Part shown: positions 1-64,000 of the stretch, in pieces
How positions within the stretch are numbered: position 1 is the stretch's first letter
Layout: every line of letters starts with the position of its first letter
Notes under the pieces: model-generated
Databases searched by the model: none
Told to the model about the DNA's origin: nothing
Seen by the model: the letters and a program-made list of their open reading frames with translations, nothing else
Program-made: the position numbers and the translations under genes
DNA from: Selaginella moellendorffii
Lineage: Eukaryota; Plantae; Lycopodiophyta
Assembly (NCBI RefSeq): GCF_000143415.4
Contig: NW_003314309.1
Span: 1 to 64,000, forward strand
Direction of reading: 5' to 3'
DNA length: 64,000 nt

Positions 1-2307
1 CGGTTATCTCTCGGGGTTTTTCCTGCCACCTGGGCCGAGCTTCCATCGCTGGCTCGCCTGGACCTCTCGCAAAACGGCCTCTCCTCGCTGGAAGTCCCTT
101 GCAAAAATACGCAGCTCAACCTCCTCAACTTGAGCTCCAATTCCCTGCAAGAGTTCCCCGGAAATCTCTCCAACCTCAAGAGTTTGGAAAGCCTGGACCT
201 CAGTGGGAACTTCTTAACAGTGGCCGGACTCCCAAAGTTTAGCTTGACGCTGCGATCGCTCAACCTGTCCATCAACAACTTAACTGGGAGCTTTTCCATT
301 GGTGGTAACCTGGGACTGGAGGCACTGGAACTCTCGCAGAACGGACTCAGCGGCTCCATTCCAGAAACTTTCGGGGAGATGACGAACTTGAAGCGCCTGG
401 ACATATCGTATAACAGGTTTAGAGGAGATCTACCCGATATTTGGAGCAAGAACTTGGAGCTCAGGTACATGCGTATCTCCAACAATTCGCTCCATGGTGG
501 TTTGCCACCGAGCTTGAGAAGGCTACGCAAGCTCTCTGTTTTACGCGCTGCATACAACTCTCTCTCCGGGCCACTGGAGCTGGAAGATGGCAACTTTGCA
601 AGCATCGAGGTTTTGAACCTCGGGCTAAACGGGTTTAGCGGAACGATCCCGGCTACGCTGGGAAGCTTGAGGAACTTGAAGATCCTGGTTCTCACGGGGA
701 ATCATTTTAGTGGCGCCATACCACTGGAGCTTGGAAACTGGTCGAACATCAGAGAGATATGGCTTGACAGCAATAACTTGACTGGAACAATCCCAGGCGA
801 GCTCTCGAAGCTCTCGCATCTCCAGAGGGTGGTTCTCACGGGGAATCGTTTTAGTGGCGCCATACCGTCGGAGCTTGGAAACTGGTCGAACATCAGGGAG
901 ATATGGCTCAACAACAATAACTTGACTGGAACAATCCCAGGCGAGCTCTCGAAGCTCTCGCATCTCCAGAAGCTGGTTCTCACGGGGAATCGTTTTAGTG
1001 GCGCCATACCTCCAGAGCTTGGAAACTGGTCGAACATCAAAGAGATATGGCTCGATAGCAATAACTTGACTGGAACAATCCCAGGCGAGCTCTCGAAGCT
1101 CTCGCATCTCCAGCAGCTGGTTCTCACGGGGAATCGTTTTAGTGGCGCCATCCCAGGCGAGCTCTCGAAGCTCTCGCATCTCCAAAGGGTGGTTCTCATG
1201 GGGAATCGTTTTAGTGGCGCCATACCTCCGGAGCTTGGAAACTGGTCAAACATCAGGGAGATATGGCTCAACGGCAATGATTTGACTGGAACAATCCCAG
1301 GCGAGCTCTCGAAGCTCTCACATCTCCAGCAGCTAGTTCTCAGCAGTAACGACATCGGTGGGGAGCTCCCTTCTGGACTCTCCAACTGCACTGAGCTCGT
1401 CGTTCTCTGGCTGGGGCAGAACAAGTTCTCTGGAAATCTCCCTGACAGCTTCGGGAATTTGAGCCGCCTGCTCCTTCTGTCGCTTTCCAGCAACGATCTT
1501 GTCGGTTCAATCCCGGCCATATTGCAAAACATGTCGTCTCTGCAGTTCCTCTTCCTCTCAAACAACAGCTTCAGCGGCTCCATACCGGACTGGCTTCCCA
1601 GGCTCACGAACTTACGAGCCATGGACTTCTCGGTTAACAGGTTCTCTGGGGAGATGCCAGAAAGCATTGGCCGACTGTTTGCCAACGTCCAGCTTTACAA
1701 CAAGAACAAACGGTCTGTGATGATTCAAACCACGCGAGGACTCCTCTACAACGGCTTCGCCTTCCCGACCTCCATAGACTTCTCCTTCAACCAGCTGACT
1801 GGAAGCATTCCAGCTGCCATTGGCGACCTCTACAAGCTCCAGGTGCTGCACCTGAGCCACAACCAGCTAACAGGTCCCATTCCCGAGTCCCTGGGGAAGG
1901 CAAGGAATCTCTCCTGGGTGGAGCTTGCGAGCAATCGTCTCAATGGCTCCATACCATCGTCCGTGGCGGACCTCTCGTTTCTCACCATCTTCGACGTCTC
2001 CAACAACAGCCTGGTGGGACGGATACCTGACAGCCCGCAACTCTCGTCCATGGACGCGGCTCTCTTCGCTGGGAATCACCTCTGTGGCTTGCCACTGACC
2101 AACACCTGTTCGAGCACTGCTATGCCGCCACATAAGCTTAGAACAGAGGGACAAGGTGGTAGCGAACAGGACCAAAGAGAGGTGATAACACTTGTCAGCG
2201 TTGCCATCTTCGTGGCAGCCTTCTTCAACGCGTTCTTCTGGACCTACTTTGCGGCAAACCGCAGAGCTCATTCCCAGCTCTGTGGATGCTGGCAATCAAA
2301 TCTCTAG
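1..2307 (+). CDS. LRR receptor-like protein copy 1 (5' end outside window; LRRs, island domain, TM helix, short tail, no kinase)
   Basis: Frame 1 is open from base 1 to TAG 2305-2307. Plant extracellular LRR consensus LxLxxNxLxGxIP, GNxLCG C-cap, TM VITLVSVAIFVAAFFNAFFW, ~16-aa tail. The listed TTG start at 130 is internal by comparison with copy 2. Confidence 0.9.
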   Translation, partial: RLSLGVFPATWAELPSLARLDLSQNGLSSLEVPCKNTQLNLLNLSSNSLQEFPGNLSNLKSLESLDLSGNFLTVAGLPKFSLTLRSLNLSINNLTGSFSIGGNLGLEALELSQNGLSGSIPETFGEMTNLKRLDISYNRFRGDLPDIWSKNLELRYMRISNNSLHGGLPPSLRRLRKLSVLRAAYNSLSGPLELEDGNFASIEVLNLGLNGFSGTIPATLGSLRNLKILVLTGNHFSGAIPLELGNWSNIREIWLDSNNLTGTIPGELSKLSHLQRVVLTGNRFSGAIPSELGNWSNIREIWLNNNNLTGTIPGELSKLSHLQKLVLTGNRFSGAIPPELGNWSNIKEIWLDSNNLTGTIPGELSKLSHLQQLVLTGNRFSGAIPGELSKLSHLQRVVLMGNRFSGAIPPELGNWSNIREIWLNGNDLTGTIPGELSKLSHLQQLVLSSNDIGGELPSGLSNCTELVVLWLGQNKFSGNLPDSFGNLSRLLLLSLSSNDLVGSIPAILQNMSSLQFLFLSNNSFSGSIPDWLPRLTNLRAMDFSVNRFSGEMPESIGRLFANVQLYNKNKRSVMIQTTRGLLYNGFAFPTSIDFSFNQLTGSIPAAIGDLYKLQVLHLSHNQLTGPIPESLGKARNLSWVELASNRLNGSIPSSVADLSFLTIFDVSNNSLVGRIPDSPQLSSMDAALFAGNHLCGLPLTNTCSSTAMPPHKLRTEGQGGSEQDQREVITLVSVAIFVAAFFNAFFWTYFAANRRAHSQLCGCWQSNL
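685..1332 (+). repeat. In-frame tandem array of 144-bp (48-aa, two-LRR) modules, 4.5 units
   Basis: Module LVLxGNxFSGAIPxELGNWSNIREIWLxxNxLTGTIPGELSKLSHLQx is repeated; a 72-bp hybrid half unit lies at 1117-1188. Confidence 0.95.
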
Positions 2308-4690
2308 CTCGTCCACCATGTTGCTGCCGTCCTTTCTACCTTCCAGTTTGTAATCCATCACGACTGCTTGATGAAGTGAACTCTTCTTATCCGCTTTCAA
2401 GGCCGCCTCCTGTATAGTCTTGAGCTTATCATGATCCTCCCACAGCCCCGCGCTCCGGTAGATGCTCGCCAGCAGAACGTACGCAGCCGAGTCATTCTCG
2501 TCGATCTTCGTCAGTGCCTCAAACGCACTTCCACTTACAGCAGGCCCCGAGGACGCTCCTCCAAACCACAGCATCCGCTCTCAAAGGCATGCTCTCGAGG
2601 ACTTTCAAGGCCTCTTCCAGTCGGTTACGAGATCCACCAAGCTGCTGTAGTGATGAATCCCGCAAACAATGCCAGAGTCCGGGTCCATTGCCTGGAAAAA
2701 CTCCCTGCCTCGTTCAACTAGGCCGCCGTGGCTGCAAGCAATGATGACCGAGACAAACGTGATTGCGTTTGCTCGCACGCCATCTTCTCGCATCTCGCGA
2801 AAGGCTTCGAACACGCGCGACGTGTCACCCTGTTGGCCGAATCCCGTGATCAGTGCATTCCAGGCGACGATATCTCGGACTGCCAGAGATCCAAACAAGT
2901 GCTCGGCCGCACTCATAACTCCGCACTTCCTGTAGAAGTTTACTCCCCACAACTTGATCGTCTTCCAGCCCACGCCTGTAAAGCTCAGCCTGGATTTTCC
3001 TTCCACTCCAAGAGTTCCAGCCCGAGCTCACTCTCACCGTTGTCTATATATCCCTGTATCAAGCTCGTCCAAACGACAACGTCCCGGCTACGCATGCGTT
3101 TGAAAACTGCTCGAGCTTTCACCATATCTCCACACTTGGCATACATGTCCACCAAGCTGCTCCCGACAAATCTGTGCTCGCAGCGTCCAAACTTCGCGGC
3201 GAGAGAATGAATCTCCATCCCCTTTTCTAGGCTCTGGATTCGCACTAGCTTTCCATCTTCTCGCGGAACAGGTGCCTCGGACGCTGAAAGGTGGACGCAG
3301 GCCATGAGCGCAGCAACAAACGTTCTCTCGTCCGGATCGTCCTCCCGAGCCATGCCGAAGAACAGCTCCAAGGCCAGCTTGCTGTCTCCACTTACATCGG
3401 CCAGCCATGCCATCAAAGACCTTGCGAGCTTCCTCTAGCTTCTCACACTTCGCGTACATATCGATCAGAGTGTTCCCCACGAACACGTCCTCACAGCACC
3501 TGTTGTTTGAAGCTTCACCGTGGATAGCCACCCCGGTTTCCAAGCTCTTTCTCTTCACGAGTTTGCCGTCGACATCCACCGCTTCTTCTCGCATTGCCGA
3601 GCTCGCACAGGCGGCAAGCGCAGCAACACACGTCCGAGAGTTTGGACAGCACCCAGATAGCTTCATATCTTCGAAGAACACGAGAGCCAGCTCGCTTTCC
3701 CCGTTGTCCACAAAGCCTTGTTCAAGCTCGTCCAGAGCACGACATCACGACGAGGCATGCTCTCGAAAACCATCCGCGCGTCGACCATGCTCCCACACTT
3801 TGAGTACATGGTACTTGGCTGCTCCCCACGAACATATCTCCGCAGCAGTGGCTTTTCACAGCTCCATCGTGAACAGCGAGCCCCTTCTCCAGGCTCTTCG
3901 TCTTCCCCATCTTTTGGTGGCCTCCTCTTTCACTGCTAGATTCGCACAGCCCTTGGCAGCAGCAACGAAAGTCCGAGAGTTTGGCGAGCAGCCCATCTTC
4001 CCAAAGAACTCGAGAGCGACCTCGCTTTCTCCATTCTCTACGTATCCCAGTATCAACGCGTTCCAGGAGACCACGTCTCGCTGTGGCATCTCATCGAAGA
4101 CCGATCGAGCATCGAGCATGATGCCGCACTTAGTTCGAGAGGAAAACGTCTTCGCTGCAAGACGGTCCCATCTGCTTGGCTTGAGAATGGATGCCTCTGC
4201 CGGTCTCGAGACTAGCCTCCTTGACGAGCTTCCCATCGACCAAAACAGCGTCTTCCTTCGCCGCAAGGCTGCTACAAGCCTTTGCCGCGTCCTGGAGTTT
4301 GGCTTGCAGCCCGACCGCCTGGCTTGCATCCTCTCGAAGAGATCCAGAGCCACATCGCTCTCGCCATTGGAGACGTAGCCCAGCATCAAGGACATCACGT
4401 TTGGGTGAAGAATGCTGTCGAACACGCGGCGGGAATCCTCCATGCTGCCGCATTTCTCGTACATGTCCACCAGCGCATTGACAACATGGATCCCCAGCTG
4501 CTTGCTCTCCGCCGCCTGGGCGTGGATCGCCCAGGCGCAAATTGCCCTTGCGCAAATCCGTTGTGACCTTCAACGCCGACACCTGCTGATCGGGCGCCCG
4601 CGGCGGCGCTGCCGAAGGAGCGAATGCTGGTGCGGCGTATCGAATCGCTGCCGTCGCCAAGTCCCATCCATCGCAAGAACCCTAAAAATT
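2296..4690 (-). pseudogene. PLS-class PPR protein with E domain, multiply frameshifted (copy 1)
   Basis: Motifs split across frames: NALVDMYxKCG, RDVVSWNALI, ITFVSVIIACSHGGLVERG, HYSSLVDL, E-domain AAYVLLASIYRSAGLWE. No DYW domain. 5' boundary approximate. Confidence 0.88.
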
Positions 4691-4785
4691 TGCAAGGAGC
4701 AAAGCCCTAACCCTAAAAACATGGAAATTCAACCAAGGCCGTCGATTCAAGAATATCTGACGGTTGGAAATGAATCGGGGACCAT

Positions 4786-5350
4786 TAGCCTGGAAAAACC
4801 TTGAAGGAAAAATCGCCCTGTACAACCCAGCGTAGCCTTGGATGCGAACAATGTGCCTCAGCGCGCTCGCATCTCCGGTCGCCCTCGAGTTAAGTCGATC
4901 GGAAACACCGCTGAAAACAGGAACTATGGCGATCAAGCGTAATCGCTCTTAAGACTCTTACCTGTTGAGGCAGCGATTCCTGCTACTCCACCGGAGATCA
5001 AGCTCGTCACCATCCTACTCGGGCCTGAAAGTAAACATGCAACGCCAGGAGGCCTAAGCTTGTCAAAACTGTGTTTACCAATGCGATGGTGCTCTGTGCC
5101 TGTAAAGCTTTTCCAAAAATTTCTCACACTCTGAAACTAAAAAAAAATCCAACTTTGAGCGTTCCAGTAGTTGTAGAGAGTGTCATACAAGCAGAAGATT
5201 ATCGCAATCGTTGGGCCTATGGCAGGAGTCAAGTCTGTGGCATTTGGCAGGGAGGAAAACCAATACCAAAAGTGTCGGTCAGAGTTCCTTATAAAGGCTA
5301 AGAAAGCTCTCCTGTTGATGGATTGTGAAAAGGGTGTGATAGATGCGGAT
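4786..5350 (-). pseudogene. Mitochondrial carrier (SLC25) gene fragment, C-terminal part with introns
   Basis: Exon translations HTLFTIHQQESFLSLYKEL*PTLL / AIGPTIAIIFCLYDTL / SLISGGVAGIAAST / AVFPIDL / ALRHIVRIQGYAGLYRAIFP match carrier PxD and GxxGLY[KR] signatures, with GT-AG junctions. Stops and deletions present. Confidence 0.75.
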
Positions 5351-6894
5351 GCACAGCAACATCTACACGCAAGAGCACGAAAGCTGTCAAGGGAACAACC
5401 AACAACAAAGATCACAAAGCTCAAGGTGAGGAAATTTAGGAGAAGACTCAGGAACAAGATCCTGAACATGTAACCACTTTGCAGGTTCCAAGCTTACAGT
5501 CGTCAAACTAGAGTGTAATGTGAACATGACCCAGCAGGAGCAGTCTCCAGCATCTCCACTGCACACAGCAACACCAACACAACTAGTTCTCAATGCTGAT
5601 GCCGATGCCGACAACATGCTGCATCACTGCAAACACCACAGTTGAGAGCATCCTGAGCAGGAGTGACACTGCAAGCCTGAGCTTACATTGGATCTTAAGC
5701 TTGGCATTTCTCCAGTTTGTGGACAAAATGCAGTGTCTCCAGTCAACACCATAGATGCCGATACCAACAGATTTTGCGAGGCTTTTCCACAACAAGCAGA
5801 TGAGCATTTTCATGTGAGACAGAGTCCAATCAACACCTTTGTCTACCAGCCCCTAGATGCGAAGTTCACGAAGATCCAGAACCATATTCTCCAGCTCAAG
5901 AGGAGCATTCGAGGTACAACTTTCTAGGATCTGTATGCACAAAGACTTAGTGCATGAACAAGGAACTCCCCAAGGAGAATGCAGAGCTTTGCAATGAGAT
6001 CCGACAACTCAAGGTGAAGCAGCTGTAGGGATAGGGTGTGCTATAACAAAAGAACAAGTTCAAGAATGAGCTCTCTGAAGTTATAGCAGCAACAAAACAG
6101 CCCAATGCCATGGAGAAGTGAGAGCTTCAAGATGAAACTCAATTCAGTTATCGGAGAAAAGTGGAGCATAAAAAATCAACTTTATATTTAGAAACATCAT
6201 CTAAAGTCTTGAAATTTAAACCTTGAAACTCAAGAACAAGAATGAGTGGCAATTGCCCCATGTAGAATAAATTAAGGGGGTGAGTTAACACTCAAATTCT
6301 CTTGAGTACTCTAAATTTTGAGCAAATGGACGTGCATTAATGATAGAAGGCTGGAGTACAAAGAAAGGGATCGATGCAAATCTTATCTTTGCTTATGACT
6401 TTGACAAAAGGTTTTTTAGGGATTAAAGGACTCAAGTCATTCCTTTTTTACTTTTTATATGTTTATTCATGTCTAGCTGAAGCAAAATGCAAAATCAAGT
6501 CAAACAAATGTAGTAGTAAGCATCCACTCTACTCTCACCTTTTCTCTTTCACTCTTATTTTCTTTCCTCTTTCTTTCTTTTCTAGTACAAGTTTTTAGTA
6601 TATAGACTTTTACCCAAGTTTTTAAGAATGACTTGTTCTAACCTTTAAAGAGATGATTGCAAAATATATGAACTTTCAACATTTAGATTGAGATGGATAT
6701 TTGCCATTTCTTTGTTCGTGTTTCACCTTATAAACTTTTGTATGGTCATTATTTGATATTGCTAATAGAGTTGAGTTTACTTTCATGATTGCTATAGGCT
6801 GCCAATATTAAGTTTTGGGATCAATATTTAATAAGCATTCTTCTACTCATTTGAGTGGAGTTTATTCAGCACTTAAGCTGTATATAAGTGGGAT

Positions 6895-7345
6895 AATAAC
6901 AACACAACAACTTCCATCATCGTCCATCAGTGGAGTACAAAGTGGATGATTTAGTATTAATCTATTTTCCCAATGTTACAGTATATGGTTTGTCTAAGGG
7001 GCTCCTTATTCAATAGAAGGGACCATATTAAGTGTTATGGTAAGTTAAACTGCATGTTTATAAAGTTTGGCAAAACATTCAACAAACTAATCCTCTAAAA
7101 ATTATGCATATGGAATAACTTAAACACTTTGTATAAAGGAATCCACTAATGCCTCTTTCTGATGTTCCTCTAGATCCTAGTTTGTTAACCTGAAAACCTT
7201 AACTACCTTTCATCCTTTTAAAAGAATAGGATGATATGAAGTTTAAGTGTATAGTTATGATGTTGCATATAAATATTAGTATAATTTTTTAGACCACTCA
7301 CTTTTGTATATAAACTATGGTTTTTATGCTAATTAAGATGCATAT
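6895..7345 (+). mobile_element. Decayed integrase C-terminus plus LTR of the gypsy family at 35787-40654
   Basis: Matches the reverse complement of ~35820-36200 (EYKVDDLVL..KGPY, PPT, LTR) with many C>T/G>A changes. A second copy lies at ~33500-33912. Confidence 0.75.
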
Positions 7346-7528
7346 TTCTATATGCACTAAGAGTGCTACTTAAACTATAAGTGAGGCTAGAAAATAAACC
7401 CTTTTAATGGCATCTTTCTCAATATTAGATCAAGAGAGTAATAAATAGCTCAATGAAGTTATCAGTCTTTATACTTTTTCTTAGTGAAAATCTTATAACT
7501 TAATTATTTTATTAGTACTATATACTTA

Positions 7529-7551
7529 ATATATATATATATATATATATA
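7529..7551. repeat. (AT)n microsatellite
   Basis: About 11 AT units; not expanded in the paralogous sites near 24118 and 34152. Confidence 0.85.
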
Positions 7552-7818
7552 AAATCAATATAATTCATTAGGAGTAGGTATAATATAACTAGTAAATTTT
7601 AGAAATATAATAGATTTACATTTAAATAGGACAGAAAAAAAAGTTAAATAGAGAATGGATAAAAATGAAAATACAAGTGATAGAGAAAAAACCATTGATA
7701 TTTTATCACTTGAAAAGTTCTTCACCACTTAAGAAATAATAAGCTTAAATAGAATATTAATTATATAGTATTTTAATTCCTTTAAAAAATTAAATATCCT
7801 TAATTTTTTTAAGGGGAG

Positions 7819-8166
7819 GTAAACTCCTGAATTTTGACTTCTTAGGAGGTCACCCAACCAAGTACCATTCAAACCCAAGAACACTTAACCCAAAATATCC
7901 CAAAATTCTTAACTGATTGAAAAAAAATATACATTCTTATTTATGGGCCCTTTCCTTGTATATTTGAACTATCTCTCAAATTATTTTAAACTTCCCGGGA
8001 GAGGTCACTTAGCCCAGTACCATTCAAACCTAAAGATGCTTAACTCCAAATATTTTAAGACCCTTAACCGATTGAAAAAAGAGGTGCATTCTTATTCATA
8101 GGCCTTTTCTTTCTATATTTAAACCTTATGAACTGTTTCTCGAGTTATTCTCTTTAGTTACTAACA
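7819..8166 (-). mobile_element. Cassandra-like TRIM (5S rRNA-derived LTRs), internally deleted copy
   Basis: Two tandem LTR units, each with a reverse-complement 5S core (7836-7889, ~7990-8045). Ends ctaaca followed by AAAGC. Confidence 0.75.
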
Positions 8167-8231
8167 AAAGCATTTAAGGTTACCAAATGGTATTACTTAA
8201 AAAACAAGCAAGTATATTTTTAAGGGCAATT

Positions 8232-8747
8232 TGTAATGTATGTGGTTTTTACCCTTTATTTTATAGTGATTTACTATAGGATAACCACAAAGTAGAACTT
8301 AAACCCTCTATATGCCACATGTCATATACCACATGTCTAAAGTACAATGGTGTGGAACCCAAGTTTTAGAGCCTTAACCCATTGAACGAAAGAACAATGC
8401 TAAACTTTTAGATATGGACCCAAGGAGCAAAAGTATTAAAGCATGGAGTAACTCCCAAATGTATAACTCAAGTAGCGAAGGGACATGAGCACGGAGCAAC
8501 TTGGAATAGTCCTAAAGCATCTAACATCTCAATACTAAAACCAACACGCAAAATAGAGCCAAACAAAGTTTAATGCTATTTCAATATATTAATGCATAAT
8601 GCAAAAATACTTCACCAATTAACATGGTATGAAACTTGGGGTTTAGATGTAAGCCAAATGCAAAACAAGGACAAACACACAAGTGGAAGCTAAATTATAC
8701 TTCAAGTTAGTTAACCATGTTATCCCTACTATATATTTGGAACCCCC
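8232..8747 (-). mobile_element. Truncated, decayed LTR of the 50315-57590 family, fused to the MSH3 3' end
   Basis: Starts TGTAAT and aligns by eye with 50315-~50868. Confidence 0.8.
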
Positions 8748-11700
8748 AGCTGGAGCTTCACCTTTTGTGCCACTTCCTGCACAGAGCTTTTGTCAAGGTC
8801 TCCTTCCGGGCTCTCCACAAGATATGACATATGGCATGCTTGAACCCGGCTGGGAAAGAGCTTCACCACCTCCGTGACGTTCAAGTAGTGAGTAACGAAG
8901 AGCGTGAAGCATTGAACCTCTTGGAGAAGGTGATGGAGCGTTGCATACGCAATGGCAAGGCTGTCGTGCGTGCTGGTTCCTCTTTCCAGCTCGTCGATGA
9001 CTACCAGCGAGCGAGAAGTTGCCTTGTGGAGGATAGTTGAAGCTTCGCTCAGCTCCTCAAAAAACGTACTGGAGCCCCTCTGGATTCTGTCCATCGCCCC
9101 CATTCTCGTAAACACGGCAACGAATACATGCAGTTTGGCTGTCGCGGCTGGAACATACAATCCTATCTGCACGATAACAAAACATACGGAGTGAAAAGAA
9201 ATAAAGATAGTTGCGAACCTGGGACATGATTGTGATTAGAGCAACTTGACGGATGTAGCAACTTTTACCACCCATGTTTGGACCAGTGATTATTTGCGAT
9301 CGTTCACCCTCACCAGAAAGAACTGTGTCATTTGGTACAAATGCATCTTGCAGAGTCGAATCTAGGACCTGCTCGGAAAGAAATTCCAGTAATAATATTA
9401 AACGACAAGAGCAAAAGAAACAAACCGGATGTCGACCACCTTCTATCTTCAAAAGGCACGCTTCATCCACGAACTCCGGTCGAACATACCCCTGAAGCAC
9501 ATTTTTCATTCAGATAAGCGTTGAAAAACACAAGGAGACAGACCTGATTGCACGAGACAACAGCAAGGGAATAAAGACAGTCGAGAGCTGCTAGTGCCTG
9601 TACTGCAGCCCGGAACTCCATGTGATAGGAGGTAAAGCCAGTCAGGAACATGTCCCATGCTTTGGCGCAAGATATATTTAATTGCTCCTTTGCAAGTGCC
9701 ATTCTTTCCGATGCTTCCAAGACCTCCGGAGGATGATAGCGGTTTGCCTTTTTCGTACTGTTTATTTTAACCCAATCTGCAGGTACACGCTGCGCACATG
9801 GAACCTGAAACTACAAGCTTTTAGCAATCAAATAACTGAATTGAGAAAAAGAAAGTACCTCGACCAAAAACGACATTCCCGAGACGCTCAAGTATTCCAG
9901 ATTTGAACACTTCAACAGTTTCCGATAACTGGGAAGAAAACTTTCGAGATCCTCCTCAATACTTTTTATGTTCTCTTTGCATTCGTCTACCTGAAACACG
10001 ACTTAAACGAAGTCTGGGAAACGATAACAAACCTCGGGATACTGGCCGGCAACAAACAAGTTAATCTTATCCCCAGCTGCTGCTGCCTCTGCATTCAAAC
10101 TTGTCACAAGCTTGTTTGCGTGATCTATCACTGAAGTTGAAGTCACTGCGGAGATTAGCCTGATGAGGAGCGCAGACCTGGCGTCGCGAACCCGTTGAAA
10201 CTGGGACGCTGCTTTCATAATCGCATTAATCACGTTAATGAACTGCAGCAAACATTACGGTCAGAAAAGAATAACCACAGGATTACAGAAAAGGAAAGGT
10301 ACCTCATACGTTGTTGCTGTTTTGTGATAAATTCTTGTGATACCACGCTCAAGATCAGGCAATTTTCCCAGCAGCAACAACGTTGAAGCTAAAGTTGCAA
10401 CTGTTGTGCCTCTGCCTTTATCTCCAATGGATTCGGCAATTTCCGCAACGGCGTCTAAACGTTGAGAAATAAGCATGCGGTCTCTTAACGGATGGGCCAC
10501 CTGAAAATAGACATGAGTGGAAAAAACGAAAAATCCAAGATTGTGACTGAGACCAAACTCCTTACCCAATACTTAAGCAGCCTCGCGCCAAAAGCAGTTT
10601 TTGTGTGGTTCATAAGCCAGAATAAAGATCCGTTTTCAGTACCATCAGTTTGGTTATGTAGAATCTAGAAAGAAAAAACTTGTTACTGGTAAGTAAACAT
10701 CGCATTCAGTGGTTACCTCAAGCTGGCGGATGGTATTGGGCGAGAGCGTCATCTCTTGCTGTCCGGCAAATGGTCGGAAAAGAGCTCCTAAGCGCAATAC
10801 ATTTTCCAGATTAAACTGCTTCAGATAAGCAAATATATGCGCAAACGCAGCAACCACGATTTCTGGCATCGTCATCAACGCCTGCAAACTTCAATTCTCA
10901 TCCGATAGTGTAATCAAGACAACTAGAAAATTACCTCTAACCCTGCATCAACCTTCTCGTCCAGACAGCCTTTCTTAGAAGACGCCAAGCTCCCGTAGAA
11001 GTCCGCAAGAGCAGCAACAGTACCGCCATTTTCAAACGAGTTCTCAGGCGTCTTCTCGGCTCGAACATCCGCTGCGCCTGCATAGTCCATCAACAACTAT
11101 ACAAAAATCACCATCATTCATATACAACCCGATCAGAGAAAAGAAAAAAAAGCTTACCTTCTTTGTAGAAGTGGACAAGGACGCAGATAAAAGAAGTTCT
11201 GCGGGAGCACACGCAAGCAAGCGTGATTCCAGTTCCGTCCTGGTGACAGTGTCCAGAAAGTGGCCATACATCACGTCTCTGGTCGAGGTTTCCACGGCCA
11301 CCACCCCAAATCTAGCATCAAAACTTCCCTTCACTTCATCCTTTCCAGCGTTGGCCTTGTGCTCGGTGATTGCCTCCTCCACAACACACATGATATAGCT
11401 GCTAAGACGAATAGGTCCATCCCTTTCCCCGCTCTCTTCTCCCCCAAGAAACTCCCCGGCCTCGAGCGTGGCCTTGGTATATAGCGCCGAGAGATCTCTC
11501 GAGAATGGGCCAGCCTTGTTCGTCCCGTGAGCTTTGATAGCCGCTGTCTCGGTCTGCTTGACAACGCCAACTTTGTAGCCAGCTTCCACAAGCCTTCTCA
11601 CATGTACGTGCAGCCGGAACGTTGGAACGCTGGCAGTGAGAAAGTTGTGGCTGTAGTAAGCAACGATTCCCAAAACATTGGCTGCTTTCTCCGCATCCTC

Positions 11701-12153
11701 TCCGAAAAATCGAAACTTGTATCCCACCTCGACCATGAGAAGGATGTCTGGGAATGTCTTCTTGAGCTCCACAATCTGCTGCTCCAGAGGAGTAAGCTTC
11801 TCCTTCCCTGACGGTGGCTTTCCATAAAAGGAGGAATTTCCACCACCGCCATCCCTGTCCCCCTCTCCAAGAAGAACATCTACAAACTTTCTACGCCTGT
11901 CTTTAATCGCTTCCCCCGATATTCCGCAATCGGCATCCTTCCCATCGCCCGCCCCGGCGTCTACATCTAAATTCAAGCACCGTTTCTTACTCGCGCTGGC
12001 CGCATTCTCGGCTGATCGCCTGAGATGATGCGGCGATGGCCACACTAGTGTGGGAGCCCGCGATGCATCGGTCTCACCTCGCTTGAAGAAGCTGGGGATG
12101 ATCGCCTGGCCCTTGGCGGCGGCAGCGCCCTCGTCCTTCTTTCTCTTTCCCAT
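8748..12153 (-). pseudogene. MSH3: DNA mismatch repair protein MSH3, 3'-truncated (copy 1)
   Basis: ATG at 12153, PIP box QAIIPSFF, MSH3-type TPLEQQ..EVGYKFRFFGEDA, Walker [20 protein letters not shown], short GT-AG introns. DELGRGTST is altered to DELERGTST and the gene is cut at the TFLYKL position by an LTR. Confidence 0.9.
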
Positions 12154-12182
12154 TCAAAAACTTATAAACCCTAAGATTCTTT

Positions 12183-12800
12183 CTTCAAGCCCAACAATTA
12201 CAGTCACCACCCCAAATCTATGCTTGAGGCTAAGGAGTTTCTGGGAGGAGAAGAGGGCGGTGAAAGAGATGGACCAATTTGTCTTAGCAGCTGGGTGCTG
12301 GCTTTGGTATATAGAGCCCAAGAAATCGAGAATGGGCCAGCCTTGTGTCTTGGTACGCCAACTTTGTAGCCAACTTCCACAAGCCTTCCCATACATGCAA
12401 CTGGAATGAGAAAGCAGCCAATTTTCTTAAAATTTGTTTATCATAGCCACAGCTTTCTCACTGCCAGCGTTCCAACATTCTGCCACATCCTCTCCAAAAA
12501 ATTGAAACTTTGTATCCCACCTCAACAATGAGAAGAGTGTCTAGAAATTTCTTCCTGAGCTCCACAATCTGCTGCTACAGAGGAGTAAGCTTCTCCTTTC
12601 CTGATGGCAACTTTCCATCACAGGAGGAATTTCCATTAGAAGCATCCTGTCCCCAATAACATTTACAAAATTTCTATACCTGTGTGCTTGCAAGAGGATT
12701 TAGATGTAGAAGCCAGGTTGGGGTATTGATTGGCTGCGTTCTCAGCCAGTCGTTTAAGATGACACAGTGATCATTCTTGAAGAAGCTGGTGGCCGCAGTG
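12183..12800 (-). pseudogene. MSH3: Older, scrambled tandem duplicate of MSH3 exon 1
   Basis: Pieces match 11300-12120 (VEVGYKVGV, KAGPFS, ggagtaagcttctcct) with deletions and frameshifts. Confidence 0.8.
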
Positions 12801-12889
12801 CTTAGTATATTTATTATAAGATTCTTATATTATTTTATTAGAATAATATTATTTGTAGGTGAACCATATATTATAGCTTACTTGCTAAA

Positions 12890-14130
12890 TCTGAGAGGGA
12901 GATGGCTAATTATTTTCCTGTTGCATTTGTTAGTTATTGTTAGTTATTGCAAGAGTGAAATTTCTGCAATATTTATCTTTGGAAACTCATTAGTAGATTA
13001 TAGAAATAACAATTACATTTTAAACACTTATGCAAAGGCTAATTTCCTCCCTATGGAAGGAAGTTCCTTAGTGGAGCAATAGGGATATTTTCAAATGGAA
13101 ATCTCATTCTTGATGTTAGTAAAGTGTTTAAATTTGTTCATTTGCAACTTCATATTTAAATCTTTAATTAATTTAACCATTTTTGTCACCCACAAAGAAT
13201 ATATAGCAAAGTGTAAATTATGGAAGTGTTAGATGTGGATTGTTCAATATTATTGAAGTTTGTTGAAAGAAAATTCATTTAATTTTTTAATTTTGTGTCA
13301 AGAGAATCTTTCCAAGCCAAAATTATCCATGACCTATTTATCTACAAGTGAAAAATTTCATTGAAGATAAACATATACTCATATCTCAAATTTGTCTAAA
13401 TGCAACACTAAACATCATAAACAAATCTATATTTTACATAACATATGGATCTAATAATATAATTAATAATTACTATGAACTTGATTCTTTTTTGCCAAGT
13501 TAATACACAATTTTAGAGTTTATTGATATTTTGATGCAACTTTATGATACTCAAATTCTGGTAAACATAATTCATAACTTTAAACTATTATACAACCTCT
13601 TTATTCATGTTATAGATCTTGTATCAAGAAAGAACATGCAAAATTGTGGTTGCATCCTTATTTTCATTAGGTTGTAGCACATTCTTTTTTATCAAACACC
13701 ATTAACTAACTTGCAAAGTAGTAAGCCAGTTTAATTACAAGCTTAATTTAGTCTTATTTTTCTTAGATTAAATTTACTAGGACTCAATATTTTTTATGTA
13801 GACCCTTACACTATATTACTTAATATTGTTCAAAATCTTCTATCATATAGTAAATTTGTATTAAAGAAAAATACTTTATTTTTTAATCATGAAAAATTGT
13901 AATAGGCTTCCCAATTTTTAATGTTGGATGTTGCAACTTTATAAAACCCAATTAAAATACTTTAGTGACAAAATATTTACCCTTGATTTTATCTTATTTA
14001 GATCTAAGAAAGTATATTTATTGGGATCAATTTCATCCTACCTCCAAAATTTATAACATGCTTACTGATCTATTTTGAATGAAAGTGATTATATATATTC
14101 TATCAACATCTAGCAATTAACTTCTATATA
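12890..14130 (+). pseudogene. GDSL esterase/lipase pseudogene (copy 1)
   Basis: AIFIFGNSLVDYRNNNY..AKANF, FSNG, KSIFYITYGSN and WDQFHPT blocks; many stops; very AT-rich. Confidence 0.85.
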
Positions 14131-15205
14131 ATAAATTTTAATACAAATTTTTATTAGTCTGATTTTATTTATAAAATATTATAATAAAATTTTAAACTGA
14201 AGTTTTTAAAAGTAATTTATAAATGTATTAAACACTTTATTATAATAACATTTATGTATAATATTTTAATTTAGAAAAATAAATAACTAGCAATACAAAC
14301 ATATAAATTAATCAAGTTTAGATTATCTGATTTAGATTTTTTAGGAATTTAAAGATTATCTACTAATTTAAGAGCATTAGATTATATATAAAATAGTTTT
14401 ACTTATATTTTCTTCACCATTACTGCTGCTATAGTTTTAAAGATAAAATAATCTTTAATTTATGTAGTGAATTAAATAAAAAATAACACTATTCTTTCAT
14501 AGATATAAATGTTTTTTATCACACCAAATTAATAGTAAACATTTCTTCTATAAACCCTATACAATGTTTTACTATCAAAGTTCATTTAATTAAATTTATT
14601 TTAAAAAATTTGAATTCAGCTTTATTAAACTAAATATACTTATTTGAACCAAAATCTGGGATCACTGCTAGCACACGTGGTTCTTGTTGGATTCCAAGTC
14701 TAGAGATCCTCGTCTTGCTTACCAAATATCTTGACGTCCCCGATCAATCACAAGCTCCACCTGGGTTTCCATTTAGAGATGAAACAAAAGTTTGTAAAGC
14801 AGCGAAGTCCATTTTGATCTTCGTCACGAACTTGTCTTCCGAGAACTAAGAGCCTGTCAAGCCTCTCACGAGTTACAATTCTTCACAGGGAAAAAAGAAA
14901 GAAAACACAGCTCCACCTTGAGTGCCTAAACCACGAACATTGCTCATAGTTACTCCTCGAATTCCAACTCTCAGCAATGCTTGATTGAAAGAACAAAAAG
15001 CTTGAATAAAAAAAACCTTGAATCCTTGAGAGTTCTTACCCTTGATGCTTGGGAGTCTCCAAGGTCTAGAAAAAAAGGAGAGAGAAGCAAAGAAATTGGT
15101 ATTACTGCGTTACCAGTCAGATCCGAGCTCCAAAGAATCCGTCCACATCCTCTATCCTCACAATCCAAAAGAAAAGAGAAAGAAAGCTCAAACCTCTCTG
15201 CAGCA

Positions 15206-15577
15206 NNNNNNNNNNNNNNNNNNNNNNNNNNNNNNNNNNNNNNNNNNNNNNNNNNNNNNNNNNNNNNNNNNNNNNNNNNNNNNNNNNNNNNNNNNNNNNN
15301 NNNNNNNNNNNNNNNNNNNNNNNNNNNNNNNNNNNNNNNNNNNNNNNNNNNNNNNNNNNNNNNNNNNNNNNNNNNNNNNNNNNNNNNNNNNNNNNNNNNN
15401 NNNNNNNNNNNNNNNNNNNNNNNNNNNNNNNNNNNNNNNNNNNNNNNNNNNNNNNNNNNNNNNNNNNNNNNNNNNNNNNNNNNNNNNNNNNNNNNNNNNN
15501 NNNNNNNNNNNNNNNNNNNNNNNNNNNNNNNNNNNNNNNNNNNNNNNNNNNNNNNNNNNNNNNNNNNNNNNNNNNNN
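15206..15577. other. Assembly gap (372 N)
   Basis: Run of N. Confidence 0.99.
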
Positions 15578-18500
15578 TTAATGCTTTACTTTAGAAAAAT
15601 AAATAACTAGCAATACAAACATATGAATTAATCAAGTTTAGATTTTCTGATTTAGATTTTTTATGAATTTATACATTATCCACTAATTTAAGAGTATTAG
15701 ATTATATATAAAATATTTTTACTTATATTTTCTTCACCATTACTGACAGTAAAGTTTTAAAAATAAAATATTCTTTAATTTAGACTGTGAATTAAATTAA
15801 AAATAACACTATTCTTTCAGTGATATAAATTTGTTTTTATCTCACAAAATTAATAGTAAACATTTGTTTTATAAACCATATGCCTTGTCGTATTAAAAAA
15901 GTTCATTTAATTAAATTTATTTTAAAATATTTTTATTCAGCTATATCAAGATATGCATATATTATTTTTTACTTAATAAATATTTAGTTTTCTAATTTTT
16001 TTTTCAAATAAATATATTAGTAACTGTTCATCATATAAATGGGAAGAAACTATGATTTATTGTTTAGCTTTTTATTACAATAGCTTGAAACATGTTATTA
16101 CTAAATGTTGAAATCTTTAAAATAGGATTTGGATCAGTTAACTCTTTTGATAATAAATTTTTTTGTAAATAAAATTATTTACCATATAATCTTGAATAAT
16201 ATTTAATGGATATATATTAAATATTTATTTTAAGGAAGACTTCTTACTTGGAAGAGCTCTTATATTTTTCCTTTTACATTAGAGTGTATTTACAATATTT
16301 CTATTTTATTTAAAGCCTTCTTATTTTTAGTTGGCATATCTCTCTGGAAAATTAAATCATAAAATTATTTTCAGAAATTTTAAACTAACTTCTAATCCCA
16401 ATCTCCTAATCATAGTGCTAAATCTATGCAATTTATCATTGTAAGCACTTTAAAAGACTCTATATTATCAATTAATAATTTATTTTGATAACTTGTTAAT
16501 ATCTAAGTTCCATGATCAATTTTTCTATCACATCACAGCCACATATTTTACTTTATTCTACATACAACTAAGTCTTTTTTAGTACTTAATTCATAATTTT
16601 TACCAGTAATAGTTTTATATAAAGGTTCGAAAACATTCTTAAATATATGCATATAATCCTTTAAAAATGCTATTGGCAAGTTATAAAAATATGGAAGTTG
16701 ATAAAATGTGAATATAACCATTTGATATCATTAGGTAATGATATTTGATCTTCTTGTCTAACCAAATAATAATATATTGCTTATTGTTCTGGAGTCATTT
16801 CTCACTCTTACGTTCTACTAATAGACCTAAATGGATGATCCATAGGTAAACACCAATGACCAATATATATGCATTTTTATAAACTTCGTGACTATATTCC
16901 AAGAATCCAGGTCCATAGTCTAAGTAAAAGCATTTTCCCATTAGTTTGAAGTTTTGAACAAAATTATAATCCAGGAAAATCATGAATAAACTATCACATT
17001 GCTTCTTTAAGCTTTAAAAACTGTTGACCCTCTGGCTTAGAATTATCTTTCCATGGCACTCCATCCCATAATTGTTTCAACTCTTCCAAAAATAATAACC
17101 AATAAATATGAAGTACCTTAGGAAGTTTTGGGCCTAGAAAAATTATAAATATAAATATTTCATTTTATTTTTTAAATAATACCTGGTATAATCATAATAA
17201 GAAATATAAATGAATGGTTAATTGCTAGAGTTGGTGGTATATTATTATTAATTGCAACAATTGCCTAACATGAATATATTTTTGCCATTAATTTTGTCGG
17301 AGATAGATCATTTGCAGCCATAGTAAGATGTATATTTCTTGGATCTACTGCAAAATTTGGGTAATCATCTTAGAATTTTTTGTAAGTTGAACCATTTGTA
17401 GGCATTCTCATTATTCCATTAGTGGATCATTGATAAAATGATAAGTTATATATTGTGTTATTTCTCTACATTGAAATTATTATTGAAGTCAAAGTATAAT
17501 AGAGAAATAGTGCATTATTTTCTCAGGTATATAATTGTTAAAATCTTTGTGCTTTCTAGCAATAGAAATTTGATAAAATTGAAGGTCTTTATTCTCCTTA
17601 TGAAATAACATAAAATCATTGAAGCATGAATCAATCTTTTTATAGGTAAGTCCATTATGTTTAGTGATATTTACCACTTCCTTATAATTATTTGAAAACT
17701 TTTATTTGTAGGCAACATTTTTGTAAAGATCCTTCATCCAAATAATGAAAAATTTAATACTAAATAATAAATAAAAATTAATTACCTTACAAAATGATCT
17801 GTTGCTTGGCTTGATATTCTAGTAATAATTTGCACATCTAGAATCCTTAAACCAGCCAACAAAATAGAAGCACTTGCTCCTTTATAAATAGGTAATAAAT
17901 TGTTTTCATTTCCATGTAAGTAATCTTTAAAATAATTAAATATATTATCATCCTCAAAATCATCATTGCCACTACCATTACCACCACTCAAATTAATATA
18001 ACAATCATTTGGAACTATAGAGCTTTTATCAATTTCAAAAAATTGTTGTACTAAAGTAGTAGATCTGCATAATCTAATCCCTTGAATATCTTCCATTGAA
18101 AACCATGCATTATGTGGTGATAAAGTATGTTTACCATAAAGACAAATATAATTTATGATAATTTGTATAAGGTAAATATAATTACTTCTACACCTTAAAC
18201 ACTAACATGCAACTCTCATTCCTAAATCCTGAACAAAAAGCTTAATACAGATCTGAGGAAGAAAACAAAGTTCTTTTATTAGGAAATTATATGTTAAAAG
18301 TGGGTACATTATACTGCTATTAGTAATTTAGTTGATGTAAATATTGTTGAAATTTATGACTAAAACTTTTGGAACTACAAACCTTAAGAACTTACATTTT
18401 AGTCACAGTTTAAAAGTTGTAAATTGCAACTCTAATTAGCAACATATATGAGCTTATCTAGCTTTAAAGAATATGTTACTACAAATTATGATTTATATTT

Positions 18501-18684
18501 TAGTTGTAAAGGACAACTATAATTTCCAACTTAAATTTGAGTAATTATAAAGCTATCACAAATTAGAACTTAAAATTTGTAATAAAGCCAATTTGCTACT
18601 AACATTAAATTGAGTTGATTACAACTTAGATTTCCAACAAACACAAAAACTTTGTTGGAAAAACATATCATTATAATGCTTTTA
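15578..18684 (-). mobile_element. Decayed CACTA (En/Spm) element with Tnp2 transposase remnant, terminal repeat deleted
   Basis: Minus-strand remnants YKKIDSCFNDFMLF, YPNFAVDPRNIHL and NNIPP resemble Tnp2 (IDACPNDCMLF, RNVRL, YNLPP). Colinear with 59720-62178, which ends in a CACTA terminus. Left boundary uncertain. Confidence 0.75.
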
Positions 18685-18955
18685 CGGACTGGTGGAAGTC
18701 AAGTCTAAGTCTTGACCTGTCGAAGTCCACATTCTATCCACCGTGGCCAAAAAATCACCACAAAAAAAAATTGTACAAAAATCTATGTTATATAATATAG
18801 TTGATAGCCCAGTATACCAATGGCAAATCCCAAGTCCCCCACTTTATTGACTACCTCAATTGTGCCAAGAATTGGTTATCAAATGTGCGTGTAAACTCTG
18901 CAAAAAGAAGAACCTCATCTTTCATGATAGCGTTCACTCTTTGATGTTCTGATCC

Positions 18956-21712
18956 ATGGCCATGTCTTTCGCGGATTTGCTGCTGCCTTTGTTTCTACTC
19001 GTCTTTCTCACAAGATCCCGGTCACAGTGCCCCACAAATCCATCTGCAATCGTGAACGACACACAGGTTCTTCTCTCTCTCCGTGACAGGCTTGGCATCA
19101 AAGTGTGGAACGAGACTGCCAATCCAAGAGCATGGCGGGGAGTGGAGTGGAGCTCGGACAACCAAGTGGAGGGCCTCGCTCTGTCCAGGTTTAATCTCTC
19201 GGGAGTTTTTCCTGCCACCTGGGCCGAGCTTCCATCGCTGGCTCGCCTGGACCTCTCGCAAAACGGCCTCTCCTCGCTGGAAGTCCCTTGCAAAAATACG
19301 CAGCTCAACCTCCTCAACTTGAGCTCCAATTCCCTGCAAGAGTTCCCCGGAAATCTCTCCATCCTCGAGAGTTTGGAAAGCCTGGACCTCAGTGGGAACA
19401 ACTTAACAGTGGCCAGACTCCCAAAGTTTAGCTTGACCCTGCGATCGCTCAACCTGTCCATCAACAACTTAACTGGGAACTTTTCCATTGGTGGTAACCT
19501 GGGACTGGAGGCACTGGAACTCTCGCACAACGGACTCAGCGGCTCCATTCCAGAAACTTTCGGGGAGATGACGAACTTGACACGCCTGGACATATCGTAC
19601 AACAGGTTTAGCGGAGATCTACCCAATATTTGGAGCAAGAACTTGGAGCTCAGGTACATGCGTATCTCCGAAAATTCGCTCCAGGGTGGTTTGCCACCGA
19701 GCTTGAGAAGGCTACGCAAGCTCTCGGAATTACGCGCTGCATACAACTCTCTCTCCGGGCCACTGGAGCTGGAAGATGGCGACTTTGCAAGCATCGAGGT
19801 TTTGCACCTCGGGCTAAACGGGTTTAACAAAACGATCCCGGCTACGCTGGGAAACTTGAGGAACTTGAAGATCCTGGTTCTCATGGGGAATCGTTTTAGT
19901 GGCGCCATACCTCCGGAGCTTGGAAACTGGTCGAACATCAGAGAGATATGGCTCGACAGCAATAACTTGACTGGAACAATCCCAGGCGAGCTCTCGAAGC
20001 TCTCGCATCTCCAGAAGCTGGTTCTCAGGGGGAATCGTTTTAGTGGCGCCATACCTCCGGACCTTGGGAACTGCTCGAACATCAGAGAGATATGGCTCGA
20101 CAGCAATAACTTGACTGGAACAATCCCAGGCGAGCTCTCGAAGCTCTCGCATCTCCAGAAGCTGGTTCTCACGGGGAATCGTTTTAGTGGTGCCATACCT
20201 CCGGACCTTGGAAACTGGTCGAACATCAGAGAGATATGGCTCGACAGCAATAACTTGACTGGAACAATCCCAGGCGAGCTCTCGAAGCTCTCGCATCTCC
20301 AGAAGCTGGTTCTCAGGGGGAATCGTTTTAGTGGCGCCATACCTCCGGAGCTTGGAAACTGGTCGAACATCAGAGAGATATGGCTCGACAGCAATAACTT
20401 GACTGGAACAATCCCAGGCGAGCTCTCGAAGCTCTCGCATCTCCAGAAGCTGGTTCTCAGGGGGAATCGTTTTAGTGGCGCCATACCTCCGGACCTTGGG
20501 AACTGCTCGAACATCAGAGAGATATGGCTCGACAGCAATAACTTGACTGGAACAATCCCAGGCGAGCTCTCGAAGCTCTCGCATCTCCAGAAGCTGGTTC
20601 TCACGGGGAATCGTTTTAGTGGCGCCATACCTCCAGAGCTTGGAAACTGGTCGAACATCAAAGAGATATGGCTCGATAGCAATAACTTGACTGGAACAAT
20701 CCCAGGCGAGCTCTCGAAGCTCTCGCATCTCCAGCAGCTAGTTCTCAGCAGGAACGACATCGGCGGGGAGCTCCCTTCCGGACTCTCCAACTGCACCGAG
20801 CTCGTCCGTCTCTCGCTGAACCAGAACAAGTTCTCTGGAAATCTCCCTGACAGCTTCGGGAATTTGAGTCGCCTGCTCATTCTAGAGCTTTCTAGCAACG
20901 ATCTTGTCGGTTCAATCCCGGCCATGTTGCAAACCATGTCGTCTCTGCAGTTCCTCTTCCTCTCAAACAACAGATTCAGTGGCTCCATACCGGACTGGCT
21001 TCCCAGGCTCACGAACTTACGAGCCATGGACTTCTCGGTTAACAGGTTCTCTGGGGAGATGCCGGAAAGCATTGGCCGACTGTTTGCCAACGTCCAGCTT
21101 TACGACCAGAACAAACGGTCTGTGATGATTCAAACCGAGCGAGGACTCGTCTACAACGGTTTCGCCTTCCCGACCTACATAGACTTCTCCTTCAACCAGC
21201 TGACTGGAAGCATTCCAGCTGCCATTGGCGACCTCTACAAGCTCCAGGGGTTGTACCTGAGCCACAACCAGCTAACAGGTCCCATTCCCGAGTCCCTGGG
21301 GAAGGCAAGGAATCTCTCCTGGGTGGGGCTCGCAAGCAATCGTCTCAATGGCTCCATACCATCGTCCGTGGCGGACCTCTCGTTTCTCACCATCTTCGAC
21401 GTCTCCAACAACAGCCTGGTGGGACGGATACCTGACAGCCCGCAACTCTCGTCCATGGACGCGGCTCTCTTCGCTGGGAATCAGCTCTGTGGCTTGCCAC
21501 TGACCAACACCTGTTCGAGCACTGCTATGCCGCCACACAAGCTTAGAACAGAGGGACAAGGTGGTAGCGAACAGGACCAAAGAGAGGTGACAACACTTGT
21601 CAGCGTTGCCATCTTCGTGGCAGCCGCCTTCAACGCGTTCTTCTGGACCTATTTTGCGGCAAACCGCAGAGCTCATTCCCAGCTCTGTGGATGCTGGCAA
21701 TCAAATCTCTAG
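18956..21712 (+). CDS. LRR receptor-like protein copy 2, complete and intronless, 918 aa
   Basis: Signal peptide MAMSFADLLLPLFLLVFL, long eLRR ectodomain, island domain before the last four LRRs, GNQLCG cap, TM, short tail; ORF uninterrupted. Confidence 0.95.
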   Translation: MAMSFADLLLPLFLLVFLTRSRSQCPTNPSAIVNDTQVLLSLRDRLGIKVWNETANPRAWRGVEWSSDNQVEGLALSRFNLSGVFPATWAELPSLARLDLSQNGLSSLEVPCKNTQLNLLNLSSNSLQEFPGNLSILESLESLDLSGNNLTVARLPKFSLTLRSLNLSINNLTGNFSIGGNLGLEALELSHNGLSGSIPETFGEMTNLTRLDISYNRFSGDLPNIWSKNLELRYMRISENSLQGGLPPSLRRLRKLSELRAAYNSLSGPLELEDGDFASIEVLHLGLNGFNKTIPATLGNLRNLKILVLMGNRFSGAIPPELGNWSNIREIWLDSNNLTGTIPGELSKLSHLQKLVLRGNRFSGAIPPDLGNCSNIREIWLDSNNLTGTIPGELSKLSHLQKLVLTGNRFSGAIPPDLGNWSNIREIWLDSNNLTGTIPGELSKLSHLQKLVLRGNRFSGAIPPELGNWSNIREIWLDSNNLTGTIPGELSKLSHLQKLVLRGNRFSGAIPPDLGNCSNIREIWLDSNNLTGTIPGELSKLSHLQKLVLTGNRFSGAIPPELGNWSNIKEIWLDSNNLTGTIPGELSKLSHLQQLVLSRNDIGGELPSGLSNCTELVRLSLNQNKFSGNLPDSFGNLSRLLILELSSNDLVGSIPAMLQTMSSLQFLFLSNNRFSGSIPDWLPRLTNLRAMDFSVNRFSGEMPESIGRLFANVQLYDQNKRSVMIQTERGLVYNGFAFPTYIDFSFNQLTGSIPAAIGDLYKLQGLYLSHNQLTGPIPESLGKARNLSWVGLASNRLNGSIPSSVADLSFLTIFDVSNNSLVGRIPDSPQLSSMDAALFAGNQLCGLPLTNTCSSTAMPPHKLRTEGQGGSEQDQREVTTLVSVAIFVAAAFNAFFWTYFAANRRAHSQLCGCWQSNL
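19874..20737 (+). repeat. In-frame tandem array of six 144-bp two-LRR modules
   Basis: Exactly 864 bp from ctggttctc (19874) to ctagttctc (20738). Confidence 0.95.
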
Positions 21713-23890
21713 CTCGTCCACCATGTTGCTGCCGTCCTTTCTACCTTCCAGTTTGTAATCGACCGCTTGATGAAGTGAACTCTTCTTATCCGCTTTCAAG
21801 GCCGCCTCCTGTATAGTCTTGAGCTTATCATGATCCTCCCACAGCCCCGCGCTCCGGTAGATGCTCGCCATCAGAACGTACGCAGCCGAGTCATTCTCGT
21901 CGATCTTCGTCAGTGCCTCGAACGCAATCCTCCCCACTTCCACTTACGGAAGGCCCCGAGGACGATCCTCCAAACCACAGCATCCGCTCTCAAAGGCATG
22001 CTCTCGAGGACTTTCACGGCCTCTTCCAGTCGGTTAAGAGATCCACCAAGCTGCTGTAGTGATGAATCCCGCAAACAATGCCAGAGTCCGGGTCCATTGC
22101 CTGGAAAAACTCCCTGCCTCGTTCAACTAGGCCGCCGTGGCTGCAAGCAGTGATGACCGAGACAAACGTGATTGCGTTTGCTCGCACGCCATCTTCTCGC
22201 ATCTCGCGAAAGGCTTCGAACACGCGTGACGTGTCACCCTGTTGGCCGAATCCTGTGATCAGTGCATTCCAGGCGACGATATCTCGGACTGCCAGAGATC
22301 CAAACAAGTGCTCGGCCGCACTCATAACTCCGCACTTCCTGTAGAAGTTTACTCCCCACAACTTGATCGTCTTCCAGCCCACGCCTGTAAAGCTCAGTCT
22401 GGAGTTTCCTTCCAGCTAGGCCGTAAGTCCCGCTACAAGAGTCTGAGAGTTTGGAGCACAGTCCACTCCAAGAGTTCCAGCCCGAGCTCACTCTCACCGT
22501 TGTCTATATATCCCTGTATCAAGCTCGTCCAAACGATAACGTCCAGGCTAGGCATGCGTTTGAAAACTGCTCGAGCTTTCACCATATCTCCACACTTGGG
22601 ATACATGTCCACCAAGCTGCTCCCGACAAATCTGTGCTCGCAGCGTCCAAACTTCGCAGCGAGAGAATGAATCTCCATCCACTTTTCTAGGCTCTGGATT
22701 CGCACTAGCTTTCCATCTTCTCGCGGAACAGGTGGCTCGGACGCTGAAAGGTGGACGCAGGCCATGAGCGCAGCAACAAACGTTCTCTCGTCCGGATCGT
22801 TCTCCCGAGCCATGCCGAAGAACAGCTCCAAGGCCAGCTTGCTGTCTCCACTTACATCGGCCAGCCATGCCATCGAAGACCCTGCGAGCTTCCTCTAGCT
22901 TCTCACACTTCGCGTACATATCGATCAGAGTGTTCCCCACGAACACGTCCTCACAGCACCTGGTGTTTGAAGCTTCACCGTGGATAGCCACCCCGGTTTC
23001 CAAGCTCTTTCTCTTCACGAGTTTGCCGTCGACATCCACCGCTTCTTCTCGCATTGCCGAGCTCGCACAGGCGGCAAGCGCAGCAACACACGTCCGAGGG
23101 CTTGGACAGCACCCAGATAGCTTCATATCTTCGAAGAACACGAGAGCCAGCTCGCTTTCCCCGTTGTCCACAAAGCCTTGTATCAAGCTCGTCCAGAGCA
23201 CGACATCACGACGAGGCATGCTCTCGAAAACCATCCGCGCGTCGACCATGCTCCCACACTTTGAGTACCTGTCACTTGGCTGCTCCCCACGAAGATATCT
23301 CCACAGCAGTGGCTTTTCACAGCTCCATCGTGAACAGCGAGCTCCTTCTCCAGGCTCTTCGTCTTCACCATCTTTTGGTGGCCTCCTCTTTCACTGCTAG
23401 ATTCGCACAGCCCTTGGCAGCAGCAACGAAAGTCCAAGACTTTGGCGAGCAGTCCATTTTCCCAAAGAACTCGAGAGCGACCTCGCTTTCTCGTCTTCCT
23501 TCGCCGCGAGGCTGCTACAAGCCTTTGCCGCGTCTTGGAGTTTGGCTTGCAGCCCGACCGCCTGGCTTGCATCCTCTCGAAGATCGCTGCCCAGTATCAA
23601 GGACATCACGTTTGGGTGAAGAATGCTGTCGAACACACGGCGGGAATCCTCCATGCTGCCGCATTTCGCGTACATGTCCACAAGCGCATTGACAACATGG
23701 ATCCCCAGCTGCTTGCTCTCCGCCGCCTGGGCGATCCACGCCCAGGCGCATATTGCCCTTGCGCAAATCCCTTGTGACCTTCAACGCCGACACCTGCTGA
23801 TCGGGCGCCCGCGGCGGCGCTGCCGAAGGAGCGAATGCTGGTGCGGCGCATCGAATCGCTGCCGTCGCCAAGTCTCATCCATCGCAAGAG
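21701..23890 (-). pseudogene. PLS-class PPR-E pseudogene (copy 2)
   Basis: Near-identical to 2296-4690 with shared and private indels (extra ~51 bp near 22412-22462, >200-bp deletion near 23490). Confidence 0.88.
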
Positions 23891-23975
23891 CCCTAAATAT
23901 TTGCTAGCAACATGGAAATTCAACCAAGGCCGTCGATTCAAGAATATCTGACGGTTGGAAATGAATCGGGGACCA

Positions 23976-24110
23976 TTAGCCTGGAAAAACCTTGAGGTAC
24001 TCAGGAAAAATCGCCCTGTACAACCCAGCGTAGCCTTGGGTGCGAACAATGTGCCTCAGCGCGCTCGCAATCCCAGGCTTGTAAGCCGGTGTCCATCTCT
24101 GGTCGCCCTG
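23976..24110 (-). pseudogene. Mitochondrial carrier last-exon fragment (copy 2)
   Basis: YKPGIASALRHIVRTQGYAGLYRAIFPEYLKVFPG*; upstream exons removed by a deletion joining to the paralogue of ~7520. Confidence 0.7.
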
Positions 24111-24419
24111 TATACTTAATATACATATCTAATCAATATAATTCATTGGGAGTAGGTAAAAATACCATAATATAACTAGTAAATTTTAGAAATATAATAA
24201 ATTTACTTTTAAATAGGCCAGAAAAAAAAGTTATATAGAGAATGGATAAAAGTGAAAATACAAGTGATAGAGAGGAAACTATTAATATTTTATCCACTTG
24301 AAAAGTTCTTCACCACTTAAGAAATAATAAGCTTAAATAGAATATTAATTATATAGTATTTTAATTCCTTTAGAAAAAATAAATATCTTTAATTTTCTTA
24401 AGAGGAGAAATTAAAAAGC

Positions 24420-25114
24420 TATAAGCTCCTAAATTTTGACTTCTTCACCCCTAAGGACACTTAACTCAAGATATCTCAAAACTTTTAACCGATTGAAAAA
24501 AAAAGTACACTCTTATTCATAAGACCTTTCTTTCTATATTTGAACATTATAAATTATCTTTCAATTTATTTTCTTTGGTTGTTAAGAATTCATCACACTT
24601 TCCTACAAGTTTACACCCTCGTGAATGGAATTTGGGAGTCACCAAAGAGCCCCACTCTTTTGACATCTTACCCCTCGGGTCATACCAAATATCTTGACAC
24701 TTTACCCTTTGGTTCGATCAACATGTAATACGATTCCCGTAACCAACCAACAGTATCAAACCCAGAATTGCCCTAGCCGGAACAAATTAAATCTACCAAA
24801 TATTACTCAATATATAATGTGATTCCCCTAACCAAGAATCGCACTAACCAACCAATAGTATTAAAACCAAGACCTCTTGAATCACATTAACCAATCAATA
24901 GTGTTGAACCCAAGACCTCTTTAATACTAAATGTAAGGTCTTAAATTTAGACTTCCCAAGAAGTTACTCAACTTAAACTCAACGACACTTAACCCTAAAT
25001 ATCCTAAAGCCCTTAATCAATTAAAAAAAGGGTGCACTCTTATTCATAGGCCTTTTCCTTTTATATTTGAACCTTATAGACTGTCTTTCGAGTTATTCTC
25101 TTTGGTTGCTAACA
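24420..25114 (-). mobile_element. Cassandra-like TRIM, full structure (LTR 24420-24587, internal ~344 bp, LTR 24932-25114)
   Basis: Two ~170-185-bp similar LTRs with decayed 5S core, TG..CA on the right LTR, decayed Met-i PBS complement (ctctttaatactaaa) beside it, TSD AAAGC/AAAAC. Confidence 0.75.
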
Positions 25115-25179
25115 AAAACATTTAAGGTTACCAAATGGTATTAATTAAAAAATAAGCAAGTATATTTCTAAGGGCAATT

Positions 25180-25620
25180 TGTAATACATATGGATTTTAC
25201 CCTTTATCCTATGGTGATTTACCATAAGATAACCATGAAGTATGTGTTATATGCCACGTGTTCAAAAGACAATGGTGTGGAACCCAAGTTTCAAGGCCTT
25301 AGGCAATTGAATGAAAGAACAGTGCCAAACTTTTAAGTATGGACCTAAAGAGTGAAAGTATTAGAGCATGAAGCAACTCTCAAATGTAGAGCCTAAGGAG
25401 CGAAGGGACAGGAGCATAAAGCAACTTGGAAGCATCAAACATCCCAATGCTAGGATTAACACGCAAAACGAAGCTAAATAAAGTTTAACACTATTTTAGC
25501 ATATTAGTGGCATGGAATTTAGGTTTAGACCCAAGCCAAACACAAAACAAGGACAACACATAAATTCCAAATATATAGTAAGGATAGTGAGTAAATCATG
25601 CAAATTTGAGGTATAGTCTG
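25180..25620 (-). mobile_element. Truncated decayed LTR (paralogue of 8232-8747)
   Basis: Starts TGTAAT after the same ggcaatt flank; last ~58 bp are inverted. Confidence 0.78.
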
Positions 25621-25622
25621 CT

Positions 25623-28600
25623 ATAGCACCAAGCTAGAGCTTGTAGAGGAATGTCACCTTTTGTGCTGCTTTTTGCACGGAGCTTTTGTCAAGGTCTCCT
25701 TCCAGGCTCTCCGCAAGATATGACATATGGTATGGTTGAACCGGAGGTGACATTCAAGTAGTGAGTAATGAAGAGCGTGAAGCATTGGACCTCTTGGAGA
25801 AGGTGATGGACTGTCGCATACGCGATGGCGACGCCGTTGTGCGTGCTGGTTCCTCTTCCCAGCTCGATGATGACTACCAGCGAGCGAGAAGTTGCCTTGT
25901 GGAGAATAGTTGAAGTTTCACTCAGCTCCTCGAAAAACGTACTGGAGCCCCTCTGGATTCTGTCCATCGCCCCCATTCTCGTAAACACGGCATCAAATAC
26001 ATGCAGTTTGGCTGTCACGGCTGGAACATACGATCCTATCTGCACGATAACAAAACATACGGAGTGAAAAGAAATAAAGATAGTTGCGAACCTGGGACAT
26101 GATTGTGATTAGAGCAACTTGACGGATGTAGCAACTTTTACCACCCATGTTTGGACCAGTGATTATTTGCGATCGTTCACCCTCACCAGAAAGAACTGTG
26201 TCATTTGGTACAAATGCATCTTGCAGAGTCGAATCTAGGACCTGCTCATGGAAAGAAATCTCAGTAATAATATTAAACCACAAGAGCAAAAGAAACAAAC
26301 CGGATGTCGACCACCTTCTATCTTCAAAAGGCACGCTTCATCCACGAACTCCGGTCGAACATACCCCTGAAGCACATTTTCATTCAGATAAGCGTTGAAA
26401 AACACAAGGAGACAGACCTGATTGCACGAGACAACAGCAAGGGAATCAAGACAGTCGAGAGCTGCTAGTGCCTGTACTGCAGCCCGGAACTCCATGTGAT
26501 AGGAGGTAAAGTCAGTCAGGAACATGTCCCATGCTTTGGCGCAAGATATATTTAATTGCTCCTTTGCAAGTGCCATTCTTTCCGATGCTTCCAAGACCTC
26601 CGGAGGATGATAGCGGTTTGCCTTTTTCGTACCAATCTGCAGGTACACGCTGCGCACATGGAACCTGAAACTACAAGCTTTTAGCAATCAAATAACTGAA
26701 TTGAGAAAAAGAAAGTACCTCGACCAAAAACGACGTTTCCAAGACGCTCAAGTATTCCAGATTTGAACACTTCAACAGTTTCCGATAACTGGGAAGAAAA
26801 CTTTCGAGATCCTCCTCAATACTTTTTATGTTCTCTTTGCATTCGTCTACCTGAAACACGACTTAAGCGAAGTCTGGGAAACGATAACAAACCTCGGGAT
26901 ACTGGCCGGCAACAAACAAGTTAATCTTATCCCCGGCAACTGCTGCCTCTGCATTCAAACTTGTCACAAGCTTGTTTGCGTGATCTATCACTGAAGTTGA
27001 AGTCACTGCGGAGATTAGCCTGCTGAGGAGCGCAGACCTGGTGTCGCGAACCCGTTGAAACTGCGACGCTGCTTTCATAATCGCATTAATCACGTTAATG
27101 AACTGCAGCAAACATTACGGTCAGAAAGAATAACAACAGGATTACAGAAAAGGAAAGGTGCCTCATACGTTGCTGTTTTGTGATAAATTCTTGTGATACC
27201 ACGCTCAAGATCAGGCAATTTTCCCAGCAGCAACAACGTTGAAGCTAAAGTTGCAACTGTTGTACCTCTGCCTTTATCTCCAATGGATTCGGCAATTTCC
27301 GCAACGGCGTCTAAACGTTGAGAAATAAGCATGCGGTCTCTTAACGGATGGGTCACCTGAAAATAGACATGAATGAAAAAACGAAAAATCCAAGATTGTG
27401 ACTGAGACCAAACTCCTTACCCAATACTTAAGCAGCCTCACGCCAAAAGCAGTTTTTGTGTGGTTCATAAGCCAGAATAAAGATCCGTTTTCAGTACCAT
27501 CAGTTTGGTTATGTAGAATCTAGAAAGAAAAAACTTGTTACTGCGTAAGTAAACGTCGCATTCAGTGATTACCTCAAGCTGGCGGATGGTATTGGGCGAG
27601 AGCGTCATCTCTTGCTGTCCGGCAAATGGTCGGAAAAGAGCTCCTAAGCGCAATACATTTTCCAGATGAAACTGCTTCAGATAAGCAAATATATGCGCAA
27701 ACGCAGCAACCACGATTTCTGGCATCGTCATCAACGCCTGCAAACTTCAATTCTCATCCGATAATGTAATCAAGACAACTAGAAAATTACCTCTAACCCT
27801 GCATCAACCTTCTCGTCCAGACAGCCTTTCTTAGAAGACGCCAAGCTCCCGTAGAAGTCCGCAAGAGCAGCAACAGTACCGCCATTTTCAAATGAGTTCT
27901 CAGGCGTCTTCTCGGCTCGAACATCTGCTGCGCCTGCATAGTCCATCAACAACTATAGAAAAATCACCATCATTCATATACAACCCGATCAGAGAAAAGA
28001 AAACAGCTTACCTTCTTTGTAGAAGTGGACAAGGACGCAGATAAAAAAAGTTCTGCGGGAGCACACGCAAGCAAGCGTGATTCCAGTTCCGTCCTGGTGA
28101 CAGTGTCCATAAAGTGACCGTACATCACGTCTCCGGTCGAGGTTTCCACGGCCACCACCCCAAATCTAGCATCAAAACTTCCCCTCACTTCATCCTTTCC
28201 AGCGTTGCCCTTGTGCTCGGTGATTGCCTCCTCCACAACACACATGATATAGCTGCTAAGACGAATAGGTCCATCCCTTTCCCCGCTCTCTTCTCCCCCA
28301 AGAAACTCCCCGGCCTCGAGCATGGCCTTGGTATATAGCACCGAGAGATCTCTCGAGAACGGGCCAGCCTTGTTCGTCCCGTGAGCTTTGATAGCCACTG
28401 TCTCGGTCTGCTTGACAACGCCAACTTTGTAGCCAGCTTCCACAAGCCTTCTCACATGTACGTGCAGCCGGAACATTGGAACGCTGGCAGTGAGAAAGTT
28501 GTGGCTGTAGTAAGCAACGATTCCCAAAACATTGGCTGCTTTCTCCGCATCCTCTCCGAAAAATCGAAACTTGTATCCCACCTGGATGTCTGGGAATTTC

Positions 28601-28775
28601 TTCTTGAGCTCCACAATCTGCTGCTCCAGAGGAGTAAGCTTCTCCTTCACTGACGGCGGCTTTACATAAAAGGAGGAATTTCCACCACCGCCATCCCTGT
28701 CCCCCTCTCCAAGAAGAACATCTACACACTTTCTGCGCCTGTCTTTAATCGCTTCCCCCGATATTCTGCAATCGA
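25623..28775 (-). pseudogene. MSH3: MSH3 pseudogene (copy 2), 5'- and 3'-truncated
   Basis: Near-identical to copy 1. Start codon region deleted, 16-nt frameshift deletion near 26632, Walker B DE changed to IE, ends TFLYKL*LGA. Confidence 0.9.
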
Positions 28776-29070
28776 AAAATTGAAACTTTGTATCCCACCT
28801 CAACAATGAGAAGAGTGTCTAGAAATTTCTTCCTGAGCTCCACAATCTGCTGCTACAGAGGAGTAAGCTTCTCCTTTCCTGACGGCAACTTTCCATCACA
28901 GGAGGAATTTCCATTAGAAGCATCCTGTCCCCAATAACATTTACAAAATTTCTATACTTGTGTGCTTGCTTTAGATGTAGAAGCCAGGTTGGGGTATTGA
29001 TTGGCTGCATTCTCAGCTGGTCGTTTAAGATGACACGGCAATCATTCTTGAAAAGTTGGTGGCGGCAGTG
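28776..29070 (-). pseudogene. MSH3: Remnant of the degenerate MSH3 exon-1 duplicate
   Basis: Matches ~12497-12800. Confidence 0.75.
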
Positions 29071-29176
29071 ATTAGTATATTTATTATAAGATTCTTATTT
29101 TATTTTATTAGAATAATATTATTTGTAGGTGAACCATATATTATAGCTTACTTGCTACACTAAATTTGAGAGGGAG

Positions 29177-30430
29177 ATGGAAACTCTTTGGCTAACTATT
29201 TTCCTGTTGCATTTGTTAGTTATTATTGTTAGGTATTGCAAGAGTGAAATTTCTACAATATTTATCTTAGACTCATTGGTAGATTATAGAAATAATAATT
29301 ACATTTTAAACACTTATGCAAAGGTCAATTTTCCTCCCTGTGAAAGAGAATTCCTTAGTGGAGCAAGAAGGAAATTTTCAAATGGAAATCTCATTCTTGA
29401 TGTGAATAAAGTGTTTAACTTTGCCCATTTGCAACTCCATATTTGAATCTTTAATTAAGTCAACCATTTTTATCACCCACAAAGAATATATAGCAAGGTG
29501 TAAATTATAGAGATGTTAGATGTGGATTGTTCAATACTACTGAAAATACATTTTTAAGTTTGTTTAAAGATAATTCCTTTAATTTTTAATTTTTATCAAG
29601 AGAATTTTAAAATTATCCATGACCTATCTATCTACAAGTGAAATTTTTTATTAAAGATAAATATATATTCATATCTCAAATTGGTCTAAATGCAACATTA
29701 AACATTATAAATAAGTCTATATTTTACATAACATATGGATCTAATGATATAACTAATAGATATTATGAACCTGGTTCTTTTGTGCCAAGTCAATACATAA
29801 TTTTAGAGTTTTTTGTCATTTTGATGCAATTTTATGATACTCAAATTTGGATAAATATAATTCATAGCTTTAAATTATTTTACAACCTTTTTATTTATGT
29901 TATAAGTCTTATATCAAGAAGAAGCATTCAAAATTGTGATTGTATAGTTATTTCTTTTAGGTTGTAATACACTCTTTTTTATTAGACACCATTAACTAAC
30001 CTAAAAAATAGTAATACAATTTAACAGAAAGCTTAATTTAGTTTTATTTTATCTTAGATTAAATTTATCAGCACTCAACATTTTCTATGCAGACTTTTAC
30101 ATTATACTACTTGATATTGTTTAAAATCCTCTATCATATAATAAAATTTTATTAAAATGAAACAATTTATTGATAAATTTTAATTACGGAAAATTGTAAC
30201 AAACTTCACAAATCTTAATGTTGGATGTTAAAATGTTATAGGACCAAGTCAAAAAAACATTAGTGACAGAATGTTTACCTTTCACTTCATCTTATTTAAA
30301 TCCATTAAAGTATATTTATTGGAATCAATCTCATCCTAACTCCAAAATTTATAACATATTTACTGATCTATTTTGAATGAAAATGATTATATATATCCTA
30401 TCAATATTTAACAACTAACTGTTATATAAT
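29177..30430 (+). pseudogene. GDSL esterase/lipase pseudogene (copy 2)
   Basis: IFILDSLVDYRNNNY, FSNG, KSIFYITYGSNDI; paralogous to 12890-14130. Confidence 0.85.
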
Positions 30431-30554
30431 AAAAGTTTAATACTAATTTTTGTTAGTCTGATTTTATTTAAAACTTTTATAAAAAATTTTAAACTGAAAA
30501 TTTTTAAGTAATTTATAAATGTCTTAAATACTATATTATAATAATATTTACGTT

Positions 30555-32204
30555 TAATGTTTTACTTTAGAAAAATAAATAACTAGAAATATAAACATAT
30601 GAATTAATTAAGTTTAGATTATCTGATTTAGATTTTTTTCTAAATTTAAACAATATCTACTAAATTAAAAGCATTAGATTATAAAAAAAATAGTTTTACT
30701 TATATTTTTTGACTATTACTGACATTTTAGTTTAAAAGATAAAATAATCTTCAATTTAGATAGTGAATTAAATTACAAATAACACTATTCTTCCATATAT
30801 ATAAATTTATTTTATCCCACAAAATTAATAGTAAACATTTCTTCTATAAACCCCATACAATGTTTTATTAACAAAGTTCGTTTAATGAAATTTATTTTAA
30901 AATTTTTGAATTTAGCTATATCAAGCTATGTATATATTGGATTTTACTTAATTAATCTTTGGTTTTTTCCTTGATGTTGGTTCAAATAAATATATTAGTA
31001 ACTGTTCATTATATAAATGGGAAGAAACTATGATTTGTTATTTAACTTTTTATAACAATAGCTTGAAATTACTTATTACAAAAATTTGAAATATTTATAA
31101 TAGGATTTGGATCAGTTAACTCTTTAAATAACAAATTTCTTTTATAAATAAAATTATTTACCATATAATCTTGAATAATATCTAATGAATAATTAATTAA
31201 ATATTTATTTTAAAAAAGACTTCTTACTTGTAAGAGCTTTTGTTTTTTTCCTTTTACATTAGAGTGTATTTGCAATATTTCTTATTTTATTTAAATCCTT
31301 CTTATTTTTGGTTGCCATATCTCTCTGAAAAATTAAATCATAAAATTATTTTAGAGATCTTAAGCCAACTTCTAATTCAAATTTCCTAATCATAGTGCTA
31401 AATCTATGAAATTTATCAATTTAAGCACTTTAAAAGCTTCTATATTATCAATAAATAATTTATTTTGATAACTTGTTAATGTCCAAATTCCATGATCAAT
31501 TTTTCCATCACCTCACAGCCACATATTTTCCTTTATTCTGCACACAACTAAATTTTTTTAGTACTTAATTCATCACTTTTACTAGTAATAGTTTTATATA
31601 TAGTTTGAAAAGAATTCTTAAATATATGCATATAATCCTTTAAAAATGCTACTGGCNNNNNNNNNNNNNNNNNNNNNNNNNNNNNNNNNNNNNNNNNNNN
31701 NNNNNNNNNNNNNNNNNNNNNNNNNNNNNNNNNNNNNNNNNNNNNNNNNNNNNNNNCCAAATAATAATATGTTGCCTATTTTTTTTGAGTCATCTATCTT
31801 AGTATTGGTCAAATATAATTATGGCCATTAAATAAACTAATTAAAATTAGAAACTAATATAGGTGGGAGAAATAATAACTAAAATCTTACATTCTATTAG
31901 TAGACCTAAATAGATAATCAATAGGTAAGAAACACCAATGACCAATATATATGCATTTTTATAAACTTCTTAACTATATTCGTAGAATCCAGATCCACAA
32001 TCTAGGTAAAAGTATTTTCCCATTAGTTTGAAGTCTTGAAAAAAATCATAATCCAGGAGAATCATGAATAAACTATCACACTACTTCTTTAAACTTAAAA
32101 ACCTAATGACCCTCTGGCTTCAAATTATCTTTCCATGGCACTTCATCCTATAATTGTTTCAACTCTTCCAAAAATAATGACCAATAAATATTAGGTACTA
32201 GGAA
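30555..32204 (-). mobile_element. Second, truncated copy of the decayed CACTA region
   Basis: Colinear with 15578-17127; breaks at ggaagtt into the paralogue of 5641. Confidence 0.7.
31657..31756. other. Assembly gap (100 N)
   Basis: Run of N. Confidence 0.99.
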
Positions 32205-33076
32205 GTTGAGAGCATCCCGAGCAGGAGTGATGCTGCAAGCCTGAGCTTACACCAGATCTTAAGCTTGACATTTCTCCAGTTTGTGGACAAAATGCACTGT
32301 TTCCAGCCAATGCTACAGATGTTGATACCAGCAGATTTTGCAAGGCTTTTCCACGACAAGCAGATGAACATTTTCATGTGAGACAGAGTCCAATCAACAC
32401 CTTTGTCTACCAGCCCCTAGATGCAAAGCTCTCAAACATCCAAAACCATATTCTCCAGTACAAGAGGAGCATTCGAGGTACAGCTTTCTAGGGATCTGTA
32501 TGCACAAAGACTTAGCACATGATCGAGGAACTCCCCAAGGAGAATACAGAACTTTGAAATGAAATCCAGCTGTAGAGATAGGGTGCACTACAATAGAAGA
32601 ACAAGTTCAAGAATGAGCTCTTTGGAATCATAGCAGTAACAAAACAGCCTAATGCCATGGAGAAGTGAGAGCTTCAAGATGAAACTCAATTCAATCGTGG
32701 AAGAAAAGTGGACCATAGAAAATCAACTTTATATTTAAAAACATCATCCTAAGTCTTGAGATTCAAACTTTGAGACTCAAGAATAGGAATGAGTGGCAGT
32801 TGCCCCATGTAAAACTAATTAAAGGGGTGAGTTAACACAAACTCTATCCCTTTCTTTTGTACTTTAGCCTTCTATTATTAATGCATATCCATATGCTCAA
32901 AATCTAGAGTACTCAAGTGATACTAACTTTATTTGCTCATAACTTCAACAAAAGCCTTCTTAGAGATTGAAGGACTTAAGTCATTCCTTTTTTACTTTTT
33001 ATGTGTTTATTTGTGTCTAGAGCAAAATGCAAAATCAAGTCAAACAAGTGTAGTAGCAAACATCCATTTTACTCTT

Positions 33077-33176
33077 NNNNNNNNNNNNNNNNNNNNNNNN
33101 NNNNNNNNNNNNNNNNNNNNNNNNNNNNNNNNNNNNNNNNNNNNNNNNNNNNNNNNNNNNNNNNNNNNNNNNNNNN
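33077..33176. other. Assembly gap (100 N)
   Basis: Run of N. Confidence 0.99.
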
Positions 33177-33912
33177 TTTTACCCAAATTTCTAGGAATGG
33201 CTTATTCTGACCTTTAAAGTGATGATTGTAAAATATATGAACTTTCAACATTTAAATTAAGCTGAATTTTTGGTATCTCTTTGGTATATATATATATTAC
33301 GAGGGTATAAAATTCCATTGGTGCTTCACCATATTAACTTTTATATAGTTATTATTTGATACTGTCAACAAAGTTAAGTTTACCTTTGTGATTGCTATAA
33401 ACTACCGATGCTAGGTTTTGGGATCAATATTTGTTGAGCATTCTTCCATTTGTTTGAGTGGAGTTTATTGAGCACTTAAGTTATATATAAGTGGGATAAT
33501 AACAACACAACAACTTCCATCATTATCCATCAGTGAAGTACAAAGTAGATGACTTGGTATTAATTCATTTTCCTAATGTTACAATATATGGTTTGTCTAA
33601 GGGGCCCCTTATTCAGTGGAACGGACCATATTAAATATTGTGGTAAGTTAAACTACATAATTATAAGGTTTGGTAAAATATTCAACAAACCAATCCTTTA
33701 GAAATTATATATATGCAATAACTTAAACACTTTGTATAAAGGGATCAGGCACCACCTACAAATCCACCAATGCCTCCTCTTGATGTTCCTCTAAATCCTA
33801 GCCTATCAACTTGAAAACCTTAACTACCTTTCATCCTTCTAAAAACATAATGTGAGGTCTAAGTGTATAATTATGATGTTGTATATAAATATTAGTATAG
33901 TGGTATTTTGAT

Positions 33913-34021
33913 NNNNNNNNNNNNNNNNNNNNNNNNNNNNNNNNNNNNNNNNNNNNNNNNNNNNNNNNNNNNNNNNNNNNNNNNNNNNNNNNNNNNNNNN
34001 NNNNNNNNNNNNNNNNNNNNN
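33913..34021. other. Assembly gap (109 N)
   Basis: Run of N. Confidence 0.99.
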
Positions 34022-34589
34022 ATGGCATCTTTCTCAATATTAGATCAAGAGAGTAAAATTATAATAGCTCAATGAAGTTATCAGTCTTTATATTTTTTCT
34101 TAGTGAAAATCTGAATAACTAGATAAGTTATTTTATTAATACTATATACTTAATATAATATATCGCAATCAATATAATTTATTGGGAGTAGGTAAAAATA
34201 CCATAATATAACTAGTAAATTTTAGAAATATAATAAATTTACTTTTAAATAGGACAAGAGAAAAAATATAAATTAAATAGAGAATGGATATAAGTGACAA
34301 TACAAGTGATAAAGAAGAAACCATTGATATTTTATCCACTTGAAAAGTTCTTCACCACTTAAGAAATAATAAGCTTAAATAGAATATTAATTATATAGTA
34401 TATTTTAATTCCTTTAAAAGAATTAAATATCCTCAATTTCTTTAAAGGGAGAAATTAAGAAGCATTTGAGGTGTTATTACTTAAAAAACAAGCAAGTATA
34501 TTCCTAGAGGCAATTCCTCCTTTCCTCTATTTTTTTTCTTCCAATGCTTGGGCTTCTTCCCATCAATCTTCTTGTAGATTCAATGCTAC

Positions 34590-35450
34590 CCATTTCACTC
34601 CACCCACAGCCCCTTGAGATCTACAAAGAGATCCACCACCTTATGCACAAACTGGTAGTTGGCTCCATTGAAGTAATTGTGCCCAAACATGATGAATCTG
34701 CCATTGGGCCACATGGGTGAGTGTTAAGATCATATCCCTTACACCCTAAGCCAACTGGCTAAAGGGGTGATCACTTGATTGTAGGGCCCTTTCTTTATCC
34801 TATTATCCTGACCTGGTGCCTAACAATCCTCCCCCTTGTTAGGGAATGATCGTCCGCGATCATACTTAGGCCACCCTCTGATCACTATGGTCCTTCTCTT
34901 AAGGTCTACCAAACCTTGGTTCTCCCTCTAGATCCACCATGTTGAATATTCCTTCAGAATATTTATGCCCCACTTGTCAGCCACAAGAATCGAACTGGGC
35001 TCCAATACCAATATTATTATCCGGCGCAAAAAGACAGAGATTTAATCGCCCTAAACTATGCTATGCCACCTTTTGAGGTTCCTCACCACCCAACCACCCC
35101 CGAGCTACCTCAAAAGCTCCACTGCGCCGCCACTCCTTTGTGAGCCCTAGGGTAGGTTAAGTCCCTTACCCTAACATGCTTTATATACCCTTGAGCCTCC
35201 CTTTGACTGACGTTGACCATGTAGTCAAAGTTGGCGCCTAACAGTGAGCATGCGAGATTGATGTCCATCCATGTCGAGTGGAAATCATGCCAACATCCAT
35301 TTCAATCAGATTTGCCAAGATCCCCAACATGCACAGCTTGTAGAGCCCCATGTTGGTGGAGAATGGCATTGGCACAATGTTGTTACTAGCATTGGAGAAG
35401 GCCATATTTTGCAAAAATTGGTTAAAGAGCATCACATTGCTGTGCACTTG
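34590..35450 (-). pseudogene. Class I SAM-dependent methyltransferase (Methyltransf_24-like) C-terminal fragment, interrupted by a TRIM
   Basis: Removing the insertion and one TSD gives VMLFNQFLQN..PMPFST..LANLIEMDVG/HDFHSTWMDINLA..IMFGHNYF..VHKVVDLF, resembling the IEVDAGHDF..GGVIFGHDY motifs; one frameshift. Confidence 0.65.
34722..35243 (-). mobile_element. 522-bp TRIM-like LTR element with TSD GTGAG and dissimilar terminal repeats
   Basis: TG..CA ends, exact TSD at 34717-34721 and 35244-35248, PPT complement atcctccccctt after 34825, Met-i PBS-like complement ggctccaataccaa before 35012. Confidence 0.8.
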
Positions 35451-35786
35451 GAAAAATTATAAGTTGATATGGCTCTTTGTTTTACTGTAAATAAAGGATC
35501 ATATTAGCTTTTAGTTTTTCTAAGTTCAACAAAATATGTAACAAAAGGTAATTATGGATGAAATAATTAGTCATTTGAAGGGTTTTTTAAGCATGTAAGT
35601 CATACTTCTATTGAATTCTTAAATAATATATACTTATTTTTATTATATTTAAATGGGATTTTTGATAATTCATACAAAGCTAAACCTTAAAAAAACTTCA
35701 CATTGATGTTAATCATATTAGTCAAACAACAGTACTTAAGTAATTTAATTTAAAAAAATTTAATTAATTTATACACTATCATTAGT

Positions 35787-38700
35787 TGTGAGTACTTGGA
35801 ATATGGAAAGGGAATATAGAAAATGTGCATCTTAATTAGCCCAAATACCCTAGCTTATATACAAGAGTGAGTGGTCTAGATTGAAATCAATCCGACGGCT
35901 ACTAAAATCCTACTACGTTAATATTAGTATACAGCATCGTAGCCATACACTTGGCCCTCACATCATCCCCTCTTCTCGGAATAATGGAAGACCATCAGGG
36001 TTCTCTTGTAGACGGGCCGGGATTGGGAGGAACGTTAGAAGGAGGCATACTTGCCGTAACACTCGATATGGTCCTTTCCACTGCGCAAGAAGCCCCTTAG
36101 ATAAACCACATACTGTAAAATGGGGAAAACAGACTAACACCAAATCATCCACTTTGTACTCTGCAAGTGGACGATGATGGGAGTTGTAGTGCCATTGTTG
36201 TCCCATTTGTACATGGCCTAAGTGTGTGGCAAACTTAGCTTGGACAAGTGGAAGAATGCTCGTTAAATACTGATCCCACGATCAAGCATCGGCAGCTCGT
36301 GGCAAGGTAAACCCAGCTCCATTGGTAATATTGGATCATGACCATATAAAAGTTTATATGGTGAAGCACCAATAAAACTCTGCACCCTTGTGACATATGC
36401 ATACCGAAGAGATGGCAAATAACCATCCCAATCCGAATGCTGAAAGTTCATATACTTCGTAATCATCCTTTTGAATGTCTGAACGAGCCATTCCACCAGA
36501 CTGTCTAATTGTGGATGATAAGCACTTGTGAAAGTGTGGTGTATCCCCAACCGAGACATCAAAACATGAAATGCCTCAGCCACAAATGTGGGACTATTAT
36601 CCGAAAGAATTTGTTTTGGACAAGAATGCTGGAACACCACTCGATTGAGGAGGAAGTATCCAACAGCAGTTGCAAAGGTGCTAGCAAGAGCACCAACTTC
36701 CACCTAACGAGTCAAGTAGTCAGAAGCAATAATAACATACTCATTGCTAACAATCAACTGTGGAAAGGTCCCATAAGATCAAATGCTACCAACTCAAATG
36801 GACGAGAAATTATAATTGACTCCAACCGTCCTTCCGCAACACGAGGAGGAGTATTACGAGCTTGGCACCAAATGCAGCTATGCACATATCGAATAATATC
36901 ATGTCGCATCTCCGGCCAATAGAAAGACCTGTGCAACTTCTTGGTTACACGACAATGTCCCATATGCCCACCTAGAATAGGAGAATCATGGTAGGCATGG
37001 AAAAACTGCGAAATAAAGACAGAAGACACCACCAGCCGTAAATGATTATCAGGATCCGTCCCCACAAAATAAAGAAGGCCGTCTCTTCAAGGCGATATTG
37101 AGAATGTAAATGCCAGAAAGGCAAATCATTAGCAAGTGATGCAGGATTCTCAAACCCATCTCGAATCTTTCGAATCCATGGCTCAATCTTTTGAGCATTG
37201 TAAACCTCATCAAGAGAAAGTAAATCTTGCTTTGTGCCTTGTAGACATTGAACGTCAAGTACAGCAACTACCGATGGCAATGAATCCTTGTCTAGAAAAT
37301 CCACAGATGTAGGAACAATAGGTTCATCAAAAATATGAGAAGAGAGTGGAAAAGGAAGAGGAGCTCGAGAAAAGATATCAGCATCAGCCATAGAACTCCC
37401 TGGGCGATGAATAACATCAAAATCAGTTATTTGAAGCTTCAAAGCCCATCGAGCAATACAACCAACCAGGTTCTTCCACTTCAATAATGAAGTAATAGTA
37501 GCATGGTCACCTTCAAGTAATGTCCGAGAACCATGTAGATATGCATGAAGTTTCTTGAAACCCCAGACTACTGCTAAATACTCCTTCTTTGTTGTGGAGT
37601 AGTTTATCTCCGCTGGTTGTAATGTACGGCTTATATATGCTATGGGATGGTGCTGACTAGGCACATTCGATCTCTCTTGCATCAACACACCTCCAAGACC
37701 AATGTCAAAAGCATCCACATACAAAATAAAAGGTTGAGTGTAGTTAGGATATGCCAAAACCGGAAGAGTTGTTAATATGTCTTTGAGATCCACGAACACC
37801 CACTCACAATCCAGAGACCAGATGAAAGATGACGCTGATGACTTCAGCAACACTCGCAACAGTGCAGTGCAATTAGAAAAATGATCCACAAAACGACCAA
37901 GATACTGCACCTTGCTCAAGAAGCACTACACATCATTCACACACTTCGGAGTAAGGAACTTTAGAACAGCCACAAGTTTGTAAGGATCAACTTGCAAACC
38001 CTCACGAAAAACACGGTACCCAAGATAAATTGTGTTTTTGGACCCAAACACGCACTTCGACTGCTTTAGCTTTAAACCAACATCATGTAGCCGATCCAAC
38101 ACTTTACAAACATCATGAATGTGCTCCTCCCACGTCTCCTCCAAGTGGATCAAGACATCATCAATGAAGTCAGTAGTCACCTCTGGCATATCGCAAAGAA
38201 CCTTGTCCGTTATCCGCTGAAAAGTTACTGAAGCATTGTTCAAACCAAATAGCATCACCAAGAACTTGTACAAACCAAATAGTATACAAAAAGTAGTCTT
38301 AGGAATATCTTCTTCGGCCATCGGTACTTGCCAGTACCTAGAAGTAAGATCTAGGTTGTTGAATCAACGACTTTGCCCCAAGCAATCCAAGAGATCAATA
38401 GTGTGATGAAGAGGGTAAACATCTGGGATCATCACTTTGTTTAACAAACAATAGTCGATGCAGAAACAAATACTCCCATTAGGCTTCATCACAAGATGAG
38501 GTTCATATGCCCAAGGACTCCACGACTTCCGAATAACACCCTTTTCCAACATCTCTTTGACGTTTGCACATAAAATTTTGATCTCCTTGAGTGACTGACA
38601 ACGAATAAAAACCTTGATTCAATGAGCATCCTCGGTTGGAATCGAATGACATGTGGCAATCTTAGCCTTAGATGATAGGTCAAATTCAAAGAGATCAGAA

Positions 38701-40654
38701 TACTCCTTTATGAGCTGGTCAACTACTGCAACACAAAAATTGTCAAAGGGATTGGAAAAGGGAAGAGCAGAATAAGACAAAAACATAAGAGGAAATAGTG
38801 GGGGAACAAAAGTAATGGAAGTAGAGGTAAAAGTAGAGAGACAAAGAGGTATGGAAGTGAGAGGAATGGATGAAACATAAGGAAGTATGAGACAAGGGGG
38901 AGAAGCTTCAAAGTCACACTTAGCATGATTGCGTTGTAACCAATCCATACTAAGAATGAGGTCAAAAGCTTGACTCGGCACCACCCGCAATGACTGCAAC
39001 TCAAGCTCAAGATCGCCCACATACACAACTAGGTCTGCCTCATCCCATGCACATACATGTGTACGGCTATTGCCATAAAGAATGAAAACTGGTTCCACCG
39101 CACGATGCAAGTGTAGACGGCAACGTGTGGCAATAGGTCGAACAATAGAAGATAAACTTGAACCTGTATCAACCAACACAGAGAGAATAATAGGAGACCT
39201 CTTGTTATAAAAATGAGTTTGGAAAGCATACACTGGATGAACCGATGCCAAGTGAACCCCTTGATAATACTCTCGAAAGAAAGATGGAGGGGTCACTAAC
39301 TTATTTGTGCAAGGTCCTTTGTTACTTGTGTGACTCCTCATTTCCCGAATGCATCTTGGTGTCCAAACCTTCCACTACAGTAGCACCAATAGGATGTTGC
39401 TGACACCAAGGTCTCCACCCAGGAAATGGAGGTCGCTAATCCGGAAAATGTTGACAACGCTGATAAGTATGACCAACTTCATCACACGCCCAGCAGCGAA
39501 CATCACGGCCACAACTACGTCCTCGCCCTTGTCCTTGGATTCGAGTAGCAGTAGCATCAACCTCCATTGGAATATAACCATCACCCATAGGAAGTGGAGC
39601 TGAAAGATGTGTAACGAGAAGTGGAAGAGGCGACATCTTATAACATTGTGCCAAGCGGAGAGCATCATCAAGGGTGGTAGGAGCAAGTGCATGCACAATT
39701 CTGACAAGATCTTGACAAAGTGCTGGCCATAACATTCCTAGTTTGATCCGCTCCGACATATTTGGCTCCACACGAAGCAAAAGACTTCGGAAACAAATGC
39801 CAAATTGCATCACTGACTCAGATGGCCTTTGGCGAAGATGATGCAATTGTTGGAAGGCATCATCACAGTCGTCGGCATGTCCGAAGGTGCATTTGAAGAT
39901 GTCCAGGAGAACACTCCAATCCCCACGAGTGGCTTCGCTCAAACCATTGTACCACTATAATGCTATCCCTTGAAACACATGGGAACTCACGCAAATGTTA
40001 AGCATCATCCTAAGAATGATATGTGGCAATCACCGTGAAGTGATCGAACCAAAGGTACATATCATCCCCAGGATTTCTGCGAAAGAACTCCGGCCGAACA
40101 TGAGGATTGGCACCAAGAGCAGGAGGAGTTGTACCATGTGTCGTGAATGCCGCCATCAACAGAGTTTCGTTGTTTAATTGCAAATACATAGCATTAAGCA
40201 ATTGTACCAATTGCTGCTCCAGAGTCAAAAGAGGAGATTGTTGATCTACCATGAAGATGAATGAAAAAGAAATAGCAAAAGAAGAGAAATGATAAAAAGC
40301 TAGAATGAAATGGTAGATCTAGACAATGCAAAAAGCTAAATCTAAACTAAAATCATGAAAGGAAAGAATAAAAGAAAGGAAATGGAAAAAGCTAGATCTA
40401 GACGATGCAAAAGCTAAATCTAAACCAAAATCCTAAATCCAAGCACTCCTTAGGGATAATCAAAGTTGCCCCTCATCTCCACCAATGTGAGTGCTTGGAA
40501 TATGAAAAGGGAATACAAAAATTGTGCATATCAATTAGCCCAAAAACCATATACAGAAGCGAGTGGTTCGGATTGAAACTAATCCAACAACTACCAAAAT
40601 CCCATTATGCTAATATTAGTATATGGCATCATAGCCATACACTTGGCCCTCACA
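35787..40654 (-). mobile_element. Full-length degenerate Ty3/gypsy retrotransposon with short LTRs and no chromodomain
   Basis: LTRs 35787-35962 and 40486-40654 (TGTGA..TCACA), PPT, gag CWACDEVGHTYQRC, protease VDTGS, RT FIDD, RNase H YVDAF, integrase HHCC/DLMGP/YHPQ/GPY in PR-RT-RH-IN order; stops and frameshifts. Confidence 0.93.
40469..40484 (-). promoter_or_regulatory. Primer-binding site complementary to tRNA-Ala 3' end
   Basis: TGGTGGAGATGAGGGG beside the 5' LTR; 15/16 match to recalled plant tRNA-Ala 3' end CCCCGCATCTCCACCA. Confidence 0.75.
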
Positions 40655-41049
40655 TATTGTAACTAAAAGAACAAACACAAAGAATACTTGTCTAAAAAAT
40701 AAACCTATTCTTTACTTTTGTCTTTAAGTAATAGCTTCTAAAGTGAAACTTTGAGGAGTAGTGACTATGATGTTGTATAGCCTCCTAGATATCAAGAACA
40801 TTTAAGATCCTATACTATTTTATTGCAGGTGCCATAGCATAAGAAAGAATAGGGGGTGAGAGAGCACAAGATAAGGACATGAATCTGTAGAAAGATGCTT
40901 GTTGAGAGCTCTCACCACCTTTCTGAATTATTAAAAATAGCAGATTAAGATTCTTCTACCTAATCAGACATCCATTACAAACCATGGTCAGCACTCAAAC
41001 TCAGAGTGTATGGAGTGAATATACTTGATGGGCCTCCCTAATCACGTGA

Positions 41050-42010
41050 ATGGCAAGGTCCATGCTCGTGATCAACTCTAGCAGCTCATCGATCAAGTGA
41101 GTAAAGATTTTTGTGAAGAAAGAGTTCCTCTAGAGGGTCAATGTATTGTAGGTATGCCCTGTATCATTTGGGAAGAGTGGCTTCTTGCATTTTCCAGGGC
41201 AGTGTGGAAGGCATTGGAACTTCCAAGAGCTCCATCTCCCACAAGAGCATCTCCACTACCCAAGATCTAAAAATCATGGTATTTATGTTCCAGCAATTTT
41301 AAAGCCTTTGTACATGGATAGCTGGGTTGCTAATAGTTTTTGGTTTTCTTCCAGGGAAAATGTATTGGAGACCACGAAGCTGGTCTCAAGAAAGTGATGG
41401 ATTTGCTCCAGCAGCCACAAAATGTTTGCACTGTTGGGCACCAAGTCGTTCACGGCAATGAGCAATTTAGCAAACCAACGCATATAACTCAAGAGGCGAA
41501 GAAAGCAATTGAGAGGGCTATTCCTCTAGCTCCACTTCACAATCCAGCAAACTTGGAGGTAACAGATCTTTACTTTCTTTTTCCAAAAAGAAAAATCCAT
41601 TTATTTGTCCCATTTTTTCTCCAACCTTTCTCTTAAAATGATCACAAAAACTTTCCAGGGAATTCAAATTGCTGAGGAGCTCTTCCACTGCCCCCACATA
41701 GCCGTCTTTGACACAGCCTTCCACTCCACCATCCCCCAGCTATCATACATGTACAGAATCCCCTAGAAGCTGTACAAAGAGCTGGGTGTGCGGTGCTATG
41801 GCTTCCACAGGACGAGCTACCAGTTTCTTCTTGGCGAGGCCTCCTGCGCTCTTGGAAGGCCAGTGCTGGAACTTAATCTCATTGCCTTCCATCTCGGCAT
41901 TGGAGCGAGAGTGTGTGTGATCAAATATGTGGAATTGATCAATACAAGCATGGGAATGACTCCACTCGAAGGTTTAGTGATGGCTACTCGGAGTGGTGGT
42001 GTTGATCTTT
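41050..42010 (+). pseudogene. ackA: Acetate kinase pseudogene, N-terminal half with introns
   Basis: LVINSSSSSIK, VGHQVVHG, LAPLHNPANL, AVFDTAFH, YGFHRTSY, HLGIGA, TSMGMTPLEGLVMATRSG. GT-AG introns, internal stop near 41764, truncated by retroelement sequence. Confidence 0.88.
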
Positions 42011-42553
42011 TAGAGACTTAATTATTAGTGAATAAAGCTTATATTAAAACACAAAATTATTCTAAATAAGTTATCATCCGATAAATCAATAGTAGAGTAC
42101 ATGAACCACTAAGATCAGCATATTTGGAAAACATAGGATTCACTATCCAACAAAATTCAATAGCCAGTGTATCATTAAGGAAACTTAATGATAAAACTTA
42201 ACTACTAAAGATTGTAGATAGCATGTCAAACAACTTACAAAAGATAACTTAAAGAACACAAAGTATCATTAACTAGCAAGTAAGATGCTCGTGAATGTAC
42301 CACTTAAAGGAAATAACATCCAATCTATTGAATGTATCACCTAATGCCAATCATTGCACTAGCCATTCTGAATAAATCCCAGTCAACAATATGAAGGAAC
42401 TCAAGTTGCTTAAACAAGTGTTAGCAACATCCTATCAATGTCTCAAACCCGAAAGACCAATCCAAAGCAAACCATAAAAACATGTGGTATTGTGAAAAGC
42501 CATAAGCCATTAAAGCAAACAACTAACTATCACAAAAGATCATCAATCATCCT

Positions 42554-45500
42554 ATGCCATCCGCCTCTATCCTTCACTATAGCTAAGGAAAAAGCTCCAA
42601 TACTAAATTGTAAGCCATACATTTTTCCTTTCCAATTTGCCAGCTTACCTCGTCTATCTGACCAACACTGCCTTGGCTTTTACCAAATTCCCTCACCAAG
42701 GTTCCTGCCTATGGTACCAACTCCTACTTGGTCCTACTTGGTTTCAGCTACTCACTGCATGAGCAATAGAGCGTTAACCATCCATTCATGGATTCCCAAA
42801 TCTCTCCCAATCCCCCTCCCCGGGTTAGACTGGACTTAAGGTTCGGCTACACTCCCTATAGGCACAAACAGCCAAACACACCAAGCCTCCAAGTTCCTAA
42901 CATCCCTTGGTACCATAAGACTTGATCATGGGACCCTTTAAATCCCAAGTCTTGAGTGCAACACATGCTTTAGGACGCCGGGGTGAAACACGATGGCCTA
43001 ACGGCCTTTCCCCCCCCCCCTCCCAAAGGAAAGGCCCAAGCCCTTGGGAAGGGTGAGGACCAATAAGCTGCAAGGTACTCAAGTGGGGCACCACTCCACA
43101 TGAGTCGAGAGCACTACAATCGGTTTCCCTTTCGGGAGTGGGAGCTGTTTTTGAGCACTTCCTTGGGTGGCCCCTCTAGCACCATCCGAGTCCATGCTCA
43201 CTCCCACCCAAGGCCCCTCGGCCCTGGTCTCAACCTCAAGTCAGTTTGAAAGCACCACTGAAGAGTTCCTTCAAGACTAGTTCTTGGACCTCACTATCCT
43301 TACTATACAAACATCTCTTTTTATCCTATGACTTGTTGACTATGTCTCCAGGGGCATCCCCCAACTTAGCAGTGTGCCTAAGTTAGCCTCCTTGGCCAAG
43401 AGTCCATGACAACGGAATATAGGTGTCCTTATACCCCTCACCTCACCACGCTCTAGTATAGGGTTGGGACTTGAACCTAGCCTTGCTTTATTAGGGGGTT
43501 GGGACTCGAACCCAACCTCTGTAGAATATGTCTACGGATTTGACATCCCCGCAAGGAGTCGGGTATAGTTTCCTACACTTGGTTGACCTAGCTAGCCCAT
43601 GCTAATTACCTTACCTTTGGCGTGCCTTCGGGTCCTAACATATGCCATTGCTCAACTTCACAAATTGATACTTTAATTGAACTTTGCATAAGTACATAGA
43701 GTTCTGTCTTGTAGAAATTCCTCCACTAAATCTCACTCATTCGCTAGGTTCTCCTTTGGTTCCCATGTTTCTTCGCAGTGTGGAAATCCTTTCCACTTCA
43801 CATGGAACTCTCTCACCTTGCGTCCTTGTCACTTGCTCTTGTGTGCATTGATGATGGCCTCGACTTCATATTCCTCCTCCCCTTGGATAACCTCAGATAA
43901 AGGTCTTACTTGGTCCTTGTGAAACGGATCTTCAAAGTACGGCTTGAGTAAGTTCACATAGAACACTAGGTGCATCTTCCCCATCTCTCGAGGAAGTCAG
44001 AGACGGTAAACCACTTTACCGATTCATGCCTCAATCTCTTAAAGCCCAGCAAACCTGCTTAAGGAACTCAAGATCAATTCAATTCTAGGAATACATGCAT
44101 TTTTACCTTTGGGTCAACTTCCAGCTGATCCCACTTGGCAGCCTGAGGTTCTTGGTGTTCAGCCACACCTTCTTCCCAACTTGGAACTCTACATTCCGAC
44201 GCTTCTGGTTCGCATATTTGGTTTGCCTTTGTTAAGCCCGTTCCAAGAAATCCCTCACTAGAATCCAAATGTTGAGTCTTTCCGCCATGAATGCTTCCAC
44301 TGCGGGTAACTCTCTATGGTACTCGGCCATGCCAAGCTCCACAGGACCTTCAATAGCTCGCCCATTGATGACTTCCCATGGACTCACCCCGATACTCGAA
44401 TGTGGTGAGTTGTTATAACATATTTCTGCAAGTCCCAAATGACTTACCCAATCGGTCTGGTCTCCTGAGACATAGCATTGCAAATAATCCTCCAGTTGCC
44501 TATTCACCCTTTCTGTTTGTCCATCTGTCAAGAAGTGTTAGTGCCATCAAACTTGACTTAATACCCAATACTTATCTATGGGTGATAAGCTGTGCTGAAT
44601 TTCAACTTGGTGCGATACTATTCTAGAAGAGTTCTCCAGAACCTAATAGTGAAGATCTTATCTCAATCTAAGATGATCTCTTCCGGCCTTCCCTGCACTC
44701 GAACCATTTGTTCGAAGAACAACTTCGCTACACCTTCCGCATCCACTTCCGTTGTGGTGGGTATGAAATGTGCCATCTTCAAAAATTGGTTGGTGCTTGA
44801 GCTCCTCAAGTTCTTTTTGGTTCAAACGATAGGGGGGACGAACCACCACCTTAACACCCTCGACCAGCTCAATCTTATGTTTTATCGGTCGTGCCGGGGG
44901 CAACCCCGCCGGTAGCTCCTCCGGCATGGTATCCTGGAATTGGTCCAACACCTGCTAGATCACTAAAGGTACTTCTTCCATTCCCGTCTCTTTGTCACTC
45001 TTCATGGAGAGTAAGCACGGAAATGCTGCCTTGGTTCCTTTAGTGAGTTGTCTTCTCATGGACACTAGGTTTAGGCAGGAATCTTTGGCTTTGCATTGCC
45101 CTACCTTTAGATCCTGGGCCTCCACCCTGGATTTTCTTCCTTGAGCATTCGCTAGTACCACAAGGTTCCTACTTTGTCCATGCAAGGCTACCATGAACCG
45201 ATTGAACCAATCCATCCCGAAGATCACGTCAAATTCTGCCATGTCCAACACGATGAAATCCATGTCTACTTTCCATGTCCCTATTTTGACTCTCGCTTGT
45301 CGAAGTACCTCATCGGTGCTTTGGCTACTTTGAACAAACTCTATAGTCCTTGGTTCATCCAGCCGCTGCACCGTTAGTCCGACTTGCCAGACTATGTCTG
45401 TAGCCACAAAATTATCCAAAGCACCTGTGTCAATAAGGATCTTAACAAAACTACCTCCGAGCTTCCTTCGGAGGGTTAGTAGATGTTGCGAACGACTCTC

Positions 45501-47931
45501 TACCAAAGTTGCTGGGGTAATGAGTAATTTTGAGCTAGGGACTAGATCACATACCTCAGTTTGGATTTCATCCAACTTAATGGCCATATTGGCTCTAGCC
45601 TTCTTCGGGTAGGGACATTCCCTCGAAAAATGTCCCACTTCACCGCAATTATAGTATACGTTGTTTCCCACGTTACTAACTGACTTGACCTTCTTATCCG
45701 TGGGTTTGTCTTTTTTTGCTTGACTCCCCCACGTACTTGCTCACTAGCCACCGGATTTGCCTTTCCGGAACCCCGAGGACTCATTCTTAGAGAAACTCTT
45801 CTTGAATTTCCCTTTGTTATACGTTCCCCTTGGTTTGGCCCCTTTGTTAAATGTGGACCCCAACCTTGTCGTTCCCCTTTCGTAGGTTATCGTTGAAATG
45901 CACCTTGATGGCTGCATCCAACACTTCCTTGTAGTTGGTCGTGTTCTAACGCATTACCTCATTGCGAGCCTAGGTTTGCAAGCTTGATATGAAGGCATGG
46001 AACGCATCCATATCCCCCATGTCCGTGACAAGTATCCTCTTTGCCATAAACCCATTCACATACTTCTGAATGGTTCCAGTCTACTTTAGCCTACTAAGCT
46101 CGTCTTTTAGATGTAGAGTAGCATTTGGAGGAACGTAAGTCATGCGGATCCTTGCCTTCATCATTTCCCAAGTGGCCACTGGTCCTTCGTTGGCCTCTAT
46201 CATTCTTCACCAAGACTTGGCATTATCTGCTAAGTATGGTTTTGCACATGGGACCTTCTCCAAGCTTGGTAACCGCAACACTTGAAAATAGTCCTCCATA
46301 TTGTAAAACCACTCCTCCACCACTTTATAGTCATTCACTCCCTTGAAGATCGGTGGGGGCTTTGGTTTGTACTTGGGATTGATTCCACTTTGGTCTATTC
46401 GACCTTGTTTGGTTTTGCCTCAGTCCCTGCCAAAGGGTTCACACCTTCTGCACTGCCAGCATCCGCAGTCTTTTGCCTTTTCTTCCGCTTCTTATCACGC
46501 TTTAGCTTGCGTCCAAGAGTCTCCAGCAGGGTATTGGTCTGTGCCAATTGTCCTTCTAGAATGTCCAATTGAGCCTTGGACGACCAAACCTTACTACCGG
46601 ACTCTTGTTTGGAAGTTTCCTCATTGGAGTCCTCCTCATGCAAGGATTCCTCATCCATAGCCTTTTGTTCGACTGGAGGCTCCAGCTCTGGAGGAGGTTC
46701 CATCTCCGCCTTGGTTTGTTTCCACCCTGCCTTTGCCATCTCCCAGCAATCTGCCTCTATCCTTCGCTAGAACTGAGGAAAAGTCTCCAATACCAAATTG
46801 TAAGCCACAAATTTTTCCTTTCTAATTTGCCAGCTTACCTCGTCTATCCAACCAACACTGCCTTGGCTTTTGTTAAGTTCCCTCGCCAAGGTTCCCGCCT
46901 ATGGTACCAACTCCTACTTGGTCCTATTTGGTTTTAACTACTCACTACATGAGTAACAGAGCATTAGCCATCCATTCATGGATTCCCAAATCTCTCCCAA
47001 TCCCCCTCCCCGGGTTAGATTGGACTTAAGGTTCAGCTACACTCCCCACAAGCACAAGCAGCCAAGCACACCAAGCCTGCAGGTTCCTAACATCCCTTGG
47101 TACCACAATACTTGATCATGGGACCCTCTAAATCCCAAGTCTTGAATGCAACACATGTTTCGGGATGCTAGGGCGAAACACCGTGGCCTAACGGCCCAGT
47201 ATGGGTACCTCTATCCCCCCACTTCCATCCCAAAGGGAAGGCCCAAGCCTCTGGGAAGGGCGAGGACCAATGAGCCGCAAGGTACTCAAATGGGGCACCA
47301 CTCCATATGAGTTGAGAGCACCACAGTCGGTTTCCCTTTCGGGAGTGGGAGCTGCTCTTGAGCACTTCCTTGGGTGGCCCCTCTGGCACCACCCAAGTCC
47401 ATGTTCACTCCCACCCAAGGCCCCTCAACCCCAGTCTCAACCTTAAGTCAATTTGGAAACACCATTGAAGAGTTCCTTCAAGACTGGTTCCTGGACCTCA
47501 CTATCCCTATTATACTTTTGGAACCCCTGCAGCCCCCCCCCGCCCCCCCCCCCCCCCCTCCCCCCCTGGGAGATGCACGCTTTGGGCTTTCACCCCTTGA
47601 CCTGTATTAGTATTTGGACTCGGTCTCGAACTTGATCTTGGACTTGATCTCGGACCCGACTTTGGACTTGGTCTTGGACTCGATCTCAGACCCAATCTCG
47701 GACTCGACCTCGGACTCGGTCTCAGAACCGATCTCGGATCTTGGACTTTATCTCAAACTCGGTCTCCGAGTCGGCCTCGGACTCGAGCCCAGACTCTATC
47801 TCGAACTTGGTTTTAAAGTCGGTCTTAGACTCGATCTCAGACTCAGTCCCATCCGATGAACTCTTTGTCATTTCAGTCATGCTTTTGGGGATCCTTTAGC
47901 CTACGACACCTCGGGGAGTTGGTTCCTTACA
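42554..47931 (-). mobile_element. Chromoviral Ty3/gypsy element with RT/RNase H deleted
   Basis: 5' LTR 46799-47931 (TG..CA), partial LTR 42609-~43310, gag knuckle NCGEVGHFSREC, protease LIDTGA, RPPYRL joined directly to integrase core, TDGQTERVN, chromodomain EYEVEAII..VKWKGF..TWEP at ~43740-43880. Confidence 0.9.
47615..47850. repeat. Degenerate 12-bp tandem repeat (GGACTCGGTCTC-like) inside the chromovirus LTR
   Basis: Recurring ggactcggtctc / ggacttgatctc / agactcgatctc units. Confidence 0.8.
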
Positions 47932-50314
47932 GTAACTCACTTTATAATAAGCATAAGAATCATCATCAATGATCAATATAAAGGATTCAACATCTTCAAT
48001 ATTGATCACTAACTCTTCCTCTTGTAAAGTTAGTATAGTCCACGACTGAATCACTTTTCAAGGAAAAGCTAAATCTGTTGACCCCTACTAAACAATCTCG
48101 TCTAGAACACAACTAACTCAACTTGCAACTCAGTTTATTTGAATGTCAACATAATTGCTAACTAGTAAATACATGAATGCCACTAACATAAAGCTATAGC
48201 CCAAACATCAACACTATTTACATCAAGACTAATGAAATTCAATATCAATCTTATGGAGAGATATTTCATTTTAATCAAATCTCAACAACAAGGCATCACT
48301 TCAATGCCATCAACACCATAATAAAGCAAAAAGAAAGCAAGAGCGAATCACCACTCAAAGCTCTTTAGCAACTAAGCTAAACAAAGTCAAAGATACCTTA
48401 GTTAGTATCTGAGACCAATCCTTCAACACTACTTAGTTACAAATAACACACTATCAAAGAGTGATTCACCACATCCAAGACTCCATGAAATCCAACACCA
48501 TGGACTAAATGCAAACAAATGACATCGACAAAGGTAGAATTGATATACCAACATGGAAAAACTATATAAGTTTAACGACATGATCTTCTACAACACCATC
48601 TGGTAAAGCAAGCCTATCACTGCTAAATCATCATCGAGCAAAGCAAGTGTTAAACAATCCTTAACAAAGTCTACAAGCAATGATTAGTTTCCAAACAACT
48701 AACAATCACTCTTCAACTTGCCTTCACAAGACTTGAACACTAAACTCATGCCATCAAATCATATACTTGTCTAACATAAACGTAATACCTCAAGTACGAG
48801 ATAAAGGTTTATAGACAAGCATAAATTAAATGACTACTTGAATCCAACTCAACCGCAATAAGCTCATCAATATGTTTAGATAATAGCTCTGAGCATGCCT
48901 TAAAGAGGCTAGCTATGCATGATCAACACTTAGTCGTAACTAAAGTGAAAATCATGAGATGAACTCATATCAGTACACAACCTCCTCATATACAAAGTTA
49001 TAGTATGGGTACCAACATTTTAACCTCAGACAACTAAGTTGAACATCACCATCCTCAACCAAGGCACAAGGCCACCAAAACTAAGTTAAGATTAGTGAGA
49101 GCTCACTACTCTCATACAGTTTAACAAAATGCAAAGTGAACCTACCACCAAGCACAATGCTACAGAAAAAAGGCACAAGAGTCACATTTCTAGAAAATTG
49201 TAATGACTACTTTTTTACATCAACTCCAGACTCTATCCAACTCAATTGTTTTAGCCTCAAAAGTTAACATCCCTTTTGGGCCATATTATACAAACTACTT
49301 ACTAATGTTTAAGCTAACCAAAATCAACTTCAACCCCTTCACTAGTTTGGATTGGTTTACGAAAATAGATTAATTTTTTAGCAAAGTGATCAATAGATCA
49401 ACCATTGAAAAAGCCTAAAAAAATTTGTAAAAAATTTTCCATCCTAGAGAAAGAATAACTCTCAGTCTAGGAATGCAAACTTTCAAGACTCAACCAACTT
49501 CCTCCTACTAACAACTTCACATATGTTCACCTCAACACTAATTCTCATAACTCAACAGTATATTTAAGCATCAAACATCATGCCCATATTTCGACATCCA
49601 ACATAGACATCTGCAAAAATGCATAATGAACATTTAAGGCTTGATCATGAAGACCATATCTTCAGATATCCATATTGCACTAACACTATTCTTCAATTAC
49701 CTTCAATATTTAATATGAAGCCAAAACACTAACAAGAAAAATGACATGGAAAATCAAGTTCTAAAGAAAATTCCTCATCACTTGAAACAACAATGCTACT
49801 TCCTTAACGCAAGTGCTAACAATGTCAATGCTTCAACTACACACCTTCTCCATCCATAACATAACACACCTTAGCATAATGGATCATCATCTAGAATCTA
49901 GTCAAAGCTATTATATATAAGTAGACTAGTTTTTCCATCAACCACTTTGGGGTTTATCATCATTTACAACTTCATAAACACATTGCACACTATCACATGG
50001 ATATGATATAAATTCACAATAACTTAATCATTAATTGAGCAACACCACAAGCAATACCCATGTCACTACTACAAAGTTTATGTGAGTATCAAGTATTAAC
50101 TCAATTCGACAAAATGCAACATAAATGCCACACCCCACCGATAGAGATTTACAACACCCAATATCACTAACTTATGTTCACAACATAGACAAACTCATAC
50201 CACTTTTTTTTTTACTAAACTCAAAACTAATTTAACACCAAGCTACTCAAGGAGCAATAACAAGGTTCTCCAGAAAAGATTTGAGCATTATAACCCAAGT
50301 CTTCTAATAGTAAG

Positions 50315-53300
50315 TGTAGCGCACGTGGTTTTTACTCTTTATCCTATGGTGATTTACCATAGGATAACACCACGAAGCGGAACCTAAACCCTCTTAGTGC
50401 CACGTGACAGATGCCACGTGTCACATGCCACGTGTCCATGCCACGTGTCCACAGGAACCCAAGGTTCAGGGCCTTGGGCCACTGAACGAAGGAACGGTGC
50501 CAAACTCCCAAGCATGGAGCCAAGGAGTGTCGGAACCGAACCACGGAGCAACTCCCGAGCATAAAGCCCAAGGAGCGAAGGAACAGGAGCCCGGAGCGAC
50601 TTGGAACAGTCCTAGAGTAACCAGCATCCCAATGCTAGGACCAGCACGCAAAACGGAGCCAAACGGAGTCTGGCGCTATTTCGGCATACCGGTGGCCTAA
50701 CGCGAGGACATGGGTACTCCACCAACTAGCATGGAATGGAACTTGGGCTTAGACCCAAGCCGGACGCAGAACAAGGACAGGCACGCAAGCGGGAGCTAGA
50801 CTATGCCTCAGGTTGGTCGGCCATGCCCGACCTACCCACTATCCCTACTATACATTTGGAACCCCCCATAGCCCCCCCCCCCCTTGAGGAACACACGCTT
50901 TGGGCTTTCACCCCAAGCCTCCCTTAGTATCAGGAGTTAGTCTCTGGGACAAGCTCGAAACTTACTAAATATGGAATGTCCCTAGATTGCGAATTTGGAC
51001 ATGGGACGAACACCATTGTGTTCAGGCTGATCTCTACATTCCGTAGATATGCCAAATGAGCAAATCTGGACACTTTCCATAAATAGCATTTGGGACCGAA
51101 ATGAGACTAACCCAAAGGGCATGATAGCGAGGGTGTTTGGCAGACACGGTAAGCTATCATCCGGCGATATTGAGGGACCAATCTCAATACGCGAGGGTTC
51201 TTGTCACTAGCCAGTGCAAGACAAAACGAGACGGGAACTCCTTACCGGGCTAAGTATGCTTAGCTAATAACACGTAGGAATTCCGTCCTTATGCTCGTCC
51301 GGTCTAAGTACACTCGAAATGCCCAGTTAACTCCACTAGCACAAGAGGGACTGATAAAGGGTCCAGCAATACCGACCTCCTGCCATCGTGGCAGTAAGGT
51401 AAGAGTGTCCGTAAGGACTAGCCAACAGGTAACTTTCGATACCTGAAGTCACATTCGCGACACTCTCCCCCCCTTGGGAAGATCGACGTCCTCGTCGATG
51501 CATACTCGAGTCTAGAATACCGCCAAGGAAACAACTCCAGGAAAAGTTCACGGTACTCACACTATGTGAGAAATGCACCAACTTAAATGAGTTAGGGGGC
51601 AACCTCTTTGTCTAACGCGGATGCGCTACCAGCTCAGACACCTTCCGGCCGTCGCCGACAAGGAAATGACCAACGGAGTCAGCCACCCTTGCTGCTCTGG
51701 GAGTCACCCAGCTTACAAAAGTGTGATATGCCCCTGCCCGCAGGAACATAGAGAGAGAAGCCAGAGGCCCCAACCCTCCTAAGCAAAGAAACCAAACCCG
51801 TCGGTAAGGTTTAGATAGACTACTGTAAACAGGCAGTTAGAGTTGTTTACACGGTCACGCCCTTTCAACGGAACAAGGAACATCGACAGAGAGGCGGGTT
51901 ATGTGACCAGTCTACAGTAGCTACCCCATGACTAAAGATTTCAACATGCACACGAAGTGCCGAAGCCAGTCTGCCTATACTGGCCCAAACTCAAAGATCA
52001 ATAGATGGACAATATCAAAGTCATAGACAATGATATCTTAGAGACTTAATTATCAGTGAGTATATCTTAGATTAGAACACAAAAGTATTCCAAGTAAGTT
52101 ATCATCCGATAAACTAGTAGTATAGTACAAGAACCACCAAGATCATCAAAATTGGTACATAGGATTCACCATCAAACAAAATTCAATAGCAAGTATATCA
52201 TCAAGTAAACTTAACGATAAAGTTTAACTATTAAAGATTGTAGATAGAATGCCAAACAACTTACAAAAGAGAACTCAAAGAACACCAAGTATCATTGACA
52301 AGCAAGCAAAATGCTCGCGAATGTATCACTTAGAGGAAATAACATTCCAATCTATCAGAACAAACTCAAGCAATAATCAACAGAATAGAATGAATGTGGT
52401 AAGACCAACAAACACTCATTCCTGCCAACTATCATAAAAGCTAATCCGAATAGATCCCAGCCAACAATACCAAGGAACCAGAGTTGCTCAAGCAAGTGTC
52501 AGCAACATCCTATTGATATGTCAAACCCAAGAGACCAATCCAGAGCAAATCACAAAGAACATGTGATATCGCGAAAAGCCACAAGCCATCAAAGAGAACA
52601 ACTAACCACCATAAAAGATCATTAATCATCCCATCAAAAGAGAGATGCATAATCATCATTAAAGAAGGAAGCCACCATCATGAAGAATGGCAACTCATCC
52701 TATATCAACAACAATCAAGCAGCACTTTCAACAAGGACAATCAACTATCTTAGATGATAATTAATCATCACCAATGATTGCCAGATGCAAATACTAACTT
52801 CATCGAAGCTAACAAGCCAAAATGCCTTCCCCCAACAACTCCTAACAAATGGAACAATGAGCATGAAAACTCAAATAACCAAAAGCTCGAAGAAGTCTAT
52901 AGCCAAGTCTTGCCTAATAATGATCACGAGTCTCGCATGGACTAACGTCAATGCTAAAGAAGAAATCATGGTACAACCCACAATATCCTCCTCAACACAT
53001 CTATAAGCTAAACTTCATAATGCAAAGCTAATGAAGAGCATGTCTGCATCAATCCAAAAGTTAAGCATAACAAAGCTATGCTCAACAAGTGATCATCAAA
53101 CGATCCTCCATGAATCCATCTATAGCAAGACGTAACTCACATCATAACAAGCACAAAAAGAATCATCAATGATCGATATATTCCAACTTAAATCCAATAA
53201 AGATTCAAACCTTCCAATATCAATCACTAACTCTTCCGCTTGTAGAGTTAGTATAATCCATGACTAAATCATTTTTCAAGGAAAAGCCAAAGCTTAACCC

Positions 53301-56300
53301 CTACTAAATAATCTCGTCTAGAACACAACTAACTCAAACTTGCCACTCAGCTCGTTTGAATGCTAACATAGTTGCTAACTAGCAAATGTACGAATGCCAA
53401 TAACACAAAGCCATAGCCAAATCATCAACACTATCTTCATTGAGACTAATGACACTCAATATCAATCCTATGGAGAGATATCTCATTTCACTTGAATATC
53501 AACTTCAACAATGTCAATGAAAAGGCATCGCTTCAATGCCATCAACACTAGAACAAAGCTAAAAGAAAGCACAAGTGTATCACCACTCAAAGCTCTCTAA
53601 CAACCAAGCTAACCAAGGTCGAAGATACTTTAGTTAGTATCCGAGACCAATCCTTTAGCAAAACTCAGTTATAGATAACACTTCTTCAAGGAGTGAATCA
53701 CCACGTCCAAGACTCAATGAAATCCAACACTATGAACTAAACGCAACCAAATGATATCAACAGAGGTAGAGTCGATATGCCAACATGGAAAACCCATGTA
53801 AGTCTAACGACACGATCCTCCGCAACCCCATTCGGTAAAGCAAGCCCATCACTGCTAAATCTTTATCGAGTGAAGCAAGTATCAATAGTCTTTTGACAAA
53901 GTCTACAAGTAATCACTAGTCGCCAAGCAACTAACAATCACCCTTCAACTTGCCTTCACAAGACCCGATCACCAACTCATGTCATCGAGTCACATACTTG
54001 TCCAACACGAACATAATACCCCAAGTATGAGATAAAAGTTCATAGACAAACACAAACTAAATGACCACTCGAATCCAACTCAACCGCGATAAGCTCACCA
54101 ATGCATTTAGCCACTAGCTCTGAGCATGCCTTGAAGAGGCTAGCTATGCATGACCAACACTTAGCCGAAACTAAAGCGAAGACCATAAGATGGATCCATA
54201 TCGGTACACAACCTCCTTATAGACAAAGCTATAGTACGGGTACCAACATCTCAAACTCAACCAACTAAGTTGAACATCACCATCCTCAGCCAAGGCGCAG
54301 GGCCACCAAGACCAAGTCAAGATCAGTGAGAGCTCACTACTCTCATAGAGTCAAACAAAATGCAAAGTGCAACCTGCCACCAAGCATAATGCTACAAAAG
54401 AAAGGCACAAGGGTCACCTTTCTAGAAAAGTGCAACGGCCACTTTTCTACACTAACTCCAGACTCTATCCAACTCAATTGCCTTAGCCCCAAAAGTCAAC
54501 ATCCCTTTCGGGCTGCATCATACAAACTACCTACTAAGATCTAAGCCAACCGAAGTCAACTCCAACCCCTTCACTAGTTTGTATTGGCTTTCGAAAACGG
54601 AATGGTTTTCGAGCAAAGTGATAACAGATCAGCCATTGGAAAAGTCTAAGAAAATTTATGGAAAATTTTCCATCCTAGAGAAAGAATAACTCTTAGTCCA
54701 GAAATACAAACTTTCAAGACTCAACCAACTTCCTCCTACCAACAACTTCACATAAGTTCACCTCAACACAAATTCTCAAGACCCATAGTATGCTTAAGCC
54801 TCGAACATCTTTCTGCCCATTTTTCCGATATCCAACACCGACATCCGCAAAATGCAAAGTGAACATCCAAGGCTTGATCACGAAGACCACATCTTCGGAT
54901 ATCTACATTGCACTAACACTCTTCTTCAGCCACCTTCAAGATCCAATGTGAAGCTAAAACACTAACAAGAAAAATGACATAGAAAATCAAGGTCTAAGGA
55001 AAATTCCTCATCACTCGAACAACAATGCCACTTCCACTAACATAAGTGCTAGTGATGTCAATGCCTCAACTACACACCTTTTCCATCCAACAATCTACTC
55101 CAAGTGTTAACGGATAAACCAACAAGCTATAGCAAGTGAATGCTATAACCCTTTTCAACACCTTATGGGCAAACCCTCAAGAAAACAAGGTACCAACTTA
55201 AGCTTAGCATAATGGACCACCATTAAGAATCCAGTCAAAGCTACTACAATGCTACTTTGTGCAAGTAAACTTAGCTTCGCCATCAACAACTTTAGGGTTG
55301 ATCATCGTTTAACCAAGCAACTTCGTAAACACATTGCTCATTATCACATGGATATGATATAGAAATCACAATGACTTGATCATCAATTGAGCAACACCAC
55401 GAGCAATGCCAATGTTATTACTTCAAAGGTTTATGTGAGTATCAAGTGCTAACTCAATTCGACAAAATGCAACATAAATGCCACACTCCACCGATAGAGA
55501 CTTACAACACCCAACATCACTAACTTTTGTTCACTACATGGACAAGCTTATGCCACTCTCTTTCCGACCAAACTCAAAACTTAATCCAACACCAAGCTAC
55601 TCAAGGAGCAATAGCAAGGTTCCTCAGAAAAGAATTGAGCATTGCAACCCAAGTCTTTCAATAGCAAGCCTAGACAAAATGGTTTAGCGCTTCACCGCTA
55701 TCCATCCCACAACTCACCATTGTAAGACCACCATCTCCAACATGCATCAAGATAGGGTCTCTTGATTGCATGATGTGAACACGAGCAATGAGTTAACACC
55801 TCGTTGCAAATCATCTCTCCAAGAAGAGAAAATGATTTACGTATTTGATCCTTCGTCCCTGACGACTCTCTTTTCGGTCTCATCTTTGACTTAACCTCAA
55901 GCTCGCTTTCGCACAACCTTCAGTCCAATCCAAGAAAAGTTTATGAGAGAGCACGGCAATGAGTACTTGAACCAATAGACTAATCCCTACAGTCTTGATT
56001 AATCCACTTGTAACCATGCCTAAGAAGGATCCACTAGTGCCGTGCTAAACAGCTACGGACCAGCCTATTTGCCACTCATAGCAAACTCAGGGAGGTTTGC
56101 TTTTACCCACGGTACAAGGAACAACTCATGGAACCATCGATAGGCTAACATTAATCCTGCCAACTCAAAGCATATCCTCGAGTTGCTAATGCGCCTCACT
56201 CACGAGCCCAAGCGCAAACTCGTGCAAATTGGAACAACTTATTCCCACTTATGAGCCCAAGCTCAAGCTCACATCATAAGGTACAACAAGGTAACCAATC

Positions 56301-57590
56301 CATACCCAAGGAATGAATGCAAACCCATTGCACCAAACGTGTACCCACTCGGATCATCGTTTTCATCTCTGCGTATGCAACGAGACTAGTTGCCCAATCT
56401 CATTGAATAGTACTCGCTGAGACTCGAGCCCTCTGATACCAAATGTAGCGCACGTGGTTTTTACTCTTTATCCTATGGTGATTTACCATAGGATAACACC
56501 ACGAAGCGGAACCTAAACCCTCTTAGTGCCACGTGACAGATGCCACGTGTCACATGCCACGTGTCCATGCCACGTGTCCACAGGAACCCAAGGTTCAGGG
56601 CCTTGGGCCACTGAACGAAGGAACGGTGCCAAACTCCCAAGCATGGAGCCAAGGAGTGTCGGAACCGAACCACGGAGCAACTCCCGAGCATAAAGCCCAA
56701 GGAGCGAAGGAACAGGAGCCCGGAGCGACTTGGAACAGTCCTAGAGTAACCAGCATCCCAATGCTAGGACCAGCACGCAAAACGGAGCCAAACGGAGTCT
56801 GGCGCTATTTCGGCATACCGGTGGCCTAACGCGAGGACATGGGTACTCCACCAACTAGCATGGAATGGAACTTGGGCTTAGACCCAAGCCGGACGCAGAA
56901 CAAGGACAGACACGCAAGCGGGAGCTAGACTATGCCTCAGGTTGGTCGGCCATGCCCGACCTACCCACTATCCCTACTATACATTTGGAACCCCCCATAG
57001 CCCCCCCCCCCTTGAGGAACACACGCTTTGGGCTTTCACCCCAAGCCTCCCTTAGTATCAGGAGTTAGTCTCTGGGACAAGCTCGAAACTTACTAAATAT
57101 GGAATGTTCCTAGATTGCGAATTTGGACACGGGACGAACACCATTGTGTTCAAGCTGATCTCTACATTCCGTAGATATGCCAAATGAGCAAATCTGGACA
57201 CTTTCCATAAATAGCATTTGGGACCGAAATGAGACTAACCCAAAGGGCATGATAGCGAGGGTGTTTGGCAGACACGGTAAGCTATCATCCGGCGATATTG
57301 AGGGACCAATCTCAATACGCGAGGGTTCTTGTCACTAGCCAGTGCAAGACAAAACGAGACGGGAACTCCTTACCGGGCTAAGTATGCTTAGCTAATAACA
57401 CGTAGGAATTCCGTCCTTATGCTCGTCCGGTCTAAGTACACTCGAAATGCCCAGTTAACTCCACTAGCACAAGAGGGACTGATAAAGGGTCCAGCAATAC
57501 CGACCTCCTGCCATCGTGGCAGTAAGGTAAGAGTGTCCGTAAGGACTAGCCAACAGGTAACTTTCGATACCTGAAGTCACATTCGCGACA
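50315..57590 (-). mobile_element. Young non-autonomous LTR retrotransposon (LARD-like), 7276 bp, TSD GTAAG
   Basis: LTRs 50315-51462 and 56444-57590 are nearly identical, TG..CA, Met-i PBS TGGTATCAGAG, PPT at 51463-51475, exact TSD; no ORF over ~90 aa in the 4981-bp interior. Confidence 0.95.
50398..50450. promoter_or_regulatory. Four tandem G-box/ABRE-like motifs (GCCACGTG) in the LTR; repeated at ~56527-56579
   Basis: GCCACGTGAC plus three GCCACGTGTC at 11-14-bp spacing; function not demonstrated. Confidence 0.55.
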
Positions 57591-59356
57591 GTAAGTCAAG
57601 TTAAAATGGTTTAACATTTCACGATTATCCATCTTTAACCAAACCTCAAACTTGCGTTCGCACTGCCTTCAGTCCAATCCAAGAAAATTTTATAAGAGAG
57701 CACGGCAATGATTATTTGAACCAATAGACTTATCCCTATAGTCTTGATTGATCCACTTATAATTATGCCTAGGAATGATCCACTAGTGTCGTGCTAAACA
57801 ACTATAGGCCAACCTATTTACCACTCTTAGAAAACTCAAGGAAGGTTTACTTTTTCCCATGGTACATAGAACAACTCATGGAACCATTGGAATAACTTAT
57901 GGAACCATTGTTAGGCTAATATTAATCCTATTAACTCAAAGTGTAACCTCGAGTTGCTAATGTGCTTCACTCACGAGCCTAAGCACAAACTTGTGTATAA
58001 TGGTACATCTCAATCCTCTTAGGAGCCCAAGAGCAAACTCATATAATAAGGTACAAAAAAGCAACCAAATCCATACCATATTTGGGAGTTTGGCACCATT
58101 CCTTGATTCAGTGGCCCAAGGCCTTGAAACTCAAGCTCCACTCCACTATCTTTTGGACACGTGGCATATGACACATGGTATATGGAGGGTTTAGGTTCCG
58201 CTTCATGGTTATCCTATGGTAAATCACCATAGGATAAAGGGTGAAAACCACATGCGCTACAATTAGTATCAGAGGATGAGTCTTAGCAAGTACTATCCAA
58301 TGAGATTGGGCAACTAATTTCGTTGAATATGTAGAGATGAAAATGATGATCCGAGTGGGTATATGTTTGGGTGCAAAGGCTTCACATTTGTTTCTTGGGA
58401 ACCAAGGAGTAATAGCACTAGAGTATGGAATGAATCCCAAGCGTATAGCCCAAAGAGTGAAAAGATAGAAGCACGAAGCAATTTAGAATAGTTATAGAGC
58501 ATCTAACATCCCAATGCCAGAACCAACACGTAAAATGGTGCCAAATGGAATCTAGCGTTATTTCAGCATATCGGTGGCCTAACATGAGGATATGAGTACT
58601 CCACCAACTAGCATGGTGTGGAACTTAGGCTTAGACCCAAGCCGGATGTAAAATAAAGATAAGCACACAAACGGGAGCTAGACTATGCCCCAAGTTGGTC
58701 AGCTATGCCCAACCTACCCACTATCCCTACTATACATTTGGAACCCCTTATATCCCACTACACCTCCTCCCCCCCTGAGGAACACATGTTTTGAGCTTTC
58801 ACCCAAGCTTCCCTTAGTATCAGGAGTTAGTTTCTGAGACAAGCTCGAAACTTACTAAATGTGGAATACCCCTAAATTATGAATTTAAACATGGGACAAA
58901 CACCATTGTGTTCAAGACAATCTCTACATTCTGTAAATATGTCAAATGAGCAAATCTAGACACTTTTCATAAATAACATTTGGGACTAAAATGAGATTAA
59001 TACAAAGAGCATGATAGCGAGGGTATTTGGCAAACACAGTAAGCTATCGTTTAGTGAATATTGAGGGACGAAGCTCAATATCACAAGGGTTCTTAACACT
59101 AGCAAGTGTAAATCAACAATACGAGTTTCTCGTTACCATGTTTAGTATGCTTGATTTAATAATAACTTAGGATTTCCTTCTTTAGTGCCCTTCTGGCTTA
59201 AGTGCACATGTGCTAACTAGTTTCTCAACTAGCTTGGGTGGAGACCATAAAGGGAACCAACAGTAATAACCTTCTACTGTTATGGTAATAAGGAGAGAGT
59301 GTATGTAAGGATTAGTCGACAAGTATCTTTTGATACCCGAAGTCATATTTGCGACA

Positions 59357-62178
59357 AAAATGTGCTTGTGTTGTCATAGCTATTGTAAGTAATGTTACTT
59401 CCAATAAACACACACATATGATTAACTTTTCTTTCATAAAAAGTATCAAAGATTTATGTACTTCTTGAGCAGTTAAAAATCTAATTAAAATTAAAATTAA
59501 TTGAATTCAAAAAATTAAATCAATTAGTACCATAAAACTTCTCCAAGCAAATATATTACTTTCTAGTGTTGTGTTTCCCATTATAAAAATGGGATAAAAA
59601 TCCTAATAACTATATTAATTAACATTTTAGTAAATTTAGAAACGTACTCATAGTAAATGAAGCCAATTGTTTTCATACCTATTAAATTACCTTTCTCATC
59701 TATACAATTTGAAAATTCAGTTCCATATATTGTAAAAACTTTAAAAGCCTCTATATTATCAATAAATAATTTATTTTGATGACTTGTTAATGTCCAAGTT
59801 CTATGATCAATTTTTCCATCATGTAGCAGCCACATATTTTACTTCATTCTGTACACAAATAAGTCTTTTTTAGTACTTAATTCATCATTTTTACCAGTAA
59901 TAGTTTTATATATAATTTCAAAAACATTCTTAAATATATGCGTGTAATTCTTTAAAAATGCTATTGGCAACTTATAAAAATATGGAAGTTGATAAAATGT
60001 GGATATAACCATTTCATACCATTAGGTAATGATATTTGATCTTCTTGTCTAACCAAATAATAATATGGTACCTATTTTTTTGGATTCATTTGTCCTAGTA
60101 TTGGTCAAATATAATTATGAATATTAAATAAACTAATTAAAATTATGTTTTAGAAATAATAACTAAAATCTTACATTCTATTAGTAGACCTAAATAGATG
60201 ATCTATAGGTAAGAAACACCAATGACCAATATATATGCTTTTTTATAAACTTCTTGACTATATTCTAAGAATCTAGATCCACAATCTGGGTAAAAGTATT
60301 TTCCCATTAGTTCAAAATCTTGGAACAAAATCATAATCCAGGAAAATCATGAATAAACTATCACACTACTTCTCTAAGCTTAAAAAACTGTTGACCCTCT
60401 AGCTTAGAATTATCTTTGCATGGCACTCCATCCCATAATTGTTTTAACTCTTCCAAAAATAATAACCAATAAATATTAAGTACCTTAGGAAGTTTTGGGC
60501 CTAGAAAAATTATAGATATAAATATTTCAATTTATTTTTTTAAACTAATACCTAGTATAATCATAATAAGGAATATAAATGAAGGCTTAATTGCTAGAGC
60601 TGGTGGTATATTATTATTAACTGCAACAATTGCCTAACATGAATATATTTTTGCCATTAATTTTGTTGGAGAAAGATCATCTTCAGCCATACTAAGATGT
60701 ATATTTCTTGGATCTACTACAAAATCTGGATAATCATCTTCGAATTTTTTTTTAAGTTGACCCATCTGCAGGCATTCTCATTATTCCATTAGTGGATTGA
60801 TGATAAAATGATAAGTTATATATTGTGTTATTTCTCTATATTGAAATTATTGTTGAAGTCAAGGTATAATAAAGAAATAATGCATTATTTTCTCAGGTAT
60901 ATAATTATTAAAATCTTTGTGCTTGCTAGCATTAGAAATTCTATAAAATTGAAGGTCTTTATTCTCCTTATGAAATAACATACAATCATTCTTCCTTTTT
61001 TCTTCCAAAAGGTACTCCAACACTAGAGCATACAGTCAATCCAAGCTTGCGAACATCTTCCATGCCAAAGAACTGGCAATGAGATTCAAGGTATTCATCT
61101 AATGCTTTGAAATCTCTCCCACCTTTCTCTTTTGTCAATGCTTTCTCTTTTGCTGATTAGGCTGAAGGAGTTGACATCACAGCCAACGCTGTTCATCCAG
61201 AGTTTATAATGACACCTTTGATGCGGTACACATCCTACATAATGAGTTTGTCTCTTTGCCTCATTTGTTTTCGGTTACTTATGGAACTTTGATCTTCATG
61301 CAGGGGTTCTCAAGTTCCTCTCCAGCTTCCTTTGGAAAAATGTCCCATAGGTAAGAAAAATTCTCTCAATTATCTGGAAGTTTCTTATGACTAATACGTG
61401 ATCGATCTCTCAGGGCGCCGCTACGACGTGCTACGCAGCTTTACATCCAAGCCTCAAGGATGTCACCGGGCAATACTTCGTGGATTCCAACAAATCCAAC
61501 TGTAGCGCTTATGGCAGAGATCCCGAGCTCACTCACAAGCTATGGACCTTCTCCCAGGAGCTTATAGACAAGCATTCTCCATCCTAAAGGTAAAAGGTTG
61601 ATAGTGCTAGAGAGCGAGTGAGCAAACAAGGACAACTCAGCTGTTTACCATAAAGACGAATATGATTTATAATAATTTGTATAAGGTAAATATAATTACT
61701 TCTACACCTTAAACACCAACATGCAACTCTCATTCCTAAATCCTAAACAAAAAACTTAATACAGATCTGAGGAAAAAAACAAATTAGGAAATTATGTGTT
61801 AAAAGTGGGTACATTATACTACTATTAGTAAGTTAGTTGATGTAAATATTGTTGAAATTTATGACTAAAAATTTTGGAACTACAAACCTTAAGAACTTAC
61901 ATTTTAGTCACAGTTTAAAAGTTGTAAATTGCAACTCTAATTAGCAGCCTATATGAACTTATCTAGCTTTAAAGAACAAATTATGATTTATATTTTAGTT
62001 GTAAAGGACAACTATAATTTCCAACTTAAATTTGAGTAACTATAAAGCTATCTTAAAATTTGTAACTAAAGCCAATTTGCTACATTTAAGTTGAGTTGAA
62101 AATTAAAACTTAGATTTCGAACAAACACAAAAATTTCGTTGGAAAAACATATCATTATAATGCTTTTATGTAGTAGTG
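59357..62178 (-). mobile_element. Decayed CACTA element with intact terminus and captured gene fragment
   Basis: Colinear with ~16445-18684; ends TAGTAGTG (reverse complement CACTACTA) at 62171-62178. Confidence 0.8.
60991..61641 (+). pseudogene. Captured 3' half of a short-chain dehydrogenase (Tic32/retinol-dehydrogenase-like) gene, four exons
   Basis: AYSQSKLANIFHAKELA / ITANAVHP / WKNVP* / GAATTCYAALHP..GQYF..KLWTFSQEL with three GT-AG introns; premature TAG 61348-61350; stop 61585-61587. Confidence 0.88.
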
Positions 62179-62483
62179 TACGGACTGGCAGAAGTCAAGT
62201 CTAAGTCTTGACCTGCCGAAGTCCACATTGTATCCACCGTGGCCAAAAAATCACCACAAGAAAAAATTGTGCAAAGGTCTATGTTATGTAATATAGTTGA
62301 TAGCCCAGTATACCAATGGCAAATCCCAAATCCCCCACTTTATTGACTACCAAGGCTTTCATCAAGGTTCAATCGGCTCGAAGTCAAGTGTGCCAAGAAT
62401 TGATTAACATTTGTGCGTGTAAACTCTGCGAAAAGAAGAACCTCATCTTTCATGATAGCTCCCACTCTTTGATGTTCTGATCC

Positions 62484-64000
62484 ATGGCCATGTCTCTCGC
62501 GGATTTGCTGCTGCCTTTGTTTCTACTCGTCTTTCTCACAAGATCCCGGTCACAGTGCCCCACAAATCCATCTGCAATCGTGAACGACACACAGGTTCTT
62601 CTCTCTCTCCGTGACAGGCTTGGCATCAAAGTGTGGAACGAGACTGCCGATCCAAGAGCATGGCGGGGAGTGGAGTGGAGCTCGGACAACCAAGTGGAGG
62701 GCCTCGCTCTGTCCAGGTTTAATCTCTCGGGAGTTTTTCCTGCCACCTGGGCCGAGCTTCCATCGCTGGCTCGCCTGGACCTCTCGCAAAACGGCCTCTC
62801 CTCGCTGGAAGTCCCTTGCAAAAATACGCAGCTCAACCTCCTCAACTTGAGCTCCAATTCCCTGCAAGAGTTCCCCGGAAATCTCTCCAGCCTCGAGAGT
62901 TTGGAAAGCCTGGACCTCAGTGGGAACTTCTTAACAGTGGCCAGACTCCCAAAGTTTAGCTTGACGCTGCGATCGCTCAACCTGTCCATCAACAACTTAA
63001 CTGGGAGCTTTTCCATTGGTGGTAACCTGGGACTGGAGGCACTGGAACTCTCGCAGAACGGACTCAGCGGCTCCATTCCAGAAACTTTCGGGGAGATGAC
63101 GAACTTGACGCGCCTGGACATATCGTATAACAGGTTTAGAGGAGATCTACCCGATATTTGGAGCAAGAACTTGGAGCTCAGGTACATGCGTATCTCCAAC
63201 AATTCGCTTCATGGTGGTTTGCCACCGAGCTTGAGAAGGCTACGCAAGCTCTCTGTTTTACGCGCTGCATACAACTCTCTCTCCGGGCCACTGGAGCTGG
63301 AAGATGGCAACTTTGCAAGCATCGAGGTTTTGAACCTCGGGCTAAACGGGTTTAGCGGAACGATCCCGGCTACGCTGGGAAGCTTGAGGAACTTGAAGAT
63401 CCTGGTTCTCACGGGGAATCATTTTAGTGGCGCCATACCACTGGAGCTTGGAAACTGGTCGAACATCAGAGAGATATGGCTTGACAGCAATAACTTGACT
63501 GGAACAATCCCAGGCGAGCTCTCGAAGCTCTCGCATCTCCAGAAGCTGGTTCTCACGGGGAATCGTTTTAGTGGCGCCATACCGTCGGAGCTTGGAAACT
63601 GGTCGAACATCAGGGAGATATGGCTCAACAGCAATAACTTGACTGGAACAATCCCAGGCGAGCTCTCGAAGCTCTCGCATCTCCAGAAGCTGGTTCTCAC
63701 GGGGAATCGTTTTAGTGGCGCCATACCGTCGGAGCTTGGAAACTGGTCGAACATCAGGGAGATATGGCTCAACAGCAATAACTTGACTGGAACAATCCCA
63801 GGCGAGCTCTCGAAGCTCTCGCATCTCCAGAAGCTGGTTCTCACGGGGAATCGTTTTAGTGGCGCCATACCGTCGGAGCTTGGAAACTGGTCGAACATCA
63901 GGGAGATATGGCTCAACAGCAATAACTTGACTGGAACAATCCCAGGCGAGCTCTCGAAGCTCTCGCATCTCCAGAAGCTGGTTCTCACGGGGAATCGTTT
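62484..64000 (+). CDS. LRR receptor-like protein copy 3 (runs off the window end)
   Basis: ATG 62484, colinear with copy 2 N-terminus; no stop seen before 64000. Confidence 0.9.
   Translation, partial: MAMSLADLLLPLFLLVFLTRSRSQCPTNPSAIVNDTQVLLSLRDRLGIKVWNETADPRAWRGVEWSSDNQVEGLALSRFNLSGVFPATWAELPSLARLDLSQNGLSSLEVPCKNTQLNLLNLSSNSLQEFPGNLSSLESLESLDLSGNFLTVARLPKFSLTLRSLNLSINNLTGSFSIGGNLGLEALELSQNGLSGSIPETFGEMTNLTRLDISYNRFRGDLPDIWSKNLELRYMRISNNSLHGGLPPSLRRLRKLSVLRAAYNSLSGPLELEDGNFASIEVLNLGLNGFSGTIPATLGSLRNLKILVLTGNHFSGAIPLELGNWSNIREIWLDSNNLTGTIPGELSKLSHLQKLVLTGNRFSGAIPSELGNWSNIREIWLNSNNLTGTIPGELSKLSHLQKLVLTGNRFSGAIPSELGNWSNIREIWLNSNNLTGTIPGELSKLSHLQKLVLTGNRFSGAIPSELGNWSNIREIWLNSNNLTGTIPGELSKLSHLQKLVLTGNR
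63402..64000 (+). repeat. In-frame 144-bp module array, at least four units plus the start of a fifth
   Basis: Units start at 63402, 63546, 63690, 63834, 63978; units 2-4 look identical. Confidence 0.93.

Follow-up and report, generated by a model that had tools for sequence, protein, structure and literature searches.

In tomato, the Cf-2/Cf-5 (Hcr2) genes are clustered and carry tandem copies of a strongly conserved super-motif of two LRRs, and LRR number differs between them by recombination; homologs have 25 to 38 LRRs, and Cf-2 corresponds to Cf-5 plus six (PMC4030839, PMC10515242). Among clustered resistance-type LRR genes, nonsynonymous change is higher at xxLxLxx than at framework positions (PMC3924838). 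Receptor-like proteins (RLPs) also occur as truncated clade-X kinases, as with Arabidopsis RLP2 and RLP3, which derive from PSY1R (PMC7318236), and a clade of plant RLPs with an island followed by four LRRs ("island + 4 LRR") has been described (PMC10834447).

Here, we analyzed a window of 64,000 nucleotides, bases 1 to 64000 of Selaginella moellendorffii scaffold GL377613.1, which carries three intronless LRR-RLP genes (A, B, and C). Very few NLRs are reported for S. moellendorffii, a vascular plant. The best overall explanation of the locus, to which we assign a rough probability of 0.75, is a young, lineage-specific RLP cluster in which the kinase was lost and LRRs were then amplified in frame. 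Gene A (LRR receptor-like protein; 1 to 2307, + strand) is open for 768 codons, with a stop at 2305 to 2307; its 5' end is missing because window base 1 is base 1 of the scaffold, not for a biological reason. Gene B (18956 to 21712, + strand) is a complete, intact LRR-RLP gene of 918 amino acids and matches exactly a gene called in the source record. Gene C (62484 to 64000, + strand) is of the same type, is complete at its 5' end, and continues past the end of the window. No stop interrupts any of the three frames over its readable length (768, 918, and 505 codons, respectively).

Each gene contains an array of an in-frame 144-bp unit encoding 48 amino acids, or two LRRs. Units were delimited by translation and the 24-amino-acid register. 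Array A (685 to 1332, + strand) comprises A1 (685 to 828), A2 (829 to 972), A3 (973 to 1116), and A4 (1189 to 1332), with a single 72-bp LRR at 1117 to 1188 that is a hybrid, its first half being of type a and its second of type b. Array B (19874 to 20737, + strand) has six units and shows a higher-order 432-bp repeat, and array C (63402 to 64000, + strand) has at least four (C1 to C4, after which a fifth begins and is cut off by the window edge at 23 bases). Tandem Repeats Finder recovered a 144-bp repeat at 685 to 1155 in array A, running on to 1332 through a 72/216-bp irregularity, 6.1 copies at 19874 to 20748 in array B (96% matches), and 4.2 copies at 63402 to 64000 in array C (98%). Repeat finding and translation thus agree with an earlier sequence-only reading that the three genes differ mainly in the number and order of this unit. 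Of the counts given there (4.5, 6, and at least 4), those for B and C hold, and the half unit of A is the hybrid LRR beside four full units. Every variable residue that the reading listed (T/R/M, R/H, P/S/L, E/D, W/C, D/N, S/N/G, and N/D) was found, and its statement that LRRs within one receptor are usually far more divergent fits gene B, where LRRs of one type share 89 to 99% identity within the array and the remaining LRRs average 32%. The identity among the array LRRs is far beyond chance.

The units are related within and between arrays. In array B, B2 equals B5, and B1 differs from B4 by one base; B6 is identical to A3. C1 differs from A1 by one base, and C2, C3, and C4 are identical in DNA, forming a perfect 432-bp repeat, each unit lying two bases from A2. 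Every length change among the genes comprises whole LRRs and keeps the frame. This sharing of units shows at least three separate expansions and one contraction. Relative to the paralogs P0001 and P3, A and B also have in common a deletion of a single LRR (24 amino acids), and both this deletion and the hybrid LRR of A have their junctions at a G-x-I/V-P motif (G-x-I-P in the hybrid). Genes B and C are nearly identical over 18956 to 19364 (+ strand; 2 differences in 409 bases), whereas the adjoining sequence diverges by 4.7% on the downstream side and is ~89% identical on the upstream side; the tract likely reflects gene conversion between paralogs. Shared, identical, and hybrid units fit out-of-register recombination and exchange between paralogs, in line with the unequal crossover or gene conversion proposed earlier. 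The description of the unit as a shuffled cassette fares less well: conflicts in the four-gamete test are confined to 4 of the 91 informative site pairs, each involving a site at a unit boundary.

High unit identity and recurrent copy-number change are also the only features that would fit programmed or somatic diversification, in which the array would be rearranged during the life of the plant to diversify receptors, as in lamprey VLR. The germline VLR gene is incomplete and flanked by donor cassettes; in contrast, the germline frames here are complete, and units occur solely inside genes A, B, and C, with no separate donor cassettes in the window. In addition, unit orthology between copies (A1 with C1, A2 with C2, and A3 equal to B6) indicates that the arrays are inherited. 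We regard somatic rearrangement as extremely improbable.

The unit counts come from a single gapped scaffold assembly as their sole source. Arrays could have been miscounted, A and C could be two haplotypes of one locus scaffolded in tandem, or both. Consistent with such an effect, each of the three genes occupies its own contig, the contigs being linked by scaffolding alone with N gaps between them, and gene A starts at the scaffold end. The first gap is flanked by a direct repeat of ~370 bp (14259 to 14625 and 15579 to 15946; 88%), both arms of which align to a single stretch of the sister copy (30554 to 30928), suggesting that the contig ends probably overlap, albeit with an imperfect match. 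Genes A and C are about 99% identical, differing at ~1% of sites, which is close to the level reported to separate the two haplotypes of this assembly; C2 to C4 are identical. However, all four N gaps (15206 to 15577, 31657 to 31756, 33077 to 33176, and 33913 to 34021) are intergenic, with none in a gene or array, so frame and continuity across gaps are of no concern for the arrays. Distinct unit variants occur in fixed order (four plus the hybrid in A, and five in B), which is beyond what a miscount can create, and the perfect 432-bp block would be spannable by single long Sanger-type reads. The 4 to 5% divergence of gene B from A and C marks this copy, if no other, as a true paralog. An assembly origin is rather improbable in our judgment. 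If A and C are haplotypes, what distinguishes them would be LRR copy-number variation between alleles.

The gene B protein has the order of a cell-surface receptor of the RLP type: a signal peptide in a hydrophobic N terminus, 27 LRRs (plant type, 24 amino acids), an island, 4 LRRs, one membrane helix, and a 16-amino-acid tail. Pfam matches were to LRR_1, LRR_8, and LRR_4 (E values of 1e-54 to 1e-84). The island is an irregular stretch with a disordered core at residues 717 to 736, after which come exactly four LRRs, with starts at 739, 763, 787, and 811. The QxxT/S motif, a SERK co-receptor contact, is present in the last LRR (Q-L-S-S at 830 to 833), and the 12 residues preceding the helix, where the island + 4 LRR clade has a negatively charged stretch, carry a weak negative charge (3 acidic, 1 basic; net −2). 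In angiosperm RLPs, GxxxG in the membrane helix serves SOBIR1 binding; GxxxG is absent from the gene B helix, which has no glycines and only AxxxA small-xxx-small spacings. The gene B protein had no kinase family match, and the sequence downstream likewise showed no homology to kinases; the kinase domain is absent from A and B, and the 3' end of C lies beyond the window. The AlphaFold2 model is a solenoid with a strand every 24 residues (mean pLDDT of 88.8; 95 to 98 in the array), and its best fold matches are the ectodomains of GSO1, FLS2, PEPR1, BRI1, and RXEG1. We infer that the gene products are working cell-surface receptors.

The closest relatives of the window genes are Selaginella paralogs at 76 to 81% identity, one of which has a kinase, and angiosperm RLP matches reach at most about 43%. 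The paralogs P0001, P0002, and P3 (L003:16889-18979), located elsewhere in the genome, have a single unit each, so the expansion is confined to the window cluster. P0001 is an LRR kinase whose kinase domain best matches that of BRI1 (4e-78). Homology to P3 and P0002 extends into the PPR region, whereas homology to P0001 ends before the membrane helix, indicating that the kinase loss is shared. A and B differ from the clade Xb kinases (BRI1/PSKR/PSY1R) in having no cytoplasmic kinase, whereas P0001 has one. A word search with the C-terminal 319 residues of gene B found no Selaginella relatives besides P0001 and P0002. The exact gene B protein had no match in a collection of 15 billion proteins, and none of the window proteins was among the protein search matches; public protein sets may therefore lack these genes.

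The genes lie in a segmental duplication of roughly 19 kb. Copy 1 (1 to 17620, unstranded) contains the RLP gene, a PPR fragment, and a MutS-like fragment; copy 2 spans 18856 to about 32200, and copy 3 begins at about 59726. A PPR gene fragment lies downstream of gene B (22548 to 23249, − strand), its sister fragment lies downstream of gene A (3088 to 3711), and P0002 and P3 likewise adjoin a PPR neighbor. ORFs were sparse across 40 to 62 kb. Rfam searches returned no RNA families at gathering scores anywhere in the window, nor any at an E value of ≤0.1 within 5000 to 35000.

This setting raises a rival explanation, that the arrays are a neutral by-product: unstable tandem DNA in redundant, perhaps unexpressed young duplicates within a decaying 19-kb duplication, with binding unaffected. 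The neighbors in the duplicated block are gene fragments (PPR, 206 to 336 amino acids versus 841 at the P0002 locus; MutS-like, domains I and II only), and the window proteins are missing from the searched collections. Outside the array, pN/pS among A, B, and C is 0.75 to 1.16, which is also compatible with relaxed constraint on redundant young copies. Within the units, with surface exposure assigned from LRR register and DSSP strand positions, amino acid changes are enriched at exposed xxLxLxx strand positions (8 of 15; P = 0.009), bearing out the earlier statement that much of the variation falls at x positions of the ligand-facing strands. However, dN/dS at exposed codons is about 0.86 to 0.9, not above 1 (P = 0.74). 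Positive selection on the units is therefore not supported, re-tuning of the binding surface by selection is not shown, and lower constraint at x positions accounts for the enrichment equally well. Against a neutral origin, all frames are open over their readable length, and length changes keep to whole LRRs in frame. Purifying selection acts on buried unit positions (7 nonsynonymous to 9 synonymous changes; omega of 0.26; P = 0.007), and the comparison of B with P3 outside the array gives a strong contrast between exposed and buried codons (pN/pS of 1.63 versus 0.30; Fisher P = 7e-6). We consider the neutral explanation possible but on balance unlikely.

Taken as a young RLP cluster, the locus closely resembles tomato Cf-2/Cf-5 in its workings: clustered RLPs, an array of a two-LRR super-motif, varying LRR number, and the island + 4 LRR arrangement. 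The two do not share common descent, as the window genes arose within Selaginella from an RLK family with BRI1-like kinases, and the single unit in the Selaginella paralogs indicates that the window array arose independently of tomato. The window arrays are also shorter (9 to 12 LRRs) and younger (units 92 to 100% identical in DNA) and occur without GxxxG. With the Cf-4/9, NBS-LRR, RLK, and RLP clusters shaped by unequal crossing-over and gene conversion, the locus shares tandem paralogs, exchange tracts, and changes in LRR number; in contrast, the window copies differ mostly in the number of one unit, not in scattered substitutions. Like Arabidopsis RLP2 and RLP3, these RLPs were formed when a receptor of the BRI1/PSKR/PSY1R type, whose ectodomain is island + 4 LRR, lost its kinase (PMC7318236, PMC10834447), but here the event is independent and lycophyte specific, and amplification of LRRs within the gene came after it. 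In-frame arrays of 24-, 48-, or 72-amino-acid LRR units also occur in the angiosperm RLP-type proteins P0123, P0205, P0124, and P0183 (90 to 95% identical over at least 96 amino acids; 2.7 to 6.2 units). Compared within each protein, these are near-identical internal arrays at a similar position in the ectodomain, although their lineages and unit sequences are unrelated to the window genes. Given the tomato and angiosperm arrays, the locus is not the undescribed system that the sequence-only reading suggested. The array variation is real, yet tomato Cf-2/Cf-5 has long provided cases of the same kind; the locus adds an example to them rather than a new system, and the cluster opens no new mechanism or question.

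The data demonstrate the anatomy, ancestry, and recurrent copy-number change of the window genes, as well as purifying selection on buried unit positions. In the history we propose, the family goes back to an LRR receptor kinase whose gene lacked introns and whose island + 4 LRR ectodomain was joined to a BRI1-like kinase domain, and one deletion removed the kinase to give an RLP. A block containing the RLP and part of the neighboring PPR gene was then presumably copied to GL377613.1 and re-duplicated as ~19-kb units. LRRs 11 and 12 would have been amplified in frame in the window cluster only, with a single 48-amino-acid unit kept in all other family members, likely by out-of-register recombination or replication slippage between 144-bp units. 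At least three expansions are distinguished (an early one that gave the ancestor four unit types, one confined to B, and a triplication confined to C), along with one in-register loss of a single LRR that produced the hybrid in A, and paralogs probably exchanged sequence as well. The predicted outcome is a longer, regular LRR solenoid in which one surface patch is repeated and the N-terminal LRRs are displaced from the island and co-receptor end. By analogy with tomato Cf-2/Cf-5, repeat number may alter what the receptors bind. A stronger version, in which rapid and repeated change in unit number is the chief source of diversity in the cluster, with length varying by individual or haplotype and setting recognition specificity, seems to us doubtful; if true, the locus would be a lycophyte case of convergence on the Cf-2/Cf-5 mechanism, and this would be a main way in which the lineage generates receptor diversity.

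The cluster draws attention to probable receptor genes missing from the public protein sets that were searched. It also offers a clean, datable lycophyte case in which a receptor kinase became an RLP by kinase loss and then underwent in-frame LRR amplification, both known routes, and it shows that variation in the manner of Cf-2/Cf-5 has had an independent origin outside seed plants.

Tandem Repeats Finder detected a 144-bp array on the forward strand of each of the three intronless receptor-like protein (RLP) genes: at 685 to 1155 in gene A (with 72- and 216-bp sub-periods extending to 1342), 19874 to 20748 in gene B (6.1 copies; 96% matches), and 63402 to 64000 in gene C (4.2 copies; 98%). 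The genes are highly similar open reading frames, and all three arrays occupy one common frame of them. These data bear out the sequence-only reading that the receptor genes contain in-frame arrays of a 48-amino-acid (aa) unit; every variable residue that it had listed is also present in the unit sequences. Read in a 24-aa register, gene B carries six units (19874 to 20737), and gene C carries four from 63402 plus the initial 23 bases of a fifth, which the end of the window interrupts. Units of gene A start at 685, 829, 973, and 1189, with a single additional 72-bp leucine-rich repeat (LRR) at 1117 to 1188. This LRR is a hybrid, the first half belonging to the first LRR type and the second half to the second, and the halves meet at the G-x-I-P motif. 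Within the gene B array, LRRs of the same type are 89 to 99% identical, the two types inside a unit are 31% identical, and the 12 other 24-aa LRRs of the protein have a mean identity of 32%. Long antisense open frames also cross the arrays (minus strand, 18934 to 21090, 718 aa, and 702 to 1685, 327 aa); these are most likely not genes but by-products of a stop-free unit being repeated.

The product of the gene B open frame (18956 to 21712) was matched exactly, with one occurrence in public assemblies (GCA_000143415.2, GL377613.1), where its coordinates are the same as here; the window thus corresponds to the initial 64 kb of GL377613.1. This 918-aa protein consists of a signal peptide, cap, 27 plant-type LRRs, island, 4 LRRs, mildly acidic stretch, single membrane helix, and 16-aa tail, and lacks a kinase domain. 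It has the island-plus-4-LRR architecture common to angiosperm RLPs and clade-Xb kinases (PMC10834447). The last LRR contains a QxxS motif; no GxxxG motif was found in the membrane helix. AlphaFold2 predicted a regular solenoid in which a short strand recurs every 24 residues (mean pLDDT 88.8; pTM 0.75), with pLDDT of 95 to 98 over the array and an island disordered at 717 to 736. The best structural matches were the ectodomains of GSO1, FLS2, PEPR1, BRI1, and the RLP RXEG1.

The window sequence (41% GC) contains four N gaps (15206 to 15577, 31657 to 31756, 33077 to 33176, and 33913 to 34021). None of the four lies inside any gene or array, so no reading frame has to be followed across a gap. 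Genes A, B, and C lie on three contigs connected by scaffolding alone, and gene A is truncated at its 5' end, where the scaffold begins. The first gap (372 N) is flanked by an ~370-bp repeat (14259 to 14625 versus 15579 to 15946; 88% identical), and both arms align to one sister-copy stretch (30554 to 30928), which suggests that the contig ends overlap and that the gap is probably an unmerged overlap. Outside the array, nucleotide identity is ~99% between A and C and 96 to 97% for A-B and B-C; instead of being paralogs, genes A and C may represent haplotypes.

Among 5.8 billion proteins, the only two close relatives were both from S. moellendorffii. One, P0001, is an intronless LRR kinase of 1,056 aa whose kinase domain best matches that of BRI1 (4e-78). 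The other, P0002, is a public RLP-like model that is not directly translatable from its locus (L002:10001-12140; GL377569.1): compared with the paralogs, 8 bases are missing from the 5' LRR region of the DNA, which points either to a copy with a frameshift or to a sequencing error that the model spans with an artificial intron. A third paralog, P3 (L003:16889-18979; GL377565.1), is an intact intronless RLP of 696 aa, with no Pfam hit on record, located 3.7 kb downstream of P0001 and likely the first kinase-less derivative of that kinase. Each of these paralogs contains the 48-aa unit exactly once and, excluding the array, is 87 to 90% identical to the window genes at the nucleotide level. Genes A and B lack one 24-aa LRR that P0001 and P3 possess, with the junction at a G-x-I/V-P motif. 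Homology of the window genes to P3 and P0002 runs on into the downstream PPR gene, while homology to P0001 ends before the membrane helix. It follows from this pattern that the kinase was lost once and that an RLP-plus-PPR block was copied to this scaffold later.

Within the window, a block of RLP, PPR fragment, and MutS-like fragment recurs in ~19-kb units. Two minus-strand open frames, one per copy (11044 to 12153 and 27970 to 28806), contain MutS domains I and II only; they probably represent pieces of a MutS-type gene that was copied together with the RLP. Ty3/gypsy-type retroelement pieces (36972 to 39341 and 44955 to 45671, minus strand; RNase H, aspartyl protease, and zinc knuckle) occupy part of the interval between genes B and C. 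Two 1,160-bp direct repeats (50303 to 51462 and 56432 to 57590; 99.2% identity) lie 6.1 kb apart with no long ORF between them, and a third copy is found at 58435 to 59356 (79%); the arrangement resembles a non-autonomous element of the LTR type and of young age. Rfam returned no family at gathering scores in the whole window, and none, 5S rRNA included, at an E value of ≤0.1 in 5000 to 35000.

Numbering units along each array, A1 and C1 differ by 1 base and A2 and C2 by 2; C2, C3, and C4 are identical, as are A3 and B6 and B2 and B5; B1 and B4 differ by 1 base; and A4 retains states of the single-unit paralogs. These relations require that an ancestral array expanded until it held at least four unit types, and further an amplification specific to gene B that includes a 432-bp higher-order duplication, a triplication specific to gene C, and loss of a single LRR in gene A. 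In a four-gamete test on the units, only 4 of 91 informative site pairs failed, each including a unit-boundary site. Exchange was seen at unit borders, true within-unit shuffling was not, and the earlier description of the units as shuffled is weak. The coding sequences of B and C differ by 2 bases in the first 409 and by 23 in the next 493, and the genes are ~89% identical upstream; judged from this pattern, the 409-base stretch is a conversion-like tract. Unequal crossover or gene conversion, as previously proposed, is largely right as the mechanism.

Selection was analyzed on the 14 full units, taking positions 2, 3, 5, 7, and 8 of each LRR as exposed (ten codons). At the 24 variable sites of the units, 15 changes are nonsynonymous and 11 are synonymous (omega of ~0.42). 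Exposed codons take 8 of the 15 nonsynonymous changes versus 22% expected (P = 0.009), but their omega of 0.86 is not above 1 (P = 0.74). Amino acid variation is enriched at exposed codons, as earlier noted for the strands, but positive selection, and with it a re-tuning of the surface, is not shown. Buried codons (7 nonsynonymous, 9 synonymous) have an omega of 0.26, significantly below neutral (P = 0.007), indicating that the arrays have been translated under constraint with surface positions free to vary. Outside the array, pN/pS between gene B and P3 was 1.63 at exposed and 0.30 at buried positions (Fisher, P = 7e-6), but the excess over 1 did not reach significance (P = 0.18). When the three window genes were compared with one another, overall pN/pS was 0.75 to 1.16, which fits either diversification or relaxed constraint.

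In the tomato Cf-2/Cf-5 (Hcr2) family, recombination has produced homologs with 25 to 38 LRRs, the extra LRRs lying in the specificity-setting region (PMC4030839, PMC10515242). Cases of RLPs that represent truncated clade-X kinases are also on record (PMC7318236). Among 227 proteins fetched, four angiosperm RLP-type proteins have arrays of 24-, 48-, or 72-aa units, 90 to 95% identical and 2.7 to 6.2 units long. Because LRR-number variation and near-identical arrays were already known, the cluster cannot be called an undescribed system. The cluster works like Hcr2 but does not belong to that family, having originated independently from a Selaginella kinase family. It adds a new case, from a lycophyte, to an already known kind of receptor evolution.
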